Assembly: GCA_023898465.1 (NCBI GenBank)
Contig: CP060223.1
Span: 800,001-864,000 of the forward strand
DNA from: Candidatus Nomurabacteria bacterium
GTDB lineage: Bacteria > Patescibacteriota > Patescibacteriia > HK-STAS-PATE-3
Reading direction: 5' to 3'
Length of the DNA stretch: 64,000 nucleotides
Made by a program: the position numbers and the translations under genes. This document shows, one piece after another, positions 1 to 64,000 of this stretch. Numbering within the stretch: position 1 is the first letter of the stretch; each line of letters starts with the position of its first letter. The notes below the pieces were generated by a model. That model did no database searches. It was not told the origin of the DNA and worked only from the letters and a program-made list of their open reading frames with translations.

Positions 1-761
1 CATTCGCCGGACTTGTATGAGCAAAATACTGATTCACAATCATGTCATTTGCCTTCCCTTGCGCAGCCTGTCCTAGGAGGCCATTCACTGCTAAAGGAGC
101 TAAGCCGGCACTCTGACGGGCTTGGTTGGTGAGCGCAACGATATTCTGCACAGTCACGTTTGAGACGTACGAGGTGCCAGGATAAAAAGCCACAATACTC
201 ATCACAAAAAGCTTCACTCCAATAAGGAGCGTTGCATACACTTTGAGGGCTTTTGACCGCAAGGCATGGGGATGATGATTATTCCCCTCATGCGGGATAA
301 AAGCATGTTTTAAGTGGTGATGGAGTGGACGTCCCATATATTCACGCTAGGAAACATGAGAAAATAGCATGGAAAGTGAAAAAAATCAAGTCTAGGTACA
401 AAAAAATCTCTTCAAACAAAGAGACTCGCAATTCCCCCGTGTATTTCTCATAGACTTTACTATTGTAGCAGAATTATCTACTTTTGTCCACTCAATCGAG
501 AAAAAGAAAAGCCACCCGCCCACAACGGAGGGGGGACCACCATGTTTGTTCGTGAAACGAACCCGCAGCATAGTGGCTCCCGTTTGAGGAACGGGTGGCT
601 GAAGAAGTGAGGCGACGAAAAAACGTAGTTGATTGTCTACAAAGCCCAGAAGGGTGTAGGGCTACGTTAGGGACGCACAGATCAGGCTCCCTGGCAGGAT
701 GTCGCCTCAATATCAAAAAACTGCTTTCAACCTAACATGTAGGAAAAAAGATGCAAGCCCT

Positions 762-1127
762 TTATTTCACCTGAGCCAAAGCTTGCTGCAAAGTATCATA
801 AGAAAGCAAGGCACATTTTTGGCGACTAGGAGTGAGTGGACTACCAAAGCGAGCTAACTGCTCCTCCTTAGTGCCTTGCATGACCTCCTTCACTGCTTTG
901 CCTTTTACCGCCTCAGTCAGCATAGAGGCTCCGGCTTTAGCGATTGCACAACTCTCACCACTGAAACGGATATCTTGGATAATGCCATCTAGCACCCTAA
1001 GATCTATGTGCATCTCATCGCCACACATGGGATTACTATTTTTCTGCTGCACATTAGCATCATCCAGTGTGCCGAAATTCTTTGGGCTCCTCGTGTGTTC
1101 GAGTACTTCTTGTCGATAGAGGTCCAT
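762..1127 (-). CDS. sufU: Fe-S cluster assembly scaffold SufU/IscU (NifU-like N-terminal domain)
   Basis: 121 aa. Conserved Cys contexts (NPMCGDEMH, GESCAIAKAG) typical of SufU. Starts 1 nt after the sufS stop, i.e. same operon. Confidence 0.8.
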   Translation of the reverse strand: MDLYRQEVLEHTRSPKNFGTLDDANVQQKNSNPMCGDEMHIDLRVLDGIIQDIRFSGESCAIAKAGASMLTEAVKGKAVKEVMQGTKEEQLARFGSPLTPSRQKCALLSYDTLQQALAQVK

Positions 1128-1128
1128 A

Positions 1129-2361
1129 TTAGGTGAGAATTTTTTTTGCTTCGTGCAATGCTTGCACTAAGCGATCAACTTCCTCTTTGGTGTTATAGAC
1201 ATAGAGGCTAATGCGAGCAGTGGCCACTGCACCAAGCTTACGCACCAAAGGCTGTGCGCAATGATGGCCAGTCCGTAAACACACACCGTAGGTATCACAC
1301 ACTGATGCCAGGTCATGGGAGTGCATCCCTTTCATATTAAAGGAAAGCACGCCGCCTCGCCCCTCAGTATTGAGAGGTCCGTATATTTGAAGATCGGAAA
1401 TCTTCTGTAGCTGTTCAAGCGCATAACCGGTTAATTCCATCTCATGCGCATAGATATTTTCTAACCCTAAATCTTGTAAATAACGCAGGGCGTGCTGCAA
1501 ACCAGTCACCCCTGCAATTTCAGGTGTCCCAGCTTCGAATTTGAATGGTACGGCATTCCACGTCGCCTCGGTGTAGGTCACCTCATTAATCATATGGCCG
1601 CCACCCAGGAAAGGATCAGCCTCTTCCCAGCGTTCCATTTTGCCATACACAAATCCTGAACCAGTTGGCCCAAGCATTTTATGTCCAGTGGCCACATAAA
1701 AGTCACAATCAATTGACTGGACATTTACCTGCATGTGCGGAGCTGCCTGCGCTCCATCAATAATACTGACAATGCCATGTGTCTTTGCCTTTGCAACTAT
1801 TTCTTTTACCGGGTTTATAGTCCCCAAGACATTAGACATATGCGTGACTGAGAGCAGCTTCACCTCAGGGGTCATCAATGCGTCAAGCTGAGAAAGATCG
1901 AGTCGACCTTCATCGGTAATTGGGATGAAGCGTAGCTGCACGCCCTTGTCTTTAGCTAATAGCTGCCAGGGAATTAAATTCGCGTGGTGCTCCATTTCTG
2001 TCAGAAGCACTATATCGCCTGAATGGAGAAACTTCCGTGCCCAAGCATGTGCCAATAAATTAATACCCTCGGTCGCATTGCGAACAAAGACGATATTCTC
2101 AGCCTTAGGCGCGTGAAGAAATTCCGCTGCTGCTTGTCGAGAAGCTTCATAGCCGGCGGTTGCTTCTTCGCTAATGGTATACACTCCGCGATGCACATTT
2201 GCATAGTGAACGCGATAGAGCTGATCAACAGCTTCAATAACCTGTTTCGGTTTTTGGGTAGACGCAGCGTTATCCAAATACGCTAAAGTGTGTCCGTTCA
2301 CCTTCCTCTGAAGTATGGGGAAGTCAGCTCGGATCTTTTCTATGTCTAATGGGGTACTCAT
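1129..2361 (-). CDS. sufS: cysteine desulfurase SufS (class V aminotransferase)
   Basis: 410 aa. PLP-lysine motif region TGHKMLGPTGSGFVYGK. C-terminal RTGHHCAQP active-site Cys loop. Overlaps the Rieske gene by 4 nt. Confidence 0.9.
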   Translation of the reverse strand: MSTPLDIEKIRADFPILQRKVNGHTLAYLDNAASTQKPKQVIEAVDQLYRVHYANVHRGVYTISEEATAGYEASRQAAAEFLHAPKAENIVFVRNATEGINLLAHAWARKFLHSGDIVLLTEMEHHANLIPWQLLAKDKGVQLRFIPITDEGRLDLSQLDALMTPEVKLLSVTHMSNVLGTINPVKEIVAKAKTHGIVSIIDGAQAAPHMQVNVQSIDCDFYVATGHKMLGPTGSGFVYGKMERWEEADPFLGGGHMINEVTYTEATWNAVPFKFEAGTPEIAGVTGLQHALRYLQDLGLENIYAHEMELTGYALEQLQKISDLQIYGPLNTEGRGGVLSFNMKGMHSHDLASVCDTYGVCLRTGHHCAQPLVRKLGAVATARISLYVYNTKEEVDRLVQALHEAKKILT

Positions 2362-2684
2362 ATAGCTTGATGGGAATTTAATGACACGAGTAAAGAAGTA
2401 CCTTCAACTTTTACCGGAAAGACGCGGATCGGCTGAGTAGCCGGTAGGCTTCGTACTGCTCCGGTAGCAATATCAAAGCGCGCGCCATGACGAGGGCATT
2501 CTAAACATCCATCTACTATCTCACCACCGGTCAGAGAAGCTGATTCGTGCGTACAAGTATCCTGCGTGGCAAAGAAGCGCCCGTTCAAATTAATGAGCGT
2601 GATCGCCAACCCGTTTACCACGAATCGACGTTTCTGGCCGGGCTGAATATCCTCAACCCTAGCAACTGGTATGAAATCAGACAT
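2358..2684 (-). CDS. Rieske [2Fe-2S] domain protein
   Basis: 108 aa. CTHESASL...CLECPRHGARF box I/II (CxH...CxxH) motifs. Embedded in the suf operon. Confidence 0.8.
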   Translation of the reverse strand: MSDFIPVARVEDIQPGQKRRFVVNGLAITLINLNGRFFATQDTCTHESASLTGGEIVDGCLECPRHGARFDIATGAVRSLPATQPIRVFPVKVEGTSLLVSLNSHQAI

Positions 2685-3336
2685 TATCAGGGAGTGGGAA
2701 ACGCATCAGATAAGAAGCAATGTGCGAGTATACCTTTTCTTGCTCCGCTACTTCGAGTGCAAGGAAAGGAGCTCGTAAAAACCCCTCTATCAGCATACGC
2801 CCAGCTTCTTGCCTTGGCAATCCTCGACTCAAGGCGTAAAAAAGTTGCTCCTTATGTAGACCGCCGGTCGTTGCGGCATGACTCGCCTTTACGTCCTGCG
2901 CTTCAATTTCTAAGCTCGGCAAAGATTCTGACTGCGCTGCTTCACTCAAGACCATAACTCGCTCTTCTAGAAAGGCATTTGTCTGATTTCCAGTCGGAAG
3001 TATTTTAATCATCCCCTTGAAGTCAGCCTTGGCACGCTCAACTAAAACACCATGCAGTAAGGTACGAGCCTGGCTTCCTTTCCCCTTATGCTCCGTCGTA
3101 ATATCAATGGAAAAAAGGTCATCACCAGCCCCCGCAAAGACACCAATGATTTGTGCATCAGCTCCATCTTCAAGCACAATACGCAATTTACGATGACAAG
3201 TACCGCCTAAGTAGTACGCCACATACGTTAATCGACTATCGCGAGGAACCACTACCTCCTGGGGCGACTCGATCGCTGCAGCAGTATTTGTATCAATAAT
3301 GAATTGATGGGTGTTTTCTTGCATAGCCTTATCCAA
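2677..3336 (-). CDS. sufD: SufD-like Fe-S assembly protein (short form, C-terminal SufBD core only)
   Basis: 219 aa. Operon position between sufB and the Rieske gene. C-terminal similarity pattern to the SufB/SufD fold (…LSRGL…[10 protein letters not shown]). Confidence 0.55.
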
Positions 3337-4729
3337 CCGACCCTTCCATTTCTAAACCAATCAGGCGATTAAGTTCCATCGCATATTCCATAGGCAACTC
3401 CTTCACAATCGGTTCGAGAAATCCATTCACCACCATAGCCGCAGCTTCATCTTCACTTAAGCCCCGACTCATGAGGTAAAAAAGTTGATCTTGTCCGATC
3501 CGGCTAACCGTTGCTTCATGCTCAATCGTAGCTGACTCATGCACATCCATGCGAGGATAGGTATCAGTGCGTGATTCAAGGTCAAGGAGGAGTGCGTCAC
3601 ATTTCACCTTTGACTGCACGTTTTTCGCTCCCGGCTGCACCTGTAACACACCTCGGTAACTTGTCCGACCATTACCCTGCGATACAGATTTGGAGGTAAT
3701 AAGAGAAGAAGTGTTTGGCGCCACATGAATCGCCTTGCCGCCAGCATCTTGATGCTGATTTGAATTCGCATATGCTAGGGAAAGAATTTCTGCCCGAGCC
3801 CCTTCACCCATCAAATACACCGAGGGATATTTCATAGTCACGCAGCTACCGATGTTGCCATCGATCCACTCGACAGTTGCGTTGGCAAAGGCTATCGCGC
3901 GTTTCGTTACTAAGTTGTATACATTCTGCGACCAGTTTTGAATCGTGGTGTAACGAACTCGAGCGCCGGGCTTGGCAATAATTTCTACCACAGCGGAGTG
4001 TAAAGAAGCTTTGGAATAGATTGGCGCCGTACAACCTTCAACATAGTGCACCTCACTTCCTTCATCAGCAATAATGAGCGTGCGTTCAAACTGCCCCATG
4101 GCCTCGGTATTAATCCTGAAGTAGGCCTGTAAAGGAAGATCAACTTTCACACCTTTAGGGACATAGACAAAGCTGCCGCCGCTCCATACTGCGGAGTTTA
4201 GGGCGGCGAATTTATTATCACCCGGCGGTACAACAGTACCAAAATGTTCACGTACTAAATCGGGATAACGACGCAAGCCTTCATCCATACTGAGAAAAAC
4301 CACTCCCAACTTATCCAGCGTCTCACGCACATTATGATAAATCACTTCCGAGTCGTATTGCGCGCCAACTCCAGCGAGATATTTCCGCTCAGCTTCCGGG
4401 ATACCAAGGCGGTCAAAAGTTCGCTTAATGTCATCCGGCACCTCATCCCATTTGTCGGCTGAGGCTTCTGATGGTCGCACGTAATAGGTAATGGCATCAA
4501 AGTCTAAACGTGACAAATCAGCCCCCCACTTCGGCATCGACTTCTTCATAAATTGCTTCAGCGCATGCAGGCGAAAATCCCGCATCCACTCTGGCTCATG
4601 CTTCTGGGCGGAAATATCACGAATTAACTCATCGCTTAGTTTATGCTGAGAACGATACACTGATGAGTCAGGATCATGAAAACCATATTGATACTCATTG
4701 GTCTTTTTTACCTGACTGGCCTGACTCAT
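3329..4729 (-). CDS. sufB: Fe-S cluster assembly protein SufB
   Basis: 466 aa. Highly conserved SufB sequence throughout (…HVAPNTSS…[10 protein letters not shown]…). Confidence 0.92.
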
Positions 4730-5478
4730 ACTTTTGCTTCGCGCAAAATACGATCATAACCCTCTGCCTCTAGCTGATCAGCCAGCGTCTTATCGCCTGA
4801 GCGAATAATTTTACCTTTTGCTAATACGTGCACGTGATCCGGCGTAATATATTTCAGGATGCGCTGGTAATGCGTGATAATAAGCACGCCTAATTGAGGA
4901 CCTAGGAGTTGCTGAACGCCTTCAGATACAATGCGTAAGGCATCGATGTCCAGGCCTGAGTCTGTCTCATCGAGGATGGCAAAGCGAGGTTGTAATACCG
5001 CCATTTGCAATATCTCAACCTTTTTCTTTTCTCCACCGGAAAATCCTTCGTTTACTCCACGCATGAGAAAGTTCGGATCGAGTTTTAGTTGGGCAATCTT
5101 TTCCTCAAGCATTTGTTGAAACGGCAATACACCTAGCTGATCTTTTTCTTCACGCTGGGCGTTATACGCCTGACGAAGAAATTGAGAAAGACTCACGCCG
5201 GGTAACTCGCTCGGGTATTGGAATGCTAAAAAGACGCCAAGTCGTGCTCGTTTATCAGGACTCAGACTAAGAATATCTTCCCCATCAATAGTAACAGTAC
5301 CGCCGGTCACCTCATACTGAGGATGACCCATCAACACTGAAGCGAGTGTACTCTTACCTGAACCGTTGGGGCCCATGATGGCATGAACCTCGCCTTGGCG
5401 AACAACTAAATCAAGCCCTTTGAGTATTTGATTAGCGCCGGCGCTAGCCTGGAGTTGCGAAATACGTAACTCACTCAT
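4726..5478 (-). CDS. sufC: Fe-S cluster assembly ATPase SufC
   Basis: 250 aa. Walker [13 protein letters not shown] signature FSGGEKKK. Walker [11 protein letters not shown]. Confidence 0.92.
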
Positions 5479-5723
5479 ACTTCAGGCCACATTTGTTTGC
5501 CGTCCTGGTCAAAAAGCTTGATAGCATCCACCGGACAAGACTTCGCCGCTTCTAAAATCATCTCTTCTTCATCACCAATGGGATGCTCTTTATCGACAAA
5601 CTCAACTTTACCTTGACCATCGAGTTGGAAGGTCTTAGCCGCTAAAGCCACGCAAGAGGCCGCGCTAATGCAGGTTTCTTGATCTAGCTCAATCTTGCCG
5701 ATTTTTTTGTCCTTGTCTGCCAT
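5475..5723 (-). CDS. small ferredoxin-like protein (single Fe-S cluster, CxxxxxC…CP)
   Basis: 82 aa. CISAASC … CPVDAI motif. First structural gene after the Rrf2 regulator. Confidence 0.5.
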   Translation of the reverse strand: MADKDKKIGKIELDQETCISAASCVALAAKTFQLDGQGKVEFVDKEHPIGDEEEMILEAAKSCPVDAIKLFDQDGKQMWPEV

Positions 5724-5726
5724 AGG

Positions 5727-6137
5727 TTATGAGCTTACCTGAGTATGGAGTAACTTATCAAGTCGCATTTTGCTGAGCTTAGATTCCATTGCTTCTCGCA
5801 CCTGCACCCAAATATCATGCGTGGTACAAAAGTCCTGCCGAGGGCAACCCTGTGCGCTCCGTTCACAAGCCAGCACATCTAATTCATGCACCGCATGCAG
5901 TATTTCACCTACGTTAATTTCCTTGGGTGAACGGGTCAGACGATAGCCTCCCTGACTACCTCGGCTGCTCTCTACTAAACCAGCCTGACGTAAATATACC
6001 ATTAACTGTTCAGCATAGGTGTAAGGCACTCGCTCCTGCTCTGCGAGATTGCGCAAAGAAAGACTGGCTTGACCGTGCTGCCTGGCCAGACCGAGCATGA
6101 GAGCTAAGCCATAGTCACCTTTAGTAGAAAACTTCAT
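5727..6137 (-). CDS. Rrf2-family transcriptional regulator (IscR/SufR-like)
   Basis: 136 aa. N-terminal wHTH (MKFSTKGDYGLALMLGLA…). Three clustered Cys (CERSAQGCPRQDFC) for cluster ligation. Heads the suf operon. Confidence 0.8.
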   Translation of the reverse strand: MKFSTKGDYGLALMLGLARQHGQASLSLRNLAEQERVPYTYAEQLMVYLRQAGLVESSRGSQGGYRLTRSPKEINVGEILHAVHELDVLACERSAQGCPRQDFCTTHDIWVQVREAMESKLSKMRLDKLLHTQVSS

Positions 6138-6148
6138 ATCTGAGTAAA

Positions 6149-6191
6149 ATACTAAGATATAAAAACTCGCCTGTCAACGTCTACTTTGACA
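6149..6191 (-). promoter_or_regulatory. suf operon promoter (TTGACA-17-TAGTAT on minus strand) overlapping a 20-nt palindrome TGTCAACGTCTACTTTGACA (candidate Rrf2 operator)
   Basis: Read on minus strand: TTGACA (6172-6177) spacer 17 TAGTAT (6149-6154), about 11 nt before the Rrf2 ATG. Perfect 6-bp inverted repeat TGTCAA-N8-TTGACA at 6172-6191. Confidence 0.45.
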
Positions 6192-6266
6192 AGCAGTGCC
6201 TGCAAAATCTATGCTACCCCCATACTCGTTCTTTCACACCCGTTCCCATGCAGGAAAGGAATACTC

Positions 6267-6911
6267 ATGGACGCTCTGATGACCAGCCTTGTGCAGGCAC
6301 CAATTCGCAAGAGTCGGCCGACCTGCGCTCGACGTCGATCTCACCGCTTCCAGCAACTACGTCATGGAACCCGACTTCGCCCTCTGGCAATCGCGCTCAA
6401 CCAACTCAACATCAGACCTTTCGTCAAGGCTGATGTGGAGAGATACAAGCGTGCACGTCGCGCTGAGTGCGAACCAACGCTTCGTCGAGATGCGCGCTTC
6501 AGGCGCTTCTTCCACATCAGCGCTAAGGTCGCCGCGATATTCGTGATAGTGTCTGCCATCTACTTGGCGGTACCTGGTCCGGCTCAATTCGCGGCGACTT
6601 GCTCGCTACTTGTTTCGTCGGTCTACCTGACTGCAAACCTCATCCTCGGCTGTCGCCTGCAGTTGCGAACTTACGTCCGCTGGCAGACCTGGAAAATCGA
6701 AACAGAGTGGTGCGCTTACCCAGGCGTACTTCCCGATCCTGTACAGCTACAGATCGCCAGGATCAAGGAGGTAGCACCGGGCGCTCGCTTCGAGGTCGAA
6801 GACCTCCGTTACAATACCGGACGGGTCTATGACCCACTCCTGTACGCGTGTCTGGATGAGGAACGCTTCTGCGTAGCAACTTGGCTAGGCAAGGAATGCC
6901 GAATCGCCTAA
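6267..6911 (+). CDS. hypothetical membrane protein (Arg-rich N-terminus, 2 predicted TM helices); first gene of GC-rich island 1
   Basis: 214 aa from the ATG at 6267, preceded by SD AGGAAAGGA. About 59% GC against a 48% backbone. Hairpin terminator follows. Confidence 0.45.
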   Translation: MDALMTSLVQAPIRKSRPTCARRRSHRFQQLRHGTRLRPLAIALNQLNIRPFVKADVERYKRARRAECEPTLRRDARFRRFFHISAKVAAIFVIVSAIYLAVPGPAQFAATCSLLVSSVYLTANLILGCRLQLRTYVRWQTWKIETEWCAYPGVLPDPVQLQIARIKEVAPGARFEVEDLRYNTGRVYDPLLYACLDEERFCVATWLGKECRIA

Positions 6912-6926
6912 GGCCACATTCGAGAC

Positions 6927-6952
6927 CAGCTTCTCTCTTGAAGCTGGTCTTT
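6927..6952 (+). terminator. rho-independent terminator (gaccagcttc-tctctt-gaagctggtc + T-rich)
   Basis: Perfect 10-bp inverted repeat followed by TTTCCTT. Confidence 0.6.
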
Positions 6953-6962
6953 CCTTATATGC

Positions 6963-7275
6963 TTGACAGTTTTTCTAGACCGTGCTAACTTATCCCGTTG
7001 TTCGTGACCGCATATGTAGTCCCGGACAACGTCAACCACTGGAAATCGGCGCATCATCGCGCCACGTCACAACGAATGGGAGGTATTCCCTCGATGCTGA
7101 CAAAACTCAAGCGTTGCCCGCGTAGGTATGCGAGCCTGGGTCGCCGGTCCCAGTAGCCCTCTCTCGCACGAGAGGAATCCAACTCGTCCTGCGCCGGGGC
7201 CTTCCACCGGCAATTACACCGTCGAAACGGACGAACCCCGGAGCCCGAAGACATCTGTCTGAGGGCTCCTTTTTC
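6963..7275 (+). ncRNA. candidate small non-coding RNA unit: promoter TTGACA-17-TAACTT, about 280 nt ORF-free transcript, terminator ggagccc…gggctcc-TTTTT
   Basis: TTGACA 6963-6968, TAACTT 6986-6991. No plus-strand ORF above 30 codons. Terminator stem 7240-7246/7263-7269 plus T5. Confidence 0.3.
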
Positions 7276-7277
7276 CA

Positions 7278-7306
7278 TTGACACAAAGCGTATCGTCTGC
7301 TATATT
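7278..7306 (+). promoter_or_regulatory. sigma70-like promoter TTGACA-17-TATATT for the small-paralogue operon
   Basis: TTGACA 7278-7283, TATATT 7301-7306. SD GGAGG at 7336-7340 precedes the ATG at 7345. Confidence 0.5.
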
Positions 7307-7344
7307 CCCCGGTCTCACGCACCTGCACAATCAACGGAGGATGA

Positions 7345-7614
7345 ATGCGGAACGAAGACGCTGATGCAATGCACTTCCACTGGGGGATCACGAACTGCGT
7401 TGTCATCGACGTAGAAGAAAGGCCTAGAGCAAGTGCGGTACGCACTTTTGCTCAGGACAACCAAGCTACTTGTTCAGAGGGAAATGAAGTCCTGGTGCGA
7501 TGCACCTGCACTGAAATTCGACCTCAGCTACTTAGTGTGAGGAGGCTCCAGTCCTTTCTCACCGAACATCGTTCTGGTCATCCAATAAACTCGCCCAAAG
7601 AGGAGGGGGAATGA
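7345..7614 (+). CDS. small Cys/His-motif protein, tandem paralogue 1 of 3 (no recognisable family)
   Basis: 89 aa. Shares NCVVI, (V/I)L(V/I)xCxC and FLxxHxxGH with the next two ORFs. Stop overlaps the next start (ATGA). Confidence 0.5.
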   Translation: MRNEDADAMHFHWGITNCVVIDVEERPRASAVRTFAQDNQATCSEGNEVLVRCTCTEIRPQLLSVRRLQSFLTEHRSGHPINSPKEEGE

Positions 7615-7889
7615 AAGCAGTCAACGCTGGTGAACACGGCAACGAGCACGTCCGGGTCTGCGTTGTCATCGAAGGAGATGAGAACCGAGATATTCTGGAA
7701 ATCTACGCTTTCGCTCGCGAGGTTCAGGCCATCGAGCCTGACGAGCCGCAAGACGAGGCTAGCGATGGAGAACGCGTCTTGATTTGTTGCGAATGTCCGG
7801 GCGGAGACAGACCTCGCTTCGCTGACCATGACCAACTGATCGCCTTTCTCCGCGATCACAACTCAGGCCACCACGCTTCGGTGGAATAG
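7611..7889 (+). CDS. small Cys/His-motif protein, tandem paralogue 2 of 3
   Basis: 92 aa. SD GGAGGGGG. Motifs VCVVIEG, YAFARE, VLICCEC, FLRDHNSGH. Confidence 0.5.
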   Translation: MKAVNAGEHGNEHVRVCVVIEGDENRDILEIYAFAREVQAIEPDEPQDEASDGERVLICCECPGGDRPRFADHDQLIAFLRDHNSGHHASVE

Positions 7890-7904
7890 CCGGAAGGAGA
7901 CTAC

Positions 7905-8177
7905 ATGCATACCGTAGCCGCTACGGCACCATCGAAGCAAGTCAAGAACTGCGTCGTAATCCAGCTAGGAGAGCATCCCTCTCTAGAGACGCTCCTTGCC
8001 TTCGCGGCAGAGCATGCGGCCGTCAGAGTTGACGAGCAACCCGACGAACTCAACGACGGTGATCAGGTCCTGGTCACCTGCAATTGTCGGGACGGCTCAG
8101 GGCAGCAAATGCTCCTCACCGTGCCGGAGATTGAGCAGTTTCTCGAAAGTCACGCCTTGGGGCATCCCTCGGGGTAA
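7905..8177 (+). CDS. small Cys/His-motif protein, tandem paralogue 3 of 3
   Basis: 90 aa. SD AAGGAGA. Motifs NCVVIQLGE, LAFAAE, VLVTCNC, FLESHALGH. Confidence 0.5.
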   Translation: MHTVAATAPSKQVKNCVVIQLGEHPSLETLLAFAAEHAAVRVDEQPDELNDGDQVLVTCNCRDGSGQQMLLTVPEIEQFLESHALGHPSG

Positions 8178-8195
8178 ACTATGCACCTTCACCTA

Positions 8196-8233
8196 GAACC
8201 AGCTGACTCCGGTCTCCTGGTTCTTTCTTTTTC
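8196..8233 (+). terminator. rho-independent terminator (gaaccag…ctggttc + TTTCTTTTTC)
   Basis: 7-bp stem, then T-run. Closes island 1. Confidence 0.55.
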
Positions 8234-8273
8234 TGTCACTCTGGACTTGTTCCGAAGTCTCCTAAACTCAAAA

Positions 8274-9110
8274 CTATTTCAATAACTTCGCCTGTTGCTG
8301 CAACTCCTGTATCCGCTTCCGTTCTTGAGTAGTGAAACCGTGCATATCCGTTAAGGTTAACAACTCCTGTATCGTAACCACTCCGATTCGGAAAAGCTTC
8401 GATTTCATACTCGAGTCTAAACTCATGAGAATGGTGATAGGATAGACTTTTGTCTGCTCAATAAGCTTTTGTAAACTTTGATCAGCCGGATGACCCCAGC
8501 TAAGAATGTGCACGTTTGCGCAACGGGCGTATTTCATTGCTTCGGTGGTACATTTCGTATTTGTAACTAGCCAGGCATGCTGGACATGCTTCTTAGGGGC
8601 CAGGCGCTGTTCATCTTCTTTGGCTTGGAAAGCTTTTCCAATGTCATCGAAGCGTGCCTTAATATAGAGCGCCACCTTTACATCAGTCTTCATGCCGCGT
8701 CGATTATGATACTTGCACTCAAAAAGATGCAGCTGACCATTCTTGCGGGCTAAAATATCAACCTCGTGTGAAACACAGAAGCCGCGAACATATTGATCAG
8801 TTTGCACGCTGTACCCTAAGGCACTCAACAAACGCGCGACGTATTGTTCAAAAGGAAACCCGGTCGGACCAAGATTCATTATCGCTCGTTTCAAACCATA
8901 ACGCATGGCCTGCTTGGTATTGAGCTGGGCTAGTCGACTTTTTGCATAGGAAAAAATCGCTTGCGTCGACTTATGGAGTTTTGGCTTTAAACTTATTTCC
9001 TCAGCCAAACCTCGGGCCACTGTACCCGGCACTCCAGAATTTTGTAAAGACTGAATAAACTTCTCTGGCTGAAAAATCTGGTATTCACCGGATGATTTAC
9101 GGATGCGCAT
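8274..9110 (-). CDS. ATP-cone domain fused to Mrr-like (PD-(D/E)xK) restriction endonuclease domain
   Basis: 278 aa. N-terminal ATP-cone-like MRIRKSSGEYQIFQPEKF. Central nuclease motif HEVDILARKNGQLHLFECKYH. TGcTACAAT extended -10 ends 6 nt before the ATG. Confidence 0.6.
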   Translation of the reverse strand: MRIRKSSGEYQIFQPEKFIQSLQNSGVPGTVARGLAEEISLKPKLHKSTQAIFSYAKSRLAQLNTKQAMRYGLKRAIMNLGPTGFPFEQYVARLLSALGYSVQTDQYVRGFCVSHEVDILARKNGQLHLFECKYHNRRGMKTDVKVALYIKARFDDIGKAFQAKEDEQRLAPKKHVQHAWLVTNTKCTTEAMKYARCANVHILSWGHPADQSLQKLIEQTKVYPITILMSLDSSMKSKLFRIGVVTIQELLTLTDMHGFTTQERKRIQELQQQAKLLK

Positions 9111-9225
9111 AGGTATATTGTAGCACGTACTTAGGGTATAGTCTTGACATTTCTATAAAAATCGCTAAGGTCAGACTGCTTTTGGAGCATTGACATCAAC
9201 CGCTAGAACAGAGGAGGAGGAGTAG

Positions 9226-9468
9226 ATGACGCTCGCAGCTACTGAACTTAGGCCTGGGATGACGGTGCGGAATCTGCGGAGCGGTCTCACCGCTACGGTC
9301 ACCGAACCGCTGAGGGTCACGGGCGATCCGCTGCACGTACACGTCAGGAGGACGATGGAGGGAGGCGAGAGCAACGGTAAGACCAAGTTGACCACCTGGA
9401 GTCTCGACAACGTCGAGATCGTGCCGGTGGCTCAGGAGCCTGTCGACAACGATCGGCAGGTCGGCTAG
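9226..9468 (+). CDS. hypothetical small protein (GC-rich islet)
   Basis: 80 aa. Strong SD GGAGGAGGAG. About 62% GC. Followed by a nested hairpin terminator. Confidence 0.4.
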   Translation: MTLAATELRPGMTVRNLRSGLTATVTEPLRVTGDPLHVHVRRTMEGGESNGKTKLTTWSLDNVEIVPVAQEPVDNDRQVG

Positions 9469-9477
9469 CCCTTCGCG

Positions 9478-9531
9478 CCCAATCCAAAAAATCCAGCTGA
9501 GCTGGACTAAGGATTGGGTGCTTTTTTTATT
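9478..9531. terminator. bidirectional nested-hairpin terminator (cccaatcc…ccagctgagctgg…ggattggg + T9)
   Basis: 8-bp outer stem with an inner palindrome. T-run on plus side, A-run on minus side. Sits between convergent genes. Confidence 0.55.
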
Positions 9532-10312
9532 TTGCTGGGGTCACTACCAACATGACCTTTTGCCCATGGTCAACATCCCCGCCATTCCAATCGTGAATGG
9601 CATTCATAAGCACACTCTCTTCATAGACGTAGTCAGCTCCGTTGCGCGTACCAGGATCATTGGTAATAAAATGCCCATCCTTTGTGTAGCCCTTCACTAC
9701 TAAGGCATGATAAATCGGACCTGGTGAAGTGAAGTTTGGATTACCTAACTGGCGACCAGCAGCTAATACAATAATTGGATGGCCTTGTGCAATCTCCTGC
9801 TTAATAGCAAGAGCAGTCACCGCATCGCCGGTACTCACCTCTACTTCATAACCCCATAGGTCGCGAATGAAGCGTGCCGTCTCTTCGCCGGTTGTATCCT
9901 GGTAAAAACCATAGTGCTGCTCCTCAAAATCTACAATCGCTAAAATGGAACGATCAGCGTCTTCTTTCGTAAGCGGCTCATCCTCCCAATAACGTTGTAC
10001 CATAAGCGCAGCAGTTTCTTCACAGGCTTCTTGGTATGGTAAATCCCAATTGGCAAAAGGCGCCTGAGATGAAAAAGGCACGTCTAAATTTATCTCGTCC
10101 GGCAAAGTAACGACTGTGTTTGTAATTGCCGTATTGGTAGTTGTGCTATTACTGTTTTCCACGCTCGTATTCACGACTGCATTTTTCGCAGTAGGCTCTG
10201 GTAACTCAGGTGTAGAGATCGAATCCCAAGTATCACGAATCCAGCCGCGCTGCCAATAGCCAAGCCCGAGTAAAAGCACTAACGCGATAATAATGATGAT
10301 TCCCTTTTTCAT
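9527..10312 (-). CDS. peptidase C39-like (YvpB-like) domain protein, N-terminal membrane anchor
   Basis: 261 aa. TM MKKGIIIIIALVLLLGLG. Conserved QEACEETAALMV Cys region and downstream His/Asp pattern of the Peptidase_C39_2 family. Confidence 0.5.
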   Translation of the reverse strand: MKKGIIIIIALVLLLGLGYWQRGWIRDTWDSISTPELPEPTAKNAVVNTSVENSNSTTTNTAITNTVVTLPDEINLDVPFSSQAPFANWDLPYQEACEETAALMVQRYWEDEPLTKEDADRSILAIVDFEEQHYGFYQDTTGEETARFIRDLWGYEVEVSTGDAVTALAIKQEIAQGHPIIVLAAGRQLGNPNFTSPGPIYHALVVKGYTKDGHFITNDPGTRNGADYVYEESVLMNAIHDWNGGDVDHGQKVMLVVTPAK

Positions 10313-10375
10313 AGACGTGCGAGTATAGCAAGACTATTGTAGCACGTCAATGCCCAATGTCTGCTATTAAGGAGA

Positions 10376-11326
10376 CTAGGCGAGCTGCTTACGGAAGAGT
10401 AGCGCCAGTAGTAAAATTCCTAATGCTCCTCCGCCCAGCCACCAAGCCAATGTAAAATCTTTTGACTGTTCTTCTTCTACATTTGTTTCTGTTGCTGGAT
10501 ATACATCGCTTGTCTGTATAGTATTTTCATCATCACTGCTTAATTCAGGCATATCTAAAGCCTGTCTTATTTCTTCCTTCTTCTCTTGGGATTCTTTTAA
10601 GTCTAGCGAAGTATTCTTTGGTCGCTCAAAAGTAAAACTTGGCCCTTCCACAGCTACAATCAATCGCTCGGCAATTCCAGACCCAGCTGTCGCCTTTTCT
10701 TTTCTTATACCAACCTGTCCAGTAACAGCATAATTTCCATAATCAGTATTAAAAGGTTTTACAACAATTTCATTATCATCCCATGAAAGAATAGTGGCGC
10801 AACCCTGATCAGTGCGATTGATGCTACAGGTACCGAAATAGACTATGCCTCCACTCTGAAGTGTACCGAATCCTTGACCTCGAATATGCACTTCATCATC
10901 GTACCAACCCGTATTCGGCTCTAGACTATCAATTCGTACATATCCCGTATCTTTAGTCGTGAAACTTATTTCATCTGACACAACGCCACTATTCACAAAC
11001 CGAACATAATACTTTTGAGAGGGCTGCAACACTCCCTCCAGAGAACTAATGAGATAATAAAATTTATTATCATCAGCTATAGTATAGGTTCCTCCATCTA
11101 TATTCTGCGTATATTGACCGGACTCAACGCCTAACTCAATCCCTAAATCAACCCAATCAGTTGTATCATCTGACTGTACAGAAAAAACCGCGCTTCTATC
11201 TGAAGTATAAACTACACTTGGATCTGATAATGAATGTGTTTCAGCCTGAGCCGAAGAAGCAAAAAACAGCGCTATAGCCAAGCTCACTATAGCGATCTCA
11301 CTGAAGAACATTATGTTCTTTTTCAT
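10376..11326 (-). CDS. cell-surface protein with signal peptide, IPT/TIG-like domain and C-terminal TM anchor
   Basis: Start taken at MKKNIMFF. Signal peptide …ASSAQA. C-terminal LAWWLGGGALGILLLALLFRKQ. Confidence 0.45.
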   Translation of the reverse strand: MKKNIMFFSEIAIVSLAIALFFASSAQAETHSLSDPSVVYTSDRSAVFSVQSDDTTDWVDLGIELGVESGQYTQNIDGGTYTIADDNKFYYLISSLEGVLQPSQKYYVRFVNSGVVSDEISFTTKDTGYVRIDSLEPNTGWYDDEVHIRGQGFGTLQSGGIVYFGTCSINRTDQGCATILSWDDNEIVVKPFNTDYGNYAVTGQVGIRKEKATAGSGIAERLIVAVEGPSFTFERPKNTSLDLKESQEKKEEIRQALDMPELSSDDENTIQTSDVYPATETNVEEEQSKDFTLAWWLGGGALGILLLALLFRKQLA

Positions 11327-11426
11327 TGTATCCTCCGTATATTTATCTGCCTCATAAGTGTAACACAAATAAAAGTCTAGCCTCGAAGCGAGCCTCCACT
11401 CTTTTATCGATGCTCCTGAATTCCTG

Positions 11427-12875
11427 TTACGAACGCGGCGTGTCGCCAACAATAATCACTGGTGTGCCCACTTCGGCAAACTCGTACATCCACTGTGCAG
11501 CATCAGTTGGTAGATTTGAACAACCATGACTCATAGGATGTCCAAAATTATTGTGCCAATATGCGCTGTGAATACCATAGTCGCCGTTGTAGTACATAAC
11601 CCATTCTACGTTTGGGAGATAGTAACCTGGCCCGCTCATAACCTGACGACGCACCTTGGTGTACACCTTATATTCTCCTGGAATAGTTGGTGTTGCCGGA
11701 CGACCGCTGGAAATTAGTGTGTAGTATTGCAATACACCATCCTGAAAAGCAAACATGGTCTGCTTATCTAAGTCAGTGTAAATAAGCTTACCCTCATTGC
11801 GAGGCGCACTTACCTCTAAATACTCTGTTGACTTTGCGATGGTATGAAAGGGAATGGTGATTTCGTTCTCACCCTGACCGATCCACTGTGCATCTAAGAA
11901 AGTAATGAGTCGATCAATATCTACCTCGCGACCATCCTTCCCCTCACTGATTGGCTTTGTCTCAGCCACTGACTCGTATCGTTTTTCTGACACAGGCTCC
12001 TGACGAAGTGTAGCGAGTCGCGTTGCAAAAAACTTCTTTGCTGTCTCTGAGAGAACAGCGAGGTGCCAACCATCCTCATCTTCACTAACTGTTAGCCAAG
12101 GTAATACATCGTCTTCTGTCATTTCAAATTCCTCGTCCTCGCTCACTAAGCGAAGTGGAGCACTGAGGAGATCGGCTGCCTGCTCAGCTAAGGGCTGCAG
12201 TATAGCAGTGTCCTGCATTGCTTCAGCAGCTACAAAGGCAACGGAAATATCTGTCTCATCTAATCGAATCGCCTGCTGTAAAAGTTGTGCCTTTAACAAA
12301 TCCTGGTCAAGCACATTACCTGTCTTACCACCACGGAATTGTAGATCTCCGCCATGGTGTACCAGAGTTGGTTGTAGCGGCGCCTGATCAAGCTGCTCAG
12401 CCAACCAGGATAGATAGGCATCGAGCTCAGGCTCATGAATCACAACGCTGGCAAGTACTTCATTGTCTGATCCAGCGTGCACTGGTGGCACAAACCATTT
12501 TCCTAACAAGCTTGTACGGCCAGTGTGAAAAGCTTGTGCTACTGTCTGCGTAATATCAACACTTAAACCTAAATCGCTAAAGCGAGGCGTCCAAGCTTCT
12601 TCACCATAGCGGATAGTAATAGGCTGCTGAGCGTAGTCACTTACGTATTGCTCAATTGCTGCCTCCGCCTGTGCGACTGCTAAACCGCCCACATCAACCG
12701 GGCCAATATGAATGCCCGGGTAAATTTTTTGTTGTAGGAGTTGCGCATAGCCAAAAGACAGTACCGCTAACACTGCGACCACGGAGAGCGGCGCGCTTAG
12801 CCATAGAAAAATGCGCGACTGGTGCCAGCGCGAAGTCTGCTCTCGAGATGGAGAATAGCGTACCCCCTTGTGCAT
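11427..12875 (-). CDS. L,D-transpeptidase (YkuD catalytic domain) with N-terminal TM and large extracellular region
   Basis: C-terminal catalytic motif GIHSAYWHNNFGHPMSHGCSNLP. The track ORF starts at a TTG at 12947, but a TTGACT-17-TATACT promoter lies at 12919-12947, so the likely start is the internal MHKG about 12875. Confidence 0.75.
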   Translation of the reverse strand: MHKGVRYSPSREQTSRWHQSRIFLWLSAPLSVVAVLAVLSFGYAQLLQQKIYPGIHIGPVDVGGLAVAQAEAAIEQYVSDYAQQPITIRYGEEAWTPRFSDLGLSVDITQTVAQAFHTGRTSLLGKWFVPPVHAGSDNEVLASVVIHEPELDAYLSWLAEQLDQAPLQPTLVHHGGDLQFRGGKTGNVLDQDLLKAQLLQQAIRLDETDISVAFVAAEAMQDTAILQPLAEQAADLLSAPLRLVSEDEEFEMTEDDVLPWLTVSEDEDGWHLAVLSETAKKFFATRLATLRQEPVSEKRYESVAETKPISEGKDGREVDIDRLITFLDAQWIGQGENEITIPFHTIAKSTEYLEVSAPRNEGKLIYTDLDKQTMFAFQDGVLQYYTLISSGRPATPTIPGEYKVYTKVRRQVMSGPGYYLPNVEWVMYYNGDYGIHSAYWHNNFGHPMSHGCSNLPTDAAQWMYEFAEVGTPVIIVGDTPRS

Positions 12876-12918
12876 TTGTAATGTGAAATTTGTGTTGTTT
12901 TTTGACTTTTCATATATG

Positions 12919-12947
12919 AGTATAGCAAAAAAATCGTCGAAAGTCAA
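12919..12947 (-). promoter_or_regulatory. sigma70-like promoter TTGACT-17-TATACT (minus strand) for the L,D-transpeptidase gene
   Basis: Forward agtcaa 12942-12947 and agtata 12919-12924. Spacer 17 nt. Confidence 0.45.
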
Positions 12948-12956
12948 TATTATCTA

Positions 12957-13090
12957 CCCGCCCTCTCACCCGTCATTGCGAATCCCGATGCATATCGGGA
13001 TGAAGCAATCTCGTTACTCAAACTCACGGGATTGCTTCGTCGTTCGCTGGACTCTCTCCTCGCAATGACGGGAGGAAGCGAGAGGGCGGT
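12957..13090. other. 133-nt complex palindromic element (23-bp interrupted outer stem enclosing two hairpins) between truB and the L,D-transpeptidase promoter
   Basis: ccgccctctc(a)cccgtcattgcga pairs with tcgcaatgacggga(ggaagc)gagagggcgg. Inner hairpins atcccgat-gcat-atcgggat and gaagcaatc…gattgcttc. Confidence 0.4.
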
Positions 13091-13136
13091 TAATAAAAAT
13101 CACGACAAGGCAGAGACGCCTTATCTGTGTGTCTAC

Positions 13137-13820
13137 TTATGCAAAGAAAGTAATAGGCCGAAGATGTTGTGTGAAGTCTGCGCCCTGAAGATCTGACAAG
13201 GTGCTGGCGTCTCGTACATTCCATTTGCCAATTGCCGTACGTCGCAATGCACGTAAGTACGCGCCGCATCCCAAAGCCTCACCAATGTCACGCGCTAAGG
13301 TGCGGATATAGGTACCTGACGAGCACTCTACTTCAAGCTTCAGCTCTGGCCATGCATATGTACGGATACGTATGGCATAAATTTCTACTTCCCGCTCAGG
13401 TAGCTCTACTTCCTCGCCGCGCCGCAAGCGACGATAGGCTGGTACGCCACGGATCTTAATAGCCGAAAGCGCTGGAGGAATCTGTCGAATCGGTCCTTGA
13501 AACTTTTTTACCGCTGGCAGGATATCCTTCTTCCGTAATGGATGCAGATCCTCTGTTTCGGTAATCACTCCATCACAATCATCAGTATCACTTCGAGCAC
13601 CTAAGCGCAGGGTGGCCTCGTAGGTCTTAGTCGTATCTAGGGTAAGTCCACCCAAATGCTTTGTCGCGGCACGTCCCACTCCGACTATAAGCAAGCCAGT
13701 AGCAAAGGGGTCAAGCGTGCCAGCATGCCCCACCCGTTGCACTCCACTGGATCGTCGCACCCGGTTCACCACATCGTGCGAAGTCATACCTGCAGCTTTA
13801 TCGATAAGGAGAAATCCTTC
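13137..13820 (-). CDS. truB: tRNA pseudouridine(55) synthase TruB
   Basis: Motifs GHAGTLDPFATGLL and downstream TruB core. Start taken at MEGFLLIDK. Confidence 0.85.
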   Translation of the reverse strand, partial: EGFLLIDKAAGMTSHDVVNRVRRSSGVQRVGHAGTLDPFATGLLIVGVGRAATKHLGGLTLDTTKTYEATLRLGARSDTDDCDGVITETEDLHPLRKKDILPAVKKFQGPIRQIPPALSAIKIRGVPAYRRLRRGEEVELPEREVEIYAIRIRTYAWPELKLEVECSSGTYIRTLARDIGEALGCGAYLRALRRTAIGKWNVRDASTLSDLQGADFTQHLRPITFFA

Positions 13821-13891
13821 CATACCCATAAGTGTACAGGGGGCACGTAACAAGTGACAACAAGGCATATTTGCTACTTTCCTGTTAGCCC

Positions 13892-13920
13892 TTGACCGCG
13901 CTTGACATCAGGTGTATACT
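13892..13920 (+). promoter_or_regulatory. promoter TTGACC-17-TATACT upstream of uvrA
   Basis: TTGACC 13892-13897, TATACT 13915-13920. No SD before the uvrA ATG. Confidence 0.4.
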
Positions 13921-13947
13921 GCTTGCGAGTTTTTGCCCGTACAAATT

Positions 13948-16839
13948 ATGGAAGATTCAATCCGAGTCAGGGGAGCCCGAGTACACAACCTGAAGAATCT
14001 CAGCGTTGAGATCAAACGTAATCAGCTTGTCGTGATTACCGGTCTTTCTGGTTCCGGCAAATCCTCGCTCGCTTTTGATACACTCTATGCCGAAGGTCAG
14101 CGTCGCTATGTTGAGTCTCTCTCAGCCTACGCTCGACAATTCCTCGGCCTGATGGATAAGCCGGATGTTGATAGCATCGATGGACTATCGCCGGCAATCG
14201 CCATTGACCAAAAATCAACCTCGCATAATCCCCGTTCAACTGTTGGTACAGTCACGGAAATTTATGACTACCTGCGTCTGCTCTATGCACGCATCGGACT
14301 TCCGCACTGTCCAAATTGTGGCAAGCCAATTACCAAGCAAACGATCGATCAAATTGTGAAGCAGGTACTAGCGCTACCAAAGAATACCAAAGTTGCAATT
14401 CTGGCACCGGTCATTCGCGATCAAAAAGGTGAGCACAAAAATGTACTAGCAGAAGCCCGGAAGGCTGGCTATGCCCGCGTCCGCTTCGATGGCACGCTCT
14501 ACTCAATTGAAGAGGCCGAAGACCTAGAAGTAGATAAAAAGAAGAAACACTCGGTTGAAATCACCGTTGATCGTTTGGTCATGGGTGTTGATGATCAGGA
14601 AAAAGGAAAAGCGGAAAAAACTCGCTTATATGATTCACTAGAAACCGCCCTCGACCTTGGTAACGGCATTGTCGTTATCCACGATATGGATAAAGCAGAG
14701 GATCGTCTTTTCAGCGAGCACTTTGCCTGCGCTGATTGTGGCATCAACTTGCCGGAAATTGAACCACGTAACTTCTCTTTTAACTCTCCGCACGGCGCTT
14801 GCCCTGACTGTACCGGACTCGGCACCAAGCTGGAAATTGACCCAGGCCTCGTCATCCCAAACAACCGACTCACCTTAGCGGAGGGAGCAATTCGACCCTG
14901 GTCACGCACCTCAGCCAACCAAACGTGGTACTTCCGAATCTTAGAGGCTGTAGCCAAGGCAAATAATTTCGACACAAATACACCGATTAAGGATTTACCA
15001 AAGAAAGCACTGGATATTGTCCTGTATGGCACGGGCGATAAAATGTTTGACGTCAACAATGCGAACGCTTCAGGCAAAGTTCGAGAATTTATGACCACTT
15101 TTGAAGGAGTGATTCCGAATCTCATGCGTCGCTATAAGGAAACCGAGTCAGAATATATCCGCAGTGAAATTGAACGCTATATGCGCGTTTTTCCTTGTCC
15201 TACCTGTCAGGGCAAGCGCCTCCGACCAGAAGTGCTAGGTATCACCGTGGCGGAAAAAAGCATTGCCGAGATAGTGCAAATGACTATTGAGCAATCAAAA
15301 GAATTTTTCACTGGTATCACAAATAACTCTGGTAAAAAGAAGACCGAGCTCAGCTTAAGCGAACGTGATAAAAAAATTGCCAGCCAGATTCTCAAAGAAA
15401 TTGTGGCACGACTCACCTTCCTCTCTGATGTCGGACTCGACTACCTCACGCTTGATCGCGCCGCCTCTACCCTAGCTGGTGGAGAAGCACAGCGCATCCG
15501 TTTGGCTACCCAAATTGGCTCATCCCTGGTTGGCGTTATTTACATTTTGGATGAACCATCCATTGGTCTGCATCAACGTGATAACGATAAGCTCATTGCC
15601 ACCCTCCAGCGACTCCGTGATCTTGGTAACACTGTTATCGTGGTTGAGCACGATGAAAATACCATCCGCGCGGCTGACGATGTGATTGACATTGGCCCAG
15701 GGGCTGGTGAGCACGGTGGTGCCGTAGTCGCGCAGGGAACAGCCAAGGAAATTGAAAAGGTGAAAGATTCCTTAACCGGACAATACCTCTCTGGCAAAAA
15801 GGCTATCCATATCCCTAAGGAATTTCGTAAAGGAAATGGCAAATCAATTGGTGTAAAAGGTGCCCAGGCTTTTAACTTGAAAAATGTTGACGTCACTATT
15901 CCTTTAGGCAAGTTCGTTTGCATTACTGGCGTGTCTGGATCAGGTAAGTCAACTTTAATGACTGACATCTTGGCCCGCGCGCTCAACCAGCACTTCTACA
16001 AGTCAAAAGATATTCCTGAGAAGCACGACAGCATTGAGGGCTTGGAAAATCTTGATAAAGTCATCACGATTGACCAATCACCGATCGGACGCACCCCTCG
16101 TTCAAATCCGGCAACCTACACCGGCGTCTTTACCTACATTCGCGACCTCTTTGCCCAAGTGCCGGAGGCGAAGATCCGCGGCTACAGCCCTGGTCGCTTC
16201 AGCTTCAACGTAAAAGGTGGGCGCTGTGAAGCCTGTGAGGGCGACGGGCTGACCAAGATCGAAATGCACTTCTTGCCTGACGTCTATGTTGAGTGTGAAG
16301 AATGTAAAGGAAAGCGCTACAACCCGCAGGCGCTGGAAATTCACTACAAAGGCAAAACTATTTCTGATGTGCTAGAAATGACTGTCGAAGAAGCTATGCG
16401 TTTCTTTGCCCACATTCCAGCAATCCATCAGAAGTTAAAAACCCTGCACGATGTCGGTCTGGGCTATGTCCACCTCGGCCAGTCAGCAACTACGCTATCA
16501 GGCGGTGAAGCACAACGTGTGAAACTTGCCACAGAATTATCTCGCCGCGCTACGGGTAAGACACTTTATATTCTCGATGAGCCAACTACTGGCCTCCACT
16601 TCCACGATGTACAATCACTGCTCAACGTTATTAATCAGTTGGTGGATAAGGGAAACAGCGTCCTCGTGATTGAGCATAACCTGGACATGATTAAGTCAGC
16701 TGACTGGATTGTTGATATGGGCCCAGAGGGTGGTGAAAAAGGTGGCACAGTAGTCGCTGAGGGTACTCCACGCGATGTGGCAACGGTAAAAGCCAGTTAC
16801 ACCGGCCAATACCTCAAGGACATGCTGAAGGACGCATAA
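13948..16839 (+). CDS. uvrA: excinuclease ABC subunit A (UvrA)
   Basis: Two ABC ATPase modules ([18 protein letters not shown]; LSGGE signatures) and zinc-finger Cys pairs. Start taken at MEDSIRV. Confidence 0.95.
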
Positions 16840-16864
16840 GAATCCCAGTGGTATACTGGGACTA

Positions 16865-17563
16865 ATGTCCAAGCCACTAATCATTGCCCACCGTGGCGCC
16901 TCAGGCTACGAACCAGAAAATACCCTTCGAGCTTTTCAAAGGGCATTTGCGCTACACGCAGACGGAATCGAGCTTGACGTCCATTGTTGCGGATCTGGGG
17001 AGCTTGTAGTAATCCATGACGCCACACTACAAAGGACTACTGATGGGCACGGCCGGATTGCCAATTGCACGCTCTCAGAGCTGCAAAAACTGGACGCCGG
17101 GGCTAAAGAAAAAATCCCAACTCTCGACAGCGTCTTAAAACACACACCGAGAGGTAGCTTTGTGAATATAGAATTAAAAGGGAAAGGAAGCGGTCGAGCG
17201 CTCGCTCAATTTCTTTTTAAAAAAACAATGCGATCTAAGCTCCTTATTTCTTCTTTTCATTTTTCTGAGCTGAACGACCTACGAGAGCAGGACCCAAAAA
17301 CACCTCTGGGCTTACTATCACTTTCTCCTCTTGGCATTTGGGAAAAAGCAAAGCAGCTCTCGGTAAGCTCAATTAATATCTACCATAGAAATTTAACGCA
17401 TAAAACAGTAGGTCGTGCTCATTCATATGGCTACAAGGTATTTGCCTGGACTGTAAATACACCTCGCGATATTAGAAGGATGCTGCAGCTAAAAGTAGAC
17501 GGGATAATCACAAACTATCCTGATCGCATACAAGAAATAGAAAAACCGCCCGCCTCATCCTGA
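16865..17563 (+). CDS. glycerophosphodiester phosphodiesterase (GDPD family)
   Basis: N-terminal IIAHRGASGYEPENTLRAF motif and E/D metal ligands. TATACT 7 nt upstream of the ATG (leaderless-like). Confidence 0.8.
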   Translation: MSKPLIIAHRGASGYEPENTLRAFQRAFALHADGIELDVHCCGSGELVVIHDATLQRTTDGHGRIANCTLSELQKLDAGAKEKIPTLDSVLKHTPRGSFVNIELKGKGSGRALAQFLFKKTMRSKLLISSFHFSELNDLREQDPKTPLGLLSLSPLGIWEKAKQLSVSSINIYHRNLTHKTVGRAHSYGYKVFAWTVNTPRDIRRMLQLKVDGIITNYPDRIQEIEKPPASS

Positions 17564-17593
17564 TACAAGTTCAGGACAAGACGAGCGGTGATA

Positions 17594-17803
17594 TCAGCGA
17601 CGCGAGATGCGCACGTCGACCTGCTCGATGAGCACACCAATGCAGAAGAGAGCAAACAAGCCGACACAAAGCACGAGAAGGGCGTCGCATCCAGGCTCAG
17701 GTCCACCCATCTCCACCGAGGAGACGTAGACCTGATGGGCCGAGTACACGACGTACCCAAGACCCAGGAGAAGAAAGGTGCGGTACAGAATCTTCTTGAT
17801 CAT
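17594..17803 (-). CDS. hypothetical small 2-TM membrane protein (GC-rich island)
   Basis: 69 aa. SD GGGAGG. About 60% GC. Confidence 0.4.
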   Translation of the reverse strand: MIKKILYRTFLLLGLGYVVYSAHQVYVSSVEMGGPEPGCDALLVLCVGLFALFCIGVLIEQVDVRISRR

Positions 17804-17812
17804 CTCACCTCC

Positions 17813-18190
17813 CTAAGGTGTAGCGGTTCGACGTCGTTGTAGCCACAGGATGGGCTGCATCCACAGCCAGCCGAAGAGGAACCAGCCAACAGCCAACCAG
17901 AAGATGAAGACAGCTGGAGGCCAGAAGTATGGAGCGAATGCGTACGTTAGCATCACGTCATTTGCTGCAGATGGGAATGCTTCCTCACCTACAGCATAGC
18001 GCTCAGCCGCCTCGTCTCCGTAGCGGTCGCGAACCTTGTCCATGACCTCAGCGGAAAACTGCGACGCAGTGAGGCTCGCTGCCTCCTGCACACACTCATG
18101 ATGCACGCGGTACGCATACATCGCGGACGGGATCGCCACCAGAATCGCGGCAATCACGTACCAAACACGCAAAGCAGTCCACTTTCGCAT
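17813..18190 (-). CDS. hypothetical membrane protein (GC-rich island), immediately downstream of 16S rRNA on the same strand
   Basis: About 125 aa from the internal ATG preceded by SD GGGAGG. The track start is TTG. Trp-rich C-terminal TM (WLAVGWFLFGWLWM). Confidence 0.4.
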   Translation of the reverse strand: MRKWTALRVWYVIAAILVAIPSAMYAYRVHHECVQEAASLTASQFSAEVMDKVRDRYGDEAAERYAVGEEAFPSAANDVMLTYAFAPYFWPPAVFIFWLAVGWFLFGWLWMQPILWLQRRRTATP

Positions 18191-18557
18191 CTCGTCCTCC
18201 CATATTGCCAAGGTACAAAACTAACGTAAGAAGGTATCACTTTACGCGACTTTTGTCAATGCAAACACAGCCCGGGAGACATACTCCAAGGCTGTGTTAC
18301 CTGCTAACAGCTCAAACGTGATCAGTACAACGAATCGACTAACTACTTCGTCATAAATGTCCTCTTCTTTGAAGAAGGACGACGAAGGGTAGTTTACTAC
18401 CATCTGATGCTGAGCAACTGCCTATCACTCGGACAATCAATTGATTTGCCCGAATGGGCAGTCGGACAGACATCACGACCTACTAGGTCTCACATACTGC
18501 ACGATAGTGCAAATATATGTAGAGCCATCGTACCTTACGGCACGAAGATTCTCCCTA

Positions 18558-20042
<1,485 letters not shown>

Positions 20043-20341
20043 AAGATTTTTTATTACCGCATCCGAAGATGAGGCACCAGAAAGATCTTCAAAACTGGTA
20101 TGGAATCATTATTGGGATTCATGTGTACCGATCACGCTCGAACTGTCAACGATCTGAACTATTTTTTCTTATCTTTATGGGGCGTCCGAGCGTGAGCGGC
20201 GCATCCCCATCAGAGTGAAGAAAAAACAGTGGAATCCGATTCGAAAATCAGACGCTACTGTTTTTCCTTACACCGTCCTGCTAGTTGTTAGGGCAGAGGG
20301 TATGTGAAGGCTTGTTTCCAGCTAATCGTAAGAGCATGCAC

Positions 20342-20370
20342 ATTGTAATGGTACTCTGAAAACTTGTCAA
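20342..20370 (-). promoter_or_regulatory. candidate 16S rRNA promoter TTGACA-17-TACAAT (minus strand), about 300 nt upstream of the mature 5' end
   Basis: Forward tgtcaa 20365-20370 and attgta 20342-20347. Spacer 17. Confidence 0.4.
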
Positions 20371-20473
20371 GGAGGAAGGCAGATAGTCAAACTTGCTAAA
20401 AAGCCATAAAAAGCTTAGGTTTTAGATAGATCATTTGTAACTACCAATCATCATGAGAGAACGAGGGGGAGAC

Positions 20474-21211
20474 ATGTCCCGAGAAGTAGCCCGTACAGAG
20501 TCGAAAGAATACCCACCAGATCGCAATGGCAACATCATCCGAGAGGAGGTCAGCGAGCTGGCTGGCGGTGCCGTGCATCGTGAAGGCGGCATTGAAGAGG
20601 GTCCAGAAGCTGGACGCCGATGGAGCAAGTGGGATGAGAAGGAAGCGCGTCCGATCCCGGATGCACCAGCTGAGCTTCCGCTCTGGTATACCAGCGACCC
20701 GACGCAAATCAATGAGCTGCGGGCTCGGCGCTACGGCTTCATCACAGAAGCGTCGGAAAACGGTGGAGGTCCGTTAGCCGGCGACGCCTGGCTGCATGCC
20801 GAAGCTGACGTTGAAGTACTGCCAGTAGACCCTTTCTCGGCTGAGGCTCTCGAGCGAATGAGGGAGCTGAGCGCTGAGAAGCCTACACTCGTGATACAGG
20901 ATGCCGACTTCGCAACTACCTACCGTCGGCATGAGCATGAGGGTCAAATCCGAATCGAGATCACTCGAGTTCATGACAACGGCACCAAGTTCACACGCGG
21001 CGAACACATAACTGGAGACCGCAAAGGTTCCGGCTGGATCACGCGTGAAGCCCCAGTCGACACACAGATTGTCGACGGCCTCGAACTTCAAACCGATGAC
21101 GGCAGTCGAATCAATAGCCTCCAGGTCAAGAAATCGACTTTCAACTTCGGTACAGGGTCGCAGAACCGTCTCTACGTGGAATTCGTTGGGCGTCGGGAAA
21201 GCGAAAGCTAG
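20474..21211 (+). CDS. hypothetical protein (GC-rich island)
   Basis: 245 aa from the ATG preceded by SD GAGGGGGAG. About 60% GC. Confidence 0.45.
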   Translation: MSREVARTESKEYPPDRNGNIIREEVSELAGGAVHREGGIEEGPEAGRRWSKWDEKEARPIPDAPAELPLWYTSDPTQINELRARRYGFITEASENGGGPLAGDAWLHAEADVEVLPVDPFSAEALERMRELSAEKPTLVIQDADFATTYRRHEHEGQIRIEITRVHDNGTKFTRGEHITGDRKGSGWITREAPVDTQIVDGLELQTDDGSRINSLQVKKSTFNFGTGSQNRLYVEFVGRRESES

Positions 21212-21233
21212 CCCACGCACCTACGCATGAACA

Positions 21234-21264
21234 AAAGCCCTTGCATCACTGCTGGGGCTTTTCA
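21234..21264. terminator. bidirectional hairpin terminator (aaagccc…gggcttt)
   Basis: 7-bp stem with A-run on the left and T-run on the right. Between convergent genes. Confidence 0.5.
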
Positions 21265-21993
21265 CTTGGCGGGAGAATTCTGTTTTTTGCCCACTAGCCT
21301 ATCCCCCAACTTATCCCAGTTCACCTTGAGCATGAGATAAACTGCCAACACGGAAAGTACAAGAGTGAGGACATTCGAGACAAGATTCGACTGATTTGAC
21401 CCGGCCACGGCTGAGGCTATATTAGTGTACTTACCAAAGGCAGCTAATCCGATAGTAATAACCATTTTACCGAGAGCAACCGGTATAAGCATGCGGATAA
21501 ATCCATAGCGCAAAAAACCAAGCGGCACGATAAAGATGTCGTCTGGAATTGGCGTTGCACCAATCAAGAAAAGTACGATGTAGACATACCAGCGCTTATG
21601 CTCGATCAAGCGCTTCAATACATCCAGATTTTTTTTGTACACATCATTCGTCAACTTCTGACCAAAGTAACCCAGGAAGTAGGAGGAACCTTCTCCTAAA
21701 CCAGCTCCAACCCCGGCAATAATTCCAAGGAGGAGAGGATTAATATCAGCCGCCGCAATTAGCACGATAACCACCGTATATGGTATCGGCACCACAATGG
21801 AGAAATTAGCTAAGAACGAAATGAGAAAGCCGCCTATGTAGCCCTGCGTTGCGCTAAGCGAAATCAACCAATCCCAAAAACGATTAAGTCCGTCACGGAC
21901 TGCTGGCACTCCGGTTACTAACCAAATGTAGGCGGCAATAACCAGCAGGGTGATAACGAGGAAGCGTTCTTCTTTACCAAATCGTACTCTCAT
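21262..21993 (-). CDS. DedA/TVP38-family (SNARE-associated) membrane protein
   Basis: Multi-TM. Motifs …GYIGGFLISFLANFSIVVPIPY… and …ATPIPDDIFIVPLG… typical of DedA. Confidence 0.55.
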   Translation of the reverse strand: MRVRFGKEERFLVITLLVIAAYIWLVTGVPAVRDGLNRFWDWLISLSATQGYIGGFLISFLANFSIVVPIPYTVVIVLIAAADINPLLLGIIAGVGAGLGEGSSYFLGYFGQKLTNDVYKKNLDVLKRLIEHKRWYVYIVLFLIGATPIPDDIFIVPLGFLRYGFIRMLIPVALGKMVITIGLAAFGKYTNIASAVAGSNQSNLVSNVLTLVLSVLAVYLMLKVNWDKLGDRLVGKKQNSPAK

Positions 21994-22664
21994 ATGCTTG
22001 AGGGATGTTTCCGATACTGCTTTTTTCGCCAAGCCGCAATATCAGCATGGTTTCCGGTGAGTAATTCTTTTGGCACGCGCTTGCCTTTATACACTTCCGG
22101 TCGAGTATACTGCGGGTACTCAATCTGATCTGGACTATGAGAAAAAGTTTCATCAACTGAGGAGGCGTCATCACCTAAAACACCAGGGAGAAGTCGAGTG
22201 ACCGCATCAATAACCACCATTGCCCCAAGCTCTCCTCCGGTTAAGACGTAGGGCCCGATAGAAATTTGCTGATTTACTAGGCTACGAATTCGCTCATCAA
22301 AACCTTCGTAACGACCAGAGACAAGTATGAGCTGATCCAGTTGTGCGAGCTCTCGCGCTTTTGCCTGGGTGAGAAATTGCCCTTGAGGTGAAAGCAGGAT
22401 CACCTGCTTCTTCTTTGTACGAGGAGGAAGTGTCCGCCCGGCCACTTTGCGAAGCGCCCGATCAATCGGCTCTACCTTCATGAGCATACCAGGGCCACCG
22501 CCATAGGGCTTATCATCCGTAGTGTGGTGCTTATCTGTTGCGTAGTCGCGGATGTTATGCACGCGAAGATCCAGCAGTTTTTTCTGCTGCGCCCGCTTCA
22601 ATATGCTTTCGTTACAATAATCCGACACCATGTTCGGAAAAATCGTCAGTACATCAATACGCAT
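21990..22664 (-). CDS. trmD: tRNA (guanine37-N1)-methyltransferase TrmD
   Basis: MRIDVLTIFP… N-terminus, SPOUT knot motifs, C-terminal HHADIAAWRKKQ-like tail. TACAAT 6 nt before the ATG. Confidence 0.9.
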   Translation of the reverse strand: MRIDVLTIFPNMVSDYCNESILKRAQQKKLLDLRVHNIRDYATDKHHTTDDKPYGGGPGMLMKVEPIDRALRKVAGRTLPPRTKKKQVILLSPQGQFLTQAKARELAQLDQLILVSGRYEGFDERIRSLVNQQISIGPYVLTGGELGAMVVIDAVTRLLPGVLGDDASSVDETFSHSPDQIEYPQYTRPEVYKGKRVPKELLTGNHADIAAWRKKQYRKHPSSI

Positions 22665-22736
22665 GGGCCTATTGTAGCGCGAAGTGGCCTATCCTTCCAG
22701 TTGACATAAAGGCAATTCTCCAGTACCTCTAGAATT

Positions 22737-23090
22737 ATGTCACAACGATTCTTTCGCACCCTAATACTCAGTCTAGCCGGTCTAGCCCTGCCCAGCCTCG
22801 TCTTTGCTCAGGACTTCCCTGATATCGGCTCGCAAATTGGTTTAGGTGGTGCCGACCCACAAACTGTTATCGTAAATATCATCCAAACCCTCCTTGGCTT
22901 TGCTAGCCTGGTGGCACTGGTCTTTGTTATCTTAGGTGGTTTCCAATGGATGTTGTCTGCCGGGAATGATGAAAAAATTGCCCGGGCAAAGAAAACCATT
23001 AGCGCGGCAATTATCGGAATTATTATTGTGCTGATCTCTTGGGCAATAGTGCAGTTTGTCATCAACACTGTTCTAGAGGTAACGCAATAG
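22737..23090 (+). CDS. TrbC/VirB2-like pilin family protein (signal peptide + two hydrophobic helices)
   Basis: 117 aa. Signal …LVFAQD. TM1 LLGFASLVALVFVILGG. TM2 AIIGIIIVLISWAIV. Sits between KH and trmD, where rimM normally lies. Confidence 0.5.
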   Translation: MSQRFFRTLILSLAGLALPSLVFAQDFPDIGSQIGLGGADPQTVIVNIIQTLLGFASLVALVFVILGGFQWMLSAGNDEKIARAKKTISAAIIGIIIVLISWAIVQFVINTVLEVTQ

Positions 23091-23179
23091 CCAATAAGTA
23101 GCAAGGAGCAAGGATTGCTTCTAAAAAACTCATAACAAAAACCCCAGGTCATGACACGCTGGAGTTTTTGTTTTGTTGA

Positions 23180-23533
23180 CTAGAGTTTCAGGTCGTCAAC
23201 CGCACTGGTGTCTTCCGCCATCGGTGCGCTGTCCTCTTCATGTGAAGGGGCCTGACGCATACGATCGCTCTTTCGGAAGCCTTCTGGCTCGAAAATCTTC
23301 AGGTTGACCCGGGCGTGATTCTTTGCCCCGACAACGCGAAGTAGCGTGCGGACTGATTTTGCGGTCTGACCGTTGCGGCCAATTACTTGGCCAAGGTCCT
23401 GAGGATTTACCTTGAGCGTAATCAAAACACCCATCTCATCGACGGTACGCTCAGTGGTAACGTCCTCTGGACGATCCACAATCGATTTGACCACGAACTC
23501 GACAAACTCCTGATCGCTGTGCTGTTCTGCCAT
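23180..23533 (-). CDS. KH-domain RNA-binding protein (YlqC/UPF0109-like)
   Basis: GxxG loop VIGRNGQTAKSVRTL. Conserved rpsP–KH–trmD neighbourhood. Confidence 0.75.
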   Translation of the reverse strand: MAEQHSDQEFVEFVVKSIVDRPEDVTTERTVDEMGVLITLKVNPQDLGQVIGRNGQTAKSVRTLLRVVGAKNHARVNLKIFEPEGFRKSDRMRQAPSHEEDSAPMAEDTSAVDDLKL

Positions 23534-23686
23534 AGATACAGTCCTGTGGTTACTACAGATGCCAGCGGTCGACCTTTCCGTCCGCCCTCACCCTCTAGGA
23601 ACGAGCAGAGGAATCCAGGCTGGCGTGTTCGAGTGTACAAAAAATAGCCCGGTGCTGTCAATACGTCCCAAGCATTTTTTAACTAC

Positions 23687-24118
23687 TTATTCGGCTTTTG
23701 GCTCTGCCTCAGCTGGCGCTTCTTCCTTTGTTTCAGCTGCCTCTGGCTTGGCTGCTTCCTCGGCTGGAGCTTCTGTAGCTTCCTTTGGAGCTTCGGCTGG
23801 GGTCTCGGCTGGCTTTTCGCTAGCTGCTTCAGCCTCGGCGCCCTTCTTCTTGATTGCGCCCTTGCGTCGCTTCTCGCCCTTAATCACGCCTTGATTTATC
23901 AAGAGGTTATGGACGGTATTTGAGCACTGGGCACCCTGGGAAATCCAATATTGGACCCGTTCGGTATTTACCTGAACGGTTGAGGGCTCGGTATGAGGGT
24001 TATAATTGCCCAAAAGCTCTAAATAACGGGCTTTTGGATCGCGCGCCTTTTCGGAAATAACAATCCGATAGGTTGGTTTCTTGCGCTTTCCGAATCTGGA
24101 TAGTCGAATCATTAACAT
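23687..24118 (-). CDS. rpsP: 30S ribosomal protein S16 with about 65-aa Ala/Glu/Lys/Pro-rich C-terminal extension
   Basis: MLMIRLSRFGKRKKPTYRIV… S16 core. Low-complexity tail AEAEAASEKPAETPAEAPKE…. Confidence 0.85.
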   Translation of the reverse strand: MLMIRLSRFGKRKKPTYRIVISEKARDPKARYLELLGNYNPHTEPSTVQVNTERVQYWISQGAQCSNTVHNLLINQGVIKGEKRRKGAIKKKGAEAEAASEKPAETPAEAPKEATEAPAEEAAKPEAAETKEEAPAEAEPKAE

Positions 24119-24365
24119 ACCAGCATATAGTACGGAAATCTCGGAAAGTGTCAAGTGGGTGGCTAAATACTAAGCACAAAATACGAAATACTAAACAAGC
24201 ACGAAATGCAAATTGATACATACTGGGAAATATTTAGAAATAAGGAAGCTTCAATTTGTTTCGAACTTCGTACTTCGGATTTCTAATTTTCTAAATGAAA
24301 TGCTACACTATTCCTTGTCCCATCCTTATTATTAGCGCTGCTACGCGACTAGACTCCGAAACGTC

Positions 24366-27062
24366 ATGTACCTCCAGAAGCTCGAGATCCAAGGCTTTAA
24401 GTCATTCGCAAAAAAAGTAGACTTCGACTTCACTCGGGGGATCGCCGCAATTGTCGGACCAAACGGTTCAGGCAAATCAAATGTGGCTGATGCCGTGCGT
24501 TGGGTGATGGGCGAACAGAGCATGAAAGTGCTACGCGGCAAACGGGCCGACGACGTTATTTTCTCTGGATCGGACAAGAAAGGCCGCCTCGGTATGGCCG
24601 AGGTAAGCCTGGTTTTTAATAACGAAGATGGAACCATGCCCATCGACTTCGCTGAAGTCGCTATCACCCGCCGTGTCTATCGTAACGGCGAAGGTGAGTA
24701 TTTTGTAAATAAACAACCTGCTCGACTGGCTGACATTATACTCATGTTGGCAAAATCTAATGTGGGACAAAAAGCCTACTCCGTCATTGGTCAGGGCATG
24801 ATCGACCAAGTGCTCATTGCTACACCACAGGAACGTAAAACCTTCTTTGACGAAGCTGCCGGCGTCCGACAATTTCAAATCAAGCGAGAGCAGGCTGAGA
24901 ATAAACTAAAGGCAACGCGATCAAACCTCGCCCAAGCCGAGCTCCTCATGCAGGAGGTTGAGCCGCGTTTGCGCACTCTGACCCGCCAAGTCCGCCGACT
25001 GGAGCGCCGACAAGAGGTAGAACAGGAACTGCGCGCCCTGCAGGAAGCCTACTATAGCCAGGTCTGGGCCGATTTGAGTGAACGACATGCGACGGAAAAG
25101 AAACACTATGATGAGTTAGAGGCTGAGCAGCATAAAGCCGCCAAAGAACTGGAACACATCCAGCGAGAACTCGAAGCGATTGAGCAAGAGCGCGGCCAAG
25201 ACGATGCCTTCCGAGAACTGCAACAGCAATACAGTCGCCTCTTGGATGAAAAAAACGCGCTAATGAAGGAACAGGCCGTCCTGCGTGGCCGCCAAGAACT
25301 CGAAGCGAGTCAACAGGGCCAATACGATGTTGTCTGGTTGAAGAATAGAAAAGAGGAATTAGAGCGTACGATCAAGGAAATTGATGAAGAGTTAGAACAA
25401 CTCAGTACGCAGCTCGCTAAAGAACAAGCGCATTTTGAACAGCAATCGCTTGAGCGGGATAAAGTCGTGCAAGAGTTTGAAAGCATCGAGGCAAAGCTTG
25501 TTCAGGCCTCGAGCGAACTGCGCAATGAAAAATCCTTTGATGCTGGCAAGTTTCAAAAAACCCTCTCGACAACCAAGGCTGCCTACGAGGAGCTCCTTAG
25601 CGCACTCAACAGCCTAGAATCCTTAGAGCAACTGCCGAAGTTAAAGAGTCAGGCAGCAAAAATTGATGCGGATCTGGCTGAAATGCTCGATAGTATCAAC
25701 CAAGAAGAGAAAGCTGATCACTCTCAAATCGTGCTTGAGCTGCAGGCTAAGCTCACTCAGTTCATGAAGACAAAAGACAGTCTGGTCAATGAGCTGCACG
25801 CGTTGGAGAATAAAACGAACCAGCTGAAGGAGAAACACGCAGCGCTCAAGCACTATCGCGATCGCCTCCAAGGTGAGTTGGACAAAGTGCTGCGCGAACT
25901 CACTCGCGCCAACATCAAGCCAGAAGACAAAGGTAAGGCTGATTCGCTTTTCCGCAAAGAAGACGCTGAACTAGAAAAGAAAGTGAACGAACTTGATGAG
26001 CGACTGAAGGCGCTCGCCCACGACATCCAGGGCTTTAATAAAAAGGCGCAAGACAAGCGTGAACGGCTCTTCAGCCTACAAAAATCTTTCCGTGAAAGCC
26101 AACAACGACTCAATGCTGAAAATGCAAAGTTAAATGCGATTCAAGTCGAGCTGGCTAAACTCGAAACTCGTCGGAATGACCTGGAGCAAGAGTTTACTGC
26201 TGAGGTGGAAAGCGCGCTCGCCGAAAAGATCAAAAAGGCGACAAGCGAAAAAATCGCTGAGGTAAAGCCGGTCGAATACTATCAAGAAGAAATCCGTCGC
26301 TGCAAGCACTCACTCGAGCTGATTGGCGGTATTGATGAGGCTATTACTCAAGAGTACGAAACTACGAATGAGCGTTTTGAATTCCTGAAGAAACAGTCCG
26401 ATGATTTGCAGGAAGCTATGACGCATTTAGAGCAGGTAATAAGTGAGCTCGATGCGACAATTAAGAAGCAGTTTGATCAATCCTTCGAAAAAATCAATCG
26501 GGAATTCCAACACTACTTCCGAGTCCTTTTTCAGGGCGGTAAAGCTAGTCTCGTACTACGCAAAGAAGAAGTGCTCAAGAAGCTCGACGATGACGAAGAG
26601 GATGAAGATGACGACGACTTTGACGAAGATGAGGATGATGAAGAGGAGGAGCAAGCTCCAAAAATACAACCGAAAGGCGAGCTTGTTATTACAGGTATTG
26701 ATATCAATGCAACCCCTCCTGGCAAAAAACTGCAAAACATTACCATGCTTTCTGGCGGCGAGCGCGCTCTGACCTCGATCGCACTTATTTGCGCCATCAT
26801 GGCTAATAATCCCTCACCATTTGTCTTCCTCGATGAAGTGGATGCTGCCCTAGATGAAGCAAACTCTCAACGTTTTGCAAACATCATTGCCGAACTCAGC
26901 AATAAGACACAGTTTATCGTTGTCTCGCACAACCGCGCTACCATGGAAAAAGCCGCGCTTCTCTACGGTGTCACCATGGGTGACGACGGTATTTCAAAAG
27001 TCCTCTCCGTCAAGATGGAGGAGGCTGAAAAGGTTATCCAGCAACACGGCAACCGTCAATAA
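24366..27062 (+). CDS. smc: chromosome segregation ATPase SMC (short form, 898 aa) with acidic D/E insert
   Basis: Walker [10 protein letters not shown]. Long coiled coils. Signature LSGGERALT. Walker B VFLDEVDAALD. 32-aa tract DDDEEDEDDDDFDEDEDDEEEE before the C-terminal head. Confidence 0.88.
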   Translation: MYLQKLEIQGFKSFAKKVDFDFTRGIAAIVGPNGSGKSNVADAVRWVMGEQSMKVLRGKRADDVIFSGSDKKGRLGMAEVSLVFNNEDGTMPIDFAEVAITRRVYRNGEGEYFVNKQPARLADIILMLAKSNVGQKAYSVIGQGMIDQVLIATPQERKTFFDEAAGVRQFQIKREQAENKLKATRSNLAQAELLMQEVEPRLRTLTRQVRRLERRQEVEQELRALQEAYYSQVWADLSERHATEKKHYDELEAEQHKAAKELEHIQRELEAIEQERGQDDAFRELQQQYSRLLDEKNALMKEQAVLRGRQELEASQQGQYDVVWLKNRKEELERTIKEIDEELEQLSTQLAKEQAHFEQQSLERDKVVQEFESIEAKLVQASSELRNEKSFDAGKFQKTLSTTKAAYEELLSALNSLESLEQLPKLKSQAAKIDADLAEMLDSINQEEKADHSQIVLELQAKLTQFMKTKDSLVNELHALENKTNQLKEKHAALKHYRDRLQGELDKVLRELTRANIKPEDKGKADSLFRKEDAELEKKVNELDERLKALAHDIQGFNKKAQDKRERLFSLQKSFRESQQRLNAENAKLNAIQVELAKLETRRNDLEQEFTAEVESALAEKIKKATSEKIAEVKPVEYYQEEIRRCKHSLELIGGIDEAITQEYETTNERFEFLKKQSDDLQEAMTHLEQVISELDATIKKQFDQSFEKINREFQHYFRVLFQGGKASLVLRKEEVLKKLDDDEEDEDDDDFDEDEDDEEEEQAPKIQPKGELVITGIDINATPPGKKLQNITMLSGGERALTSIALICAIMANNPSPFVFLDEVDAALDEANSQRFANIIAELSNKTQFIVVSHNRATMEKAALLYGVTMGDDGISKVLSVKMEEAEKVIQQHGNRQ

Positions 27063-27136
27063 GTTGACGTTTTAACTTGAGCCTGGTATAGCAATGACAA
27101 GGTTCTTTTTTGTACCCTCAAGGTAAGGAGTTCACC

Positions 27137-27511
27137 TTGATCACTCAAGTGCAAGAACAGATTGACTCCCTGAGTTCAGCTCTAGGGGTCGCGGATGAAG
27201 AGCAGCGTCAAAAGGTGGCGTCGATCGTACGCACCTGCAACGAATGGATGGACCTCATCGAGAGTGGAACCACCAAGGAGAGAGGAGATTCCATCGAGAT
27301 CAGTCTCCAGGGCCTAACCGAGGCCATCACTTGTCTCCGCGCCAGAATCCCGGAACTGGCAAAGAGGTCGAATCGCCGTCCCAGAGCGGTCCGGCTATCT
27401 CGCTTTCTGCGCCTCCGTACTACGAACGGCCAACTGATCGAAGCAATGTACAACGATGTGGCCTGTCTGATCAGACAAGCCAATCTGCCGAGTGCTTCTC
27501 TGGCCGCCTGA
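27137..27511 (+). CDS. hypothetical protein (GC-rich island)
   Basis: Probable TTG start after AAGGTAAGGAG. An alternative ATG at 27110 lacks an SD. About 58% GC. Confidence 0.35.
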   Translation: MITQVQEQIDSLSSALGVADEEQRQKVASIVRTCNEWMDLIESGTTKERGDSIEISLQGLTEAITCLRARIPELAKRSNRRPRAVRLSRFLRLRTTNGQLIEAMYNDVACLIRQANLPSASLAA

Positions 27512-27559
27512 AGCATAGCGGACATCAGCCATCCTGGTGTCCGCTTTTCTATCCGAAAG

Positions 27560-27591
27560 AAATGCCACCGCACGAGACGATGGCATTTTTG
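27560..27591 (+). terminator. hairpin terminator aaatgcca…tggcattt + TT
   Basis: 8-bp stem. Confidence 0.4.
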
Positions 27592-27908
27592 GGAAACGTA
27601 GACCCGTCCTTGTCTAGGCCCTGACCTGATCGATCAGCCGATGGTAGCTGAGCAACCTCCTGTGAAATCCGCGATCACCTCGCGAAGCTTCCCAGGTGAG
27701 ACCCCTCACAACCTTGTCGTTGCGATCCAGAATGGATCGCGTCCTCCCCGGCGTCATCCCTGACTTTGCCTTGGGCCTAGCGCTATTGGACTTGTTGGGC
27801 ATAGTCCCCAACCCCCATATGCTACCCATCAACCCTATTGTTGATGTTAGTATTAAAATAAACCAATCTTAGGAATTGGTAAAGTATTCACTTCCCACAG
27901 GAAAACGC

Positions 27909-30512
27909 TTAGGGATCGACTCGAATCAACTCAGAGAAATAACTGCCCGGCACAATGCTCCGCTCGTTGTTATTTGCGCTTAGCTGGAAAAGAATTTCAT
28001 AGACCTGGCGCTCATCTGGTGCATCCATACGGAAAGTGAAGCTGGCCACCTGACCTGGAGCAACCCTTGCCTCATTCATAGGAATACCACCGGTCTGTCG
28101 TGCCCATGACGTATCACGAAATTCCGGGCGACGGAAAAGCGCTCCATACACATTTAAACGCGTACCGCTGTCCCAGGTTTTTGTACCCGTGTTGCGATAT
28201 CGCACAGTCACAGGGATTCGCCATGGCACGCGAATAGCTGGCGGAATCGTCTCACTTACTTTTTCAGCATGATATTCCCCTGGGTTCAATGGAGTATTAG
28301 CTGCATCAACTCGAATCAATGGATCGAAGATCGGATGTTGAATCGTATCAGCGCCACCATCAATATCAATTAACTGCATGTTTTGCACATAGACCCGTGG
28401 CACAACCGGCGCTCGCATGTAAAATCGATATGTGGCTGTTTCACCTGGACGAACCTGACTCTCCTGCATACGAATTTCACCAACCGCACCTGGCCAGCTG
28501 CCATCATAAAACGAGCTGGGGCCGTGATCATCATTCATTACCTTTAAGACAATCGAGCGATCCCAGGTTGTTACGCCAGTATTCTCAAATTTCACCGTGA
28601 CAGGGATGCGCCAAGTATTTAACATTGCTACCGGGATTGTCTGACTCACCAATGCGGCCTGACTAGGTGAATCAACTCGCGAATGCACAACCACTTTACT
28701 TCCCGCTACTTCTTGTCCATTACGCAATAGGACAATCTCTTGCGTATAACGACCGATGGTATTTGGACTGCGAAGGCTAATGGTAAAGTTACCAGATTGA
28801 CCCGGCTGAATAGGACCGTTATCTAAAGGAATGACGTTTTCGCCTGACGCGCTGTGTACGTCATACACACTATCACCACCGCCTGGATCACGTACGACGA
28901 GTGAGAATTCATTGCGCTGCCAAGCTGCTCGGCCGGCGTTTGCGTACTTCATAGTTACCGTGGCGGTGTCACTCTGCAGCATTGCTTCTGGGAAGCCATT
29001 CTCCTGCAAATGAGCAGCGTAGGGACTGCTGGTAATCGTGAAATTAATTGTTGCGCTTGTACCACTTAATTGCTGCCCATCATGAAACAAGGCAAATTTT
29101 GCTTGTAGGGCTGAGTGTCCAGTTGGTGCGGTAACTGTGAAATGATAGCGCACCGTTTGACCAGGATGAATTGGCGAATCCTCAATTACACCAGCAATAT
29201 CTCCATCCCAATTTGATGCACGGAGTAAGTGAGCTGCATCATTTGCTGGCTTGAGTTCAGGTGCGGTACCGAAGCGCGTCCAGTCACTCGTACCATCATT
29301 GCGCATATCTACCCAAAGCTCGAGACTCACTCCCTCTCCAGTAGCTACCGTGTTATCACTCTGCCCACGCAAACTAGCTCGGGGCGCCCCATTCGGATCT
29401 GGTAGGGTATTGTACTCAGCTCGGGCTGCCGATCGAATGTCAGCAAACTGACTTGTATAGCGAGCCCCAGGGCAGGTTGTACAATCAACATCTCCGTGGC
29501 CAAAAATAGTTGGCAAAGTACGATCCATGAAAAAAACATCGCTGTTAGGTACAATACCTAAGGCTCGCCCTTTCACTGCGATGAAGTGACTAATTGCTGC
29601 TTTTGCTTGTGCAGAAACGTAATCTACGTTTTCGTAATTCCCGAGTAAGGCAACCCCGATGCTCCCACGGTTATAGCTTTGCTCAGCGCCCTTGCTTGTA
29701 CACTCTGCGCCGCGATACGTATGCGCCCCGACCACACCGTCGCCTCCATAACGACCTTCAAAAATATGTCCTGTAGTATCGACGAGATAATTGTAGCCAA
29801 TGTCGCCCCAACCTCGAATAACAGTATGGTAATAGTAAATACTGCGAATCACTGCTTTCGCTTGCTCTAAATCAGGCTGACCGTTTGAGCCTGCGGTGTG
29901 ATGGAGAATAAACGCCTTTGGTGCCTCGTATTCTGGTGGCCATTCCTCTTGTCCATTATTGAAACGTAGTGATTCATCAGCTCCCCATTCGCTACGACTG
30001 ATTACATCGAGGTCCTGAGCCTCAGTGTGAGGTACCAGCCATTGAAAAAGCGATTCATACCAGCTTGGTTCCTGTATCGTATCAATGAAGAAAAACTGCA
30101 CCGAGCTTGGCAGGGCTTGCGTAGTGTTTACCGTATACTGCACTCGATCAGCCGGAAGAACATCAAGTAAATTGGAATAGTGCCGAGCGTCTCCATTAAG
30201 CTTCGCTCCCGCATCTTCATCACTTGTAATGGGTATCCAATCACTCCATTGGCCATGACTACGGAAGCGTACCTTAAGCTCACTCTCCTCTGTGCCTGAC
30301 CAGGTTGCCGCGATAGCATTGAAAGTAACGCCCGGATTAACAACAGGAGACGTAAAGCCAGCTTGCACCTGCACATCCAGTGTGCGTGAAGTAATTGCTA
30401 CAGCGCTCTGCTCAGCCCGACCTATCATTGGCATGACAATAGCAAAGACACCTAGCAAGGATGCTAAGCTAAGACTCAAAATGCCAATACGGCGGAAATA
30501 CTTTTTTGTCAT
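27909..30512 (-). CDS. large secreted N-acetylmuramoyl-L-alanine amidase (Amidase_2/PGRP) domain protein with repeated Ig-like modules
   Basis: Signal/TM at N-terminus. Amidase_2 motifs FILHHTAGS…, GWGDIGYNYLVD…, GHGDVDCTTCPG. About 550 aa of repeated beta-rich modules. Start taken at ATG (MTKKYF). The track uses an upstream TTG. Confidence 0.7.
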   Translation of the reverse strand: MTKKYFRRIGILSLSLASLLGVFAIVMPMIGRAEQSAVAITSRTLDVQVQAGFTSPVVNPGVTFNAIAATWSGTEESELKVRFRSHGQWSDWIPITSDEDAGAKLNGDARHYSNLLDVLPADRVQYTVNTTQALPSSVQFFFIDTIQEPSWYESLFQWLVPHTEAQDLDVISRSEWGADESLRFNNGQEEWPPEYEAPKAFILHHTAGSNGQPDLEQAKAVIRSIYYYHTVIRGWGDIGYNYLVDTTGHIFEGRYGGDGVVGAHTYRGAECTSKGAEQSYNRGSIGVALLGNYENVDYVSAQAKAAISHFIAVKGRALGIVPNSDVFFMDRTLPTIFGHGDVDCTTCPGARYTSQFADIRSAARAEYNTLPDPNGAPRASLRGQSDNTVATGEGVSLELWVDMRNDGTSDWTRFGTAPELKPANDAAHLLRASNWDGDIAGVIEDSPIHPGQTVRYHFTVTAPTGHSALQAKFALFHDGQQLSGTSATINFTITSSPYAAHLQENGFPEAMLQSDTATVTMKYANAGRAAWQRNEFSLVVRDPGGGDSVYDVHSASGENVIPLDNGPIQPGQSGNFTISLRSPNTIGRYTQEIVLLRNGQEVAGSKVVVHSRVDSPSQAALVSQTIPVAMLNTWRIPVTVKFENTGVTTWDRSIVLKVMNDDHGPSSFYDGSWPGAVGEIRMQESQVRPGETATYRFYMRAPVVPRVYVQNMQLIDIDGGADTIQHPIFDPLIRVDAANTPLNPGEYHAEKVSETIPPAIRVPWRIPVTVRYRNTGTKTWDSGTRLNVYGALFRRPEFRDTSWARQTGGIPMNEARVAPGQVASFTFRMDAPDERQVYEILFQLSANNNERSIVPGSYFSELIRVDP

Positions 30513-30529
30513 GTATGTTTGTTTTGGGA

Positions 30530-30557
30530 ACAAAAAACCTCAGTAGCAAACTGAGGA
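30530..30557 (-). terminator. rho-independent terminator (cctcag…ctgagg + T6 on minus strand)
   Basis: Forward A6-cctcag-tagcaaa-ctgagg. Terminates gene 30671-31489. Confidence 0.5.
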
Positions 30558-30670
30558 GTAGAGTCAGTGAGAACCTCACTTACCTACATAGTATAACGTA
30601 TTTTAACGATTTTGTCCAGAGTAAGCAGAGTGAGGAGGCAGTCATAGTTTTTGATCGCCCCCTCTTAGAA

Positions 30671-31489
30671 TCAGCGGACAATAGTTATTTTTTGCTTTCT
30701 GGTAGCATCGCCTGCTCTCAAAGAAACAAAGTAGATGCCAGAGGGAAGATTGGAGGTATAGAAGCTATATTGATGTCCACCAACACCCTGGGGGCCTAAG
30801 CGCCTTTGTTCTACAACCCTCCCTAAGACGGTCACGAGACTGAGCTCAACTTCTTGAGATTCGGAAAGCGAATACTCTATCGCTATTACTCTATCGATCG
30901 GATTCTCCTTCACTTGTAGCTCGGATCCAATAGAACTAAAATCCGGAAGTTCTTGTACCCCGGAAATCACTCCAAGGGAGTAGTAATATACTCCAACAGG
31001 ATTTGCAGTAGACGTTGTGCTGATCACTGGAATATCCAACACACCGTCCATATTAACATCTGCGATGAGATCTGCTCTTGAGCCATACGAGAAATCTGAA
31101 TCGGATGGATAAAAGGAGGCTTCGAGAATCCCACTAGGAAACTCAACCACTTCAACCCCTGTATAACCACCTCCCGCATCCGTAGCAATAACACCGACCA
31201 AAAACTCTACTTCTTGATCAGTGTCGAAGTTGCTAATTCCGTAACAGACGAATATTTCTCCCGACGAGCTATCATAGGAGAAAATCGGAGTCGAATTACC
31301 CGGTTTGTATACCTGCAAGATATCTCTGGCGAGTATAAACTCCGGGCCAAATTCTAGATCTACATAAGCAATAGACCAATACCGTGATGCAGGATCAGGC
31401 AATTCCCAAACTAGCGTCTGACCAAAAGCCGACATTGTAGAGGTGATAACCATTGTCAAAAGAGCGATCACGTACGAAAGGCAACGCAT
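30671..31489 (-). CDS. secreted protein with T9SS-type (Por_Secre_tail-like) C-terminal sorting domain
   Basis: N-terminal signal peptide. C-terminus …LSLVTVLGRVVEQRRL…YSFYTSNLPSGIYFVSLRAGDATRKQKITIVR matches the T9SS type-A CTD pattern. Confidence 0.5.
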   Translation of the reverse strand: MRCLSYVIALLTMVITSTMSAFGQTLVWELPDPASRYWSIAYVDLEFGPEFILARDILQVYKPGNSTPIFSYDSSSGEIFVCYGISNFDTDQEVEFLVGVIATDAGGGYTGVEVVEFPSGILEASFYPSDSDFSYGSRADLIADVNMDGVLDIPVISTTSTANPVGVYYYSLGVISGVQELPDFSSIGSELQVKENPIDRVIAIEYSLSESQEVELSLVTVLGRVVEQRRLGPQGVGGHQYSFYTSNLPSGIYFVSLRAGDATRKQKITIVR

Positions 31490-31556
31490 GATAAGCCTCC
31501 TATGTTTTGCTGCCCACTGTATGATTACTAATTATCGAACTTTTTGTCCAGTCGCC

Positions 31557-34115
31557 TTACTCTTCACGCACATAGCGCAGGACTAAACGAGAAAGTCCAA
31601 TCGCGCTGATGTACCCGATACTCACCCCAGCGATCAATACTAACCATGGGGTAAATCCTAGCGCAACGAGATGGAAGGCGTCTCGAAGAGGTGTGTAAAT
31701 GAGTAGTAACTGGAGAAGCACTGAAGCACCGAGTGCCAATACTAACCAAGGATTTGAAAACCAACCTAATTTTTCCTGTGAGCGGATCGTCCCAATCCGA
31801 ACAAACTCATAGAGCACGAAGCCGGTAAAGAGAGTGGTGCGAGCGGTGTCAAAACCAAGCGGCAAAGTGATTAGGAATGTTGCGAGTAAAATAATCGTTT
31901 TCTTAGTTCCTATCACTGCCACTAACCACCACAGCTGACGGGTGAGAATTGAGGAAGCACGGCGAGGCGGATCTTTCATAATATCGCTGCGGGCAGGATC
32001 GACGCCCAGCGCAATCGCCGGTAAGCCATCGGTGAGCAAATTAATCCAGAGAATGTGCACTGGTAGAAGAATCGGCTCAGAAAAAGGCAAAGCAACTGCA
32101 GCGATAAAGAGTACGGCGATCTCTGCCACGTTTGAGGTAAGGAGATAATTAATAAACTTCTGGATGTTTTCAAAAATGCGGCGACCTTCTCGTACGGCTG
32201 ATTGAATCGTAACAAAGTTGTCATCTAGTAATATAATATCGCTTGCCTCACGTGCCACTGCAGTTCCGCTTTTACCCATTGCAATACCTACGTCAGCTCT
32301 TTTCAACGCCAGGGCATCATTTACTCCATCGCCAGTCATGGCCACATTGCCATCCTTTTGAAGCGCTTCCATAATGCGAATTTTTTGCAACGGCGAGGTA
32401 CGGGCAAAAATGTTTACCCCACCTTGCAGTGCCCTACGAAGCTGAGCATCGGACATGCTGTCCAGTTGCGCACCCTCAATAGCTCCATTACTAGTGAGTT
32501 GTACTCTCTGGGCAATTGCCTGAGCAGTCAAGGCGCTATCTCCGGTAATCATCACCACGCGAATTCCCGCCTGTCTACATTGTGCAACTGCATCCTTCAC
32601 CTCTTCTCGCGGAGGATCAATGACCGCCACTAGTCCCACCCAAGTCATATTCTTCTCTTCAGCTTTGTTCGCATCCTTTGCACTAGCTCGCGCAAAGCCC
32701 AACATGCGTAAACCTTGACTGGAAAGTTGCGTAATCTGCTGGGTAATTATTTTACGCTGGGCAGCGCTAATTTTTTGCACTTTATCTCCAAGCAAAACTT
32801 GAGTGCAGCGCTGTAAGATTTGTTCGGGAGCGCCTTTGGTATATACGAGAAGCTGCTTATCTTGCTTCGCGCGCGCAATAATACTCATCATCATTCGATC
32901 TGAGGTGAAAGGAATCTCATGTACTCGCTTCAAGGATTTTTGAATGCGCTCGCGAGATGCCGGAAAACGCTCAGCGAATTTGAGTAGCGCTATTTCAATT
33001 TGATCACCGAGGTAAGCTTCTTGACCGTCTCGATTCTTCCCTTTTCGTGCGTTGTTATTTATCAGCATGCCAGTAAGTAGCTCGGGAATATTTTTTTGAT
33101 CTGCTGCGTCGGCATCAAAAATTCCATGCACCGTTGCAAGCGCAGTTACTGACATTTCATTCTTTGTCAGTGTGCCTGTTTTATCCGTACCTATGACCGA
33201 AACAGCCCCAATTGATTCAACAGCTGATAAACGACGAATGAGCGCCTTATGCTGTGCCATATCACGAGCACCCATAGTCATCACTAAGGTGAGCACTGCG
33301 GGTAAACCCTCCGGTATTGCCGCTACTGCTAAGGAGATAGCAATGAAGATAGCATCAAGTACGTCATATTTTAATAAGCTTATGAGTGCAAAAAGCACTA
33401 GGAGGATAAGCACGAAGCGGACGGCCCGTCGGGAGAATTGATCAATCTCTTGATGGAAAGGTGAATTACCATCCTCCAGCACATTCAATCGCTCAGCAAT
33501 TTCACCCATCCGAGTTTTCATACCAATTCGCTCTACTCGACCAATAGCGTTACCAGATGTCACAAAAGTACCCATAGCGACTTCATGCTGCTGATAACGA
33601 GCCACTGCGGCCGATTCGCCGGTCAGCATGGATTCATTTACCATGAGCTCCTGACTTTTTAGCAGCGTCATGTCAGCCGGAACATTATCACCCTCCTGGA
33701 GTACCACGATATCGCCGGGCACGATTCGATCTGCGCTAATAACTCGCTCCACTCCATCTCGGATAACGCGAGCCTCAGGTGCGGCAATTTTTCGTAGCGC
33801 TTGAACTGATTGCTCTGACTTATACTCCTGAATAAAACCAGCCACGCCGGAAATAATTACGATAATAACGATGAGAATAGCATCAAGTCGTATATCGCTA
33901 TGACCAGGAGAGAAAGATAGGGCCCCTGAAATAAGTGCAGCAATCAAAAGCACGACCACCAGTGGTGAAGTAAACTGGCGGAAAAAAATTTGCACAGGGC
34001 TCACCCGTTTACCGACTGCCAGCGTATTCTCACCATAACGAGCACGCTGCGCCCGAACTTGCTGTGAACTCAGGCCTTTTGTTTCGTCTATTTTGTCTTG
34101 AGTTGATTTCGCCAT
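31557..34115 (-). CDS. P-type ATPase, cation-translocating (type IIA Ca2+/Mg2+-like)
   Basis: DKTGTLT phosphorylation motif. TGDGVNDALALKRADVGIAMG hinge. TGES dephosphorylation loop. 10 TM. Confidence 0.9.
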   Translation of the reverse strand: MAKSTQDKIDETKGLSSQQVRAQRARYGENTLAVGKRVSPVQIFFRQFTSPLVVVLLIAALISGALSFSPGHSDIRLDAILIVIIVIISGVAGFIQEYKSEQSVQALRKIAAPEARVIRDGVERVISADRIVPGDIVVLQEGDNVPADMTLLKSQELMVNESMLTGESAAVARYQQHEVAMGTFVTSGNAIGRVERIGMKTRMGEIAERLNVLEDGNSPFHQEIDQFSRRAVRFVLILLVLFALISLLKYDVLDAIFIAISLAVAAIPEGLPAVLTLVMTMGARDMAQHKALIRRLSAVESIGAVSVIGTDKTGTLTKNEMSVTALATVHGIFDADAADQKNIPELLTGMLINNNARKGKNRDGQEAYLGDQIEIALLKFAERFPASRERIQKSLKRVHEIPFTSDRMMMSIIARAKQDKQLLVYTKGAPEQILQRCTQVLLGDKVQKISAAQRKIITQQITQLSSQGLRMLGFARASAKDANKAEEKNMTWVGLVAVIDPPREEVKDAVAQCRQAGIRVVMITGDSALTAQAIAQRVQLTSNGAIEGAQLDSMSDAQLRRALQGGVNIFARTSPLQKIRIMEALQKDGNVAMTGDGVNDALALKRADVGIAMGKSGTAVAREASDIILLDDNFVTIQSAVREGRRIFENIQKFINYLLTSNVAEIAVLFIAAVALPFSEPILLPVHILWINLLTDGLPAIALGVDPARSDIMKDPPRRASSILTRQLWWLVAVIGTKKTIILLATFLITLPLGFDTARTTLFTGFVLYEFVRIGTIRSQEKLGWFSNPWLVLALGASVLLQLLLIYTPLRDAFHLVALGFTPWLVLIAGVSIGYISAIGLSRLVLRYVREE

Positions 34116-35254
34116 CGTGCAGAAAGCTGCGCAAAAAGAAATGGAATAAGCAAAGTGAAACAAATAGTCGAAGCTATAATCACCGAATAAAGTCCAACAT
34201 CAATCAGGCCGTTATCAAAGAGTAGCTTCACAATAATAATGCTGGTGCTGAAACGAACAGATAGTCCTATACCGAGTAAAATAGCCCCCCGTCCACCAAA
34301 CTCCTTCTTGCCCATAACAATACTCGCCAGGAGCTTAGCCAGACCAGCCACTACTATAAGCGCAGCAATTTGCCAGAGATGTCCACCAACGTATTGCAAA
34401 TCTAGAGATGCGCCAACCCACACAAAAAAGATTGGAGCAAAGAAGCCATAGGCGATGGTGCGCAAATCAGTTTCAATAAACTTCAAGCGTGCAGTTGGGA
34501 TAAAATTACGTAGGGCCACACCGGCCAGCAAAGCACCTAGCGCAGTCGCCTCGGCAAAAGAACCAACTGCCAAGAAAAGGAAAAGACCAAACATGGTCAT
34601 GAGAAAAAGGGTTTCCACCTGAGAAAACGCGAACCGCTGGCGCTCTGCTCGCAAGTAAGAAAAAAGTGCGGTCAATCCAAATAAACCTAGGAGACCAAGG
34701 AAAACAACAGCAACGTGGACGGAGATATTTACCGCACTCGTACCAAGTAATAAAGATACGAAAATGAGACTGATAATTTCAACGATGTCATCTAGGGTTC
34801 CTATACCAATAATCGCCTGCCCGACTGGCGTACGAATAAGCTTAGAGGCATCAAGTATTGGCACTAGGATTGCCTCGCCGACTGTGGCAAAAGACAGACC
34901 AACCAAGATAGCGATATCCCATGAAACCTGAAAAAGGGTATGCACTAATATGCTGCCCAATAATGCCTCAAAGAGAATAATGACAAAAGCCGAGCTTGCT
35001 AAAAACGCTCCTTTCTTCCGCATGTCTTGTACATCCACCTCAAAACCAATGATGAAGAGTAGGAGGTACATACCTAATTGAGCCAGGAAGGAAAAAGTTT
35101 CTCCGTTGGTAATAGTGGAAAAAGGATTTCCTATGGCGAGTATTGTTCCAAGTATCAGCGCGGCAAAGACCCACGGCACTTTCACTCGCTCAATCAACCT
35201 CCCTACCAGGAGAGTGAACAAAAAGACGACGCTTAAAAAGAGATAAATACTCAT
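34088..35254 (-). CDS. monovalent cation:proton antiporter (CPA2/Kef-type)
   Basis: 388 aa. 11-12 TM. Na_H_exchanger-like pattern. Confidence 0.75.
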   Translation of the reverse strand: MSIYLFLSVVFLFTLLVGRLIERVKVPWVFAALILGTILAIGNPFSTITNGETFSFLAQLGMYLLLFIIGFEVDVQDMRKKGAFLASSAFVIILFEALLGSILVHTLFQVSWDIAILVGLSFATVGEAILVPILDASKLIRTPVGQAIIGIGTLDDIVEIISLIFVSLLLGTSAVNISVHVAVVFLGLLGLFGLTALFSYLRAERQRFAFSQVETLFLMTMFGLFLFLAVGSFAEATALGALLAGVALRNFIPTARLKFIETDLRTIAYGFFAPIFFVWVGASLDLQYVGGHLWQIAALIVVAGLAKLLASIVMGKKEFGGRGAILLGIGLSVRFSTSIIIVKLLFDNGLIDVGLYSVIIASTICFTLLIPFLFAQLSARWRNQLKTK

Positions 35255-35370
35255 TACTCTGTAGTATTGCGCGATTTATGCTTCAACGCAAACGGTATCT
35301 AGTCTCTTTACAAATTTTCCAGACTAGGTTACGATGCGATGCCGTTCTTTCCACCAAAGAGGAGATTCGC

Positions 35371-35613
35371 ATGATTATCAATGCACCGCTCCGCAACAAG
35401 ATTGGCCATGATGTGGCCAGACGAGCTGAGGATCGCTTCGAGGATCCTGCATGCCACGTGCACAAGGATCGCTGTCCTGACTGCGACGAAAACACCTTGG
35501 AGCTGCATCGACTCGACAAGGGCGACATCGTTGCCCACTGCCCTTGCGGTTTCCGCGAGCAAGGCACCTGGTCACGCCGCTCCGCAACCCAAAGCACCCC
35601 CAAATCTCCCTAG
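35371..35613 (+). CDS. hypothetical small zinc-ribbon-like protein (GC-rich islet)
   Basis: About 80 aa from the ATG after SD AGAGGAG. Motif CHVHKDRCPDC…HCPCG. Hairpin terminator caccccc…gggggtg + T6 at 35595-35627. Confidence 0.35.
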   Translation: MIINAPLRNKIGHDVARRAEDRFEDPACHVHKDRCPDCDENTLELHRLDKGDIVAHCPCGFREQGTWSRRSATQSTPKSP

Positions 35614-35636
35614 GGGGTGTTTTTTCTTTCCTCGAA

Positions 35637-36920
35637 CTACTGTGGGGCTCTTTTTATATAGCAATATTCACCAAACACTAATAATGTCCAAAATAAAATG
35701 GCCAAATCGTTTTTAAAATACGGCACATCAACCAGGCCATGACCTAGTAAAGCAGTCATGGCAAGAAGCAAGGCAAGGGCAAAAGCTTTTTCCTGACCCT
35801 GGGCAACGCGATAGGCAGTAATGACATTGCGATAGTAGCGAAGGATGAGAAGAAGAAAAAGCAACAAACCAAGCGCGCCCATTTCAGACCAGAAGTTCAA
35901 CACCACATTATGCGGATACTGCAGCAACTCCACGTGTGCAGCGTCCCGATACACATCGTAGAGAGCCGGGAATCCAGCCATGCCTGCACCGGTAATTGGA
36001 TTTGCCCGGAGCATGTCCCAAGTGCCTTGCCATAAACGCAAACGCACATCGTCTGAGGTATCACTAAAGGTTAAACGGCTTATGGCGTAATCGCGGGTTT
36101 GCGGTATCGCAAAGATGAGGGCGAGGAGAATCAGGCCAACAGCTACCCACTTCTTCCTCTGCTTGCTCAAGAGGGCCCATAAGACCAGCGCCATGGCAAT
36201 TCCCAACAAGGCACCTTCGGATACTGCTAATGTAATAGCGATGAGTCCGAAAAAAAGTACGGCCCAACGGAAATAGCGTTCATGGCGCGCTAGACTGCCG
36301 AGCTGGGCAAGTAAACCAAAGTACAGGGCAACGATCGGAGCGACAAGTAAACCAACCGCATTTGGGAAATCAAATACTGATGAGAAACGCGGCGGGATTT
36401 CTTGACTCCAGGGCAATGGGGAAGGAATAAGTGTGGCGAGTTGAAAGATACTTACCAGACCAATAAGTATTACACCAATACCAAGCACGCGAATTGACCA
36501 GAGCTTCAAGCCCGGTTCCTGACCTAGAGTAAAGTAAAAAACAATCGCAAAAAGCACTGGCTCAAGAATATATGCGCGCCATAACCCTAAACCGGCAATT
36601 GAATCGGCTGACCAAAACGTGGCAAGGAGGCCGGCAATTATCCAAAAAAGCGCCAAGCCAAAAAAATTACCAGGTAGGCCTTTTCGTATCGCTCTATAGA
36701 CTTTCCATATGCTTCGTTCCCGTCGTAACATTTCCCAGCCCCAGGCAATGAAGAGGATGACGAGGAAAAATTCTAACAAGGTAGTTGGTACGCCCACCAG
36801 CGAAAAACGAATAAGGTAAGACGGCAGAAACATCAGAATGAAAATAACCCCCCAGGAGCGTTTGTAAAATACTGCAGTGGTATAGAGGATTAAACTTGTC
36901 GCAACAAGGACGGGGGTCAT
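35637..36920 (-). CDS. O-antigen ligase/polymerase-like membrane protein (Wzy_C domain)
   Basis: 427 aa. Multi-TM. Periplasmic loop with conserved His/Arg (RDAAHVELLQYPHNVVLNFWSEMGALG). Confidence 0.6.
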   Translation of the reverse strand: MTPVLVATSLILYTTAVFYKRSWGVIFILMFLPSYLIRFSLVGVPTTLLEFFLVILFIAWGWEMLRRERSIWKVYRAIRKGLPGNFFGLALFWIIAGLLATFWSADSIAGLGLWRAYILEPVLFAIVFYFTLGQEPGLKLWSIRVLGIGVILIGLVSIFQLATLIPSPLPWSQEIPPRFSSVFDFPNAVGLLVAPIVALYFGLLAQLGSLARHERYFRWAVLFFGLIAITLAVSEGALLGIAMALVLWALLSKQRKKWVAVGLILLALIFAIPQTRDYAISRLTFSDTSDDVRLRLWQGTWDMLRANPITGAGMAGFPALYDVYRDAAHVELLQYPHNVVLNFWSEMGALGLLLFLLLILRYYRNVITAYRVAQGQEKAFALALLLAMTALLGHGLVDVPYFKNDLAILFWTLLVFGEYCYIKRAPQ

Positions 36921-38335
36921 GACTGTTTTTGTAGGCTAATATTCTGCACCGCTACCATCAAACCAAAGAGGAACCAGATATGCATGATGAAGAGAATGGA
37001 GAAAGTGTTGTACTGAATAAGTATACCAATAAAAGCAAGAAGGAGAGCAAACATCACCGCACGCAGATATGGATCGCGACTATATCGAATCGCTTTGATT
37101 GATCGCCAGAACAGCACAACCAACAAGGAGAGATAGGCAAAGAAGCCAAGGAGGCCCGTCTCAGCCAAAAGCTCCAGAAACTCATTATTCACAATCAACC
37201 AACCATTGGGCGGCTGGACCAGTGCAATATCAGCCACAGCTGGGCCAAAGTTACCAACTCCTACGCCAAGATAAGGATGGGCCTGGAACAAATCCCACGC
37301 TTGGGTAAAGGTCTCGGCACGATCAAAGTAAGAAGCGCCACTAAAAATATCCGTCGCCTGTTTAGTAAAGGTATCAACCGACTCCTGAGTATCACCGCTG
37401 AGACCGAGGAACTGCACTGCTCCCCATCCAACAATCAAAGCAACAACTACCCCGAGCACAATCCAATGCGGAGTAAATACCTTTTTCCAATACACTAAAG
37501 CTAAAATCATGAGCATGACCGCAAAGGAGATGTAGGCGCCACGAGAAAGAGTCAGCACAAAGTTCACACCCAGTAACAGTATAAAGGCGACCAGGAAGAG
37601 ACGCGATTGCTTGCCCTTACCTGAAAGCACAAAAACTAGCGCAAGACTCAATGGGATCAACAAAAAGTTTGCGTAGTAAAGTGGCTCGAGAAAAGTCGAT
37701 TGAATGCGTGGGAAACCAAATACGTCGCTGGTGTAGAGATCACGTAAGCCGGTCAGAGAAGGAGGTAGGCCAACTAAATCTCCCATGAACTGATAAAGCC
37801 CAAATACACCGATGATGCTAGTGCTCACGAAAAGGATAGTAATGAGCTTATCCAAATCATTGCGTCCCCGGATAAGCTGCGGTACTAACCAACTCACAAT
37901 AACAGTAAAGGCAACAAAGACCCAAACCGTTGTTGCTCGGAAAGCATTCTCTGCCTGACTAATCGACACCAGCGCAATGAGTAAGAAGAGGACTCCTAAC
38001 CAAAAAGTTGGATTAGGTCGGAAACTCCATCGCTTACGTGTAAGAAGGAGGAGCAACCAAGCTACTAAAGTTAGCCCTCCAAATACCTGACTGGAACGTA
38101 GGGTAAATCCAGCAATATCAACTGACCCTACCCGCTCAAAAGGCAGGAGAAAAACCACCGCCAACAAACCAAAGCGCGGTGAACGCACCGTTAGGTACAC
38201 TAGCACTAAAAAGATACATAAGCCGATAATGCTGCTAAAGCCGAGTATGCCAAATTTTGCGACAGCAGCAGCGCCAAATAGGGTCAGAATACTACCGAGC
38301 AGCCAACTAGGCCATGTGGTGGGGAGGATTTTCAT
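36917..38335 (-). CDS. O-antigen ligase/polymerase-like membrane protein (Wzy_C domain), paralogue
   Basis: 472 aa. Multi-TM. NNEFLELLAETGLLG motif. Confidence 0.55.
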   Translation of the reverse strand: MKILPTTWPSWLLGSILTLFGAAAVAKFGILGFSSIIGLCIFLVLVYLTVRSPRFGLLAVVFLLPFERVGSVDIAGFTLRSSQVFGGLTLVAWLLLLLTRKRWSFRPNPTFWLGVLFLLIALVSISQAENAFRATTVWVFVAFTVIVSWLVPQLIRGRNDLDKLITILFVSTSIIGVFGLYQFMGDLVGLPPSLTGLRDLYTSDVFGFPRIQSTFLEPLYYANFLLIPLSLALVFVLSGKGKQSRLFLVAFILLLGVNFVLTLSRGAYISFAVMLMILALVYWKKVFTPHWIVLGVVVALIVGWGAVQFLGLSGDTQESVDTFTKQATDIFSGASYFDRAETFTQAWDLFQAHPYLGVGVGNFGPAVADIALVQPPNGWLIVNNEFLELLAETGLLGFFAYLSLLVVLFWRSIKAIRYSRDPYLRAVMFALLLAFIGILIQYNTFSILFIMHIWFLFGLMVAVQNISLQKQS

Positions 38336-39227
38336 GCTTATGCTTTAGCATACCATATCGACGGAGGCCAGCCCGAAATCCCCAATACGGCGTCAGTAAC
38401 CAGTCAGGATGCCCTTTTCCATAGTAAAACATGCAAGAAAGGATTGCCCGTAGCTTACGCAAGAAAAAATGTGGGAGCTGCCAGCGAGAAAAATGCTTCA
38501 GCATGAAATAAAATTCGTTGGCAAAAAAATCTTCATACCATTGTCGGCGCTGGGCATTGCGACTGCCACCACTATGATAGGCCAGGTGCACCACAGTCAC
38601 GGTCGGATCAAAGACAAGCTTCCAGCCAGCCTTCACCACGCGGAGAGAAAAATCCGTCTCTTCCCGCATTGCATTCCCTACAAACTGCGTATCAAAACCA
38701 CCGGCCTGATGTACCGCCTCAGCCCGAAAAGACATGTGCCCACCACGAGGCGCGTTAATTTCCACCCGTTCATGTCCTGTTGCATTTGCGTATACCCGAC
38801 CGGTCTCATCGACCCAACACGCTCGACCGCTTTGCTCTTTATTCAGCTGAGTATTTCTATCTTCGACTCGACCGCCAACTCCACCTATCTCTGGATCAGC
38901 ATAATTTACCACGTGCTTCTGGAGCAGGAGCGGGTCACGAACCTCAGTATCATCATCGAGGAAAAGAAAAATCGAACCGTTTGCATGCTCTACTCCAACA
39001 TTCCGTGAGTGACAAGTCCCTTTTGCTTCAACGTGATGATACTGTACTTTCTTTGGATGTTCAGCCACCATCGACTGTAGGGCTGTATTTACCACTGCGC
39101 TTGAATCAACTACCACAATTTCATAATCCGGATAATCCTCTTGTAAGAGATCCTTTACCAAGGCAAGGACGATTTCTGGACGATTCAAGGTTGGAATGAT
39201 AACTGAGACCTTTGGCGTGTTAGACAT
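38307..39227 (-). CDS. glycosyltransferase family 2
   Basis: VSVIIPTLNRPE…VVVDSS…FLDDD GT2 DXD motifs. Confidence 0.85.
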   Translation of the reverse strand: MSNTPKVSVIIPTLNRPEIVLALVKDLLQEDYPDYEIVVVDSSAVVNTALQSMVAEHPKKVQYHHVEAKGTCHSRNVGVEHANGSIFLFLDDDTEVRDPLLLQKHVVNYADPEIGGVGGRVEDRNTQLNKEQSGRACWVDETGRVYANATGHERVEINAPRGGHMSFRAEAVHQAGGFDTQFVGNAMREETDFSLRVVKAGWKLVFDPTVTVVHLAYHSGGSRNAQRRQWYEDFFANEFYFMLKHFSRWQLPHFFLRKLRAILSCMFYYGKGHPDWLLTPYWGFRAGLRRYGMLKHKHENPPHHMA

Positions 39228-40671
39228 CGGGCCCTCCACTCTCTGATCCACCGAAGCGACTAGGCAGTAACTCGCGAATCAATTGCGCATCAAAGCCCTT
39301 CACTAAATAGAGGGCTGCGGCGTACACACCAAACGCAAAAGCCACCTGCACCAAAACGTGCATGCTCGAAGTTAACCAAATCACTGCGGCCATAGGTATA
39401 CTCGCCGCCAGGGCACGTAACGCGTACTTGAAATGAAGCTGGAAACCAACTCGACGACGAATCAACCAGTAACCAACAAACATGATAGTGAATTCGGTTA
39501 ACACGGTTCCCACTGCCGCACCATAATATGAAAAAGGAGGAATGAGCACAACGTAACTGATTAGCCCAAGGGCTGCCACCACGAGATACGCCCAAACCAT
39601 TTTACGCTGGGCATTAATTGCCACGATAGTGTGTCCAGATAAACTACCAAGGAAGAGGAAACCAACAGCAAAAATAAGCACCTGGAAGATTGGGCCGGCC
39701 GCGGCGTACTCCTCACTGCCACTGATGAAAGCAATGAGAGGCCCGGCAATTAAAAAGCCGCCGATGATTAGAGGAATCGTTGCCATGAGTAGTGCATCAA
39801 AAGAACGCTGGAACACATGAATGAAGCGTTCGCGTTGCACAAAAGCTGTCGCAGTTAACACTGGTAGGAGTAAGCCAACAAACATGTTGGGGAAGGTGAT
39901 GAGAATTTCCAGCACCTTATAGGCTGCTCCGTATAAGCCCACATCTTCAGCCGGCTTCATGAGCGAAAGGAAAATGGTATCGAGCCGGAAGTATAAAAGG
40001 TTTAATACTACCGAGAGTGCTAAGGGAGCCGTCTCTTTCAATATGTAGCCCCAGTACGGCCAATCAAAACGGAGTCGAATTGGCTCATACTTTAATGCTG
40101 CGGCAAAAGAGATAAAGAAATTTGTGGCACTACCCAATACCACCGCAGCAATGATGGCCAACAGACCCATCTGCAATGCAATGACTCCCATAACTCCACC
40201 CAGTAATACGACGCGGCCGGCCACCTCCCCTAAGACCACCCAGCGCATGGCCAGATGCTTTTGAAAAATGCCAACCAGCAACTGATTCATGGCAATGAAG
40301 AAAAAGGAAAATACTCCGACCACCATACCTTGGCGAACCAGTGGACCATAAGGAAGGAGGAAGGCGATAAGTAGGCCAATGCCTAACAAAAGCACTGCTG
40401 CAAAAATTCGGACACCGAGAATATTCCCTATCGCGTGCTCAGCATTTGCCTCTGGCTTAGAAATCTCTCTCACCAAAATTAAGTACAAGCCAAGGTCCGC
40501 TACAACGGAGAAAAAGCCAAGATAGGCAATTACTGTCGTGTAATATCCATACTCACCAGGACTGAGGTAACGCAGCATAAGAACCACGGTAATGAAACCG
40601 AGGGCAGTGCCAATCACCTTGCCAATAAACTGCAAAATCGTATTGCGTCCAACTTGTCCAGCTAAACTCAT
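39220..40671 (-). CDS. polysaccharide biosynthesis flippase (Wzx/PST family, MOP superfamily)
   Basis: 483 aa. 12-14 TM. Typical Wzx N-terminus. Confidence 0.75.
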   Translation of the reverse strand: MSLAGQVGRNTILQFIGKVIGTALGFITVVLMLRYLSPGEYGYYTTVIAYLGFFSVVADLGLYLILVREISKPEANAEHAIGNILGVRIFAAVLLLGIGLLIAFLLPYGPLVRQGMVVGVFSFFFIAMNQLLVGIFQKHLAMRWVVLGEVAGRVVLLGGVMGVIALQMGLLAIIAAVVLGSATNFFISFAAALKYEPIRLRFDWPYWGYILKETAPLALSVVLNLLYFRLDTIFLSLMKPAEDVGLYGAAYKVLEILITFPNMFVGLLLPVLTATAFVQRERFIHVFQRSFDALLMATIPLIIGGFLIAGPLIAFISGSEEYAAAGPIFQVLIFAVGFLFLGSLSGHTIVAINAQRKMVWAYLVVAALGLISYVVLIPPFSYYGAAVGTVLTEFTIMFVGYWLIRRRVGFQLHFKYALRALAASIPMAAVIWLTSSMHVLVQVAFAFGVYAAALYLVKGFDAQLIRELLPSRFGGSESGGPDV

Positions 40672-40811
40672 AGGCGCTCCTTATGCGTACTCAGGGTATC
40701 TGGAAATAGCCTTCTGGTCAATTATTCCAATACATAATTGACTTTCAGCGCACGTGTGGTAAAACAAAATCCCCTTTGCTCTTTTCTATCCCGCCTCTCG
40801 AAGGAGTCACT

Positions 40812-41585
40812 ATGGCACGCACGTCCTTTGCTGCTGGTACCATGCCTTCCCTGAAGGGCGAAGAAGAGTACTTCGGTACACAAGATCGGCTTTCAGCGAT
40901 TCTCAACTCACATGGACAAACCCAGGTCCCTGGAGGACCGGAGCTATACCTGCCCCGCTCAGTTGCGGAAGATCGGCAAGTGCCTGTCCGCGGAAATCCA
41001 CCGAATCTGCCACGCGAGCTGGATCACGTCAAAGGCATCATGCCGATTCCGGAAGATGTCCCGGCTGGCGCATATCAGATCTACCTGGTCTATGTCGATC
41101 CCGGATATAGCTACCAGGCAATACAGCGAGTTCTCGCTAGAGACACCGTCCGGCATCCGGCCTTGGTCATTGCCTGCAATGAACTTGATATCCTGGTAGC
41201 GTCGGACGAGCTGTCTCCGTACTGGATCTGGCTTGCCTTTGGCACCACGTCTGCGGGAGTGAGTCCGGCCGACGTTCTGCACACGCTACCACGGGGCGCT
41301 GTTCCTCTCACGATTGTGGAGTGCATGCATCTCCTGGTCCAATACGATTGTCGTGAACTTCTTTCAGACGGCGCTATTCTCTGCGCCGGATCGAGAAGTA
41401 CCAACGGCACACTACCGCTACTGCACTTCCACTCCGCCTTTCCGTTCCGATGGGTGCGCCGTGATCAACCGATCAAGCATCATCCAAACTCGACGCTTCG
41501 GGCAACTACCCTCAACTTCTTCACGCCTTTCCGTCTTCCCCTCAATGACTACAAAGGGAAGCCGGGTAGCGCCGCGAATAACTGA
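40812..41585 (+). CDS. hypothetical protein (GC-rich island interrupting glycan cluster)
   Basis: SD GAAGGAG before the ATG at 40812. About 60% GC. Terminator 41590-41630. Confidence 0.4.
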   Translation: MARTSFAAGTMPSLKGEEEYFGTQDRLSAILNSHGQTQVPGGPELYLPRSVAEDRQVPVRGNPPNLPRELDHVKGIMPIPEDVPAGAYQIYLVYVDPGYSYQAIQRVLARDTVRHPALVIACNELDILVASDELSPYWIWLAFGTTSAGVSPADVLHTLPRGAVPLTIVECMHLLVQYDCRELLSDGAILCAGSRSTNGTLPLLHFHSAFPFRWVRRDQPIKHHPNSTLRATTLNFFTPFRLPLNDYKGKPGSAANN

Positions 41586-41701
41586 GCTCCAACGCCTGAT
41601 ACTTACTAGTGTCAGGCGTTTTCCTTTTTCATAAGATTGCCAGTGTCTAGCGAAGGACAGGGTTGACAAAAAGGCCTCTTTCATGTATGCTCGTCTGTTT
41701 T

Positions 41702-43249
41702 ATGGAAACCATATTTCCTCGTCTACAACACTGGATCAATACCCAACCCAAGACGCTTTTTATCAGCATCGCCACGCTTGGTGGATTGGGCATACTCCTG
41801 AGCGCTGCCAGCGCAAACGGACTGGCCTTTGCTTTGCTGCTTGGTGGCATTGCTTTCTGGCTTGCCTTATTCCGACCACATTGGCTGGTCTTTCTTTTAG
41901 CTGCCTATATTCCTTTTGAACCTTTTGTACTCAAGTACGTTTCTGATGACCTGTATGTGTACATCCGGTACGCATCCGAATTACTCATCTACCTCCTGGT
42001 TTTTGCCGCGCTTGTCTATCGTCTGCGCTCCCGTACTCACTTCTCGCTAGGTCCAAACTCTTGGTGGCTAGTCTTTTTCTTCGGCAGCATCATCATAAGT
42101 ATTTTTATGAACTCCGTTCCTGTAGCCACGGCTATTTTAGGAACCCGTCAGATTATCCGCTTCATGCTACTTGGCTTAGCTGTAGTGAATCTACCTCTTT
42201 CCAAGCGCTTTGCAAAAACTATTCTCTGGATGATAATCGGTATCGCCGCACTGCAATCACTTATTGGATTAGGTCAATCACTCATCGGCGCCCCAGCTGA
42301 TAATATACTTATCCCAAGCGAAGAACGACTCTTTGGCTCAATTTTACTTACCCCAGGAACTGATCAATATTGGGAAGGTGGACAGCGTATTACTGCCACC
42401 ATGGGACGCTATGACCAACTAGGCACTTTTCTCTCTTTTGTACTCCTCTTAGTAGTTGGCTTATTGTACGAGCATCCCAAACTGCAAACTAAGCGTAAGT
42501 TGTTAGCCATACTCATGCTTGGAATTGCCGCACTCGCCTTAACATATTCACGTGCCTCCTGGTTTGGTTTTGCTCTGGGTTTTGGGGTGATAAGTGTCTT
42601 TTTGAAACGCGACAAACGAGTCATGATTGCGGGATTTTTACTCATCGCTTTTGTTGCACTCTACCCATTCTTTACCTCGCTAGTTGTTGACGACCTAATT
42701 GACCAACCGAACATGCCGATTGTTGATCGCTTGTATGAGGCTTTTTCCTATGAACGCTGGCGCAGTGAATACTATGGTCAGGGACGCGTCTTCTTTATTA
42801 TTGAAACTGCTACAAAGGTGTTCCCAGCTGCCCCGGTCTTTGGCTTTGGGCCTGGTCAATACGGAGGTGGAGCGGCTGCTGCACTTGCTAACACTACCGT
42901 CTACGATCAACTAGGTATCCCTTTTGGTATCTATGGCTATACCGGACAAATTGATAACAACTGGCTGGCCTTACTCGGTGAAACAGGCGCAGTCGGCGTC
43001 CTCCTTTATATGGCGCTCTTCCTCAGCATCATTCGCTATTCCTGGCGCGTCTATCGACAAAGTGAAGATAAGATGATTGCCGGATTTGCGCTTGGCTTGA
43101 TTGGTGCAATCTTGGCTGCTGCTTTTGAGGGCGCACTTGGTACTCACTTTGAAGTACGTACCCTGGGTGTCTATCTCTGGCTTTTCCCGGCTTTGCTTTT
43201 TGTCCTGCACGAAAAAACCTCCGACTATGAAAATCGTCCAAGTCAATAA
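41702..43249 (+). CDS. O-antigen ligase/polymerase-like membrane protein (Wzy_C), third paralogue
   Basis: Multi-TM. TYSRASWFGFALGFG motif. Confidence 0.6.
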   Translation: METIFPRLQHWINTQPKTLFISIATLGGLGILLSAASANGLAFALLLGGIAFWLALFRPHWLVFLLAAYIPFEPFVLKYVSDDLYVYIRYASELLIYLLVFAALVYRLRSRTHFSLGPNSWWLVFFFGSIIISIFMNSVPVATAILGTRQIIRFMLLGLAVVNLPLSKRFAKTILWMIIGIAALQSLIGLGQSLIGAPADNILIPSEERLFGSILLTPGTDQYWEGGQRITATMGRYDQLGTFLSFVLLLVVGLLYEHPKLQTKRKLLAILMLGIAALALTYSRASWFGFALGFGVISVFLKRDKRVMIAGFLLIAFVALYPFFTSLVVDDLIDQPNMPIVDRLYEAFSYERWRSEYYGQGRVFFIIETATKVFPAAPVFGFGPGQYGGGAAAALANTTVYDQLGIPFGIYGYTGQIDNNWLALLGETGAVGVLLYMALFLSIIRYSWRVYRQSEDKMIAGFALGLIGAILAAAFEGALGTHFEVRTLGVYLWLFPALLFVLHEKTSDYENRPSQ

Positions 43250-44468
43250 ATTCGCTTATCCCCGCGGTGGGGCTGAGCGACATATGCTCGACCTGATTAA
43301 AGTGCTGCAAGCCCATGGCCATGAGGTGTCGGTCTTTGCTATGCGTCATCCTGAGAATCTGCTCTGGCCTGATAGCGACCTCTTTGTCTCACAGGTCAAC
43401 TTTGAGCATCCACGTAGCTTTAGTGAAAAGTTGCGAGCTGCCGGACGAATGTTGTGGTCATTTGAGGCAGCGCGTAAATTCGGTGAACTGCTTGATCGAC
43501 GTCAACCTGATCTTGTGCACGTACACAATATCTATCATCAAATCTCGCCTTCAATATTACGTGAAGCAAAGAAGCGCGGCATACCGGTCGTCATGACTTT
43601 GCATGACTTCAAATTCATTGCGCCAAACTACTTACTATATGCCGATGGTAAAGTGAGTGAAGCTACTAAACCGAATAAATATTGGAAGCTCATCCCACAT
43701 CGGGAAATTAAACACTCCTTTGCTGCCTCATTACTTTGCGCTTTAGAAATGTATCTCCACAAAACGCTGCGGGTGTATGAAAAGTATGTTGATGTGTTTA
43801 TCGCACCAAGCCAATTCATGGCTGACAAAGTGCGTGAGTATGGCGTGCAAGCTAAAAGAGTTGAAGTGCTAGCAAACTTTATGCCTCAGCGCGACTTGCC
43901 AAGCTCGCAAGAGAAAGGCTATGCGCTTTTCTTCGGCCGCTTAGCAAAAGAAAAAGGTGTAGATGTGCTCATCGACGCCTGGCGCGAACTCAAAGACATC
44001 CCCCTGAAGATTGCCGGTACCGGACCGGAGGAATTAAAGCTGCGCCAACAAGCTGCTAGTGTTGCTGGTCATCAGATTAGCTTTGTTGGACATCAGAATG
44101 GTAAAGCTCTAGACAAATTAATTGCCGGCGCCCGTCTCATTGTGTTCCCTTCTCGTTGGTATGAAAACCAGCCCATGAGTTTAATTGAAGCATTTCGATT
44201 TCAGAAGCCGGTCATTGCCTCACGCCTAGGCGCCATCCCTGAACTCGTGCATAAAAACGACGGTGGGCGCTTAGTACCACCGAATGATTCCGGCTCTATT
44301 ACCGAAGCAGTCCGCGAGCTTTGGAATAATGCCGAGCTTCAACGCATGGGTGAATACAATTACCAGCGTAGTTTACTTTTTTCCAGCGAAGGGTATTATG
44401 AAAAATACCTATCGCTCTTTGATGAGATTAGTGACAAGTCTCAGTCTCGCACTGAAACTGCTCAGTAG
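43227..44468 (+). CDS. glycosyltransferase family 4
   Basis: Start taken at MKIVQVNKFAYPRGGAERH. C-terminal …FPSRWYENQPMSLIEAFRFQKPVIAS… GT4 E-x7-E region. Confidence 0.85.
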   Translation: MKIVQVNKFAYPRGGAERHMLDLIKVLQAHGHEVSVFAMRHPENLLWPDSDLFVSQVNFEHPRSFSEKLRAAGRMLWSFEAARKFGELLDRRQPDLVHVHNIYHQISPSILREAKKRGIPVVMTLHDFKFIAPNYLLYADGKVSEATKPNKYWKLIPHREIKHSFAASLLCALEMYLHKTLRVYEKYVDVFIAPSQFMADKVREYGVQAKRVEVLANFMPQRDLPSSQEKGYALFFGRLAKEKGVDVLIDAWRELKDIPLKIAGTGPEELKLRQQAASVAGHQISFVGHQNGKALDKLIAGARLIVFPSRWYENQPMSLIEAFRFQKPVIASRLGAIPELVHKNDGGRLVPPNDSGSITEAVRELWNNAELQRMGEYNYQRSLLFSSEGYYEKYLSLFDEISDKSQSRTETAQ

Positions 44469-44513
44469 TCTTGTCTTTCCGCACCTTACAGCACTCGCAA
44501 CCTTGGAGGGAGT

Positions 44514-44909
44514 ATGCGACGTTTCTTTTTGGCACTAGGCTTTTTGAGTGGCTTGGGACTCGTGCTCGGCGCTTTCTGTTTCTTCGTCCACATTACCGTG
44601 GACTGGCATGAGAGTCGAAATGAGGTACATCGCATCGGCAACATCGCCAGTCATATCATCAAAGTGAAGGAGGCAACGGGCGAATGGCCGAGCAGGATCG
44701 AAGGCGATGAAACCGACTTCTGGGGCCAACACTATCAAGTGATTCGCGAAACAGCAAGCGTCTGCGCCCTTGTCTCAAAAGGGCCAAACGAACGACTGGA
44801 CACAAACGGTCGCTCGCTGATCAACAGGAAGAAAAATGGAGATGACATCGTCATCTTGATCGAGTCTCAAACGGAGGGACAGGGATTTGTCCAACAAGTG
44901 CTACGCTAG
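44514..44909 (+). CDS. hypothetical membrane-anchored protein (GC-rich island)
   Basis: SD GGAGGGAG. N-terminal TM. Confidence 0.4.
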   Translation: MRRFFLALGFLSGLGLVLGAFCFFVHITVDWHESRNEVHRIGNIASHIIKVKEATGEWPSRIEGDETDFWGQHYQVIRETASVCALVSKGPNERLDTNGRSLINRKKNGDDIVILIESQTEGQGFVQQVLR

Positions 44910-44942
44910 GAGATGAGGCAGTATTGTAGGGATACAGTACTG

Positions 44943-45041
44943 CTTTTTCTTTTACCACGGCGAGGCAGAGAAGTCCCACCTATGTGTTTATTATTACCCA
45001 ATAGCCAAGGCGTCCCGGCCTTGGCAGTTTTTTTCTTTTAC
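44943..45041. repeat. REP-like palindromic element copy 1 (core gccaaggcgtcccggccttggc) with 13-nt flanking direct repeat tttttcttttacc
   Basis: About 85 nt shared with copies at 45881 and 48593. Internal inverted repeat gccaaggc/gccttggc. The same 13-mer occurs at 44945-44957 and 45028-45040. Confidence 0.5.
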
Positions 45042-45167
45042 CTTACGCATTGACAATTTTCGTATTTTAGGGTAGAATGCTCAGTCATAATCTGACACCG
45101 TTTTTTGACACCGTTGACGGAAAGTCGTCAACAAGAACTCACGCAACCCTATCAGAGGAGGGGCGTC

Positions 45168-45803
45168 ATGTGCGACTTGATCCGGGTATACTTCGACTGT
45201 ATGCGACACGGGGAGAGGGAGGGAGATCAACTCACCGCCCTCGGAACCAGGCAGGTCTCTGCCTCGGCTGAGGCCAACCTGGCTGGAACGCGCTATCTCT
45301 TGGCCTTCCACACAGGGATGACCCGCACTTACCAGACCGCCGAGACTATCCTTTCTACCCTGGAGGGGGCCGGCTCCTTGACCCCTCGAGCAGAAGAGGG
45401 CTTCGGCGTGGTTTGGGCACTGAATCAAAAGTGGCCTATCCAGACCGCCCAAGACCAGATCAAGAGTCTCGTAGCCAGCGGCGCTGCTGAGACTGCCGCT
45501 CTTTGGACCTCCTCCTGGCCACCCGCCCTCGCCATCCTTGGACGCTTCCTTGGCACGCTGGAGAAGTGGACAACCTATGCAGCCATGCGTGCTGCTGAAG
45601 ACGGATCACCGGTCGGTGATGGAGTCCGGTTCTTAGTGGCCAGCCACAGCCCCTGCGCTGAACTCGCCGCCCTCGATCCTTCCGCCACTCCGCGTCTCGG
45701 CCCGGCTGACGGTATCACCTACGAAATCGAGGTGGACATCAGAAACCTCGGGATAGTGATCACCTCCTCCGAGGTCTGGCGCTGCCCCGAAGGAGTCGAG
45801 TAG
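45168..45803 (+). CDS. histidine phosphatase superfamily (phosphoglycerate-mutase-like) protein
   Basis: RHGE catalytic motif in DCMRHGEREGDQLTALGTRQ. SD GAGGAGGGG. Flanked on both sides by REP-like copies. Confidence 0.55.
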   Translation: MCDLIRVYFDCMRHGEREGDQLTALGTRQVSASAEANLAGTRYLLAFHTGMTRTYQTAETILSTLEGAGSLTPRAEEGFGVVWALNQKWPIQTAQDQIKSLVASGAAETAALWTSSWPPALAILGRFLGTLEKWTTYAAMRAAEDGSPVGDGVRFLVASHSPCAELAALDPSATPRLGPADGITYEIEVDIRNLGIVITSSEVWRCPEGVE

Positions 45804-45880
45804 CTTTCCCGCTCTTTCGCCCTGAGACGCTCAGCGTCTTCACCCGGGCACCCGAAGCCGTAGACTTCTCCAGTCTGCGG

Positions 45881-45965
45881 CTTTTTTCTTTTACCACGGC
45901 GGGACAGAGACGCCCCTCCTATGTGCTTATTATTACCCCATAGCCAAGGCGTCTCGGCCTTGGCG
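45881..45965. repeat. REP-like palindromic element copy 2
   Basis: cttttttcttttaccacggcgggacagagacgcccctcctatgtgcttattattaccccatagccaaggcgtctcggccttggcgg. Confidence 0.5.
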
Positions 45966-46058
45966 GAGCTTATGAAGACTTGAAAAAAACACATGTTCGT
46001 GTATGATGGCCTCGATCACATAATGTACCTTGCAGATAACAAGTAGGAGGTATCAGAC

Positions 46059-46391
46059 ATGTCTGGCTTCGGAATTTCCCTCACTGAATATGAGATAGGA
46101 TTCAGCTCTCAGGATCCTTGGAGTTTTACTGACAGACTCTCCCGATTGGGAGTCATGACCACCCATGGCCTGATCGTCGGGGAACTGTCATCAGGACAGG
46201 GTGACGCGATTCTCTGGATCGATGAAGCATCTCTCTCATCAGTCCCGATCCAATGGGTCGTTCCAAAATCAGCCCACACACTTCATGGAGTCACCACACA
46301 CATTGTGGAAATTCCTGAAGATGAAATCATTTGCTTCGCCGATCCTCCCAAGCCGATCCGTGCCTATGGCATAGACCCCGGACTTCTATGA
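46059..46391 (+). CDS. hypothetical protein (GC-rich island)
   Basis: SD AGGAGG. 110 aa. Confidence 0.4.
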   Translation: MSGFGISLTEYEIGFSSQDPWSFTDRLSRLGVMTTHGLIVGELSSGQGDAILWIDEASLSSVPIQWVVPKSAHTLHGVTTHIVEIPEDEIICFADPPKPIRAYGIDPGLL

Positions 46392-46539
46392 CTGTCCACT
46401 ACGACACCCATCACTTCCTGATAGGGTGTCTTTCTTTTACATTGACCCAATACCTCATTCTTGCTAATCTGGGCCCGCTACTGCTAGCACTTGAGAGTCT
46501 AGCTCATTGGAAATTGAATCCAACCAGTGAGGGAAACAC

Positions 46540-47028
46540 ATGCGACTCCAAATCACCGTGACGAATGATGTCGACGTCGACGTCATTCATCGAGTTCTCA
46601 AATCCCCTGCGTTCGCCAACAAGCTCTTCCATGAGATCGTCGGCACGCTCTTTCCTGAACAGACGGTGGGGCCAGCCGAGTTCATGATCGAGGAGCCGGT
46701 ACGAGCACTGGGCTGTGTCCCTGAGACGCCTCTCGGGATCCGACTCACCCTACTCGAAGTAAGGCAGGATAGGATCCCGGTCAAGACCTTCCACCAACTG
46801 GTGGCAAAGATGACTGAGCTACTCGGAACCGCCTTGACTGCCTACCTTGGACCCAGGGCGGGTCATGTTCAGACCTGCAGCTTCCTGATGCTCGACCGCG
46901 CCATCGAAACGACGCCTGGTAGCGGGATACTGAGCACGGTCATCAACTCGGAACCTCGCTGGGTCGACCTGAGGACCTACCCCGGAGTCACCGAGTCCGC
47001 TACGACGCCGGTCGGAGCCTGCGGCTAG
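46540..47028 (+). CDS. hypothetical protein (GC-rich island)
   Basis: SD GAGGGAAA. 162 aa. Bidirectional terminator acacccgatt…aatcgggtgt at 47042-47080. Confidence 0.4.
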   Translation: MRLQITVTNDVDVDVIHRVLKSPAFANKLFHEIVGTLFPEQTVGPAEFMIEEPVRALGCVPETPLGIRLTLLEVRQDRIPVKTFHQLVAKMTELLGTALTAYLGPRAGHVQTCSFLMLDRAIETTPGSGILSTVINSEPRWVDLRTYPGVTESATTPVGACG

Positions 47029-47080
47029 CCGCGACCACAAAACACCCGATTGCTTTACGTAATCGGGTGTCTTCCTTTTC

Positions 47081-48037
47081 TTAAGATCCAAATACATTCT
47101 CAAATAAAACGCCAAGCGGATTACTGAGAATCCAAAGTAAGTACGCGTAGCCAAATAATTGTAGCGCCACAAGCACCAACACAAGTGACCAAATACTCGC
47201 CGCAATCCATAGCTCAACCTTCCCCATCTTCCAGCGCTCACGTTTCAAAATGTGTCCCATAACTAACTGAACACCCCAGATCAATATAGTAATAACGATA
47301 CCAACCACGGTAATACCGCTACCAACTTTGGCAACTAAGAGTATGTTCTTAAACTGTTGGAATTTTTTTGCTGCTAAGGCCCCAACTGCAGCTGCATCAG
47401 CAGCGCCTCGGACACCTTCTCCTCGTAGGAGAGCCTCGGCACCACTGGCCACTCCACGGGCTCGGGCTTGACCGAGCCCACGCTTCAAGGCTCTTTGTTC
47501 TGCTACCTTACCTAAGCGAGTGGTTGGTTGGGAAGCCTTTTCCTGTTGGGTAATTTCATCGCCTAGTTTACCTCCAACTTTATCTACTAGTCTCTGGCCT
47601 ATAGAAGGATCTTTTGTCGTTGTTCTAGGCTGCGCTGCTTTATTCGCGACCTCTCCGTTCCTTGCTCGTTTTAGTGCCGCCTGATTATATTGCTGAGGCC
47701 TCTGTTTACTTGAAACAGAATTGGCAGGCTGCGCACTAGTTTGTGTTGCATCTTGCCCTGCAAAAGCTTGAGAGGGTGAGTTTACTTGTGCCTCGTCTTG
47801 TGATTCCTGTACATCAGCCTGAGCATGACCAAGACTATCTGCAGCAATCGCTGTGCCTAGATTAGCCGCATCATTAAAAGGCGTCCCGGTTGCTAAAATA
47901 GGTCGTATGTTTTGCGGATTGGCTTTTTTTTGACGCGCCCGACGTCGTAAACGACTCAACAAACGTTGCTGCACCTCTGGATTTCGAGGCTCAGTCGCTT
48001 GTGTGCCAGTCCCTCGCGATTGTGTTTGTTGCTCCAT
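47081..48037 (-). CDS. hypothetical membrane protein, Gln/Ala-rich low-complexity N-terminus and C-terminal TM helices
   Basis: About 318 aa from the ATG. Low-complexity N-terminus. C-terminal TMs ILLVAKVGSGITVVGIVITILIWGV and IAASIWSLVLVLVALQLFGYAYLLWIL. Confidence 0.4.
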   Translation of the reverse strand: MEQQTQSRGTGTQATEPRNPEVQQRLLSRLRRRARQKKANPQNIRPILATGTPFNDAANLGTAIAADSLGHAQADVQESQDEAQVNSPSQAFAGQDATQTSAQPANSVSSKQRPQQYNQAALKRARNGEVANKAAQPRTTTKDPSIGQRLVDKVGGKLGDEITQQEKASQPTTRLGKVAEQRALKRGLGQARARGVASGAEALLRGEGVRGAADAAAVGALAAKKFQQFKNILLVAKVGSGITVVGIVITILIWGVQLVMGHILKRERWKMGKVELWIAASIWSLVLVLVALQLFGYAYLLWILSNPLGVLFENVFGS

Positions 48038-48173
48038 GCTCACTAAACTGTACGAAAAAAAAGACTTTCGAGCAAGTTCAAGATAAAATCACTTGCTGAT
48101 CAAATAAACATAGAGTAGTATGCATTTGTCGGGGTTCTACCGACTTTGCACCTTCGCATCGAAGGAGGTCTCC

Positions 48174-48380
48174 ATGCATTCATTGCTCACTTTCAGCGTT
48201 TCAGTCGCTGCATACATCGTCTTTGTGATCCTATCGGCCCGCTTCTGTGGAATGAACGATCGGGCTATGCGGCTCGCCGGTTTGATTGATCGGGTTTCTT
48301 ACCCGTCCAAGATCGAGCCCGAAGACAAATCGGCGTGGCCCCGCGCTCGCACCAAGGAGGAAGTGCCATTAGCGAGTTGA
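48174..48380 (+). CDS. hypothetical small membrane protein
   Basis: SD AAGGAGG. TM SVSVAAYIVFVILSA. Terminator gacgccg…cggcgtc at 48396-48430. Confidence 0.35.
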   Translation: MHSLLTFSVSVAAYIVFVILSARFCGMNDRAMRLAGLIDRVSYPSKIEPEDKSAWPRARTKEEVPLAS

Positions 48381-48427
48381 TCTCAGAACCGGTCTGACGC
48401 CGTACCTAGCAAGGTGCGGCGTCTTCT

Positions 48428-48994
48428 TTATGTAAAACCTTTTTCCTCATATGCGTGATAAGAAGACCAATTCCAATCCTTTGGATCTTTTACCAAGCTA
48501 GCACGTACTGGATTGTAGTGGATATAATGAATGAGATGGTGGAGATATTGGTCAGTATCTACTACGCGGTCATAAAAAGAATCTTGCCATATCTTTTTCA
48601 TGCGACGGCGGGACAGAGACGCCCCGCCTATATGTTTATTATTACCCATAGCCAAGGCGTCTCGGCCTTGGCGGGGTATATCGGCGTCTCGGCCTTGGCG
48701 AGACTTATACATTTGTTGAGTCGTATAACTTTTAATACTATGCATCACCTCCGACACATTCTTCTTCCCTATTATCTCAAACAACACATGGATGTGATCT
48801 GGCATCACCACGTAGGCTAGCAGCCGTATCCAATGTTTCTTATGCAAGAAGAACAGAGTCTCAACGACAATCCTGGAGAGTTCTTTATTCAAGAATAGCT
48901 TTTTCCGTCGGTGGGTATTTGCGGTGACAAAATACACCCTTGTTTCAGCGTTGTAGGTACGACGAAGACGAGACATGAGGACACCTCGTGCCAC
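48428..48994 (-). mobile_element. REP-associated tyrosine transposase (RAYT; IS200/IS605-like Y1 HUH) with in-frame REP-like insertion between HUH and Tyr motifs
   Basis: HUH motif MPDHIHVLF. Catalytic Tyr motif HYIHYNPV. REP copy 3 (48593-48700) lies in-frame inside the ORF and encodes …RQGRDADIPRQGRDALAMGNNKHIGGASLSRR…. Confidence 0.65.
48593..48700. repeat. REP-like palindromic element copy 3 (with tandem duplication of ggcgtctcggccttggcg) embedded in the RAYT ORF
   Basis: Sequence shared with copies 1 and 2. The duplicated 18-mer lies at 48656-48673 and 48683-48700. Confidence 0.5.
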
Positions 48995-49039
48995 CGTTTG
49001 TCTATCTTCACACTAAACTAATCCTTTTACCTTGGCAAA

Positions 49040-49624
49040 CTACCCATACTTCGCCAGAAGTAATCGGGCTGCCTCGCGAATATCTTCCACCCGGTAAAAG
49101 ATAAACTTACCTTGCGTGCTAATGCCCCATTCTAGTATTAATCCCTTCTTCGGCATACGGCACGCCAAGAGAATACGTTGTTTTTCAGCAGGGCTAAGAA
49201 ATTTTTTTAACCCAATGCTTTGGGTGAGTTTACCTTTTTGATAGGTGTAACTAGCTGTCACTTTCCCATAGCGCATGAGGTTCACAATTGGGCCACGAGT
49301 TGCTTCAATAACTACGCGATCACGCTCCAGTAAAATTGTGCCGCCTTTTTTCCATTTCCATGAAGGGTAGACAACAAACAAGGCGCGATGAGGGTGCTCG
49401 CGCTGCAGACGATCAACAGTGGCGGCAACTTTACTTGGTGCCACCCAATTCGCATACAAGTTTTTCCACGGACCACCGCGTACTTCCACAGTGCGAATTG
49501 TCCAGCCACGATATGCATCAATGTTTTGAATACCACGCAGCTCTTTTGAAGAACGCACAAATTGCCACTCAGGATGAGGTAGACCAGCTGCGTCTATTTT
49601 CTTTAGCCCTTGTAGGATGGTCAT
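49040..49624 (-). CDS. mini ATP-grasp protein resembling the N-terminal nucleotide-binding domain of PEP synthase/PPDK (PPDK_N-like fragment)
   Basis: 194 aa. KIDAAGLPHPEWQFV resembles the GLPVPPGFV loop. FVVYPSWKWKKGGTILLERDRVVIEATRG resembles the Mg/ATP-binding strand. 4-nt overlap with the upstream paralogue. Confidence 0.4.
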   Translation of the reverse strand: MTILQGLKKIDAAGLPHPEWQFVRSSKELRGIQNIDAYRGWTIRTVEVRGGPWKNLYANWVAPSKVAATVDRLQREHPHRALFVVYPSWKWKKGGTILLERDRVVIEATRGPIVNLMRYGKVTASYTYQKGKLTQSIGLKKFLSPAEKQRILLACRMPKKGLILEWGISTQGKFIFYRVEDIREAARLLLAKYG

Positions 49625-51231
49625 AACTTACGGACAATTCCTTTCGTTGCATCGACCTCCACTTGGTCACCGTCTTTCAATACTTTGGTAGCAATCTTTG
49701 TGCCAATGACGCAGGGGATTTTTAGCTCCCGAGAAACAATGGCTGCATGCGAAGTTACGCCACCCTGCTCGGTCACAATCGCTGCAGCTTTTTTCATCGC
49801 TGCTACAATGTCCGGGTCAGTAGCAATCGAAACAAGAATATCACCGCGTTGCATTTTTGCCATATCCTTTGGACGAATAATAATCTTAACTCGTCCAGTC
49901 GCTTTTCCTACACAACCTGTCTGACCATGAAGCTCTTCACTTGATTCGTGCTTCATAGACTGCAACTGCTTCTTCATTCTCTTTGCTGCAGCGCCTACGA
50001 GAATAGTATCCCTATTCTTTTCACTGATGTAGACGCATTCTTTCACTCGTTGTTTCAGCATCGATCGAGATAAATGACCACGAGTTAAGGCGGCATGAAC
50101 TTCTTTAGGCAACATGAAGCGCATTTCTTTGAGTGAAATGTGGAGACGCCGGGCAATTTCTTTTTGCAAAAATTCCATTTTATAAAGTGCATATATCTGC
50201 GCAAAGCGACGATAAATTTTTGTTACCATGAAATCACCAAAGGCTAAGAAAAGCGTTTTCCATTTTCCGCTAATTCGGTATTGTCGCAGGTAGCGTTCAC
50301 GCAAACTATTTGCAGTCTGTAATTTCTTCTTTTCCTCTTTGAGCAACGCGGCGATGTCAGACTTCTGACCAATAAGTTTCACCAGCTCTTTTAGGTAGTA
50401 CGTAAAATGCGCAGTTTCACCAATCCACATCCTCGGTACATAGAAGTAGCTCGCATAATGCTTTTGTATACGTTTCAGTATTTCCGGACTTATCGCATCT
50501 ATCAATTGGTCAGCTCGCTGCTCTAGACCATGCTCAAATTCTTCGGTATGCGTTTGCCAGCCATAGGGTCCTGCTTCTTTATTTAAGAAAGTAGAATATA
50601 TATCAGCGAATAATTTTTTCTGTTTGGCATTTTTTTGTATGGCAAAAGCAATGTGCAAAAAATCTTCACGTTCTTTCTGAATCAGTGAAATGCTTCGTGG
50701 ATGAGTGAGCGCGACAAACACCTCATTTACTTTTGCTTCAGGTACTCCTTGCGTTGCTAAATACTGCTTCATCCGATCAGTGAGGTTGTTGTGAAACATA
50801 TCTGCAGCAACCGGTATCCAACACCACTGATAGTACTCCGTGTGCAAACGATCATGCTCAGTATATAATTGCCACAACTTAGTATTACTCTGCTTCTCTA
50901 AGCCCGTCTCGGGTAGCTTTTCAGTAAAGCGTCGTAAGCGATCTGCTTGATGCAGTATCTCTTTATTTACTTGTGTGGCAAAGGCAGGCTCTTGAATAAA
51001 ACGATTAACAATGTGATCGCCCTCGGTCTTCGCATCATCGTGATCATAATAAAACCAGAGATGGTAGCCCTGGTAATAAGTAGCCACTCGTTGATACGCT
51101 CGTCCATTCGGTTTTGCAAACTCATTAGTAAAACATGACAACCAGATTTGCGAAAAAGCAAAATCAATATCTGGAATATCCTCAGCTAGCATCCAATTGA
51201 TACTTTGCTTTTGTATTTTAGGAGAGCTCAT
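49621..51231 (-). CDS. PEP-utilising-enzyme mobile (phosphohistidine swivel) domain protein, paralogue 1
   Basis: 536 aa. C-terminus GGVTSHAAIVSRELKIPCVIGTKIATKVLKDGDQVEVDATKGIV. N-terminal 430 aa of unknown fold. Confidence 0.6.
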   Translation of the reverse strand: MSSPKIQKQSINWMLAEDIPDIDFAFSQIWLSCFTNEFAKPNGRAYQRVATYYQGYHLWFYYDHDDAKTEGDHIVNRFIQEPAFATQVNKEILHQADRLRRFTEKLPETGLEKQSNTKLWQLYTEHDRLHTEYYQWCWIPVAADMFHNNLTDRMKQYLATQGVPEAKVNEVFVALTHPRSISLIQKEREDFLHIAFAIQKNAKQKKLFADIYSTFLNKEAGPYGWQTHTEEFEHGLEQRADQLIDAISPEILKRIQKHYASYFYVPRMWIGETAHFTYYLKELVKLIGQKSDIAALLKEEKKKLQTANSLRERYLRQYRISGKWKTLFLAFGDFMVTKIYRRFAQIYALYKMEFLQKEIARRLHISLKEMRFMLPKEVHAALTRGHLSRSMLKQRVKECVYISEKNRDTILVGAAAKRMKKQLQSMKHESSEELHGQTGCVGKATGRVKIIIRPKDMAKMQRGDILVSIATDPDIVAAMKKAAAIVTEQGGVTSHAAIVSRELKIPCVIGTKIATKVLKDGDQVEVDATKGIVRKL

Positions 51232-52331
51232 GCTCCTAATCTTCGCACAATTCCCTGGTTCGCGTCTACTTCTACGAGATCGCCGCTTTGTAGACTACTG
51301 GTAGCAAATTTTGTACCAATAACGCAAGGAACTTTCAACTCCCGGGCTACGATTGAAGCGTGACTAGTCACTCCACCTTCATCAGTAACAATCGCCCCAG
51401 CTCGCTTCATGGCTGGTATATAACGCGGATCAGTCATTGAGGTTACTAAAATTTCGCCCTGGCGTAGTTTTGTAGCATCGGCGATTTTTTGAATTAAACG
51501 CACTTTGCCTTTTACCTTGCCAGGGAAAGCCACGTTGCCCTTGAGTAGCCCCTTCGTTGCTTTCGGTAATGACAAACCAAAGCGTTTCAATGCGCTAGCT
51601 GAATTTGAGTACGCATATACGTTTTTGCCTTGCTTCAACACAAAACGTTTTCTTCGATTACGTAGCCTTTTTATCGACGGGAGTTTTCCAGAATTTAAGT
51701 ACTCAGTAAATTCACTAAGTAGCAAATACTCCAAAACCTCTATTGCGAGCTTTTCAGACTTTTCAATTTGACGCAGTAATCTTTTCTGCAAATCAATACC
51801 TACCCGGTAAAAGTCAGCTCCTTGTGCACGGCCTTGTAAGAAGAGTTTCAGGACTGCGGGAGTAACTTGATCTGAAACAAACTCTGGCACTTCGATACAA
51901 GCAACTAAGAACGGTAGAGCATCGTGAAAATATTCATGCAATTGAAGTATCGCCGCTTTCGGATCAGCGTGCTCCTGTTGTACAAATATATTATACGAGC
52001 GAAGTAAGGCATCGTGCTGCTTTTTTTGCTGCTTCAGTTTTGCCAGCGTACCATGTGTTTTTACCCAACCTTGCGCTGCGCCTTGTAAATCTTCATCCGC
52101 CATAAAGTGCCATAAAACACCATTCTCAACATACACATGGATTGGGCGAATCTGATGCGAAAAAAAATCTCGTGAAGCTTTATTAAGAAATGCTTCAATA
52201 ACTACTGAGGTTGCTAATACAGTATAATCTCTTTGATGTGGGGTATAGTGAAGCTTCATAGCTTTTACTCTAGCACATAATTCAGCACTCTTATCAAGAA
52301 AGAGGCGGCAGTTCATATTGACTGCCGCCAT
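51228..52331 (-). CDS. PEP-utilising-enzyme mobile domain protein, paralogue 2 (shorter N-terminal region)
   Basis: 367 aa. C-terminus GGVTSHASIVARELKVPCVIGTKFATSSLQSGDLVEVDANQGIV. Confidence 0.6.
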   Translation of the reverse strand: MAAVNMNCRLFLDKSAELCARVKAMKLHYTPHQRDYTVLATSVVIEAFLNKASRDFFSHQIRPIHVYVENGVLWHFMADEDLQGAAQGWVKTHGTLAKLKQQKKQHDALLRSYNIFVQQEHADPKAAILQLHEYFHDALPFLVACIEVPEFVSDQVTPAVLKLFLQGRAQGADFYRVGIDLQKRLLRQIEKSEKLAIEVLEYLLLSEFTEYLNSGKLPSIKRLRNRRKRFVLKQGKNVYAYSNSASALKRFGLSLPKATKGLLKGNVAFPGKVKGKVRLIQKIADATKLRQGEILVTSMTDPRYIPAMKRAGAIVTDEGGVTSHASIVARELKVPCVIGTKFATSSLQSGDLVEVDANQGIVRRLGA

Positions 52332-52661
52332 GTAGACGCGAGCCCCACAGAGCTCTTTCCCTAGGTCTGTCTACCTGACCGAGTTCGCCCAAAGACGATC
52401 TCCTGCTGTTTACCTCTTTCGAGGTGGCTTGGACTTGCTCCGCATGAGGGGACAGCAGTTATTCCTCGCAACGGGGTCCCACACCCGAGACTTCCGGTTG
52501 GCCGTATCCGTTGCAGCTTCTTGAAGAACAATGCGGAGTCACCGCGAAGTCTCGATTAGGACAATGCCACCCGCTTCTTCATGAGAGAAACCTCCCTTCC
52601 ATCAAAAAGCCATGGCATTAAAAATAATACCACGCTGTACTTATACTGGCGAGCAATTTTT
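52332..52661. ncRNA. 330-nt ORF-free, GC-rich, highly structured spacer (candidate structured RNA of unknown class)
   Basis: Several nested helices: ctgctgt…acagcag, gcaacgg…ccgttgc, cgagacttc…gaagtctcg (pseudoknot-compatible). No ORF on either strand. Confidence 0.25.
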
Positions 52662-54227
52662 TTACAACTTTCTGACTAAACCCTTGGTAGCATCCACTTC
52701 CACCTTGTCACCATCCTTCAAAATCTTATTCGCTACCTTCGTCCCTACTACGCAGGGCACACCAAGCTCGCGCGAGACAATAGCCGCATGTGAAGTCAAA
52801 CCTCCGGCGTTGGTCACGATTGCAGCGGCTAGCTTCATTGCTGGTACCAGACTGGGATAGGTTGTCTCAGAAACCAAAATATCACCTTTTTTCATTTTTG
52901 GAATATCCGCCGGCACCTCAATAATTTTTACCGTACCAGAAGCAGCTCCCGGAGAAGCGCATGAACCCGTTAGCTCACTTGCCTCGGTGGTAATCAAGGT
53001 ATCCTCTTTAGGAATTTCTTTCATGAACTTCTTTGCCTTCTGACCAGTCAAAACGATATATTGCTTCTTATCGCAATACGCCACTGTCTCCCGAGTTCGC
53101 GCCAGCAGCTCTTTCATAGTCGGGATCGACTTCCCTTGGAGCAAATCCTCAATCTCCCATGAGTTCAGGGCTCGCACAGTTTCCAAAGTCAGCTTATGTC
53201 GCTGAGCAATTTCACGGAAGAATGGTTCATAGCAGTACATACCATGATAGAGTGCGCCTTTTCGAAATTCCTTTATGTACACTATTTCTTGTCCCATGCG
53301 GATGAGCTGCCATATATTGCCTTGGAGGTGTAGAGATTTTTTTAATCGAGCCTGTTTTTGCTTCAGGAGCCTTTCCTTCACCTTCATATCAGCCAAAATC
53401 TGTTTGGGTGACTCACCGCTCTTTAGTAATTCCCTCCAACGAGTGAGGAAGTAGCGAAAGGAATAAGCTGGCCCCTTATACGCGTAGGGAATCCATCGCC
53501 ATTTCTCATAGTGCGCTCGCAGTAAAGCAGCTACTTTTTGATCCACTTCTGCTAATCCCTTTTCGGCCTTTGCGATGGGCGAACGAAGTAGGTGATTTCG
53601 CACCTTAGCAGAGCGCCGAAGCTGATCAGTAATCTGCAAAAACTCTCTTTCCTCCTGCGCAGCAAAACTCAAGCGGGGTGGGCTAGTAAGTAAACTAAAT
53701 ATTTCCGGCAAGGTTGCTGAGTCACCATAACAATCAATTTGTTTCTTGAGCGCTGCTTCTATACCTGTTGACACGCGGGCCTGATCAGCATCAGCCAACC
53801 AAGTGACCGCCGCACCGACCCCGTGGGAAAGTACATGCCAGCGTAAGACCTTACGAAACTCTCGAAGTAACTGTACATCAGTCATCTCACGGATTGGCAG
53901 TGCATATAAATTCCGAGAAGCCTGCATGAAGTTGATTGACCAATCCTCAACCTGCTTCAAGGTCTTTAATCCCCATTGTGGCTTTTGCAACATCTTCTGC
54001 GATAAGCCATCGGCCTGGGTATCAAATTCAGATCGCCGAAACCACATCTGAGAAAAGTCACCTTTGTAGTAGGTAAAGTACTCACTCAGGTGTCCGCCGA
54101 GTCCCATTCGCTTCCATTCCAAAAGAAAAAAGCGAATCGGCGTCCCCATCATAAAAATAGTATTTTCAGTTATTTCAGCTGGGACAAACCACTTGTCACT
54201 TTGCTTTTTTATGGCCTTTTTACCCAT
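52662..54227 (-). CDS. PEP-utilising-enzyme mobile domain protein, paralogue 3
   Basis: 521 aa. C-terminus GGLTSHAAIVSRELGVPCVVGTKVANKILKDGDKVEVDATKGLV. N-terminal region collinear with paralogue 1. Confidence 0.6.
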   Translation of the reverse strand: MGKKAIKKQSDKWFVPAEITENTIFMMGTPIRFFLLEWKRMGLGGHLSEYFTYYKGDFSQMWFRRSEFDTQADGLSQKMLQKPQWGLKTLKQVEDWSINFMQASRNLYALPIREMTDVQLLREFRKVLRWHVLSHGVGAAVTWLADADQARVSTGIEAALKKQIDCYGDSATLPEIFSLLTSPPRLSFAAQEEREFLQITDQLRRSAKVRNHLLRSPIAKAEKGLAEVDQKVAALLRAHYEKWRWIPYAYKGPAYSFRYFLTRWRELLKSGESPKQILADMKVKERLLKQKQARLKKSLHLQGNIWQLIRMGQEIVYIKEFRKGALYHGMYCYEPFFREIAQRHKLTLETVRALNSWEIEDLLQGKSIPTMKELLARTRETVAYCDKKQYIVLTGQKAKKFMKEIPKEDTLITTEASELTGSCASPGAASGTVKIIEVPADIPKMKKGDILVSETTYPSLVPAMKLAAAIVTNAGGLTSHAAIVSRELGVPCVVGTKVANKILKDGDKVEVDATKGLVRKL

Positions 54228-54640
54228 ATATATGCATTATACCATTGACAAAAAGCTCTACCTATGCTATCCTCTCGCGTAGTTTGCAGAGCAGTTGTTC
54301 TTTCGCAAACTCAAAAGAGTCGAACGCTTGGGCCCGTCAGGGTTAAGCGTGAGACTCAGAGGGACATCCTTTCGAAAGCCGAAGTGGACTGGTGAATACC
54401 AGAACACGTAGGCAGGAGAAAGAGATGGCCCGAGAAGATGAGGCGTTTGACTCGTTTACCGAATTGAGGACGCTTTCCGCCCACGGGCGGATAAGTGAAC
54501 GAGAAGCCAAGTAGCGTAACCGGCATCAGTAGTGTTTTTGTAGAATTACCGGACAACGTACTTGCGACCCAAAAGGAATATGGGTCACCAAACGCCTCCC
54601 AACAGATGGGAGTTCTTTTCATCTAAGGGAGGAAAAAGAG

Positions 54641-55321
54641 ATGGCGAATATCGTCGTCTTTGATCCGATCCGTGAACATTTCAGTGACTACATGATTGGG
54701 CTAGCCAGTCATCAGGTTATCGTGAGAAATACGGTCGAGGACGTCAATGGGACGCTCCGATCCTTCTCACCCGACCTGATCCTGGTAGCTGAATCAGAGC
54801 AGTCAGCTGCCGTGATCGCGGCCGTGCAACGGAGTGATCGACGCATACAAGCGCCAACACTCCTTATCCCTGCATCACTCGAAGGACCTGATGACCAGCG
54901 ATGGCAACAGAGCCGTCAGCTCGGCGTCGCGGGATGGATCCCTCGACCTCAGCAACGAGGCTTCAAGTCACTCCTGGCTGAAGACTGGCGACGTAATATC
55001 GTCAGTCTCATGCTCTGGCTATGCAATCAGTTGCACCGAGAGCAACCACTGAGTGTGTGGTTCCGAGAACATCAAAGCGTCGTGGCTATGGTGGGCCAAG
55101 AAACCTATCATCGCCTCATCACCGGCTCATCCATCCAGTATGCACCCGAAGAATATCGTCGACTCCAGAGGACACTGGCAATCTGGGGAGTACGCTATCC
55201 GCTGGATCGCTATCTCCAGGCTGTCGCTCTTGCAGGACGCAAGGCAGAGGCACAGAGACTCTCAGATCGCGTGCTTACAAACATGGCGAGGCGCATGCTT
55301 TCGTCTGAAGCACAAGGCTGA
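54641..55321 (+). CDS. pseudo-receiver (REC-like) domain protein, paralogue A (GC-rich island)
   Basis: SD AAGGGAGG. IVVFDP…PDLILVAESEQ…TLLIPAS…GWIPRP follows CheY topology, but the phospho-acceptor position is Ala and the conserved Lys is Arg. Confidence 0.4.
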   Translation: MANIVVFDPIREHFSDYMIGLASHQVIVRNTVEDVNGTLRSFSPDLILVAESEQSAAVIAAVQRSDRRIQAPTLLIPASLEGPDDQRWQQSRQLGVAGWIPRPQQRGFKSLLAEDWRRNIVSLMLWLCNQLHREQPLSVWFREHQSVVAMVGQETYHRLITGSSIQYAPEEYRRLQRTLAIWGVRYPLDRYLQAVALAGRKAEAQRLSDRVLTNMARRMLSSEAQG

Positions 55322-55352
55322 CTTCTACCATTCCTGCAAGGGAGGTTCTGAA

Positions 55353-56072
55353 ATGTCGCACATCGTGATCCTCGACCAAGACCCGATCCGACAGCTGTGG
55401 TATCAATCCGCGCTGCCGGGTCACGTCATCTCCTTCGTGGAGACCGCCCTCGGAGCGATTCGATTGGTGCAGCAGGTTCCCACCGCTGCCATCATTGCCG
55501 AGTACTTCGATGGGTCTGGCACTCGGCTCCTGGAGGAGCTCGATCGCCTGGTCCGGAACTGTCGCTTCGCCGCCCCGCCAGTCTACCTGACCGGCACCAT
55601 CACTATGCTGGACAACACGATGGAGAAGGCCGTGCAGCTCGCGCAGAATCGTGGAGCTCAGGACTTCATCCCGCATCCGATCAGTCGTGAGCGCTTCCGG
55701 GAACGGCTGGCCGACGTGCTCGAACAAGACAGAGGAGGTCGTGTCGTCGGACACATCACCTTTTGTGAGGCACCGCCGGTCACGACCTCGGAACTCGTCG
55801 ACCTGACCTATGAAATCCCGGAGGCGCGCGACCTGATCAACGCAACGATCGGGATGCGCACCTTCTCCAGCATGCTGAATCGAGCTCTGGCTGTGGAAGG
55901 ACACGGACCCGCCCAGATCGTCTGTGCGGAAATCGGTGTCTGGGCTACGGAAGGAATTCCCACGCTCACCGCTGCTGAGTTCTCGGCTGAGCTCGGCGAT
56001 AAGGAGAGAACGGCCTGTCAGGATATTCTCTTCGAGATCGCCCACTCCCTGCTCTTTGACCGCGCTGCCTAG
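55353..56072 (+). CDS. pseudo-receiver (REC-like) domain protein, paralogue B
   Basis: SD AAGGGAGG. IVILDQDP…PTAAIIAEYFDGSGTRLLEEL…VYLTGT…GAQDFIPHPISRERFRERLADVL follows REC topology. Acceptor position is Ala. Terminator 56083-56118. Confidence 0.4.
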   Translation: MSHIVILDQDPIRQLWYQSALPGHVISFVETALGAIRLVQQVPTAAIIAEYFDGSGTRLLEELDRLVRNCRFAAPPVYLTGTITMLDNTMEKAVQLAQNRGAQDFIPHPISRERFRERLADVLEQDRGGRVVGHITFCEAPPVTTSELVDLTYEIPEARDLINATIGMRTFSSMLNRALAVEGHGPAQIVCAEIGVWATEGIPTLTAAEFSAELGDKERTACQDILFEIAHSLLFDRAA

Positions 56073-56183
56073 CGCAACCCGAGGCGTCTACTTTCCCCAA
56101 GTAGGCGCCTTTCTTCTTGACTTTTTTATCTAAGTGGATAAACATGCCCACGGACACTGTTCGACAAACCATAGGAGGCGCAC

Positions 56184-56432
56184 ATGCCGGAAATCGCACT
56201 GGAACAGAAGTTCATCGACATCGTAGCTGAGCAACTTGGCGTCGACAAGAGACGGGTCACCCCTAACCAGAGCGCCAAGGGCGACCTCGGTGCGGACTCG
56301 CTCGATCTCGTCGAGCTCATCATGGCCCTGGAAGAGGGTTACGAAATCAAGATCGACGACGGAGAGCCGGACAACCTGGAAAACCTGGGTGAACTCCAGG
56401 CGCTCATTCTGTCCAAGGTCGCCGCCAAGTAG
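56184..56432 (+). CDS. acyl carrier protein (phosphopantetheine attachment site DSL)
   Basis: 82 aa. DLGADSLDLVELIMALEE motif. Own SD AGGAGG. Terminator 56464-56498. Confidence 0.8.
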   Translation: MPEIALEQKFIDIVAEQLGVDKRRVTPNQSAKGDLGADSLDLVELIMALEEGYEIKIDDGEPDNLENLGELQALILSKVAAK

Positions 56433-56542
56433 TCCAAGACAACCCGTTCCTTCCCTAGCAACCAAAAAGCAGTTCCTGCACGGAGCTGCTTTTTCTCTTG
56501 ACGATAATGTAAAAATTAGTTAGAGTCCTAACGTTTTACCGG

Positions 56543-56619
56543 GCCGCCATCGTCTAGTCTGGTCAGGACGCCAGGTTTTCATCCTGGTAACAGGGGTTCG
56601 AATCCCCTTGGCGGTACCA
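56543..56619 (+). tRNA. tRNA-Glu (anticodon UUC), CCA encoded
   Basis: Acceptor gccgcca/tggcggt. Anticodon stem ccagg/cctgg with loop ttTTCat. T-arm agggg-ttcgaat-cccct. 3' ACCA. Confidence 0.85.
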
Positions 56620-56695
56620 ACGATTCCTAAACATGCAGCTTCTGAAGAAGCTGTTGTTTCGCAATTAATACCCTGGGTATGTACTAGCTTATATA

Positions 56696-57496
56696 CTACC
56701 TCTTCAAGAGCAATAAGCGTACAACGAAAAAACTTAATGCGCCCACGAGAACAATGGTAGCCCCAGAAGGTAAATCCAGAACATAAGATAATATAAGGCC
56801 AACCACAACAATCAAAACACTCGCAACAATCGAAATCCATTGAAATGCAATAAAGGACTTAGCGAAACTTTTACTTATCGCACTCGGAATAACTAAAAGC
56901 GCGCTTACTAATACAATACCAACTACTTTAATACTCAATACAACAGTCAGGGCGGTTAATATATAAAGCAGAAGCTCAAAAAAATTACGATTCACTCCGG
57001 CTAATTGCGCCCCTTCAGCGTCCACCGTAATAAAGGTTAGCTGTTTCCGATATACAAAAAGTAAAGCACCAATGCAAGCACCTAAGATTAAAACAATACT
57101 AAGATCAATAGTACGAATAGCGAGAATATTGCCAAATAAAAAGCTGATTAGCTCCGGAACATAGCCTTGATGAAATTGAAGCAATATTATTCCTAGAGCC
57201 ATGCCGACCACGAAAAGAATACCAATGGCCGTATCCCGAGAAATATTTGTCTTCTTCTCCATTAAGAACAAAATCACCGCCAAAACAATACTAAATACCA
57301 GCGCAACAGGGAGAGGCGCCCAACCAAGTAAGACGGCTACGGCAATAGCTGCTAAAGATGCGTGCGCAATTCCATCACCAATAAAACTTAAATGACGACT
57401 AATCACATACACGCCCATCCATCCCAATAGCGCAGCTGAGGTAACCCCAACCACAAGGGCGCGTTGCATAAATGGAAAAGTGAATATTTCAAACAT
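56696..57496 (-). CDS. znuB: metal (Zn/Mn) ABC transporter permease (ABC-3 family)
   Basis: 266 aa. 8 TM. Typical ABC-3 N-terminus. Sits in the zur-znuACB operon. Confidence 0.8.
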   Translation of the reverse strand: MFEIFTFPFMQRALVVGVTSAALLGWMGVYVISRHLSFIGDGIAHASLAAIAVAVLLGWAPLPVALVFSIVLAVILFLMEKKTNISRDTAIGILFVVGMALGIILLQFHQGYVPELISFLFGNILAIRTIDLSIVLILGACIGALLFVYRKQLTFITVDAEGAQLAGVNRNFFELLLYILTALTVVLSIKVVGIVLVSALLVIPSAISKSFAKSFIAFQWISIVASVLIVVVGLILSYVLDLPSGATIVLVGALSFFVVRLLLLKR

Positions 57497-57498
57497 AT

Positions 57499-58254
57499 CT
57501 AGTTGGCGAACTTTGCGGCTTCATGAATAACGTGTTGACCATATAAACGTTGCAATACATCTGAAGAAAGAGCCTCACGAGGAGGTGCAAAACAAATCAT
57601 TTTCCGATCGAGGCATAAAACTTTACTAGAGAAACGTAACACAAAATCGAGTTCGTGCGAGATAACAATAATTGTCGCCTTTCTTTCTTGATTAATCTTT
57701 TTCAGCATTAGAAAAAGAGCTTCTTGGCCTTGTACATCAATACTACTCGAAGGCTCATCAAGAATAAGAATATCTCGTTCATGAAGCAAAGCTCGAGCAA
57801 TCAGAACTCGTTGCAGTTGACCGCCAGATAACTGGCCAAGAATTTTCTTCCGCTGCTCGTGCATACCTACCTCTTGCAAGATATCGTGTATCCGGACTGA
57901 TTCTTGATGAGGTGGAACGTCGCACGGAACTAAGGCGAGAAATTCTTCCACAGTTATTGGTAAGCTCCGGTCAAGCGCAAAATATTGTGGCACAAAACCA
58001 ATTCGTTTTACTGCCTGCTTTGGCGTCTTTCCTTCAATCCGAATCTTTCCTTGGGTCGCCTCATCAAGTCCAATAAGGATCCGAGCCAGAGTTGATTTCC
58101 CCGACCCGTTCGGCCCAATAATCGCGAGCATCTCACCTTTTTCAACCTCAAAGCTAACTTGATCTAAGGCGACAAAATCACCAAACTTCTTTTGTAGCGA
58201 TTCAACTTGTAAGAGAGGATGCCCAGTCATACCGATCAGAAGTATAGCACGCAA
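57499..58254 (-). CDS. znuC: metal ABC transporter ATP-binding protein
   Basis: Walker [10 protein letters not shown]. Signature LSGGQLQRV. Walker B ILILDEPSSSID. Confidence 0.85.
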   Translation of the reverse strand: MRAILLIGMTGHPLLQVESLQKKFGDFVALDQVSFEVEKGEMLAIIGPNGSGKSTLARILIGLDEATQGKIRIEGKTPKQAVKRIGFVPQYFALDRSLPITVEEFLALVPCDVPPHQESVRIHDILQEVGMHEQRKKILGQLSGGQLQRVLIARALLHERDILILDEPSSSIDVQGQEALFLMLKKINQERKATIIVISHELDFVLRFSSKVLCLDRKMICFAPPREALSSDVLQRLYGQHVIHEAAKFAN

Positions 58255-59214
58255 CTACTCGGACTGCAGCGTCTCAAGAATGCTTTGGATATTAAAGGTA
58301 ATCAGATCGCTATAGCTTTGGCGCCCGGCAACACCGCCCAGTGGATCAAGTACTCCGACGTGAATCCCGGTATCATCAGCAAAAGATCGAATCCCTTCGG
58401 TATTCAATTGCGGTTCTAGAAAAACTGCGCCAACGCCCTCTTCCTCAATCTCGGACTGGAGGTCAGCCAAATACTGTGGGGTTGGCTCCTGACCAGGAAA
58501 AGGCTCAATACTCCCAGCGACTTGCAAACCAAAGTGATCTGCAAAATATCCAAAGGCGTCGTGCAGGGTGATAAAGGGAATATCCCGAACTACTGCTAAC
58601 TGCTCTTGCCATAAGACATCTTGAGATACGAGAGATGATTGAAACAAGGCGGCCCGTGCTTGATAGTCTTCACTGTGTTCTGGATCGATTTCAGATAAAT
58701 GCATAGCTACTGTTTGCGCAATCTGTGCAGCATTATTCGGATCAAGCCAATAGTGTGGATCAAACGCGCCGTGGTCGTGATCATGACCCTCTTCTTCATG
58801 CTCGTGCTCTTCATGGGCCTCATCTTCATGCTCGTGCTCTTCTGTTTCTTGTAATGTAATGCTTTCAGTTACTTCGACAACAGCAGCCTGTCCAGCAGCA
58901 TCAGCAATGTCTTCAACCCATTCATCCAAACCCGCTCCAATAGCAAACACTATTTCTGTTTTTGCTAAACGTTCCATAACTGAAGGACTGGGCTCATAGG
59001 TATGGACGCTGGCGCCTGGTGAAACAATGCTAAACACGACAATGTCATCTCCCGCTACGCTCTGAACAATATCGTAAAGCGGGTAGATAGTTGCGCCAAC
59101 TTGGAGACCGGTTTCTTCACTATCTGAATTTGTATTTGTATACCATGCTGCGGCCCCGATGCCGAGAATCGCAACACTAACAATCGTGATAAGAACTTTC
59201 ATACGTTTCCTCAT
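58255..59214 (-). CDS. znuA: metal ABC transporter substrate-binding protein with His/Glu-rich loop (ZnuA-like)
   Basis: Cluster-9 SBP fold pattern. Loop EEHEHEDEAHEEHEHEEEGHDHDHG. Confidence 0.85.
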   Translation of the reverse strand: MRKRMKVLITIVSVAILGIGAAAWYTNTNSDSEETGLQVGATIYPLYDIVQSVAGDDIVVFSIVSPGASVHTYEPSPSVMERLAKTEIVFAIGAGLDEWVEDIADAAGQAAVVEVTESITLQETEEHEHEDEAHEEHEHEEEGHDHDHGAFDPHYWLDPNNAAQIAQTVAMHLSEIDPEHSEDYQARAALFQSSLVSQDVLWQEQLAVVRDIPFITLHDAFGYFADHFGLQVAGSIEPFPGQEPTPQYLADLQSEIEEEGVGAVFLEPQLNTEGIRSFADDTGIHVGVLDPLGGVAGRQSYSDLITFNIQSILETLQSE

Positions 59215-59217
59215 TAA

Positions 59218-59631
59218 TTACTTACATTTTGCGCACAACCCAAAAAATTCTAAACTGTGTTGTTGAATATGAATACGATGTTTCTTTGCTAAGCGCTCTT
59301 CTTCTTTGTGCAGGTCTACTTTTGGCAGCACATCAATTACCTTACCGCACTGCGTGCAAATGAAATGATGATGATGTTCTTGCTTTAACTCATAGCGCTT
59401 TTGATCTTCGCCAAACTGCAACTCAAGCACCAAATCATTTTTCTTATACACCTCGAGCTCTCGATAAATGGTAGTTTTATTTACTGGCAAGTCCTTTTTT
59501 GCAAATACCTGAAGTAATTCAGGGACTGATAAAGGCTGCTTTGCCTGCTCTAAGACGGCATGGAGAGCATGACGCACCCGAGTACGCCGTAATCCCTGCT
59601 GGCTGAGTTTTTCACATATATCGCTACTCAT
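59218..59631 (-). CDS. zur: Fur-family metalloregulator (probable Zur)
   Basis: HTH region. HHHHFICTQCG and CAKCK metal sites. Heads the znu operon. Confidence 0.75.
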   Translation of the reverse strand: MSSDICEKLSQQGLRRTRVRHALHAVLEQAKQPLSVPELLQVFAKKDLPVNKTTIYRELEVYKKNDLVLELQFGEDQKRYELKQEHHHHFICTQCGKVIDVLPKVDLHKEEERLAKKHRIHIQQHSLEFFGLCAKCK

Positions 59632-59705
59632 ACGAACATAATAACGCAACTGAGTTGCATGTGTCAAGTCCTCTCTATTCTCGGGAAAATGAAAGGCGCT
59701 CTAGA

Positions 59706-60113
59706 CTAGCTAGAGCGACCTTTTTTGAGTAAGAGCTTGAGCAGCTCTCTACCGTCCTTGCCAGAAGCGATGATAGTGCACGAATGTCGATCCCGCGACA
59801 CCACATAATAGCAAGCACCAGGATCGCGATCATGGGGTGGCTCACCGTCCAGCACAGCCTCCTCACCACCAAAAGCGTTTTGGAATTGTCTCCCCATCTG
59901 GGTAGTCGTGTGCGGATAGAGCCCTTCATTCTCACGAGCAAATGTACCTGCCCACGTGGCGACCATCTGCGCAGTCTGTATTGTTGCAGCCTCCTTCTTC
60001 CTCACGTCATTTGGGATATACGCTATGGCGCAAATGATCGCAAAAACTCCAACAAGACCGAGTACCAGCAAGGCTTCGCTAAGCACACTTGATTTCGGTT
60101 TTTGTTCCGGCAT
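59706..60113 (-). CDS. pilin-like protein (N-terminal hydrophobic helix with Glu at +5-like position; C-terminal Cys pair)
   Basis: Start taken at MPEQKPK after SD GGGGGAGGG. Promoter TTGACA-17-TATTTT at about 60160-60190 (minus). SVLSEALLVLGLVGVFAIICAIAY. C-terminal GACYYVVSRDRHSC. Confidence 0.3.
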   Translation of the reverse strand: MPEQKPKSSVLSEALLVLGLVGVFAIICAIAYIPNDVRKKEAATIQTAQMVATWAGTFARENEGLYPHTTTQMGRQFQNAFGGEEAVLDGEPPHDRDPGACYYVVSRDRHSCTIIASGKDGRELLKLLLKKGRSS

Positions 60114-60241
60114 CCTGCCCTCCCCCGGCGCTACCTTCACAAGCGAATTCCAATGAACAACGATACTAAAAATATCGCGGGTACTATTCTGTGTCAATAC
60201 AAAACGACTTCATTTTTCAGAAGCCGCTTTGTATTTTTTTA

Positions 60242-63200
60242 CTAGACGAGTTCAGTTGCTTTTGGCTTTGGTTCTCGCTTGAATACTCGATAGAGTACTG
60301 GAATCACTATCAAGGTTCCAATAGTCGAGAAAATCAATCCGGAAATAATAGCCGTCCCTAAGCCTTGCCAGAAAGGATCAACCAAAGTTAATGGAATGAT
60401 ACCACCAATAGTCGTAATTGAGGTGGAGAAAATCGGCTTGAAACGACTATAGCCAGTGTGCACCAATACATCCACCCAAGTCGCTTCCGGCATAGCTTTC
60501 CGATGTCGATTCATAGCGTCGATAAATACAATTGCATCATTCACCACCACACCCACTAAAGCGATAACACCGAGTCCAGAAATCATATTCAAGCTACTTC
60601 CAACAATATGCAATCCAGGGAAAACACCAATCATGGCTAAAGGCACGGTGAAGAGAATAAGCAATGGCTGCATAAAGGAGTTAAACTGATTCACCAATAC
60701 GAGATAGACAAAGATCATCGCTAGGATAAATACAATCTGAAGATTTGAGTAGTCTTCTTGGAAGGTAGCGAGAGCGCCACCATAGATAACCCCATCAGAA
60801 GCTAGACCTAGTTCATCAAGCTTTTCAGTTGAAAGGTAATCCTTTACAGCTTGATCAAGTTCAGCTTGTGCCGTGTCCGGAGCATCCTCAGTTAATTTTA
60901 CGTTAATGGTTGCGACTCGCTCACCGTCTACTCGGGAGATCTGTACGGGTGCAGTAACCTCTTCAATGGTCGCCACATCTTGGAGTTGAACGATCCGTCC
61001 GCTCAGGGTAGGAAGAGCTAAGGCTTTCAAGTCATCAACTGAATCAGTGGAGGCATCAGAGAAGCGAAGATATAAATCATCAGACACGCCATCATTTCGA
61101 ACCACAAAGCTTCCAATCTTCTGCTCAGTAAACACTGCGTTAATTGCGCCAGCTGCCACCAAAGGATTTACACCTTGGGCTTGCAGCCTATTTTCATCGA
61201 GCGCCACGCGGACTGATGGCTGCGATAACTCTTCAAGTCCATTTTCTACTTCGGCGACATGCTCTTGATCTTGAATAAACCCAACAAGATCATTCGCTGC
61301 GTTGGTTAGTACTCCTGAATCAGTACTTAATAATTCAACAACCAAATCAAAGGTTGGCTCTGGAGGTCCATACGAAGCGTCATTCGCTTCAATTTGAATT
61401 TCCGGATCGATTTCAGCTCGAACTGCATCCAATCGTTCGTTATAAACATCAACAATTTCGTGAATAGTCATCCCGTCAGTCCGATCAACCGGTTCGGTAA
61501 AGGTCATGTATAAGGTTGTGCCAAAACTGTAGAAGTTTTCGAAGTAGGGCAGCTCAATTGCAACATCTTGTGATCGAACAATCACGTCCTTTTGTTCTTC
61601 AAAAGGCGTTCCGGTTGGGAATTCAAACTCAGTCAAAATCACATTCCCGTCATTTGATGGGAATTGCTCAAACTTCAACATTGGTGCAAAAACACCAAAG
61701 CTAACAACGAGTAATACTGTGGTGACGCCAATCACTGCCCATCGCTTCCATGTGCTTGGTAACACCGCGCGCATAAAGTTCGCGTACTTGGCCCGAATCA
61801 AATCAAGGAAACGCTGGCCGTAAAATACAACCGCTGGGAACACTGTTGCCTTTTCCCACGACTTCAACTTTCGGCCCATTTTTTCTTCTTTGGTTTCCTT
61901 TTTCAAGAAAGCCCGGCCGAGTACTGGAGTGACTGAAATGGCCAGCAAGTAAGAAACGAGCAGAGTGATAATGATCGTGAACGGGATAAACTTCAGGAAT
62001 GCACCAATAATTCCGCCAAGCATAGCAAAAGGAATAAACACAATAACTGTAGTGATTGTGGCTGCAGTGACTGCTGGACCAAATTTGTGGATAGCAGTGA
62101 GCGCAGCTTCCCCTTTACTCGCGCCGTGATCAATTTCGTGCACAATCCCTTCAGCAATCACAATCGCGTTATCAACCAAAATACCGAGAGTCAAAATCAA
62201 CGCGAACAGCGTCAGAATATTGAAGCTGAAGCCGATCATGTTCAAGATAAAGAAGGTGGTCAAGAAGGCCAGCGGAATAATTAAAGCGACGACAAAAGCA
62301 GTCCGGAGGTTGATAAAGAAAAGCAGCACTAAGAGAATAAGCACTAAACCAAGGTAGCCATTATTCACTAAGCTCGAAATCTGATCTTCAATAAATGGAG
62401 CAGTATCATAGAGCGTGACTACTTCAACACCTTCCGGCAAAACTTGATCATTCTTGATTTCCTGAATTGCTGCGGAGGTCGCATCTTTAATTCGAATAAT
62501 ATCGCCGTCAGCTTTTTTGTAGACTAATAAGTAGACCGACTCCCGGGAGTAGGCTTGGCCATCCTTTTTATATCCGCCAAAGTGAATTGATTCATTATCT
62601 TTTGGTTGGCGAGTAATTTCAGCAATATCACCAAGACTGACTCGGCCAAATGAAATTTTAGCCAAGGCATCTAAAGAAGTGACTGGTGCGACTACATTAA
62701 TTGCTTGTCGTCGACCATCCTCAGTTTCAACTCGTCCACCAGGGAGCGAGGTAATAAATGCCTGGACAGTTTGTTGAATTTGATCTGCGCTTAATCCAGC
62801 AGCGGCTACTGCTGAACCGTCTAAGGTAATTTGAACTTGATATTCATTCTCCGGAACAACATCGATTCGATCAATTTCGCTACTGGCATTTTCTAAGCGA
62901 GGCTGTACTGTATCAACAAAAGCAAGCAAGTCGTTGGTTGATTCACCATTACTCCCAACAATACCATAGGCAATTGCCGGCCCAGTCACATCAAGCATCT
63001 CTGTATTTACTTCCACATTCTCCGGTAGGCTCAGGCTATTTAATTCTTCGTTGATTGTAGCTGCAGCTGCCTCGGTCTTTGGAACCGACTCCATCTCGAT
63101 TGTCAGAAAGCCAAAGTTGTTTGAAGCATTCGATCGAATACTTCCGACGCCATCAACTTGTTCAACAACTTGTTCAATTGGGATAACTACTTCGCGCTCA

Positions 63201-63397
63201 ACATCGGCCGAAGAAGCACCAGGATATACCGCTTGTACAAAAATATAATTCGTTGGGATTTGCGGGAAATCCTGACGTTGGTTATTGCTCAATCCCCAAA
63301 AACCACCTAAGAGGATGGCAATTAAAAGAAGGATGGTCACCCGATAGCGGGTCAGGAAGAAATTTGACCACCGAACAAGAAAAGATTGTTTATCCAT
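60242..63397 (-). CDS. RND-family efflux transporter permease (AcrB/HAE1-like)
   Basis: 1051 aa. 12 TM in a 1+5/1+5 arrangement with two large periplasmic loops. Confidence 0.85.
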   Translation of the reverse strand: MDKQSFLVRWSNFFLTRYRVTILLLIAILLGGFWGLSNNQRQDFPQIPTNYIFVQAVYPGASSADVEREVVIPIEQVVEQVDGVGSIRSNASNNFGFLTIEMESVPKTEAAAATINEELNSLSLPENVEVNTEMLDVTGPAIAYGIVGSNGESTNDLLAFVDTVQPRLENASSEIDRIDVVPENEYQVQITLDGSAVAAAGLSADQIQQTVQAFITSLPGGRVETEDGRRQAINVVAPVTSLDALAKISFGRVSLGDIAEITRQPKDNESIHFGGYKKDGQAYSRESVYLLVYKKADGDIIRIKDATSAAIQEIKNDQVLPEGVEVVTLYDTAPFIEDQISSLVNNGYLGLVLILLVLLFFINLRTAFVVALIIPLAFLTTFFILNMIGFSFNILTLFALILTLGILVDNAIVIAEGIVHEIDHGASKGEAALTAIHKFGPAVTAATITTVIVFIPFAMLGGIIGAFLKFIPFTIIITLLVSYLLAISVTPVLGRAFLKKETKEEKMGRKLKSWEKATVFPAVVFYGQRFLDLIRAKYANFMRAVLPSTWKRWAVIGVTTVLLVVSFGVFAPMLKFEQFPSNDGNVILTEFEFPTGTPFEEQKDVIVRSQDVAIELPYFENFYSFGTTLYMTFTEPVDRTDGMTIHEIVDVYNERLDAVRAEIDPEIQIEANDASYGPPEPTFDLVVELLSTDSGVLTNAANDLVGFIQDQEHVAEVENGLEELSQPSVRVALDENRLQAQGVNPLVAAGAINAVFTEQKIGSFVVRNDGVSDDLYLRFSDASTDSVDDLKALALPTLSGRIVQLQDVATIEEVTAPVQISRVDGERVATINVKLTEDAPDTAQAELDQAVKDYLSTEKLDELGLASDGVIYGGALATFQEDYSNLQIVFILAMIFVYLVLVNQFNSFMQPLLILFTVPLAMIGVFPGLHIVGSSLNMISGLGVIALVGVVVNDAIVFIDAMNRHRKAMPEATWVDVLVHTGYSRFKPIFSTSITTIGGIIPLTLVDPFWQGLGTAIISGLIFSTIGTLIVIPVLYRVFKREPKPKATELV

Positions 63398-63482
63398 TTT
63401 TTCTTAAAAACCTTTGTTTAAAATTGAAAATCCCTAAATAGGGCCGGCTACAGTATGCGCTAAGCCAGTATTTTTGTAAAGA

Positions 63483-63516
63483 AAAAGCCCGCCTCTGTAT
63501 ACCACAGGGCGGGCCA
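63483..63516 (-). terminator. rho-independent terminator (gcccgcc…ggcgggc; T-run on minus strand)
   Basis: 7-bp GC stem flanked by AAAAA (forward). Confidence 0.5.
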
Positions 63517-63547
63517 TATATGACTTTCTTTGTACATCTCCCTCCAC

Positions 63548-63979
63548 TTAGCTAGCGGACTGCTCAATTGGCAGACTGAGCAACAGTCTCCCCTCAGCAA
63601 CCGTCACCCGCACTCCAGACTCCTCCAGGGTCCCCAGGGCGGCGTGCAACTCCCGCATATCAGCCAAGGACAAGGCTGCATCACCGTTGCTTACCCTGAG
63701 TCCTAGCGCCTCGACTTTTGCCACCGCATCAATTGCTTCGCGCAATTTCTCCGGCCCAGTCCCGTTTCCAAGAATGTGCGCGTGTATGCGGACAATTTCT
63801 ACTGCGTTGGAGAATGTAGTAGCAGGCAAGGTAGGTTCGAGAACCTTCTTCAATGATGTGGCTACCTCATTCCCAGGCACTACCTCGGCAGCGGTCGAAC
63901 TTGTTGCGTCGTCTTCCTCCACCTCAGGCGTATCCTTGTCATCACCCAGTGGAGGAACAGGATCGGTCGCTTCTCCCAC
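63548..63979 (-). CDS. hypothetical protein, GC-rich, C-terminal part (gene runs off the window edge)
   Basis: ORF open to the window boundary. About 62% GC. No recognisable motif. Confidence 0.3.
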   Translation of the reverse strand: MGEATDPVPPLGDDKDTPEVEEDDATSSTAAEVVPGNEVATSLKKVLEPTLPATTFSNAVEIVRIHAHILGNGTGPEKLREAIDAVAKVEALGLRVSNGDAALSLADMRELHAALGTLEESGVRVTVAEGRLLLSLPIEQSAS

Positions 63980-64000
63980 TTCTGCTGTTGGAGAAACATC

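Follow-up and report, generated by a model that had tools for sequence, protein, structure and literature searches.

GC-rich, SD-led orphan gene cassettes beside an SD-poor core in a Patescibacteria genome

Orphan gene units between core operons

We analysed a 64 kb window (the term denotes this whole stretch of DNA, with a GC content of 48.3%) together with about 18 kb of flank from the ~1.08-Mb genome of a member of the Patescibacteria (CPR). The curated table, with cross-checked gene calls, holds 64 genes. A backbone of 43 genes (46,845 bp in total) is annotated nearly throughout by Pfam, and the other 21 genes (8,754 bp) lie in islands, where only an acyl carrier protein (ACP) scores above the Pfam threshold. 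Island genes occupy at least ten inter-operon slots in units of 0.25–2.5 kb each; 18 of the 21 are on the plus strand, and the backbone is mostly on the minus strand. Core architecture is exemplified by the Rrf2–Fer4–sufCBD–Rieske–sufSU operon (762–6177, minus strand), whose first gene has TTGACA-17-TAGTAT at 11 nt from its ATG; all seven downstream genes overlap the preceding stop codon or lie at most 4 nt from it, and none has an SD.

The first island opens with the orphan hyp214 (6267–6911, plus strand; GC 0.572), which has a weak AGGA SD, no Pfam domain and, upstream, a promoter-like TTGACA-18-TATGCT at 6186–6215. Behind a second promoter-like sequence, TTGACA-17-TATATT at 7278–7306, it continues with three tandem orphan paralogues (7345–8177, plus strand; 7345–7614, 7611–7889 and 7905–8177) of about 34% identity with conserved Cys/His, each led by a GGAGG or AGGAG SD. 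Among 5.8 billion proteins their products matched nothing beyond themselves, and an AF2 model (pLDDT 71) had no fold match in the PDB. Island 2 is the orphan hyp80 (9226–9468, plus strand; GC 0.621, GC3 0.778, SD GAGGAGGAGGAG), which shares a bidirectional terminator at 9490–9508 with a converging C39 peptidase gene. Island 3 (17594–18190, minus strand), directly downstream of the 16S rRNA gene, comprises the small membrane orphans hyp125 (17813–18190) and hyp69 (17594–17803), both with a GGAGG SD, and has a 19-bp terminator at 17545–17589. The orphan hyp252 of island 4 (20453–21211, plus strand; GC 0.572) has the SD GAGGGGGAG ahead of an alternative ATG at 20474, and its terminator hairpin is common with a VTT-domain gene. 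Single plus-strand orphans also make up island 5 (hyp120, 27137–27511; GC 0.567, AAGGAG SD before TTG 27137, terminator), island 6 (the Cys-rich hyp80b, 35371–35613; GC 0.584, SD GAGGAG) and island 7 (40812–41620; GC 0.565, SD AAGGAG), where hyp257 ends at 41585, is followed by a 13-bp terminator at 41591–41620 and is found in just three clusters among 1.84 billion representatives.

Island 8 has four units on the plus strand: the membrane orphan hyp131 (44514–44946, gene end 44909; SD GGAGG, terminator 44915–44946), hyp211 (unit 45050–45884, gene 45168–45803; GC 0.616), the genes hyp110, hyp57 and hyp162 (46059–47028 in a unit reaching 47070, terminator 47042–47070), and the membrane orphan hyp68 (48174–48423; SD AAGGAGG, terminator 48396–48423). 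A Y1 transposase and MITE-like repeats are also found in this island. The hyp211 unit carries the promoter TTGACA-17-TAGAAT (45050–45078), a 5′UTR of about 85 nt, a GAGGAGG SD and a terminator at 45854–45884, and it is flanked by 82-nt repeats (44944–45025 and 45883–45964). A preliminary description of this DNA had called hyp211 a histidine phosphatase, a label that agrees with its RHG motif and His_Phos_1 match, although the match is below the Pfam threshold; the same description's pseudo-receivers find no support in Pfam, and its ACP is borne out by the domain hit. Island 9 (54245–56111, plus strand) begins with a promoter at 54245–54273 and a structured leader of about 360 nt, followed by hyp226 (54641–55321), hyp239 (55353–56072) and a terminator at 56081–56111; the ACP gene of the same island (56184–56432, plus strand) has a GC3 of 0.771 and a GGAGG SD. 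A tRNA-Glu adjoins the island. Island 10 (63548–64000, minus strand; GC 0.553) encodes the C-terminal portion of a protein of 718 aa that lacks Pfam domains, and its true start, with the SD CAAGGAGG, lies outside the window.

Composition and expression signals of the two gene classes

Mean GC is 0.563 in island genes (range 0.466–0.621) and 0.468 in backbone genes (0.405–0.540), and GC3 is 0.627 and 0.443, respectively (Mann–Whitney p = 1e-9), placing the orphans about 10 points of GC and 18 points of GC3 above the conserved genes. Profiles at 300-nt scale have a GC-rich block at every island listed in the preliminary description. Its figure of 58–62% captures the elevation but is slightly high, since the blocks have about 55–59% GC and only single genes reach 62%. 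An unsupervised two-component mixture gave nearly the same split of genes, with a modest gain in BIC. The third codon position is the most elevated, and GC1, GC2 and amino acids are also shifted in the islands (Arg, Pro and Cys up; Lys, Ile and Phe down). The NNC/NNY share averages 0.40 in the backbone; S16 and KH have 0.55, island genes 0.64 and the ACP gene 0.82. G-ending codons are enriched in island genes as well. GC richness is restricted to coding sequence and terminators, and island genes have AT-rich 5′ spacers and promoter regions (GC 0.41–0.45) that resemble native spacers. The dinucleotide signature also separates the classes strongly (delta* 146; null 31 ± 8.5), with differences at codon boundaries too.

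The 16S rRNA gene (18559–20042, minus strand) has the 3′ end GGATCACCTCCTTTCT, an intact canonical anti-SD. We scored an SD where a duplex with ACCUCCUUU of −7 kcal/mol or stronger could form within positions −20 to −3. By this measure 16 of 21 island genes and 6 of 43 backbone genes have an SD (Fisher p = 1.6e-6); when the alternative starts at 20474 and 27137 are used, and for the last gene, which the window cuts off, its true start, the island count rises to 19 of 21. Among composition-matched control windows of the same genes, 5.9% in the islands and 3.7% in the backbone passed the threshold, too few for GC content alone to explain the excess. The six SD-bearing genes of backbone composition start at 11326, 31489, 39227, 40671, 48976 and 60113. 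Strong hairpins with a T-run behind them follow 14 of 16 island transcription units as against 7 of 23 backbone units (p = 2e-5), and several of those seven are the same bidirectional hairpins that serve islands. The preliminary claims that nearly every island ORF has an SD and ends in a GC hairpin terminator, and that the backbone is SD-poor, hold in the main, with the island genes below the SD threshold, two units without terminators and the six backbone genes as departures.

Among about 20 SD-less operon-first backbone genes, some 13–15 have a TAnnnT −10 box 6–11 nt before the ATG, against a chance expectation of 15%, in agreement with what had been proposed as a sign of leaderless mRNAs. 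With the −10 box so placed, the mRNA would begin at or beside the start codon, and by this promoter geometry the operon-first genes appear to be leaderless. Two minus-strand examples are the start region of the C39 peptidase gene (10312–10350), where the −10 box of TTGACG-17-TATACT ends at 9 nt from the ATG, and that of a PEP-utilizer-domain gene, whose extended −10 box TGGTATAAT (54225–54247) lies 8 nt before the ATG and is conserved in the relative L092. The only island gene with a −10 box at such a distance is the one at 7345, with a weak CACAAT at 13 nt. Internal core genes overlap the upstream stop codon or lie at most 5 nt from it in 17 of 19 cases, and 1 of 19 has an SD; with stops and starts that overlap or adjoin, translational coupling would be the probable mode for downstream core genes.

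GC, GC3, SD, strand, terminators and Pfam status co-segregate across the two classes. Outside the window, all 15 flanking genes of backbone GC lack an SD, and the single GC-rich flanking gene is SD-led and lacks a Pfam domain. The GC, SD and Pfam data confirm the central claim of the preliminary description, that at least ten GC-rich islands of SD-bearing orphans lie in an SD-poor backbone.

Orthologues, turnover and searches beyond the clade

Four genes of two islands, hyp131, hyp211, hyp239 and the ACP gene, occur at the same positions in relatives. Orthologues of hyp131 have 90% amino-acid identity in L090 and 46% in L091. In L090, in which GT4 has 93% amino-acid identity, GC is 0.465 in GT4, 0.518 in hyp131 and 0.619 in hyp211, and the SD is conserved; in L091, with GT4 at 80% identity and synonymous sites saturated, hyp211 still has a GC of 0.585 and a GC3 of 0.657. 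In L092 and L093, hyp239 (83% amino-acid identity in L092) and the ACP gene are GC-rich and SD-led, adjoining low-GC PEP-utilizer genes. The traced genes thus keep their GC-rich, SD-led state despite saturated synonymous sites. Island GC is as high in genes common to relatives as in unique ones, so there is no amelioration gradient. These persistence data come from four genes of islands 8 and 9; islands 1–7, for which no counterparts could be traced in relatives, may include recent arrivals.

Content also turns over between close relatives: hyp226 is absent from L092 and the hyp110/57/162 block from L090, and the Rrf2/C39 slot of L001 holds other orphans that are likewise GC-rich, SD-led and terminator-ended. 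Nucleotide identity to L090 is 86–96% in GT4 and hyp131 but 65–78% across hyp211, the drop coinciding exactly with that gene; in the flanking repeat it is back at 90%. Neighbouring genes differ in dS (0.16, 0.41 and 0.80). This one island gene, hyp211, looks like a divergent allele brought by recombination. Island genes have dN/dS values of 0.16–0.41 (0.06 for the ACP gene against L093, where synonymous sites are saturated), compared with 0.08–0.13 for core genes; with dS mostly higher too, they evolve faster than the core. They are real genes under relaxed purifying selection.

Searches of 5.8 billion proteins and 1.84 billion cluster representatives found no relatives of island proteins beyond a few close relatives, and the ACP is at most 58% identical to its nearest non-clade relatives. 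PHROGs, IMG/VR, 50,697 phage genomes, 72,556 plasmids and PADLOC likewise gave no hits for island genes. We found no integrases, and most islands have no flanking repeats.

A chimeric contig with interleaved reads of two organisms could produce such a fine-grained mosaic of composition, but its probability is negligible. Independent contigs from at least four samples or runs (SRR12358675/6, SRR23493594, SRR14234116 and two ENA assemblies) match the junctions of islands 1–5, 7–9 and 10 at 99.9–100%, ruling out this artefact there; the island-6 junctions (within 32665–36539) are in a stretch without such coverage. Diverged relatives carry the same mosaic.

Origin and maintenance of the cassettes

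Several known systems resemble this arrangement in part. Phage 'morons', reportedly described by Hendrix, Juhala et al. in 2000, are said to be autonomous gene units between conserved genes of lambdoid prophages. Morons have a sigma-70-type promoter, a factor-independent terminator, deviant composition and variable presence among relatives. The islands share the small size, own promoter and terminator, deviant composition, variable presence and conserved-backbone setting, but lie in the core chromosome among housekeeping operons (suf, uvrA, 16S, trmD, smc) rather than in a prophage, have no phage genes or homologues that we could find and, for the traceable genes, show a long-lasting contrast. 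Classical genomic islands and islets likewise have atypical GC and oligonucleotides, accessory or orphan content, patchiness and nearby tRNA and transposase genes; here, by contrast, units are 0.25–2.5 kb and GC-rich instead of AT-rich, integrases and mostly also flanking repeats are absent, no donor was found, and several genes keep both their position and their composition in diverged relatives. Integron cassettes and CALINs likewise consist of short ORFs, mostly orphans, that share one orientation and have a hairpin after each, but the hairpins here are unique GC stems with T-runs, that is, terminators and not a shared attC family, and the units have their own promoters, are dispersed and come with no integron integrase. 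Actinobacteria and Deinococcus are examples of lineages whose genomes mix leaderless and SD-led genes (GeneMarkS-2 'group C'). As there, many first genes have a near −10 box and no SD and other genes have canonical SDs, but here the division runs along gene class: the core looks leaderless or coupled, and SDs are largely kept to GC-rich lineage-specific orphans and to a few genes of surface or accessory type. About half of Parcubacteria have lost the anti-SD (PMC9297842), which is retained here. The orphans are short, fast-evolving, under weak purifying selection, homologue-less and often rare in the lineage, like other bacterial ORFans (PMC11293555). In that survey (Vakirlis & Kupczok 2024), however, orphan GC follows conserved-gene GC nearly one for one (rho 0.96), with lower values for virus-like orphans, unlike the orphans here, ~10 points (18 at GC3) above the conserved genes.

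The preliminary description favoured repeated import from a GC-richer, SD-using donor such as a host, a phage or mobile elements. Relatively recent acquisition from outside the lineage, with composition yet to drift, would account for the atypical composition, the patchiness of several genes among relatives, the Y1 transposase and MITE-like repeats of island 8, the tRNA-Glu beside island 9 and the use of SD motifs otherwise rare in the genome. The strongly different dinucleotide signature is a classical mark of foreign DNA and counts against the explanation we prefer. Import is nevertheless rather unlikely: protein, phage, plasmid and defence-system searches yielded no outside homologues, the ACP is distant from anything beyond the clade, integrases and most flanking repeats are missing, the organism's own anti-SD is canonical, promoter spacers are native-like, and syntenic orthologues are still GC-rich after synonymous saturation, with no gradient between old and young island genes. 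Acquisition itself is consistent with slot turnover and the one recombined allele. GC-richer relatives, L001 and L013 among them, have backbones with a signature similar to that of the islands, so genes may have been imported from such lineages. The class contrast also recurs in the related genomes examined and hence is more than a trace of recently arrived foreign DNA. The preliminary interpretation as a whole is partly supported, and its alternative, a distinct gene class with its own initiation mode, fits the data.

Three readings dispense with a foreign donor. The islands could be native genes whose strong SDs, terminators and C/G-ending optimal codons form one syndrome of high expression, as the climb of NNC/NNY from backbone through S16 and KH and islands to the ACP and the confinement of GC elevation to coding sequence and terminators would suggest; this is improbable, because GC1, GC2 and amino-acid composition shift too, G-ending codons are also enriched, and the genes are orphans gained and lost between close relatives that evolve faster than the core, opposite to what is usual for highly expressed genes. 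GC-biased gene conversion acting alone at slots that are recombination hot spots, without gene import, would fit the mosaic divergence with sharp identity changes at island gene borders, the repeats either side of hyp211 and the prominence of GC3. We consider it a still weaker candidate, since 5′ spacers in the same slots are not GC-enriched, the shift of about +18 points GC3 is very large, island GC3 (0.66–0.77) is independent of backbone GC3 across relatives, and slot content differs between relatives, which means that new genes do enter. Least probable of the three, and very unlikely, is de novo birth from spacers transcribed by divergent core promoters, with GC-rich sequence favoured for its fewer stop codons. 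The genes are short, lack homologues anywhere and adjoin divergent promoters, but spacers of 0.41–0.45 GC are a poor source of 56–62% GC sequence; one island gene is a bona fide ACP, and full signal sets, paralogues at ~34% and orthologues down to 46–65% identity argue that the genes are not young.

Our preferred explanation, with a probability of about 0.5, is that flexible, moron-like cassettes form a pool restricted to the clade, with their own expression mode and a maintained composition, beside a leaderless core. The conserved core, of about 47% GC, would run in long operons on the leading strand, its operon-first genes started from a sigma-70-type −10 box 6–11 nt upstream of the ATG and its downstream genes translated by coupling, with the SD essentially unused. 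Clade-restricted cassettes would occupy the spaces that separate core operons, for the most part on the strand opposite to these. Every unit would combine a promoter of its own, set in an AT-rich, native-like spacer, with a 30–360-nt 5′UTR whose canonical SD would pair with the intact anti-SD of the organism; one to three short ORFs would follow, closed by a strong terminator that is often bidirectional and shared with the converging core operon. Slots would persist, their content changing from one close relative to the next, and related lineages would exchange alleles by recombination. The GC-rich, SD-led state occurs in orthologues despite saturation and independently of backbone GC, and so, for the traced genes, it looks like a maintained property of the gene class rather than a fading imprint of transfer. 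The maintaining force may be gene flow in a GC-richer clade pool, linked GC-biased gene conversion, codon selection or a combination of these. One tiny genome would then hold SD-less core genes beside GC-rich, fast-evolving orphans with a full set of expression signals of their own.

Composition and expression signals of the two gene classes

We curated a table of 64 genes, with starts checked against the collection gene calls and Pfam flags, and used it to compare the GC-rich blocks of small orphan genes lying between core operons (islands; n = 21) with the conserved genes around them (backbone; n = 43). Mean GC was 0.563 for island genes and 0.468 for backbone genes, with GC1/GC2/GC3 values of 0.624/0.438/0.627 and 0.575/0.387/0.443, respectively (GC3, p = 1e-9). 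Fitting two Gaussian components to GC and GC3 returned nearly the same partition, with a modest gain in BIC. All ten GC-rich islands listed in the preliminary description are real, although the GC of 58–62% given there is slightly too high, the actual values being nearer 55–59%; island 10 is formed by the C-terminal end of a 718-amino-acid protein with no Pfam domain that runs past the window end. The GC-normalised dinucleotide signature also differed between island and backbone (delta* 146 against a null of 31 ± 8.5), with relative abundances of 0.52 versus 0.78 for TA, 1.33 versus 0.99 for GA/TC and 0.98 versus 1.28 for GC, and the difference persisted at codon boundaries (z = 7.8). The island signature resembles the backbones of GC-richer relatives (for example, loci L001 and L013) as well as the island analogues in relatives. 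Because island genes have AT-rich 5′ spacers (0.41–0.45), the GC richness is limited to coding sequence and terminator stems. Island proteins have more Arg, Pro and Cys (Cys 1.8% versus 0.6%) and less Lys, Ile, Phe and Tyr. C-ending codons are somewhat favoured also in the genes for S16, KH, UvrA and SMC.

The 16S rRNA gene (18559–20042, minus strand) ends in ...GATCACCTCCTTTCT, also written GGATCACCTCCTTTCT, with a canonical anti-Shine–Dalgarno (anti-SD) sequence. We called an SD wherever the anti-SD duplex reached −7 kcal/mol or stronger within positions −20 to −3. By this measure 16 of 21 island genes and 6 of 43 backbone genes have an SD, 22 in all (p = 1.6e-6), with 6% (island) and 4% (backbone) of composition-matched control windows reaching the threshold. 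The island count rises to 19/21 with alternative or corrected starts, which agrees with the earlier statement that nearly every island ORF is preceded by an SD. The six SD-led genes of backbone composition encode a TIG-domain protein, a Por-tail protein, a GT2, a flippase, a Y1 transposase and a small membrane protein, all of them accessory or surface functions. The TIG-domain gene (10376–11326, minus strand; GC 40.5%) has a canonical GGAGG SD and no counterpart at the syntenic positions in L001 or L002. Since this AT-rich accessory gene is also SD-led, SD use tracks accessory status and not GC alone. The 16S gene (region 17594–20042, minus strand) has no 23S gene after it, which leaves the rRNA genes unlinked; directly 3′ of it on the same strand, in the usual place of the spacer and 23S gene, lie two small membrane orphans that are GC-rich and SD-led.

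A strong hairpin with a T-run ends 14 of 16 island units, as the preliminary description had proposed, compared with 7 of 23 backbone units (p = 2e-5); several of the backbone terminators are island terminators read in the opposite direction. Promoter-like sites with leaders of 30–85 nt lie upstream of the island genes starting at 6267, 7345, 45168 and 46059, and the gene at 54641 is preceded by a 360-nt leader with a promoter-like site. The −10 boxes reported close to the ATG of SD-less backbone genes are likewise present: a TAnnnT box ends 6–11 nt before the ATG in about 13–15 of about 20 core operon-first genes, against a chance expectation of 15%. Genes with the box at this distance include those for Rrf2, an Mrr-like protein, a C39 peptidase, GDPD, TrmD, S16 and SMC, and further the PEP-utilizer genes, an ABC gene and Fur. 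From these boxes we infer that operon-first backbone genes probably start leaderless. Among island genes only 7345 has a comparable box, which is weak and lies at 13 nt. Internal backbone genes overlap the preceding stop or lie within 5 nt of it in 17 of 19 cases and have an SD in only 1 of 19; overlapping island genes still have their own SD. As in a mixed leaderless and SD-led genome, many operon-first genes have a −10 box near the ATG and no SD, and an intact anti-SD coexists with SD-led genes.

The classes also differ in orientation, with 18 plus-strand and 3 minus-strand island genes compared with 6 and 37 in the backbone (p = 3e-8). Judged by GC skew, the leading strand is the minus strand; plus-strand skew is steadily negative throughout all 64 kb. 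Genes for ParA and ParB lie about 8 kb left of window position 1 (L096 19267–20903). The public call for a Wzy-family gene (plus strand) starts at 41687. The ATG at 41702 follows 10 nt after a promoter-like TTGACA-17-TATGCT site (41663–41691), which makes a predicted leaderless start at 41702 likelier and illustrates how leaderless genes may be mis-started by standard gene finders.

Assembly support and conservation in relatives

The window belongs to a contig of 1,082,586 bp, and its UvrA (13948–16839) is nearest to proteins of Patescibacteria MAGs (84% and 82%), followed by Candidatus Kerfeldbacteria (about 74%). Exact-protein look-ups recovered the window DNA in independent assemblies of SRR12358675, SRR12358676, SRR23493594 and SRR14234116 and in two ENA assemblies. 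Independent contigs match the window at 99.9–100% identity over 1–18792, 20008–32664 and 36540–56611 and therefore span the junctions of islands 1–5 and 7–9; one further contig covers the island-10 end, and the island-6 junctions (32665–36539) lie outside this coverage. A chimeric assembly, against which the preliminary description had advised checking the junctions, is excluded by these matches. One SRR12358675 contig (L085 20040–20489; window 56590–56611) matches the window exactly as far as the 3′ half of tRNA-Glu, then shows three differing positions and runs into unrelated sequence with a DUF378 gene. This reflects either another, similar tRNA locus that the assembly graph has joined here or a junction at the tRNA that varies between strains.

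For 13 related loci, automatic calling of ORFs and SDs was too noisy, as it was even on the window itself, and we used curated comparisons. L090 and L092 represent one population (SRR17818317), L091 comes from SRR32105342 and L093 from JGI 3300014656. The related locus L090, in which the neighbouring GT4 is 93% identical (GC 0.465), has the same mosaic as the window: the island-8 orphans hyp131 (44514–44909) and hyp211 (45168–45803) have counterparts with GC 0.518 and 90% amino acid identity and with GC 0.619, 65% identity and a conserved SD, respectively, followed by a hyp318 orthologue. At the more distant L091 (GT4 80% identical, synonymous sites saturated, backbone about GC 0.51), hyp131 is 46% identical and hyp211 65% identical with GC 0.585 and GC3 0.657. 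For island 9, locus L092 (PEP-utilizer 94% identical) keeps the leader, hyp239 (55353–56072; 83% identity, GC3 0.746, SD) and the acyl carrier protein (ACP; 56184–56432; 73% identity, GC3 0.738, SD), and in L093 an SD-led GC-rich ACP (GC3 0.70) adjoins PEP-utilizer paralogues at GC 0.42–0.48. The three window paralogues (49621–54227, minus strand) carry PEP-utilizers (mobile phosphohistidine) as the sole annotated Pfam domain and are 28–40% identical to one another; in both L092 and L093 such genes adjoin the GC-rich ACP.

Other island genes come and go. The hyp110/57/162 block of island 8 is not in L090, the island-9 orphan hyp226 (54641–55321) is not in L092, and islands 1–2 are likewise part of what is missing among L001, L090 and L092, whereas hyp131, hyp211, hyp239 and ACP are syntenic in relatives. 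L001, the closest species representative (backbone about 54% GC), holds in its slot between Rrf2 and C39 an ECF sigma factor and two paralogous orphans of GC 0.60–0.62, one with an AAGGAG SD and both followed by hairpins. In L001 and L002, too, core genes have no SD, and the promoter and leader of uvrA are conserved, which makes the SD-less core a clade trait. Among more distantly related loci, GC-rich Pfam-less ORFs occur near uvrA in L006, L007, L013, L003 and L004. Among 16 genes flanking the window, the sole GC-rich one is Pfam-less and has an SD, and the other 15 are at backbone GC without an SD.

Values of dN/dS were 0.16–0.41 for island genes (0.06 in the saturated ACP comparison with L093) and 0.08–0.13 for neighbouring core genes, which argues that island genes are real and under relaxed purifying selection. 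Against L090, dS of neighbouring genes is 0.16, 0.41 and 0.80, and nucleotide identity is 86–96% over GT4 and hyp131, 65–78% exactly over hyp211 and 90% over the downstream repeat; this dip is the pattern that would be expected of replacement of hyp211 by a divergent allele. The repeat is an 82-nt MITE/REP-like element that holds the palindrome GCCAAGGCGTCTCGGCCTTGGC. Its first two copies (44944–45025 and 45883–45964) bracket the hyp211 cassette, just past the hyp131 and hyp211 terminators, and the partly duplicated third (48592–48708) lies in frame within the ORF of the Y1 (IS200/RAYT-type) transposase (48428–48976). L090 appears to be without the first copy, its hyp131–hyp211 spacer being 84 nt shorter.

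The island-9 leader (54245–54640, plus strand; about 360 nt) comprises a promoter (54245–54273), a conserved motif some 100 nt long and, directly ahead of the SD, a hairpin resembling a terminator (54596–54612). The window has one copy of the motif and L092 has two (718–816 and 1043–1145), and seven base pairs are altered on both sides among the three copies. Positions 54430–54534 also resemble the c-di-GMP-II riboswitch weakly, below threshold (23.7 bits versus a gathering score of 53.5), and the leader is a candidate for a new riboswitch or attenuator. An Rfam weev_FSE match at 56083–56109 (minus strand; 40.1 bits, gathering score 40) falls on the hyp239 terminator hairpin and is almost certainly a false positive.

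Origin of the island genes

The preliminary description, correct in all essentials about the mosaic, read it as pointing to repeated acquisition from a GC-richer donor that uses SD sites. The islands have the atypical composition and signature of genomic islands; their distribution is mixed, with some genes missing from close relatives and four syntenic there. We found no integrase; the Y1 transposase and 82-nt repeats are confined to island 8 and tRNA-Glu stands beside island 9 only, the other islands having none of these features. Nor did a plausible donor emerge, since matches were to self or close relatives only. Just one of 21 island proteins, ACP, reached a Pfam threshold, hyp211 having a sub-threshold His_Phos_1 match and an RHG motif; almost every backbone protein has at least one Pfam domain. 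Island proteins had no matches in PHROG or PADLOC, three tested in IMG/VR had no relatives there, and tblastn with 19 concatenated island proteins found nothing among 50,697 phage genomes and 72,556 plasmids. On these searches we rejected a phage or plasmid origin and, from PADLOC, anti-phage defence genes. Larger protein searches covered four families. Among 5.8 billion proteins, hyp211 matched itself and two 65%-identical relatives only, the tandem paralogue family (three orphans in 7345–8177, island 1b) matched only itself, and ACP matched two clade relatives (73% and 62%) ahead of generic ACPs at ≤58%; among 1.84 billion representatives, the island-7 orphan hyp257 matched one relative at 33% identity and a single repeat protein. 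On the Pfam, four-family and tblastn results, the island genes fit the definition of ORFans, with no detected homologues beyond the species or close relatives. A single-sequence AlphaFold model of hyp239 was useless (pLDDT 34), and that of the tandem paralogue family (pLDDT 71) had no PDB fold match.

Like phage morons, the island units appear to have their own promoters and intrinsic terminators between backbone genes, with promoter-like sites ahead of the units starting at 6267, 7345, 45168, 46059 and 54641. Morons, however, sit in phages or prophages, whereas these units adjoin suf, uvrA, 16S rRNA, trmD, smc and polysaccharide genes. Integron cassettes and CALINs share attC ends, whereas the 3′ hairpins here are unrelated in sequence and have T-runs; no repeat family covers them, which rules out both integron cassettes and REP elements as their identity. 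Integrons also have an integrase nearby or a promoterless array, whereas we found no intI-like Pfam match and the units are dispersed with promoter-like sites of their own.

The donor hypothesis is thus not borne out. It fits poorly with the lack of outside homologues, the native-type promoters and the genome's own anti-SD, and above all with syntenic orthologues that stay GC-rich and SD-led across saturated synonymous divergence, independently of backbone GC. A fixed GC offset above the backbone was also rejected, as island GC3 does not follow backbone GC3 in relatives. Because the evidence for persistence comes from four genes in two islands, some islands may be recent arrivals. We conclude that the island genes form a clade-restricted flexible pool of autonomous, moron-like cassettes with their own expression mode. 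Slot content turns over, and recombination would move alleles between related lineages. Candidate forces keeping the cassettes GC-rich are gene flow in a GC-richer clade pool, GC-biased conversion accompanying recombination and codon selection.

Two possible translation channels

About half of Parcubacteria are without the anti-SD motif (PMC9297842), which makes an SD-independent core a plausible arrangement for this group. A large survey found that the GC of orphan genes tracked that of conserved genes (rho 0.96), with virus-like orphans AT-richer (PMC11293555), and persistently GC-rich orphans are therefore unusual. A tentative reading, to which we give a probability of roughly one in four, is that translation runs through two channels: a leaderless or coupled core that is free of the anti-SD, and a retained anti-SD serving mainly turnover-prone, SD-led orphan cassettes whose GC is actively maintained. 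In the literature searched we found no description of leaderless/SD partitioning in CPR bacteria, nor of two channels combined with maintained orphan GC in any bacterium.

The routine equation of atypical GC with recent horizontal transfer is challenged by orphans that, in several diverged relatives, exceed the backbone by about 10 GC points. Gene finders with a single ribosome-binding-site model will miscall starts in CPR MAGs, and compositional binning or contamination filters could wrongly drop CPR flexible genes. If it holds genome-wide, the pattern would provide a testable scheme of initiation in ultra-small CPR bacteria, with a leaderless or coupled core and the SD reserved for accessory orphans, and would help to account for the loss of the anti-SD in some Parcubacteria (PMC9297842). 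Two channels, if true, would mean that the flexible proteome could be switched globally, for example through the balance of 70S and 30S initiation, and that a gene class can, for long periods of evolution, keep a base composition uncoupled from the mutational equilibrium of the genome.

Follow-up and report, generated by a model that had tools for sequence, protein, structure and literature searches.

The question raised by this locus is whether a compact group of GC-rich orphan genes, lying between the rrf2/suf operon and a gene for an Mrr-type nuclease in a Candidatus Nomurabacteria genome (GCA_023898465.1, CP060223.1:800001-864000), is foreign to its host, how it is expressed and what its products may do. 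Positions below count from the first nucleotide of the 64,000-nt stretch that was analysed, referred to as the window.

An islet with an empty-site counterpart

A discrete islet of about 2.0 kb (~1.99 kb) runs from window position 6179 to about 8170, and its features are as follows.

6179..8170, no strand assigned: accessory islet, right edge uncertain (8162-8174)
6186..6215, + strand: promoter of the membrane-protein gene, TTGACA-18-TATGCT, conserved in strain locus L009
6267..6911, + strand: basic membrane-protein gene, 214 aa, pI 10.1 (ORF)
6923..6950, + strand: intrinsic terminator of the membrane-protein gene, 11-12-bp stem then U-rich tail, -21.1 kcal/mol, z -7.1
6963..6991, + strand: promoter of the non-coding unit, TTGACA-17-TAACTT (motif in excess in the window)
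6997..7275, + strand: predicted structured RNA, ~280 nt (folding excess, no coding periodicity, promoter and terminator)
7094..7156, + strand: candidate 20-aa basic small ORF inside the RNA, MLTKLKRCPRRYASLGRRSQ (read from sequence)
7278..7306, + strand: promoter of the paralogue operon, TTGACA-17-TATATT with extended TG (11/12 consensus matches)
7345..7614, + strand: paralogue 1, 89 aa, pI 5.5 (ORF, BLASTP/MAFFT)
7611..7889, + strand: paralogue 2, 92 aa, pI 4.6, NCBI USN53307.1 (ORF, BLASTP/MAFFT)
7905..8177, + strand: paralogue 3, 90 aa, pI 4.6 (ORF, BLASTP/MAFFT)
8195..8224, + strand: terminator of the paralogue operon, -16.7 kcal/mol, z -4.4, also in the empty site of lineage L012

The initial annotation had described an island of about 59% GC. 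The region is GC-rich, at 55.7% for 6250-8235 against 48.3% for the whole window, but 59% fits only the RNA stretch within it (59.1%). In 400-nt windows the islet ranges from 52 to 58% and its flanks from 44 to 49%, and GC at third codon positions is 0.51-0.67 in islet genes against a host mean of 0.47. The foreign character suggested by composition is shown directly by the related lineage L012, where an empty site is evident because the Mrr and rrf2 genes are only 155 nt apart. By blastn, positions 11-477 of the reverse-complemented L012 sequence correspond to window 5712-6178 and positions 490-1844 to 8175-9527, and in the junction alignment 12-20 nt stand in place of the islet. The insertion point is 1 nt upstream of the rrf2/suf −35 box on one side, and on the other it closely precedes the terminator that follows the gene for the Mrr-type nuclease. 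The islet is not an assembly artefact, because the identical sequence occurs in independent assemblies (L001-L007) and both junctions are also present in a 90-92%-identical strain, represented by L009 and L011 on either side of a gap that corresponds to window 7025-7572. An indel between lineages is thus demonstrated; we read it as an insertion, the alternative being a deletion in the L012 lineage. A further small gene, orf80 (9226-9468), was considered as part of the islet and rejected, since the empty-site lineage has it too.

Presence/absence variation and anomalous composition are features that the islet shares with integrative mobile elements and classical genomic islands, while mobility genes, an att site and repeats were not found. 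The islet holds no integrase, transposase, insertion-sequence remnant or tRNA target, the only tRNA of the window being 48 kb away, and a search for terminal or flanking direct repeats found none. Queries with the paralogues, the membrane protein, Rrf2 and orf80 recovered no related loci from viral, metagenome and genome collections, and nothing relevant was found in the literature. As an observation on the wider region, the islet is one of at least five GC-rich cassettes in the 64 kb, all on the strand opposite most host genes; the others include 20453-21211, 40776-41585, 45105-47028 and 54641-56072.

Three transcription units and a predicted structured RNA

At sequence level the islet comprises three transcription units, each with a host-type sigma-70-like promoter and a terminator, which agrees with the separate promoter-to-terminator units proposed at the outset. 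The two promoters then named, TTGACA-17-TAACTT and TTGACA-17-TATATT, are as described, and the general motif TTGACA-N17-TAnnnT occurs at 9 sites in the window against 0.52 expected (17-fold; none of 100 shuffles reached 9), among them the 16S and rrf2 promoters. In L009 the promoter at 6963 keeps an identical −35 box and spacer, with TACCTT as its −10 box. The third promoter, at 6186..6215, falls within the islet at 8 nt from its left junction, and it stands back to back with that of rrf2/suf, whose −35 box occupies 6177-6172 on the − strand. A palindrome at this place was considered as an Rrf2 operator common to islet and suf; it was rejected because the junction merely juxtaposes the two −35 boxes. 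The hairpin terminators proved stable (-21.1, -21.8 and -16.7 kcal/mol; z from -4.4 to -7.1), and the stem of the one at 6923..6950 is retained in L009 despite an A-to-G change, which converts a U-A pair to U-G. By sequence comparison the terminator at 8195-8224 is pre-existing host sequence rather than islet, since the empty site of L012 has it as well, and the last codons of paralogue 3 may already lie in host-derived sequence.

All four protein-coding ORFs are found where the initial annotation had placed them. The first encodes what was described as an Arg-rich protein with two transmembrane segments, and here the ORF and its basicity were borne out while the second segment is marginal by hydropathy. 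Its Arg-rich N-terminal 85 aa (22 K+R, 6 D+E) precede a hydrophobic hairpin (~84-103 and 109-127) and a C-terminal domain of 85 aa, with 8 Cys in all. The protein shares 86% identity with its L009 orthologue (dN/dS 0.36), and because the first 34 aa are invariant, with synonymous changes only, the ATG at 6267 is supported as the start codon. Pfam, PHROGs, NCBIfam and PADLOC gave no family match for this protein, and its AlphaFold model (pLDDT 46) is too poor for a fold search. The NCBI annotation holds a truncated version of it.

The second unit probably specifies a structured small RNA of about 280 nt. The predicted RNA opens with a 34-nt 5’ hairpin and closes with a GGAGCCC...GGGCUCC-U5 terminator at 7240-7275; its minimum free energy is -114.2 kcal/mol, with a z-score of -4.69 on the + strand against -1.96 on the − strand, and in a sliding fold scan the + strand from 6820 to 7519 has z from -3 to -5.3 while the flanking genes stay near -1. 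Codon-position GC within the stretch (0.65/0.58/0.55) has no periodicity, whereas islet genes show a clear second-position dip, and tblastn detected no remnant of a paralogue or other protein. In the 28 nt available from the second allele, the two substitutions that L009 has in the 5’ hairpin both affect unpaired bases. The unit had been called free of ORFs: no + strand ORF exceeds 52 aa, yet the 20-aa ORF at 7094-7156 has a Shine-Dalgarno sequence (GGGAGG at 7078-7083, 10 nt upstream) that is sequestered in a predicted hairpin. With its own promoter, an intrinsic terminator, no coding signal and excess structure, the stretch has the features of an independent small RNA gene, whose transcription we infer from them. 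Rfam scans of 2.2 kb and 0.3 kb gave no match at the gathering threshold and no relevant one at E<=10, the best match being CyVA-1 on the wrong strand at 12.8 bits against a threshold of 41.4. An RNA-duplex scan against translation-initiation regions was uninformative.

It is possible, if rather unlikely, that the 280-nt element instead serves the paralogue operon in cis as a 5’ leader of the riboswitch or attenuator kind, with transcripts from 6963 either stopping at 7275 or reading through in a signal-dependent manner and the promoter at 7278 providing a second, unregulated input. RNA and operon are co-oriented, 70 nt separate the end of the RNA's terminator from the start codon of paralogue 1, and the small ORF with its sequestered Shine-Dalgarno sequence (7078-7156) could encode a leader peptide. 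However, a leader would not need the near-consensus extended −10 promoter (11/12) that stands between terminator and operon, no riboswitch family matches, and the terminator is very stable, with no obvious alternative anti-terminator pairing found. In favour of a leader, the layout recurs at a second locus in the window: downstream of a promoter at 54245 come 340 nt of ORF-free RNA (z -5.96), a hairpin resembling a terminator (54596-54612) and a Shine-Dalgarno sequence with an ATG at 54641. This locus has no internal promoter, and shows a weak match to the c-di-GMP-II riboswitch. Homology between the islet RNA and this second structured RNA (54280-54620) was dropped, local alignment being no better than with shuffles. 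An independent small RNA continues to be our reading of the second unit.

A rare family of Cys/His paralogues under relaxed constraint

The third unit is an operon of three tandem genes. They had been described as translationally coupled, which holds for the stop of paralogue 1 and the start of paralogue 2 (an ATGA overlap) but not for paralogues 2 and 3, which are separated by 15 nt. Their homology is significant by pairwise BLASTP (E 3e-9, 2e-13 and 3e-13; 34-35% identity), and the shared motif noted initially does not collapse on proper multiple alignment with MAFFT. Across six aligned sequences, among them an allele with 68% identity and, from another organism, a homologue with 40%, the signature Cys-X34-44-Cys-X-Cys-X19-21-His-X2-Gly-(X)-His is invariant; in paralogue 3 its residues are C16, C59, C61, H83 and H87. 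The Cys and His residues, kept in every known member of the family, make up 5 of the 17 invariant columns (binomial P = 0.017), a pattern that may reflect metal or redox binding by the paralogues. The middle residue of the CxC is N, E or T, and about 25 residues follow it. An AlphaFold model of paralogue 3 of modest confidence, built from 4 sequences (pLDDT 69, pTM 0.60), is arranged strand-strand-helix-strand-strand-helix. An internal duplication within the ~90-aa domain was considered and dropped (hhalign probability 1.7%). NCBI annotates only one of the three genes, paralogue 2.

The family had gone unrecognised at first sight, and profile and fold searches bear this out by assigning the paralogues to no known family: Pfam, NCBIfam, PHROGs and PADLOC gave no match, a fold search was also empty, and a sequence-profile search of the PDB returned only noise (Atg31, E 0.07). 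Among 5.8 billion plus 1.84 billion proteins, a single homologue (P0004, locus L008) was found beyond the locus, which makes the family extremely rare. It is 40% identical and sits in the other organism on a contig of 604 bp, so that little gene context is available; its upstream gene differs, and no similar RNA or promoter is present. Comparison of the regions upstream of paralogue 1 and P0004 revealed no similarity. Two further candidates were spurious: L010, from a scan with P0004, matches an antisense frame of a 4-alpha-glucanotransferase gene, and P0005, returned by the exhaustive search, is an Ig-repeat protein of a eukaryote whose match is confined to 'VxVTCESRGGDPP'.

Between strains, the membrane protein has a dN/dS of 0.36, and paralogues 2 and 3 have values of 0.23 and 0.34, against 0.02-0.03 for the adjacent Mrr-like gene, so that at the protein level the islet genes evolve 10-20 times faster than the neighbouring nuclease. 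Since these values lie at 0.23-0.36, the ORFs are real genes, and the strain comparison shows them to be under purifying but relaxed selection. Paralogue 2 stands out: against L011 it has 76% nucleotide and 68.5% amino-acid identity (dS 0.81, dN 0.18, omega 0.23), while the flanking genes are 92-99% identical between strains where it is only ~68%. Diversifying pressure had been proposed for the array. Fast evolution and the hyper-divergence of paralogue 2 agree with this, but every dN/dS value is below 1, which falls short of demonstrating an arms race; the raised dS in these sequences points to allele import rather than proven positive selection.

These rates also bear on the notion that the islet has no function and is foreign DNA in decay, left over from a phage, plasmid or other mobile element, with the 280-nt stretch as a dead gene. 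Foreign GC, the lack of homologues, a constraint relaxed relative to host genes and an NCBI annotation limited to one of three paralogues and a truncated membrane protein would all fit. We nonetheless hold it to be very unlikely, as two strains with 5-24% nucleotide divergence both keep the four ORFs intact, at the dN/dS values given above, and share conserved promoters, Shine-Dalgarno sites and ATGA overlap. The RNA stretch holds no protein remnant, the islet has no integrase, tRNA or flanking repeat, and no similarity to phages, plasmids or viral contigs emerged from searches that included blastn and tblastn against the first two.

The position of the islet, abutting an rrf2-fdx-sufCBD-Rieske-sufS-sufU operon that is without sufA, raises another reading, in which the paralogues are Fe-S or metal-trafficking accessories of SUF and functional analogues of A-type carriers. 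An invariant C...CxC recalls the distant Cys and Cys-X-Cys that such carriers use, the membrane protein is Cys-rich, and the islet and rrf2/suf promoters are back to back. But L012 has the same rrf2 neighbourhood and no islet, so SUF does not need it, and the apparent shared operator dissolves into two −35 boxes. Neither the paralogues nor P0004 match the A-type carrier profile (Fe-S_biosyn, PF01521) or any Fe-S family in hmmscan searches of Pfam and NCBIfam even at E<=1, the CxC is neither C-terminal nor in a CGC context, and foreign composition with fast, allele-variable evolution is unlike housekeeping carriers. We regard this role as highly improbable.

A true immunity or anti-defence array, in which each paralogue neutralises a different variant of a toxin or nuclease and the partner is the membrane protein or the Mrr/PD-(D/E)XK nuclease, is improbable as well, if a little less so. 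The paralogues are small, acidic and cytoplasmic and form a diverged tandem array, paralogue 2 is hypervariable between strains, the islet is accessory with a very narrow distribution, and the catalytic domain of the neighbouring nuclease weakly resembles CARF-PD-(D/E)XK effectors. That nuclease, however, is kept under strong purifying selection in the islet-free lineage L012 and hence does not depend on the paralogues. While the tandem, diverged, small acidic genes with strain hypervariability expected of such arrays are present, an adjacent toxin, target or marker regulator is not: no polymorphic-toxin gene lies nearby, the islet itself is free of toxins, defence genes and anti-defence markers such as HTH regulators, defence and anti-defence models (PADLOC) match none of its proteins, and dN/dS stays below 1 in its genes.

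Our preferred reading, held tentatively, is that of an accessory foreign islet of three self-contained units whose paralogues serve as a metal-stapled binding scaffold with a conflict-type role. The first unit would supply a basic membrane-anchored protein with its Arg-rich N-terminus in the cytoplasm, the second a ~280-nt structured non-coding RNA ended by a strong intrinsic terminator, and the third, a tightly packed operon, a novel acidic alpha/beta domain of ~90 aa in three tandem copies that arose by old duplications. The invariant Cys at the start of strand 2, the Cys-X-Cys at the end of strand 3 and the His-X2-Gly-(X)-His at the end of the C-terminal helix may form one metal site, most simply for Zn2+, that would staple the small fold and leave the remaining surface free to change. 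The paralogues would then act in the cytoplasm as binding modules, serving a function that is dispensable and evolves fast (immunity, anti-defence or another role of the conflict type), housekeeping metal metabolism being disfavoured. Metal binding, the scaffold role and a functional link among the three units are all inferred, and the islet is an interesting orphan locus, not a demonstrated new system. The larger idea, that the membrane protein with its RNA-binding-type Arg tail, the structured RNA and the three diversifying metal-stapled proteins make up a mobile conflict or sensing system of an undescribed kind specific to candidate-phyla bacteria, and that the layout of structured RNA and GC-rich orphan genes, seen again at 54245-56072, marks a family of cassettes, strikes us as a long shot.

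Should the Cys/His domain be a new metal-binding fold, it would add a family seen six times (four 90%-identity clusters) among ~15 billion predicted proteins and illustrate the ways in which accessory genes are acquired and diversified by ultra-small episymbiotic bacteria. The predicted RNA would add a new structured RNA to a phylum in which hardly any non-coding RNAs are known from experiment. The genome holds several compact, insulated promoter-gene-terminator cassettes of GC-rich orphan genes, and with the empty-site comparison for this islet they offer a tractable model of gene gain in reduced genomes. If the function turns out trivial, the locus adds more hypothetical proteins to a genome rich in such.

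Comparison with known systems

A-type Fe-S carriers (IscA/SufA/ErpA) resemble the paralogues in their ~100-aa length, in having one distant Cys and a Cys-X-Cys as sole invariant thiols, in occurring as several paralogues in some genomes and in gene positions adjoining suf. They differ in sequence and profile, in Cys spacing (~60-65 against 34-44 here), in a C-terminal Cys-Gly-Cys where the islet proteins have an internal CxC without Gly and a conserved His pair after it, and in predicted topology; the islet locus is moreover dispensable and foreign. C2H2 zinc fingers, including bacterial Ros/MucR, likewise place two Cys at a strand end before a helix with hydrophobic-X2-His-X3-4-His (here FLxxHxxGH). 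Their Cys-X2-4-Cys and Cys-to-His gap of ~12 (before His-X3-5-His) nevertheless contrast with the Cys-X-Cys and gap of 19-21 (before His-X3-4-His) of the paralogues, which also have a third invariant Cys ~40 residues upstream in a ~90-aa domain, and no zinc-finger family in Pfam matches them at E<=1. With the CDGSH iron-sulfur domain, C-X-C-X2-(S/T)-X3-P-X-C-D-G-(S/A/T)-H, only the CxC is shared: within 10 residues of it neither a third Cys nor a CDGSH box is present, and Pfam gave no match.

Tandem immunity and anti-defence arrays are alike in small acidic cytoplasmic products, diverged tandem copies, hypervariable alleles, narrow taxonomic range and a strong dedicated promoter; the islet is unlike them in having no cognate toxin, secretion-system gene, Aca-type regulator or PADLOC or PHROGs match, and in its invariant Cys/His core. 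Like promoter-to-terminator small RNA genes, the predicted RNA has a sigma-70 promoter and a Rho-independent terminator, it shows no coding signal, and its excess of structure is strand-specific. At ~280 nt, by contrast, it is long for a base-pairing sRNA, it has neither an Rfam relative nor an identified target, a 20-aa ORF preceded by a good Shine-Dalgarno sequence lies within it, and it is carried on a foreign islet. Strain-specific ORFan islets from horizontal transfer offer a parallel for the locus as a whole, in anomalous composition, presence/absence polymorphism at an identical chromosomal site, and lineage-restricted genes evolving fast under relaxed constraint. The present islet differs from them in lacking an integrase, tRNA target, direct repeat or insertion-sequence remnant, and in that each of its units has a perfect host-type −35 box and its own terminator.

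Borders and composition of the islet

The window derives from a 1.08-Mb contig of Candidatus Nomurabacteria, a lineage of the candidate phyla radiation, and its positions 5700-9600 recur with 100% identity in independent assemblies of other runs (L001-L007). Because these assemblies are identical and both islet junctions are also carried by two contigs (L009 and L011) of a 90-92%-identical strain (SRR17818317), an assembly chimera is excluded. The following features make up the region.

6267-6911: membrane-protein gene
about 6997-7275, + strand: predicted structured RNA
7345-7614: paralogue 1
7611-7889: paralogue 2
7905-8177: paralogue 3
8274-9110, - strand: Mrr-like nuclease gene
9226-9468: orf80, a GC-rich ORF beyond the nuclease gene

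The four ORFs proposed for the islet in the initial annotation were all found at these positions; paralogue 2 is NCBI USN53307.1 (locus tag H6760_04035), and a shortened version of the membrane protein is USN53306.1 (H6760_04030). The GC content of about 59% given there for the island was too high, as 6250-8235 has 55.7% against 48.3% for the window; a value of 59% was obtained for the RNA stretch. At third codon positions the islet genes have a GC of 0.51-0.67, where the host averages 0.47.

For both flanking proteins, Mrr-like and Rrf2, the 90% cluster contains a variant, and the two variants are encoded on the same 2,674-bp contig of a more distant relative (L012, SRR32105342), in the gene order C39 peptidase, orf80 homologue, Mrr, 155 nt and Rrf2. 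This contig aligned by blastn to window positions 5712-6178 and 8175-9527 with 12 nt between them, and junction alignment placed the right edge of the islet at 8162 to 8174. The window lineage and its 90% relative carry about 1.99 kb (6179 to ~8170) that is missing from L012, which differs from the window by a dS of 0.47 in Mrr and shares 81% nucleotide identity in Rrf2. Given this indel and the anomalous composition, insertion of foreign DNA is the simplest reading and is favoured over deletion in L012. No integrase, tRNA or terminal repeats were found in the islet. Its anatomy as a dispensable, foreign, three-unit cassette is secure. The Rrf2 segment (window 5727-6137 versus L012 2239-2649) has a dS of 1.9, against 0.47 for the adjacent Mrr-like gene, and this uneven divergence suggests recombination breakpoints near the insertion site.

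The islet itself carries the membrane-protein promoter, at 8 nt from its left junction. A TGTCAA-N8-TTGACA "palindrome" (6172-6191) was rejected as an Rrf2 operator, being two back-to-back -35 boxes joined by the junction. At the other end, hairpin 8195-8224 terminates the paralogue operon; it is host sequence already present in the L012 empty site. The nuclease contains an Mrr_cat/PD-(D/E)XK core (residues ~84-202) that also weakly resembles CARF-PD-(D/E)XK/Csx1-type nuclease domains (PADLOC, E 8e-6), and it is under very strong purifying selection (dN/dS 0.02-0.03).

The most GC-rich ORF near the islet is orf80 (62.5% GC, GC3 0.78), which was considered as an islet member and rejected because it also occurs in the empty-site contig (L012 825-1133, - strand, 102 aa, ~60% amino-acid identity). 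It is retained in both related lineages (dN/dS 0.38 versus L011), has no family match and lies near a strong, bidirectional-looking terminator at 9475-9521; orf80 is a separate, older orphan gene.

Promoters, membrane protein and the predicted RNA

Both promoters named earlier for the islet are present. The window contains 9 instances of TTGACA-N17-TAnnnT where 0.52 are expected, a count reached in 0 of 100 shuffles; among the remaining instances are sites in the promoter regions ahead of the 16S rRNA gene and rrf2/suf. Judged from their sequence, the islet TTGACA promoters are genuine and of host type. The three terminator hairpins are very stable given their composition. As for the proposed two-transmembrane protein, hydropathy gave only a marginal second helix. 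Its residues 1-34 are invariant relative to the SRR17818317 strain, with synonymous changes only, which favours the long ORF over the 158-aa call of NCBI.

The + strand of ~6997-7275 folds to -114.2 kcal/mol (z -4.69; equalled by 0 of 200 shuffles), while the - strand gives a z of -1.96. A sliding scan of 6820-7519 gave z of -3 to -5.3 on the + strand and -0.4 to -2.2 for the - strand counterparts, with most flanking coding windows around -1 and the 3' half of the membrane-protein gene around -3.5 on both strands. The dip in GC at second codon positions that marks the islet genes is absent from the stretch, which also contains no detectable paralogue remnants. The only second RNA allele, spanning 28 nt, differs by two substitutions, both at unpaired positions of the 5' hairpin (chance ~0.07), and supports the fold weakly. 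Combined, the folding excess, the missing coding GC dip, the paralogue-free stretch and the unpaired substitutions make a structured transcript of ~280 nt likely. No Rfam family was matched, even when 300 nt were scanned with relaxed filters. The unit had been described as ORF-free, but it contains a 20-aa ORF (GGGAGG Shine-Dalgarno 7078-7083, ATG 7094, stop at 7156). It may act as an independent RNA, as an operon leader or as an mRNA for a 20-aa basic peptide. A leader of the paralogue operon is disfavoured by the strong promoter at 7278, which points to an independent RNA, whereas an analogous promoter-RNA-hairpin-gene layout at 54245-54641 argues that such leaders exist in this genome.

The paralogue family

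The three small proteins are true paralogues (BLASTP E 3e-9, 2e-13 and 3e-13; 34-35% identity), and their shared motif withstands a full multiple sequence alignment. Adding a 68%-identical paralogue 2 allele, a paralogue 3 allele and the sole outside homologue leaves it invariant, with the signature Cys-X34-44-Cys-X-Cys-X19-21-His-X2-Gly-(X0-1)-His. Cys and His account for 5 of 17 invariant columns versus 9% of all residues (binomial P = 0.017).

Divergence from the SRR17818317 strain
Membrane protein: dN/dS 0.36, dS 0.21
Paralogue 2: dN/dS 0.23, dS 0.81
Paralogue 3: dN/dS 0.34, dS 0.11
Adjacent Mrr-like nuclease: dN/dS 0.02, dS 0.29

The islet genes are real, though weakly constrained, and the possibility that the islet is junk DNA is weakened by ORFs that are intact and constrained in two diverged strains. 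Paralogue 2 shares only 76% nucleotide and 68.5% amino-acid identity between strains, and its ribosome-binding site, ATGA overlap and downstream intergenic region are almost unchanged. Because dN and dS are both elevated, import of a divergent allele or long-term allele maintenance is suggested rather than a simple burst of positive selection. Substitutions spare the CVVI strand, the FA helix, the xLIxCEC strand and the FLxxHxxG(x)H helix, a pattern that reads as a fixed scaffold with a variable surface. Separately, (A/C)GCACCT(G/T)CAC occurs three times, at 7308-7328 (paralogue 1 5' UTR), 7491-7511 (paralogue 1 RCTC codons) and 8181-8192, just past the paralogue 3 stop in host sequence also found in L012; the recurrence is probably chance, though it could reflect past recombination of the array.

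Searching 5.8 billion proteins with a profile returned nothing beyond the three paralogues. When 1.84 billion cluster representatives were searched exhaustively by HMM, a single true homologue was gained (P0004, 94 aa, E 8e-14), along with a spurious match to an Ig-repeat protein; repeating the search with P0004 in the profile added none. P0004 sits on a 604-bp contig (~54% GC), preceded by a different gene fragment and a hairpin and followed by another Shine-Dalgarno; its upstream region is unlike both the membrane protein and the islet RNA. No true relative was found in family libraries, PDB sequences, or phage, plasmid, viral, metagenome and genome collections. An AlphaFold2 prediction from the alignment of four sequences was of modest quality (pLDDT 69, pTM 0.60) and showed the topology strand-strand-helix-strand-strand-helix.

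We propose, with low to moderate confidence, that each paralogue is a small cytoplasmic protein, acidic and lacking any signal peptide or hydrophobic segment. A single metal site, in the simplest case Zn2+, would hold the fold together through the three Cys and one or two His, and the variable surfaces may contact a partner as part of an accessory function that evolves fast. The main points against an Fe-S carrier-like role alongside SUF are the empty site and the lack of profile similarity, and an immunity array tied to the neighbouring nuclease is weakened by the independence of that nuclease from the islet.

Further cassettes and relation to known systems

At least five further GC-rich cassettes lie in the window, including orf80 and the following.

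20453-21211, + strand: GC-rich cassette
40776-41585, + strand: GC-rich cassette
45105-47028, + strand: GC-rich cassette
54641-56072, + strand: GC-rich cassette

Their GC is 0.55-0.63 and GC3 0.55-0.78 (host ORFs 0.41-0.52), and all lie on the + strand while most host genes lie on the - strand. Several are flanked by a TTGACA-N17-TAnnnT promoter and a terminator with a 12-13-bp stem, and no Pfam match was found except a weak His_Phos_1. Gain of such insulated orphan cassettes seems to be habitual across this genome. The ORF-free structured unit at 54245-54641 comprises a promoter (54245-54273), an RNA of ~340 nt (z -5.96) and a terminator-like hairpin (54596-54612) followed directly by the Shine-Dalgarno and ATG of a GC-rich orphan gene. 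Within the unit, 54430-54534 match the c-di-GMP-II riboswitch over its full length but below threshold (23.7 bits versus 53.5), with core nucleotides retained and the outer stem broken, and the unit may be a divergent riboswitch-like leader. An Rfam weev_FSE match exactly at threshold (56083-56109, - strand; 40.1 bits versus 40, E 0.005) coincides with the terminator hairpin of the 55053-56072 cassette and is almost certainly a chance hairpin match rather than a frameshift element. Very strong structure on both strands is predicted for three intergenic segments, 12948-13136 (z -8.9/-8.1), 27512-27908 (-5.0/-4.5) and 18212-18558 (-7.9/-8.8), the last directly downstream of the 16S rRNA gene and containing a TTGACA-N17 promoter (18259-18231, - strand); none of the three matched an Rfam family at gathering threshold.

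The islet is a well-defined experimental target on account of its empty site, its hypervariable paralogue and its invariant Cys/His core. Hypothetical proteins are abundant in candidate-phyla genomes, and strain-variable islets that combine ORFan genes with a putative small RNA are a familiar kind of locus; new are the contents of this one, a protein family with few members worldwide and no recognisable fold, accompanied by an unmatched putative structured RNA.

Follow-up and report, generated by a model that had tools for sequence, protein, structure and literature searches.

A candidate stand-alone structured RNA with its own promoter and terminator in a lineage-specific island of Candidatus Nomurabacteria

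Bacterial islands encode stand-alone small RNAs (sRNAs) that run from a sigma-70 promoter to a Rho-independent terminator, as exemplified by Salmonella InvR and the Isr RNAs. A comparable order of elements is found in type III toxin-antitoxin systems of the ToxI kind, in which a promoter, a non-coding RNA, a terminator and protein genes follow one another on the same strand and the RNA consists of tandem repeats that are processed by the toxin. Regulation by RNA has hardly been explored in the Candidate Phyla Radiation (CPR), and our literature search yielded no paper on sRNAs from this lineage. Here we describe a gap between genes of Candidatus Nomurabacteria, a CPR bacterium, within a 64-kb stretch of DNA that was analysed throughout (the window). 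We read the segment, with a confidence slightly above even, as a structured non-coding RNA of about 275 nt that stands alone, has a constitutive terminator, is transcribed from a promoter termed P1 and belongs to a lineage-specific island.

The island and the boundaries of its middle unit

The candidate lies inside a GC-rich island at about 6250-8200 (55-58% GC versus a window average of 48%), which adjoins a divergently transcribed Rrf2-suf operon. The island comprises three back-to-back units on the plus strand, of which the candidate RNA is the middle one. With its 434 nt, the gap exceeds every other gene-free stretch that the public pipelines leave in the 20-kb locus. The units and their signals are listed below.

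6186-6950, plus strand: unit 1, with a promoter at 6186, a 214-aa ORF ending at 6911 and a terminator at 6923-6950
6923-6950, plus strand: terminator hairpin of the 214-aa gene, an 11-12 bp stem with a T-rich tail (-21.1 kcal/mol, z = -7.2)
6963-7274, plus strand: unit 2, the candidate RNA, from P1 to the terminator at 7240-7274
6963-6991, plus strand: promoter P1, with -35 element TTGACA at 6963-6968, a 17-nt spacer and extended -10 element TGcTAACTT at 6983-6991
7240-7274, plus strand: downstream intrinsic terminator (-21.8 kcal/mol, z = -5.2)
7278-7306, plus strand: promoter P2 of the three-paralogue operon, TTGACA/17/TATATT with TG (11/12 match)
7278-8224, plus strand: unit 3, with a promoter at 7278, three paralogous ORFs of 89, 92 and 90 aa and a terminator at 8195-8224

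An earlier note on this DNA had placed a TTGACA/TAACTT pair with a 17-nt spacer directly after the terminator of the upstream gene, a 7-bp GC hairpin with T5 downstream of the pair, and the whole immediately 5' of the paralogue operon's own promoter. All of these signals were located: the upstream hairpin ends 12 nt before the -35 element of P1, the downstream hairpin stands at 7240-7274, and P2 begins 3 nt past its T-run. The upstream terminator is the left boundary of the unit and P2, outside the RNA, is the right one, and the units on either side (6186 to 6950 and 7278 to 8224) are themselves cleanly bounded.

The -35 element of P1 is a perfect TTGACA. Its -10 element, TAACTT at 6986-6991, is weak, matching TATAAT at only 3/6 positions, yet these are the key ones (T1, A2 and T6) and the element is extended by a TG at 6983-6984; a stricter promoter-search rule left P1 unlisted. 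Exact matches to TTGACA-N16-18-TAnnnT numbered 14 in the window compared with 1.65 +/- 1.3 in shuffles, an approximately 8-fold enrichment, and the remaining 13 sites were positioned upstream of ORFs or of 16S rRNA, indicating that this motif class marks real promoters here. P1 therefore gives the unit a promoter of its own, with a predicted transcription start site (TSS) near G6997. At the other end, GGAGCCC (7240-7246) pairs with GGGCTCC (7263-7269) in a 7-bp GC stem that encloses a tandem G-A/A-G internal loop and a 4-bp stem; T5 follows directly at 7270-7274. The hairpin (7240-7269) was the most stable of those abutting any of the 706 T-runs (at least four T) in the window, and the terminator as a whole ranked strongest among 22 hairpin-plus-T-run sites, providing the unit with a Rho-independent terminator of its own that would end in U5.

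Conservation could be assessed in strain L005 (SRR17818317), the sole diverged strain found, which is 94% identical at the nucleotide level, has the same Rrf2/214-aa arrangement, encodes an 86% variant of the 214-aa protein and is represented by a contig that ends at 7024. The 214-aa gene differed from its L005 counterpart with a dN/dS of 0.36 at a synonymous difference of 0.18, indicating that the island is maintained by selection. Differences were found at 2 of 46 positions in the P1 region (6951-6996; P = 0.007 against the synonymous 0.18), at 4 of 74 positions when the first 28 nt of the RNA are added to P1 (P = 0.0015) and at 9 of 39 sites in the stop-to-terminator spacer beside P1. On this alignment, P1 is conserved, with divergence well below the synonymous rate, and its -10 element reads TACCTT in L005. 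The stem of the upstream terminator is kept in L005 via a U-A to U-G change.

Five further copies, from other samples, were 100% identical. A sequence in ENA ERZ28655665 (scaffold_107850, 980-1066) matched the window exactly as far as 7214, beyond which it ran into unrelated ORF-like sequence; we discarded it as a variant, because it is probably a chimeric scaffold end inside the candidate RNA. A 19-mer match in a viral contig was likewise discarded as a 20-nt chance match inside a CDS. Relatives were found neither by protein or DNA pattern in JGI metagenomes, GTDB genomes and IMG/VR nor by blastn against phages and plasmids, and the window holds no further copy of the RNA. As judged from these searches, the candidate RNA appears to be an orphan of one species-level lineage. 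L005 stops at 7024, and no homologue that could serve for covariation covers the RNA body.

The proteins encoded on either side are orphans of a similar kind. The upstream 214-aa ORF (241 aa with a TTG start) encodes a two-TM-like membrane protein with an Arg-rich N-terminus, and defence, phage and Pfam profile searches assigned no island protein to a Pfam, PHROG or PADLOC family; the downstream operon genes matched no toxin or defence model in profile searches. The paralogues (7345-8177, plus strand) are three tandem small acidic proteins of 89, 92 and 90 aa that have an invariant Cys (CVVI), a CxC and an H..G.H motif in common with protein P0004 (L004, 284-568), and these Cys/His motifs could make a metal site. 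Among 1.84 billion representative proteins, only 4 are true members of this family. P0004, its single relative outside the island, is encoded on a 604-nt contig whose upstream sequence is unrelated to the candidate RNA. Homologue searches found no variants of the 92-aa and 89-aa proteins, and an AlphaFold model of the 92-aa paralogue was unusable (pLDDT 48.8). The 92-aa ORF (7611-7889) is identical to the NCBI hypothetical protein H6760_04035 of a Candidatus Nomurabacteria bacterium, and Logan gene calls alone include the 89-aa first paralogue (7345-7614, plus strand). At NCBI, the locus tags pass directly from H6760_04030, which denotes the upstream gene in a 158-aa version, to H6760_04035 for the 92-aa gene, suggesting that the 89-aa ORF is unannotated in the deposited genome.

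Two other regions of the window merit description. Another short stretch of high GC content (about 58-59%) lies at 9144-9468 (plus strand), with its own TTGACA promoter at 9144 and an orphan 80-aa ORF preceded by a strong Shine-Dalgarno (SD) sequence; in cassette style it is similar to the 6186-8224 island. A complete 16S rRNA gene lies at 18559-20042 (minus strand) between strongly structured flanks (18041-18313 and 20091-20363); no 23S rRNA occurs within the 64-kb window, suggesting that the rRNA genes are unlinked.

Predicted fold and coding potential

The plus strand of 6998-7270 had a predicted folding energy of -110.3 kcal/mol (z = -4.26), and the z-score of the minus strand was -1.89. 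Across 312 same-length windows the background z-score had a mean of -0.62 and a standard deviation of 1.45, with 9/312 at -4 or below, one of which falls inside the neighbouring coding gene. The whole-RNA z-score, in the top 3-7% of windows, is a notable feature of the predicted structure, neither exceptional nor decisive. The model comprises the following elements in addition to the terminator.

6997-7030, plus strand: stem-loop SL1 at the predicted 5' end of the transcript (-15.5 kcal/mol, z = -4.2, pair probability ~1.0)
7048-7063, plus strand: stem-loop SL2, GGCGC-AUCAUC-GCGCC (-10.1 kcal/mol, pair probability 1.00)
7092-7116, plus strand: hairpin predicted to sequester AUG 7094 of a 20-codon frame (pair probability 0.77)
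7117-7198, plus strand: central branched domain from a single-sequence prediction (helix pair probabilities 0.97-1.00)
7220-7233, plus strand: small hairpin CGUC-GAAACG-GACG (pair probability 0.87)

SL1 was the most stable predicted 5' end among 14 promoter-proximal transcripts of the window. The central domain is built from stems 7121-7126/7188-7193 and 7130-7134/7183-7187, which would carry hairpins at 7136-7153 and 7158-7175. The second of these is the interior hairpin ctctc-gcacg-gagag that the earlier note had pointed out, recovered here as CCUCUC/GAGAGG (-9.8 kcal/mol, pair probability 0.98). The region 6963-7275 contains no tandem or direct repeats.

The alternative that fared best is that the locus yields no functional product, an outcome that we consider unlikely while giving it real weight. 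Under this explanation, the signals remain from a gene cassette that has decayed, or else P1 yields just a transient transcript with no function, and the structure is an effect of GC-rich sequence. It is consistent with the RNA having no relative in any collection searched, with a z-score that stays within the range given above and not beyond it, and with a 275-nt size near that of the neighbouring 89-92-codon genes. However, the conservation of P1 and the purifying selection on the adjacent gene show that the island is maintained. Profile searches of the six-frame translation found no trace of a decayed fourth paralogue, and neither the paralogue family nor Pfam left a remnant in any frame. 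The 5' hairpin and the window's strongest terminator would also be unexpected in a decaying region.

The reading frames of the gap were compared with those of the island genes.

6998-7156, plus strand: 52-codon ORF with a TTG start
6982-7125, plus strand: 47-codon ORF with a GTG start
7128-7262, plus strand: 44-codon ORF with an ATG start
from 7094, plus strand: 20-codon ORF from an internal ATG of a 26-codon frame, with GGGAGG (7078-7083) 10 nt upstream

The earlier note had seen no plausible ORF in the gap and had given a 26-codon frame without an SD sequence as the longest candidate. The latter statement was incorrect, as three longer ORFs exist and GGGAGG precedes the internal ATG of that frame, but the conclusion appears to stand: by codon log-odds, 5' hairpin and pairing, none of the gap ORFs looks coding. 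Codon log-odds were negative in 8/8 gap ORFs (-0.02 to -0.46, including -0.16, -0.46 and -0.15 for those of 52, 20 and 44 codons, respectively), and none of them showed the GC1 > GC2 signature seen in island genes. In a leave-one-out comparison, 3/4 island genes scored +0.11 to +0.23, and the 214-aa gene scored -0.01. Gene callers annotated no ORF in the gap, and the gap ORFs had no Pfam, PHROG or PADLOC match.

These results make it improbable that the transcript is a small-protein mRNA, in which P1 would drive the 50-52-codon ORF (TTG 6998 or GTG 7004 to TAG 7156), the 20-codon ORF (ATG 7094) or the 44-codon ORF (ATG 7128), with the rest serving as a 3' UTR. Leaderless translation appears to be in use here and looks common, with an ATG 6-11 nt past the -10 element at four window promoters that imply leaderless or near-leaderless mRNAs (41663(+), 59667(-), 24154(-) and 6177(-)). 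TTG 6998 has a leaderless spacing, sitting 6 nt past the -10 element as does the start of the leaderless gene at 59667. However, leaderless initiation has a strong preference for AUG, and both 5' structure and short leaders inhibit it (PMC8459731). In place of an AUG or GUG at an unstructured 5' end (PMC8459731), the candidate offers UUG 6998, or GUG 7004 behind a 7-nt leader, both within a predicted hairpin of -15.5 kcal/mol, compared with -2.5 to -3.3 kcal/mol in the predicted leaderless mRNAs of the window. As for the 20-codon ORF, GGGAGG stands ahead of ATG 7094 at a spacing of 10 nt versus 4-6 nt in island genes; in the predicted fold, this SD-like element is mostly paired and AUG 7094 has an unpaired probability of <=0.15. 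The two L005 substitutions within the RNA (28 nt compared) fall in the bulge (7009) and the loop (7014) of SL1, both unpaired (chance ~0.07), yet they are also mild in the 52-codon frame (ACC to ACT, synonymous; TAT to TTT, a conservative Tyr to Phe change) and so do not discriminate between the models.

Relation to the downstream operon

The earlier note had suggested either a regulatory sRNA or a cis-acting leader. The stand-alone, non-coding part of this proposal is the better supported, by P1, the terminator, SL1 and the lack of coding statistics; the leader part is disfavoured by P2 and by the absence of an antiterminator. A leader or attenuator of the three-paralogue operon would use P1 as a second promoter, with conditional read-through of the terminator at 7240-7274 adding a structured 5' UTR. 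The candidate is oriented like the operon and directly precedes it, and segment 7152-7161 is complementary at 9/10 positions to the terminator 3' arm. However, this segment would compete for the late-made 3' arm, an unusual geometry for an antiterminator, and P2, a near-consensus match with TG, stands between the terminator and the operon and interrupts the continuity of any 5' UTR. Folding of the nascent transcript revealed no antiterminator: the upstream RNA offered the terminator 5' arm no stable pairing, and excluding the terminator cost 18.6 kcal/mol without a compensating fold. With no antiterminator and with P2 in between, the terminator seems to act constitutively and the operon to be self-sufficient, so that an attenuator or riboswitch is disfavoured. 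We therefore doubt that the segment acts as a leader, to about the same degree as we doubt the small-protein mRNA.

The Rfam scan that the earlier note had proposed placed the candidate in no family. Rfam 15 gave nothing relevant in the whole window at the gathering threshold, and with permissive filters and E values up to 10 the region itself still matched no riboswitch, leader or other family; nor did ARAGORN detect a tRNA or tmRNA in the region. A weev_FSE match at 56083-56109 (minus strand; 40.1 versus a gathering threshold of 40) is a perfect 11-bp hairpin beside tRNA-Glu and was rejected as almost certainly a false positive. A duplex-energy scan revealed no standout complementarity to neighbouring start regions, the island starts having uninformative ranks of 0.16-0.61.

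A separate locus at 54245-54640 (plus strand) has a TTGACA/17/TATCCT promoter, an ORF-free leader of about 370 nt and then a 226-aa ORF. It overlaps the lowest fold z-score in the window (-5.3, at 54531-54803) and a sub-threshold Rfam c-di-GMP-II match (54430-54534; 23.7 bits versus a gathering threshold of 53.5, E = 0.012), and may be a divergent riboswitch or leader.

Favoured model and comparison with known systems

A non-coding unit is the best-supported reading because its signals are unusual for the genome, P1 is conserved, the 5' hairpin is unlike the mRNA starts of the window and coding statistics are lacking. In our model, P1, as a sigma-70-type promoter with an extended -10 element, would start transcription near 6997. 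The RNA, about 275 nt in length, would at once fold its stable 5' stem-loop, which may protect it and block translation from the 5' end; the second hairpin and the branched central domain would then form. The RNA would be released at the strong constitutive terminator, which would also insulate P2. The product would most likely be a structured non-coding RNA, not an mRNA or leader. Judging from its position, our best guess is that the RNA would have a regulatory or protein-binding role in its island, which encodes the 214-aa membrane protein and the three Cys/His paralogues.

A bolder proposal is that the RNA is the non-coding part of an undescribed three-part cassette, nearly confined to one CPR lineage, whose parts would be the membrane protein with its Arg-rich N-terminus, the RNA and the three Cys/His paralogues; the RNA might serve as an antitoxin, as a regulator or as a scaffold for the proteins of the cassette. 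We regard this as a long shot; if true, it would be the first example of island-borne RNA-based regulation in the CPR. The candidate is a well-formed yet ordinary prediction of modest immediate value. If transcribed, it would join a very small number of concrete candidates for an sRNA gene in CPR bacteria and would give a handle on an orphan island with a four-member protein family.

Several known systems resemble the locus in part. Like the large or medium structured RNA classes of Rfam (6S, large SRP, OLE, HEARO, ROOL, GOLLD, raiA and others), the candidate, as predicted from an intergenic region, would form several helices within a few hundred nucleotides; unlike them, it has no Rfam match and is confined to one species-level lineage, and its 5' and 3' ends are predicted to be unpaired, unlike those of 6S RNA. 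The element order on one strand is that of type III toxin-antitoxin loci, but the candidate has no tandem repeats, and the downstream genes have their own promoter and no toxin or defence match. Riboswitch or attenuator leaders likewise place an intrinsic terminator at the end of a structured RNA of about 250 nt, directly ahead of a same-strand operon; the candidate differs from them in having no Rfam aptamer or antiterminator and in the independent strong promoter before the operon. The closest likeness is to the InvR/Isr-type sRNAs, from which the candidate differs in its host, a CPR bacterium, and in its length of about 275 nt, at the long end of their size range. With them it shares a promoter of its own, a U-tract intrinsic terminator, the apparent absence of a credible ORF, a body predicted to be structured with a few single-stranded segments, and a location beside island genes in DNA that looks horizontally acquired. 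The RNA is a credible sRNA gene candidate, an orphan instance of this familiar type of element and not a new kind.

Follow-up and report, generated by a model that had tools for sequence, protein, structure and literature searches.

REPINs and the RAYT transposases, reportedly described by Bertels and Rainey in 2011 and by Nunvar and coworkers in 2010, belong to the systems that come closest to the locus analyzed here. A REPIN consists of two inverted REP units with a short spacer, forms one long hairpin and is non-autonomous; singletons occur as decay products, and hairpin-forming single-stranded DNA is presumed to be the substrate. The units carry GTAG tags, copies of these REPs lie on both sides of the cognate RAYT gene, and the enzyme mobilising GTAG REPs is this RAYT, an HUH Y1 transposase. 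REPIN families are lineage-specific and vertically inherited. MITEs such as the Correia elements, Nezha and QMITE1/2 are also short, non-coding and dispersed, with inverted termini and long hairpins.

The CGTC REPs (Di Nocera, De Gregorio & Rocco 2013, BMC Genomics 14:522) carry the tag CGTC (or TGTC/CCTC) and have an AT start. Each unit comprises an 8-9-bp stem beginning with A/T, a loop of 4-5 nt and a CCA tail, and the units are arranged in head-to-head dimers, mostly heterodimers, with spacers of about 20-100 bp (PMC3733652). They are present in multiple copies per host genome, mainly in Alphaproteobacteria, with five phyla listed and no dedicated transposase. No CGTC-type repeat has ever been shown to transpose, and an enzyme that mobilises them is not known; copy numbers differing between taxa led Di Nocera et al. 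to argue against a general chromosomal role. Neisseria dRS3 and the Rickettsia palindromic elements RPE-6 and RPE-4 are assigned to CGTC-1 and CGTC-4 (PMC3733652).

The palindrome studied here lies between truB and an L,D-transpeptidase gene (ldt) in a window of 64 kb, the whole stretch of DNA that was analyzed. It very probably represents a non-coding palindromic DNA repeat that occurs in dispersed copies, namely a CGTC-tagged REP-like doublet. The initial annotation had described a palindrome of 133 nt; the palindrome as such was confirmed, and its structured part measures 132 nt (12958-13089). The outer stem of 10 bp (CCGCCCTCTC, 12958-12967, with GAGAGGGCGG, 13080-13089; 10/10 paired), the second stem of 13 bp (CCCGTCATTGCGA, 12969-12981, with TCGCAATGACGGG, 13060-13072; 13/13 paired) and the first inner hairpin (ATCCCGAT, 12982-12989, loop GCAT, ATCGGGAT, 12994-13001) are present as annotated. 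What had been taken for a 6-nt bulge proved to be an internal loop (1 x 7) with A12968 opposite AGGAAGC (13073-13079). For the second inner hairpin the arms GAAGCAATC (13002-13010) and GATTGCTTC (13030-13038) had been placed correctly, but instead of 9 bp with a 20-nt loop the + strand offers 13 bp (13002-13014/13026-13038) including one G-T pair, with a loop of 11 nt. The 21 nt at 13039-13059 in the junction are unpaired. RNA folding, a check that had been proposed, gave -75.9 kcal/mol for the + strand and -75.6 kcal/mol for the - strand as compared to about -40 to -42 kcal/mol for shuffled sequences (z = -8.5 and -8.3, respectively; 0/200 shuffles as good), and the DNA fold of the two strands has z = -10.6 and -8.3. 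The element is indeed far more elaborate than a terminator, and the cause is simple: the arms of a heterodimeric repeat are unlike each other. The three-way shape results because one arm contains a tip hairpin and the other a non-complementary insert of 21 nt.

Two repeat units can be delineated. Unit A (12971-13012, + strand) is composed of the CGTC tag (12971-12974), ATTGC (12975-12979), GA, the tip hairpin ATCCCGAT-GCAT-ATCGGGAT (12982-13001), GAA, GCAAT (13005-13009) and the tail CTC (13010-13012). Unit B (13028-13070, - strand) contains the CGTC tag (GACG at 13067-13070 on the + strand), ATTGC, GA, a long-arm insert of 21 nt (13039-13059, GGAGAGAGTCCAGCGAACGAC), GAA, GCAAT and the tail CCC. 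The tags are thus on the outside, and the inverted units are separated by a spacer or terminal loop region of 15 nt (13013-13027), slightly short for a CGTC REP dimer; at this position both sequence and length vary across related copies. Folded alone, unit A forms a REP-like DNA hairpin (-11.5 kcal/mol, z = -3.9, 0/200 shuffles as good) with a tip of 8 bp and a 4-nt loop, whereas unit B is without a significant hairpin (z = -0.5 to -1.1). In the terms of Di Nocera et al. 2013 the element is a head-to-head heterodimer, with a design comparable to that of REPINs. The two units pair via an outer module P1 (CGTCATTGCGA/TCGCAATGACG, at 12971-12981 and 13060-13070) and an inner module P2, made up of the arms GAAGCAATC/GATTGCTTC, both invariant in sequence, while the tips differ between units; each unit follows the scheme CGTC, ATTGC, GA, variable tip hairpin, GAA, GCAAT and short tail.

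Based on these modules an ATTGCGA/GAAGCAAT palindromic doublet family was defined operationally in this analysis by P1 (two halves 60-90 nt apart), P2 and, in one or both arms, a variable tip that forms a hairpin and separates ATTGCGA from GAAGCAAT; the window copy has P1 at this distance and the tip in unit A. A genome scan with P1 only returned at least 120 stretches, about 2 being expected by chance according to our own estimate, which takes into account the length of the pattern and the size of the database. An exact P2 octamer (GAAGCAAT or ATTGCTTC), absent from the query, was found in 110 of the 126 P1-selected matches listed, and the window copy contains it as GAAGCAAT(C) ... (G)ATTGCTTC, a feature that was not used for retrieval of the family. 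An HMM constructed from the P1-selected matches recognized the window element with E = 8e-18 and gave no other match in the 64 kb. The window element belongs to this family. By independent retrieval, the long-arm motif GCTTCGTCGTTCGC-N8-CTCCTCGCAATGAC was detected at 91 metagenome loci; the partner arm GTCATTGCGA is located upstream in 50 of the 88 scorable loci, the remainder being solo arms.

The same or a compensated unit A tip hairpin also occurs in L212, L210, L183, L193 and L152. Across these relatives 5/8 tip pairs show compensatory changes, and P1 and P2 are invariant. L212 shares the architecture of the window copy as well as its tip (ATCCCGAT/ATCGGGAT) and is, together with L210, the closest architectural match. 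Both are on non-CPR contigs, and the neighbor of the L212 copy is a PorE/T9SS-type protein, pointing to Bacteroidota. The unit B long-arm variant ..GGACTC(A/T)CTCC is common to the window copy and L152. Among the matches listed, copies are found in Proteobacteria, Bacteroidota, Chloroflexota, Omnitrophota, Margulisiibacteriota, Spirochaetes and CPR, with Bradyrhizobium, sphingomonads, Rickettsiales, Pedobacter, Mucilaginibacter, Anaerolineae, Omnitrophota, Margulisiibacteriota, Spirochaetaceae and Daviesbacteria as hosts; a genome-wide absence of the family from many taxa is contradicted by these members. In addition, the P1 pattern is present in 74 IMG/VR contigs, and a consensus family member matched 10 plasmid records from five genera. 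The window copy itself gave no blastn match to plasmids and phages because the shared modules are too short. No further copy was detected in the 64-kb window with a 24-mer (3 mismatches), an 11-mer (1 mismatch), window-wide repeat analysis or the family HMM, and about 85 kb of related CPR contigs contained no copy except for a solo arm in L001.

Heterodimers account for 168/233 across the family, and solo arms and both orientations occur. The copies are mostly intergenic and their contexts are unrelated; in low-GC contigs 38 lie between tandem, 10 between convergent and 2 between divergent genes, and 3 are inside an ORF. Orientation relative to transcription showed no significant bias (14 vs 7, a small sample). 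Within 1.5-2 kb of the copies no partner gene was enriched at the at least 120 genome and 91 metagenome loci. The suggestion of a MITE or REP-type mobile palindrome made in the initial annotation is thus supported by hundreds of copies in unrelated genomes and contexts, by solo arms and both orientations, and by the variable presence of the element at its orthologous site described below.

The family-conserved core ends close to the tags, as conservation of the flanking sequence does not extend further than about 1-3 nt outside the CGTC/GACG ends. Both halves of the outer palindrome (CCGCCCTCTC, 12958-12967, and GAGAGGGCGG, 13080-13089) are located outside. Outer palindromes of at least 7 bp were found for 7% of doublets as compared to 2% of controls, with a different sequence in each; the L226 copy is flanked by a similar pair, CCCTCTCAC/GCGAGAGGG, and 17 arms have CTCTC-N-CGTC flanks. 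The 10-bp outer palindrome is no part of the family core.

GCGAAGC, GCGCAGC, GCGGAGC and GCGTAGC are the commonest arm tips, and longer tips are dominated by GNA triloops. GCGNAGC is a mini-hairpin DNA motif (PMC13037366); the arm tips of the family are DNA-type mini-hairpins. This bears on the structured sRNA that had been considered initially. A separate gene for a small structured RNA (about 130 nt) would agree with the strong multi-helix-junction fold and with a weak promoter-like match (ATGACG-16-GATAAT, 9/12) overlapping the edge of the element. However, both strands fold equally well, as expected for a DNA palindrome, solo half-elements, which an RNA dependent on the whole fold would not tolerate, are common, and the tips are of the DNA type. 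Rfam 15 yielded nothing for the element at the gathering threshold and only a chance snoRNA (15 bits) at E-values up to 10; 16 loci with typical family members gave nothing relevant, and ARAGORN predicted neither a tRNA nor a tmRNA there. Since a strong promoter and an orientation preference (in the small sample given above) are also missing and orthologous truB-ldt spacers show no conservation of the element, the sRNA finds no support, and we give an RNA gene practically no credence.

Among the described systems, the doublets resemble the CGTC REPs, especially CGTC-3 of Bradyrhizobium/Rhodopseudomonas, with which ATTGC...GCAAT is apparently shared. Back-translation of the CGTC-3 peptide VIAGLDPAIH would, by our inference, read CGTC ATTGCCGGG CTTGA CCCGGCAAT CCA. 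Both groups have terminal CGTC tags, head-to-head and mostly heterodimeric dimers whose tags face outwards, an occurrence centered on Alphaproteobacteria but covering several phyla, A-T/T-A ends, an intergenic location between tandem or convergent genes, no adjacent transposase and, in the consensus, a CCA(G) tail, and some dimers are nested in lineage-specific outer palindromes. The family consensus reads GCAAT-CCAG, where the window tails are CTC and CCC. The 8-9-bp stem and 4-5-nt loop of the published unit are not found in this form: the AT start is present, but ATTGC/GCAAT provides a stem of 5 bp, beyond which come a GA/GAA internal loop and a separate, variable tip, in the family commonly the 7-nt GCGNAGC mini-hairpin. 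Neisseria dRS3, RPE-6 and RPE-4 share the superfamily tag and unit format, whereas their stem sequences differ; RPEs are also often in-frame inside genes, whereas the window copy is intergenic. Canonical CGTC-1 units, e.g. CGTC ATTCCCGC GAAA GCGGGAAT CCAG, co-occur in loci of the doublet family. In a comparison with CGTC-1 to CGTC-4 that is based on text descriptions and peptides, the characteristic peptides of the doublet family are absent from the published intragenic peptides, and CPR, Chloroflexota, Omnitrophota and Margulisiibacteriota extend beyond the five listed phyla. The supplements of PMC3733652 contained no sequence matching the family, and the family was not found in Rfam or, by sequence and peptide signatures, in the searchable literature. 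That the doublets are a distinct, uncatalogued family of the CGTC superfamily, which may be horizontally mobile across phyla as single-stranded DNA with GCGNAGC tips via a trans-acting enzyme, is a speculative extension to which we assign a rather low probability.

With REPINs the element has in common the two inverted units with a short spacer, the single long hairpin and the non-autonomous nature, and singletons and a presumed single-stranded hairpin substrate also apply to the doublets. In contrast to the GTAG-tagged REPINs with their cognate RAYT, the doublet family has CGTC tags and no linked RAYT, and it keeps near-identical modules across phyla. MITEs are similar to the element in the general properties listed above. 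However, inspection by eye showed no target-site duplication next to the outer stem or the P1 core, an autonomous IS whose ends match was not found, and solo arms and head-to-head units are REP traits. An integron attC site was rejected, as RYYYAAC/GTTRRRY core sites were not seen by eye at the ends and the copies are not in cassette arrays. A link of the repeat to small GIY-YIG nuclease genes and to the recurrent spurious peptides LRFARND, SLRGAKRRSN and LLAMT was considered. The nuclease link was dismissed: no neighboring protein family, and thus not GIY-YIG either, is enriched at the at least 120 genome and 91 metagenome loci, and L124, with the only GIY-YIG gene encountered, lacks an element in its vicinity. 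Full-text searches for these peptides and DNA strings found only unrelated papers and primers.

At the locus itself, truB (13137-13823, - strand, 228 aa, stop side at 13137) encodes a protein with the Pfam domains TruB_N (1e-47) and TruB_C_2 that is 100% identical to P0001, the TruB of Candidatus Nomurabacteria bacterium. The co-directional ldt gene (11427-12875, - strand, probable ATG at 12875) has YkuD and PG_binding_4 domains (Pfam) and is preceded by a TG-extended sigma-70-type promoter, TTGACT-17-TATACT (12919-12947, - strand), downstream of the element. A terminator scan detected a terminator-like hairpin after truB (13104-13128, - strand), AGATAAGGC-GTCTCT-GCCTT followed by GTGATTTTTA. 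The position exactly between the truB stop and the promoter, as initially stated, is right as to the flanks but overlooks this hairpin (13125-13104 on the - strand). As the element lies between the hairpin and the ldt promoter, it is therefore predicted to be in neither UTR. At this site the scan reported the hairpin at 13125-13104 and not the element, and mixed sequence follows both ends of the element, which does not correspond to an intrinsic terminator.

The orthologous site was compared in related contigs, among them L001 and L002, whose sources are SRR32105342 and SRR17818317. In L001, L003, L124 and L129, truB is followed by ldt orthologs of 482-489 aa. The truB-ldt synteny is kept without the element in L003, L124 and L129, where the spacer measures 60-63 nt, and L127 is without the element although its annotated spacer comprises 208 nt; in all four the homologous promoter directly adjoins the truB stop. 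In L001, whose TruB is 85% identical, the corresponding position holds no more than a solo long arm, in the orientation opposite to the homologous window arm. The terminator-like hairpin is kept in L002. The orthologous site thus varies in the presence of the element, which was inserted into a truB-ldt spacer of ancestrally about 60 nt.

These data also address a domesticated cis-acting RNA hairpin at the 3' end of the truB mRNA that would serve as a stabiliser, back-up terminator or insulator of the ldt promoter, as some E. coli REPs have been proposed to act. The element follows truB and precedes the ldt promoter, and the two genes run in the same direction, a typical REP context; it is very stable as RNA, and one G-U pair in P2 is tolerated on the + strand only, which is antisense to truB. 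On the truB strand, however, the terminator-like hairpin and its T-run precede the element, and most truB transcripts should therefore end before reaching it. The lack of a T-run after the element on either strand, its absence from the spacers of L003, L124, L127 and L129 with only a half-arm in L001, and the lack of a significant orientation bias in the family likewise argue against such a role, which we regard as improbable.

The terminator-like hairpin belongs to a different family, being a singleton of ATAG-tagged REPs: an HMM of the repeat at 44951/45890/48599 matches 13098-13143 with E = 2.8e-12. The window also encodes a RAYT transposase (48428-48976) that is linked to ATAG-tagged REP doublets, one of which is inserted in-frame within the RAYT gene. 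The RAYT carries an insert of 33 aa, and one ATAG REP is located at 45001-45025. The element, with its CGTC tags, has no adjacent transposase; within the window the closest Y1 transposase lies at a distance of 35 kb and is tied to this other, ATAG-tagged repeat. RAYT was rejected as a cis partner of the doublet family, as tblastn of the window RAYT revealed no homologue in 2.17 Mb of family loci (296 loci).

The conservation of P1 and P2 in sequence, beyond what pairing requires and across phyla, implies recognition by a sequence-specific factor, presumably a protein. By analogy to E. coli BIMEs, with their nucleoid or gyrase/IHF-type binding, a host protein might use the element as a DNA site, or another mobile element might use it as an IS110/IS1111-type landing pad. 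REPs are known insertion targets; in Coxiella, for instance, IS1111 inserts into the GTAG REP of QMITE2 (PMC5896051). Across the 296 loci, though, the family is accompanied by no protein or IS of this kind, and copy numbers differ enormously between taxa; we consider this reading highly improbable. For a protein-binding site dedicated to the truB-ldt locus, as had also been considered initially, conservation gives no indication.

Taken together, the element is most plausibly regarded as selfish or neutral DNA that forms hairpins and is of the CGTC-tagged REP-like type. It would propagate, or once have propagated, as hairpin-forming single-stranded DNA, with the enzyme probably acting in trans and encoded elsewhere. 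At the truB-ldt locus it would have no dedicated function and at most place a further hairpin in the way of truB read-through towards the ldt promoter; a side-effect on local transcription is conceivable. Points against this reading are the arm geometry and tails, which depart from the published format, the outer palindrome outside the family core, the lack of any demonstrated transposition or known mobilising enzyme for CGTC-type repeats, and the single copy in the 64-kb window, with only the L001 solo arm in the related CPR contigs; a multi-copy state in the Nomurabacteria host beyond the window is unproven.

For annotation, the element should be masked as a repeat and not be listed as an sRNA, riboswitch or regulator, and short ORFs crossing it, e.g. 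13032-13196 (...SLLAMTGG...), are repeat artefacts. If the doublets do form a distinct and horizontally mobile family, a 1-Mb CPR genome with one doublet beside a RAYT-associated REP, and with a RAYT gene, would be a minimal natural test system, in which cross-mobilisation of CGTC repeats by RAYT could be tested. The near-identical modules of 9-11 nt found from Bradyrhizobium to CPR, as well as on plasmids and viral contigs, should provide a handle for finding the factor that may recognize them.

The palindromic element at 12958-13089, between truB and the L,D-transpeptidase gene (ldt), contains every stem listed in the initial annotation: an outer stem of 10 bp (CCGCCCTCTC/GAGAGGGCGG), a second stem of 13 bp (CCCGTCATTGCGA/TCGCAATGACGGG), a first inner hairpin of 8 bp with a 4-nt loop (ATCCCGAT-GCAT-ATCGGGAT) and a second inner hairpin (GAAGCAATC/GATTGCTTC). 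The pairings are as described there, but the two outer stems are separated by a 1 x 7 internal loop and not by a 6-nt bulge, and the second hairpin is longer, reaching 13 bp when extended on the + strand. At the junction, 21 nt (13039-13059) are unpaired. The folding check proposed with the stems showed both strands to be far more stable than shuffled sequence, with z = -8.5 and -8.3 for the two strands as RNA and -10.6 and -8.3 as DNA, and with 0/200 shuffles as good in either case. Such equal stability on both strands is the pattern expected of a DNA palindrome. Arm A (unit 12971-13012, + strand) folds alone as a CGTC-type unit (z = -3.9), and no comparable hairpin was obtained when arm B, the long arm (unit 13028-13070, - strand), was folded alone. 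Two ORFs, 13032-13196 (+) and 12868-13068 (+), of 54 and 66 codons, span the repeat and code for peptides derived from it (...SLLAMTGG...); gene prediction could list them as hypothetical proteins.

A structured sRNA had also been considered. In the element, Rfam gave no match at the gathering threshold, its sole match at E values up to 10 being a chance snoRNA of 15 bits, and ARAGORN reported nothing. A known RNA family is thus ruled out as the identity of the element, and the sRNA reading is unsupported. Elsewhere in the window, the weev_FSE match of Rfam at 56083-56109 (-), scoring 40.1 against a gathering score of 40, is almost certainly due to chance, since it is merely a GC-rich 11-bp hairpin near tRNA-Glu (56543-56619). 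A complete 16S rRNA gene is present at 18559-20042 (-), and no 23S or 5S rRNA was found in the 64 kb at the Rfam gathering threshold, which points to an unlinked rRNA operon, an arrangement typical of CPR bacteria.

Sequence comparison places the element in a very large repeat family, whose members are palindromic doublets sharing a paired outer module within the second stem (P1) and a paired inner module within the second inner hairpin (P2). With the second stem alone as pattern (CGTCATTGCGA-N60-90-TCGCAATGACG) and one genome per species, at least 120 stretches were retrieved, against an estimated chance yield of about 2 (22 specified bases, 31-step gap). The consensus among the matches listed is CGTCATTGCGAG-(GAGCGAAGCGAC or small hairpin)-GAAGCAATCCAG-variable loop-CTGGATTGCTTCG-(CTTCGCTC or hairpin)-GCAATGACG. 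An exact inner octamer, GAAGCAAT or ATTGCTTC, which also occurs in the window element, is present in 110/126 of the matches listed, and both octamers in the correct order in 67/126. Since these matches were selected by the outer module only, the definition of the family is not circular. An HMM of the genome matches listed, from which the window sequence was left out, recognized the window element with E = 8e-18 and found no further copy in the rest of the window. A second, independent retrieval with the other arm (GCTTCGTCGTTCGC-N4-12-CTCCTCGCAATGAC), common to the window and L001, a contig of a truB-bearing relative, yielded 91 metagenome loci. The partner arm GTCATTGCGA lies upstream in 50 of the 88 scorable ones, the remainder being solo arms. 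Several metagenome doublets have exactly the architecture of the window element, and one locus, L212, carries an identical tip hairpin (ATCCCGAT/ATCGGGAT). When the window element was aligned with six such doublets, P1 and P2 were sequence-invariant, and the tip hairpin showed compensatory changes at 5/8 pairs, with pairing kept in every case.

Among the genome matches listed, the majority come from Bradyrhizobium and other Alphaproteobacteria. Others come from Gammaproteobacteria, Pedobacter, Mucilaginibacter, Sphingobacterium, Anaerolineae and Chloroflexia, and further ones from Omnitrophota, Margulisiibacteriota and Spirochaetaceae, deltaproteobacterial and CPR Daviesbacteria MAGs. The pattern occurs on 74 IMG/VR contigs, and a consensus member matches 10 plasmid records (Novosphingobium, Methylosinus, Methylocystis, Aulosira, Legionella), with at least 40 places on one 1.76-Mb Novosphingobium replicon. 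The copy on pNL2 is unannotated and lies between two co-directional genes. Among the closest matches to the window element are two non-CPR contigs: that of L212, which is Bacteroidota-like, with GyrB and a PorE/T9SS-type neighbour, and L210, with TolB-like and fatty-acid-oxidation genes.

The genomic context of the family copies is REP-like. On contigs of low GC, where simple ORF calling can be relied on, 38 copies lie between co-directional, 10 between convergent and 2 between divergent genes, and 3 inside an ORF. All-against-all comparison of the ORFs within 1.5-2 kb of the copies revealed no enriched partner gene, the sole clusters being junk ORFs running across the repeat. Doublets of a long and a short arm predominate (168/233), and in tandem contexts arm order showed no significant bias relative to transcription (14 vs 7), a sample of 21 having little power. 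In locus L159, four long-arm copies occur within 5.6 kb (28-63, 202-237, 2256-2291, 2482-2517), two with an upstream partner or degenerate partner arm and two solo; here and in L146 the arms have conserved extended flanks (...ctattagggatt / atattttcacgtcctacgtccc...), so that the CGTC arm seems to belong to a larger repeated unit. In L038 (2746-2883), L205, L216 and L217, CGTCATTGCGA is partially reiterated in tandem and units abut (GCAATGAC directly followed by GTCATTGCGA), which suggests duplication in place or insertions nested at the tag.

Di Nocera, De Gregorio and Rocco (2013; PMC3733652) distinguished REP superfamilies by their tags, GTAG and CGTC. As described there, CGTC repeats have a terminal CGTC tag, stems starting with A and T and a CCA tail; they form mainly head-to-head dimers, i.e. 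with the tags outside, with 20-100-bp spacers and frequent heterodimers, occur in five phyla with Alphaproteobacteria predominating, are at times nested in lineage-specific palindromes, and are described as lacking an associated transposase. Each family arm reads CGTC-ATTGC-GA-[tip]-GAA-GCAAT-CCA(G) with the tags outside, and owing to this layout the family fits the superfamily description, although its arms deviate from a simple stem of 8-9 bp closed by a loop of 4-5 nt. The intragenic peptides published for CGTC-1 to CGTC-4 (VIPAKAGI, VIAGLDPAIH, VIPWLDHGI and others) do not contain the signatures of the family. By back-translation, CGTC-3 shares ATTGC...GCAAT with it. Canonical CGTC-1 units, e.g. 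CGTC ATTCCCGC GAAA GCGGGAAT CCAG, occur elsewhere in family loci. The element thus fits the CGTC superfamily, CGTC-1 to CGTC-4 having been compared by text and peptides.

Between CGTCATTGCGA and GAAGCAAT, the tip found most often is GCGAAGC (77 arms), followed by GCGCAGC (23), GCGGAGC (8) and GCGTAGC (7), and GNA triloops dominate in longer arm tips. GCGNAGC is the "mini-hairpin DNA" motif, described as extraordinarily stable (PMC13037366). Because the fold is strand-symmetric, solo arms are frequent, the stems are sequence-invariant and no orientation bias was detected in the small sample, the hairpins are likely to matter in single-stranded DNA, where they would act like REP/RAYT (REP-associated tyrosine transposase) and IS200/IS605 substrates. 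The REP-type mobile palindrome suggested initially was right as to kind, given the family and its CGTC layout; mobility itself we infer.

Conservation of the family flanks is gone within about 1-3 nt of CGTC/GACG, which puts the 10-bp outer palindrome outside the family core. Outer palindromes of at least 7 bp accompany 7% of doublets compared to 2% of controls, and their sequences differ between lineages. L226, a copy on a viral contig, has a similar outer pair (CCCTCTCAC/GCGAGAGGG), and a CTCTC-N-CGTC flank occurs at 17 arms. The outer stem may mark an extended sub-variant of the element, or else a target that was itself palindromic. Certain lineages have each of their doublets nested in a lineage-specific outer palindrome of its own (L013 and L027 of a Solimonas MAG; L210, L212, L183, L155, L181), e.g. 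CAGTTTGAAAT.../...ATTTCAAACTG and ATAAAGTC.../...GACTTTAT. The H. neapolitanus case (PMC3733652) and the outer stem of the window are both parallels to this nesting.

On the - strand, the truB stop (13137) is followed by a hairpin that resembles a terminator and has a T-run (13125-13104), then by the element, a TTGACT-17-TATACT promoter (12947-12919) and the YkuD-type ldt (ATG at ~12875). The order of stop, element and promoter given in the initial annotation therefore stands, but the terminator-like hairpin also intervenes. As the element lies past the likely truB terminator and ahead of the ldt transcription start, it is predicted to be in neither UTR. The truB-ldt order is kept in relatives. 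In three of them (L003, L124, L129) the spacer measures 60-63 nt and the truB stop lies directly against the -35 box of that promoter; it likewise does so in L127, where the element is absent and the annotated spacer is 208 nt. Thus, the element and the preceding hairpin are insertions in the lineage of the window. In L001 (TruB 85% identical), the corresponding position, 9 nt ahead of the -35 box, holds no more than a solo long arm (GCTTCGTCGTTCGCTTCGCTCACTCCTCGCAATGAC), which lacks the outer stem and, relative to truB, is oriented oppositely to the homologous arm of the window. In L002 (TruB 89% identical) the sequence past the conserved hairpin differs, and then the contig ends. Scanning ~85 kb of these relatives with the family HMM gave no copy apart from the L001 arm. 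Such turnover speaks against a conserved role at this locus, and a reading as a dedicated site is not supported. A perfect 8-bp inverted repeat (TTGACTTT/AAAGTCAA; 12902-12909 and 12940-12947), partly kept in L001, frames the ldt promoter, reaching from the -35 box to slightly beyond the -10 box; it may be an operator or merely a second -35-like box on the opposite strand. At 12949-12976 (-), the repeat end ATGACG and a downstream GATAAT together resemble a promoter (9/12 match, 16-nt spacer), so that the repeat terminus can mimic a -35 box.

The window also encodes a RAYT at 48428-48976 (-), in a CPR genome, identified by NCBIfam NF047646 (REP_Tyr_transpos; 122-124 bits, cut-off 80), Pfam (Y1_Tnp, 1.3e-11) and PDB, the best solved relative being E. 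coli TnpArep (4ER8, E = 1.7e-12). Its in-frame 33-aa insert (RQGRDADIPRQGRDALAMGNNKHIGGASLSRRR, at about 48600-48700) is a copy of an 82-nt repeat of the window also found at 44944 and 45883. This repeat is a doublet of inverted hairpin units, ATAG-CCAAGGC-GTCYCG-GCCTTGG and ATAG-GCGGGGC-GTCTCTGT-CCCGCC, with the ATAG tags inward and an AT-rich spacer between them; it is similar to a GTAG-type REP doublet and probably represents the cognate repeat of the RAYT. Doublets lie at 44944-45034, 45883-45973 and 48592-48708; in the first, the right-hand unit with its T-run is intrinsic-terminator-like. The truB terminator-like hairpin is an ATAG singleton (13098-13143), and thus two different REP-type elements adjoin in the truB-ldt spacer. 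The RAYT of the window shows no cis link to the CGTC family, as a tblastn search of 2.17 Mb of family loci gave no homologue.

Overall, the element is an ordinary, poorly catalogued repeat, selfish or neutral, which adds a member in a further phylum to the CGTC-tagged kind of REP. To our knowledge, no enzyme is known for CGTC repeats. The significance of the element lies mainly in the question of what moves these repeats and in the striking constancy of the two modules across phyla.
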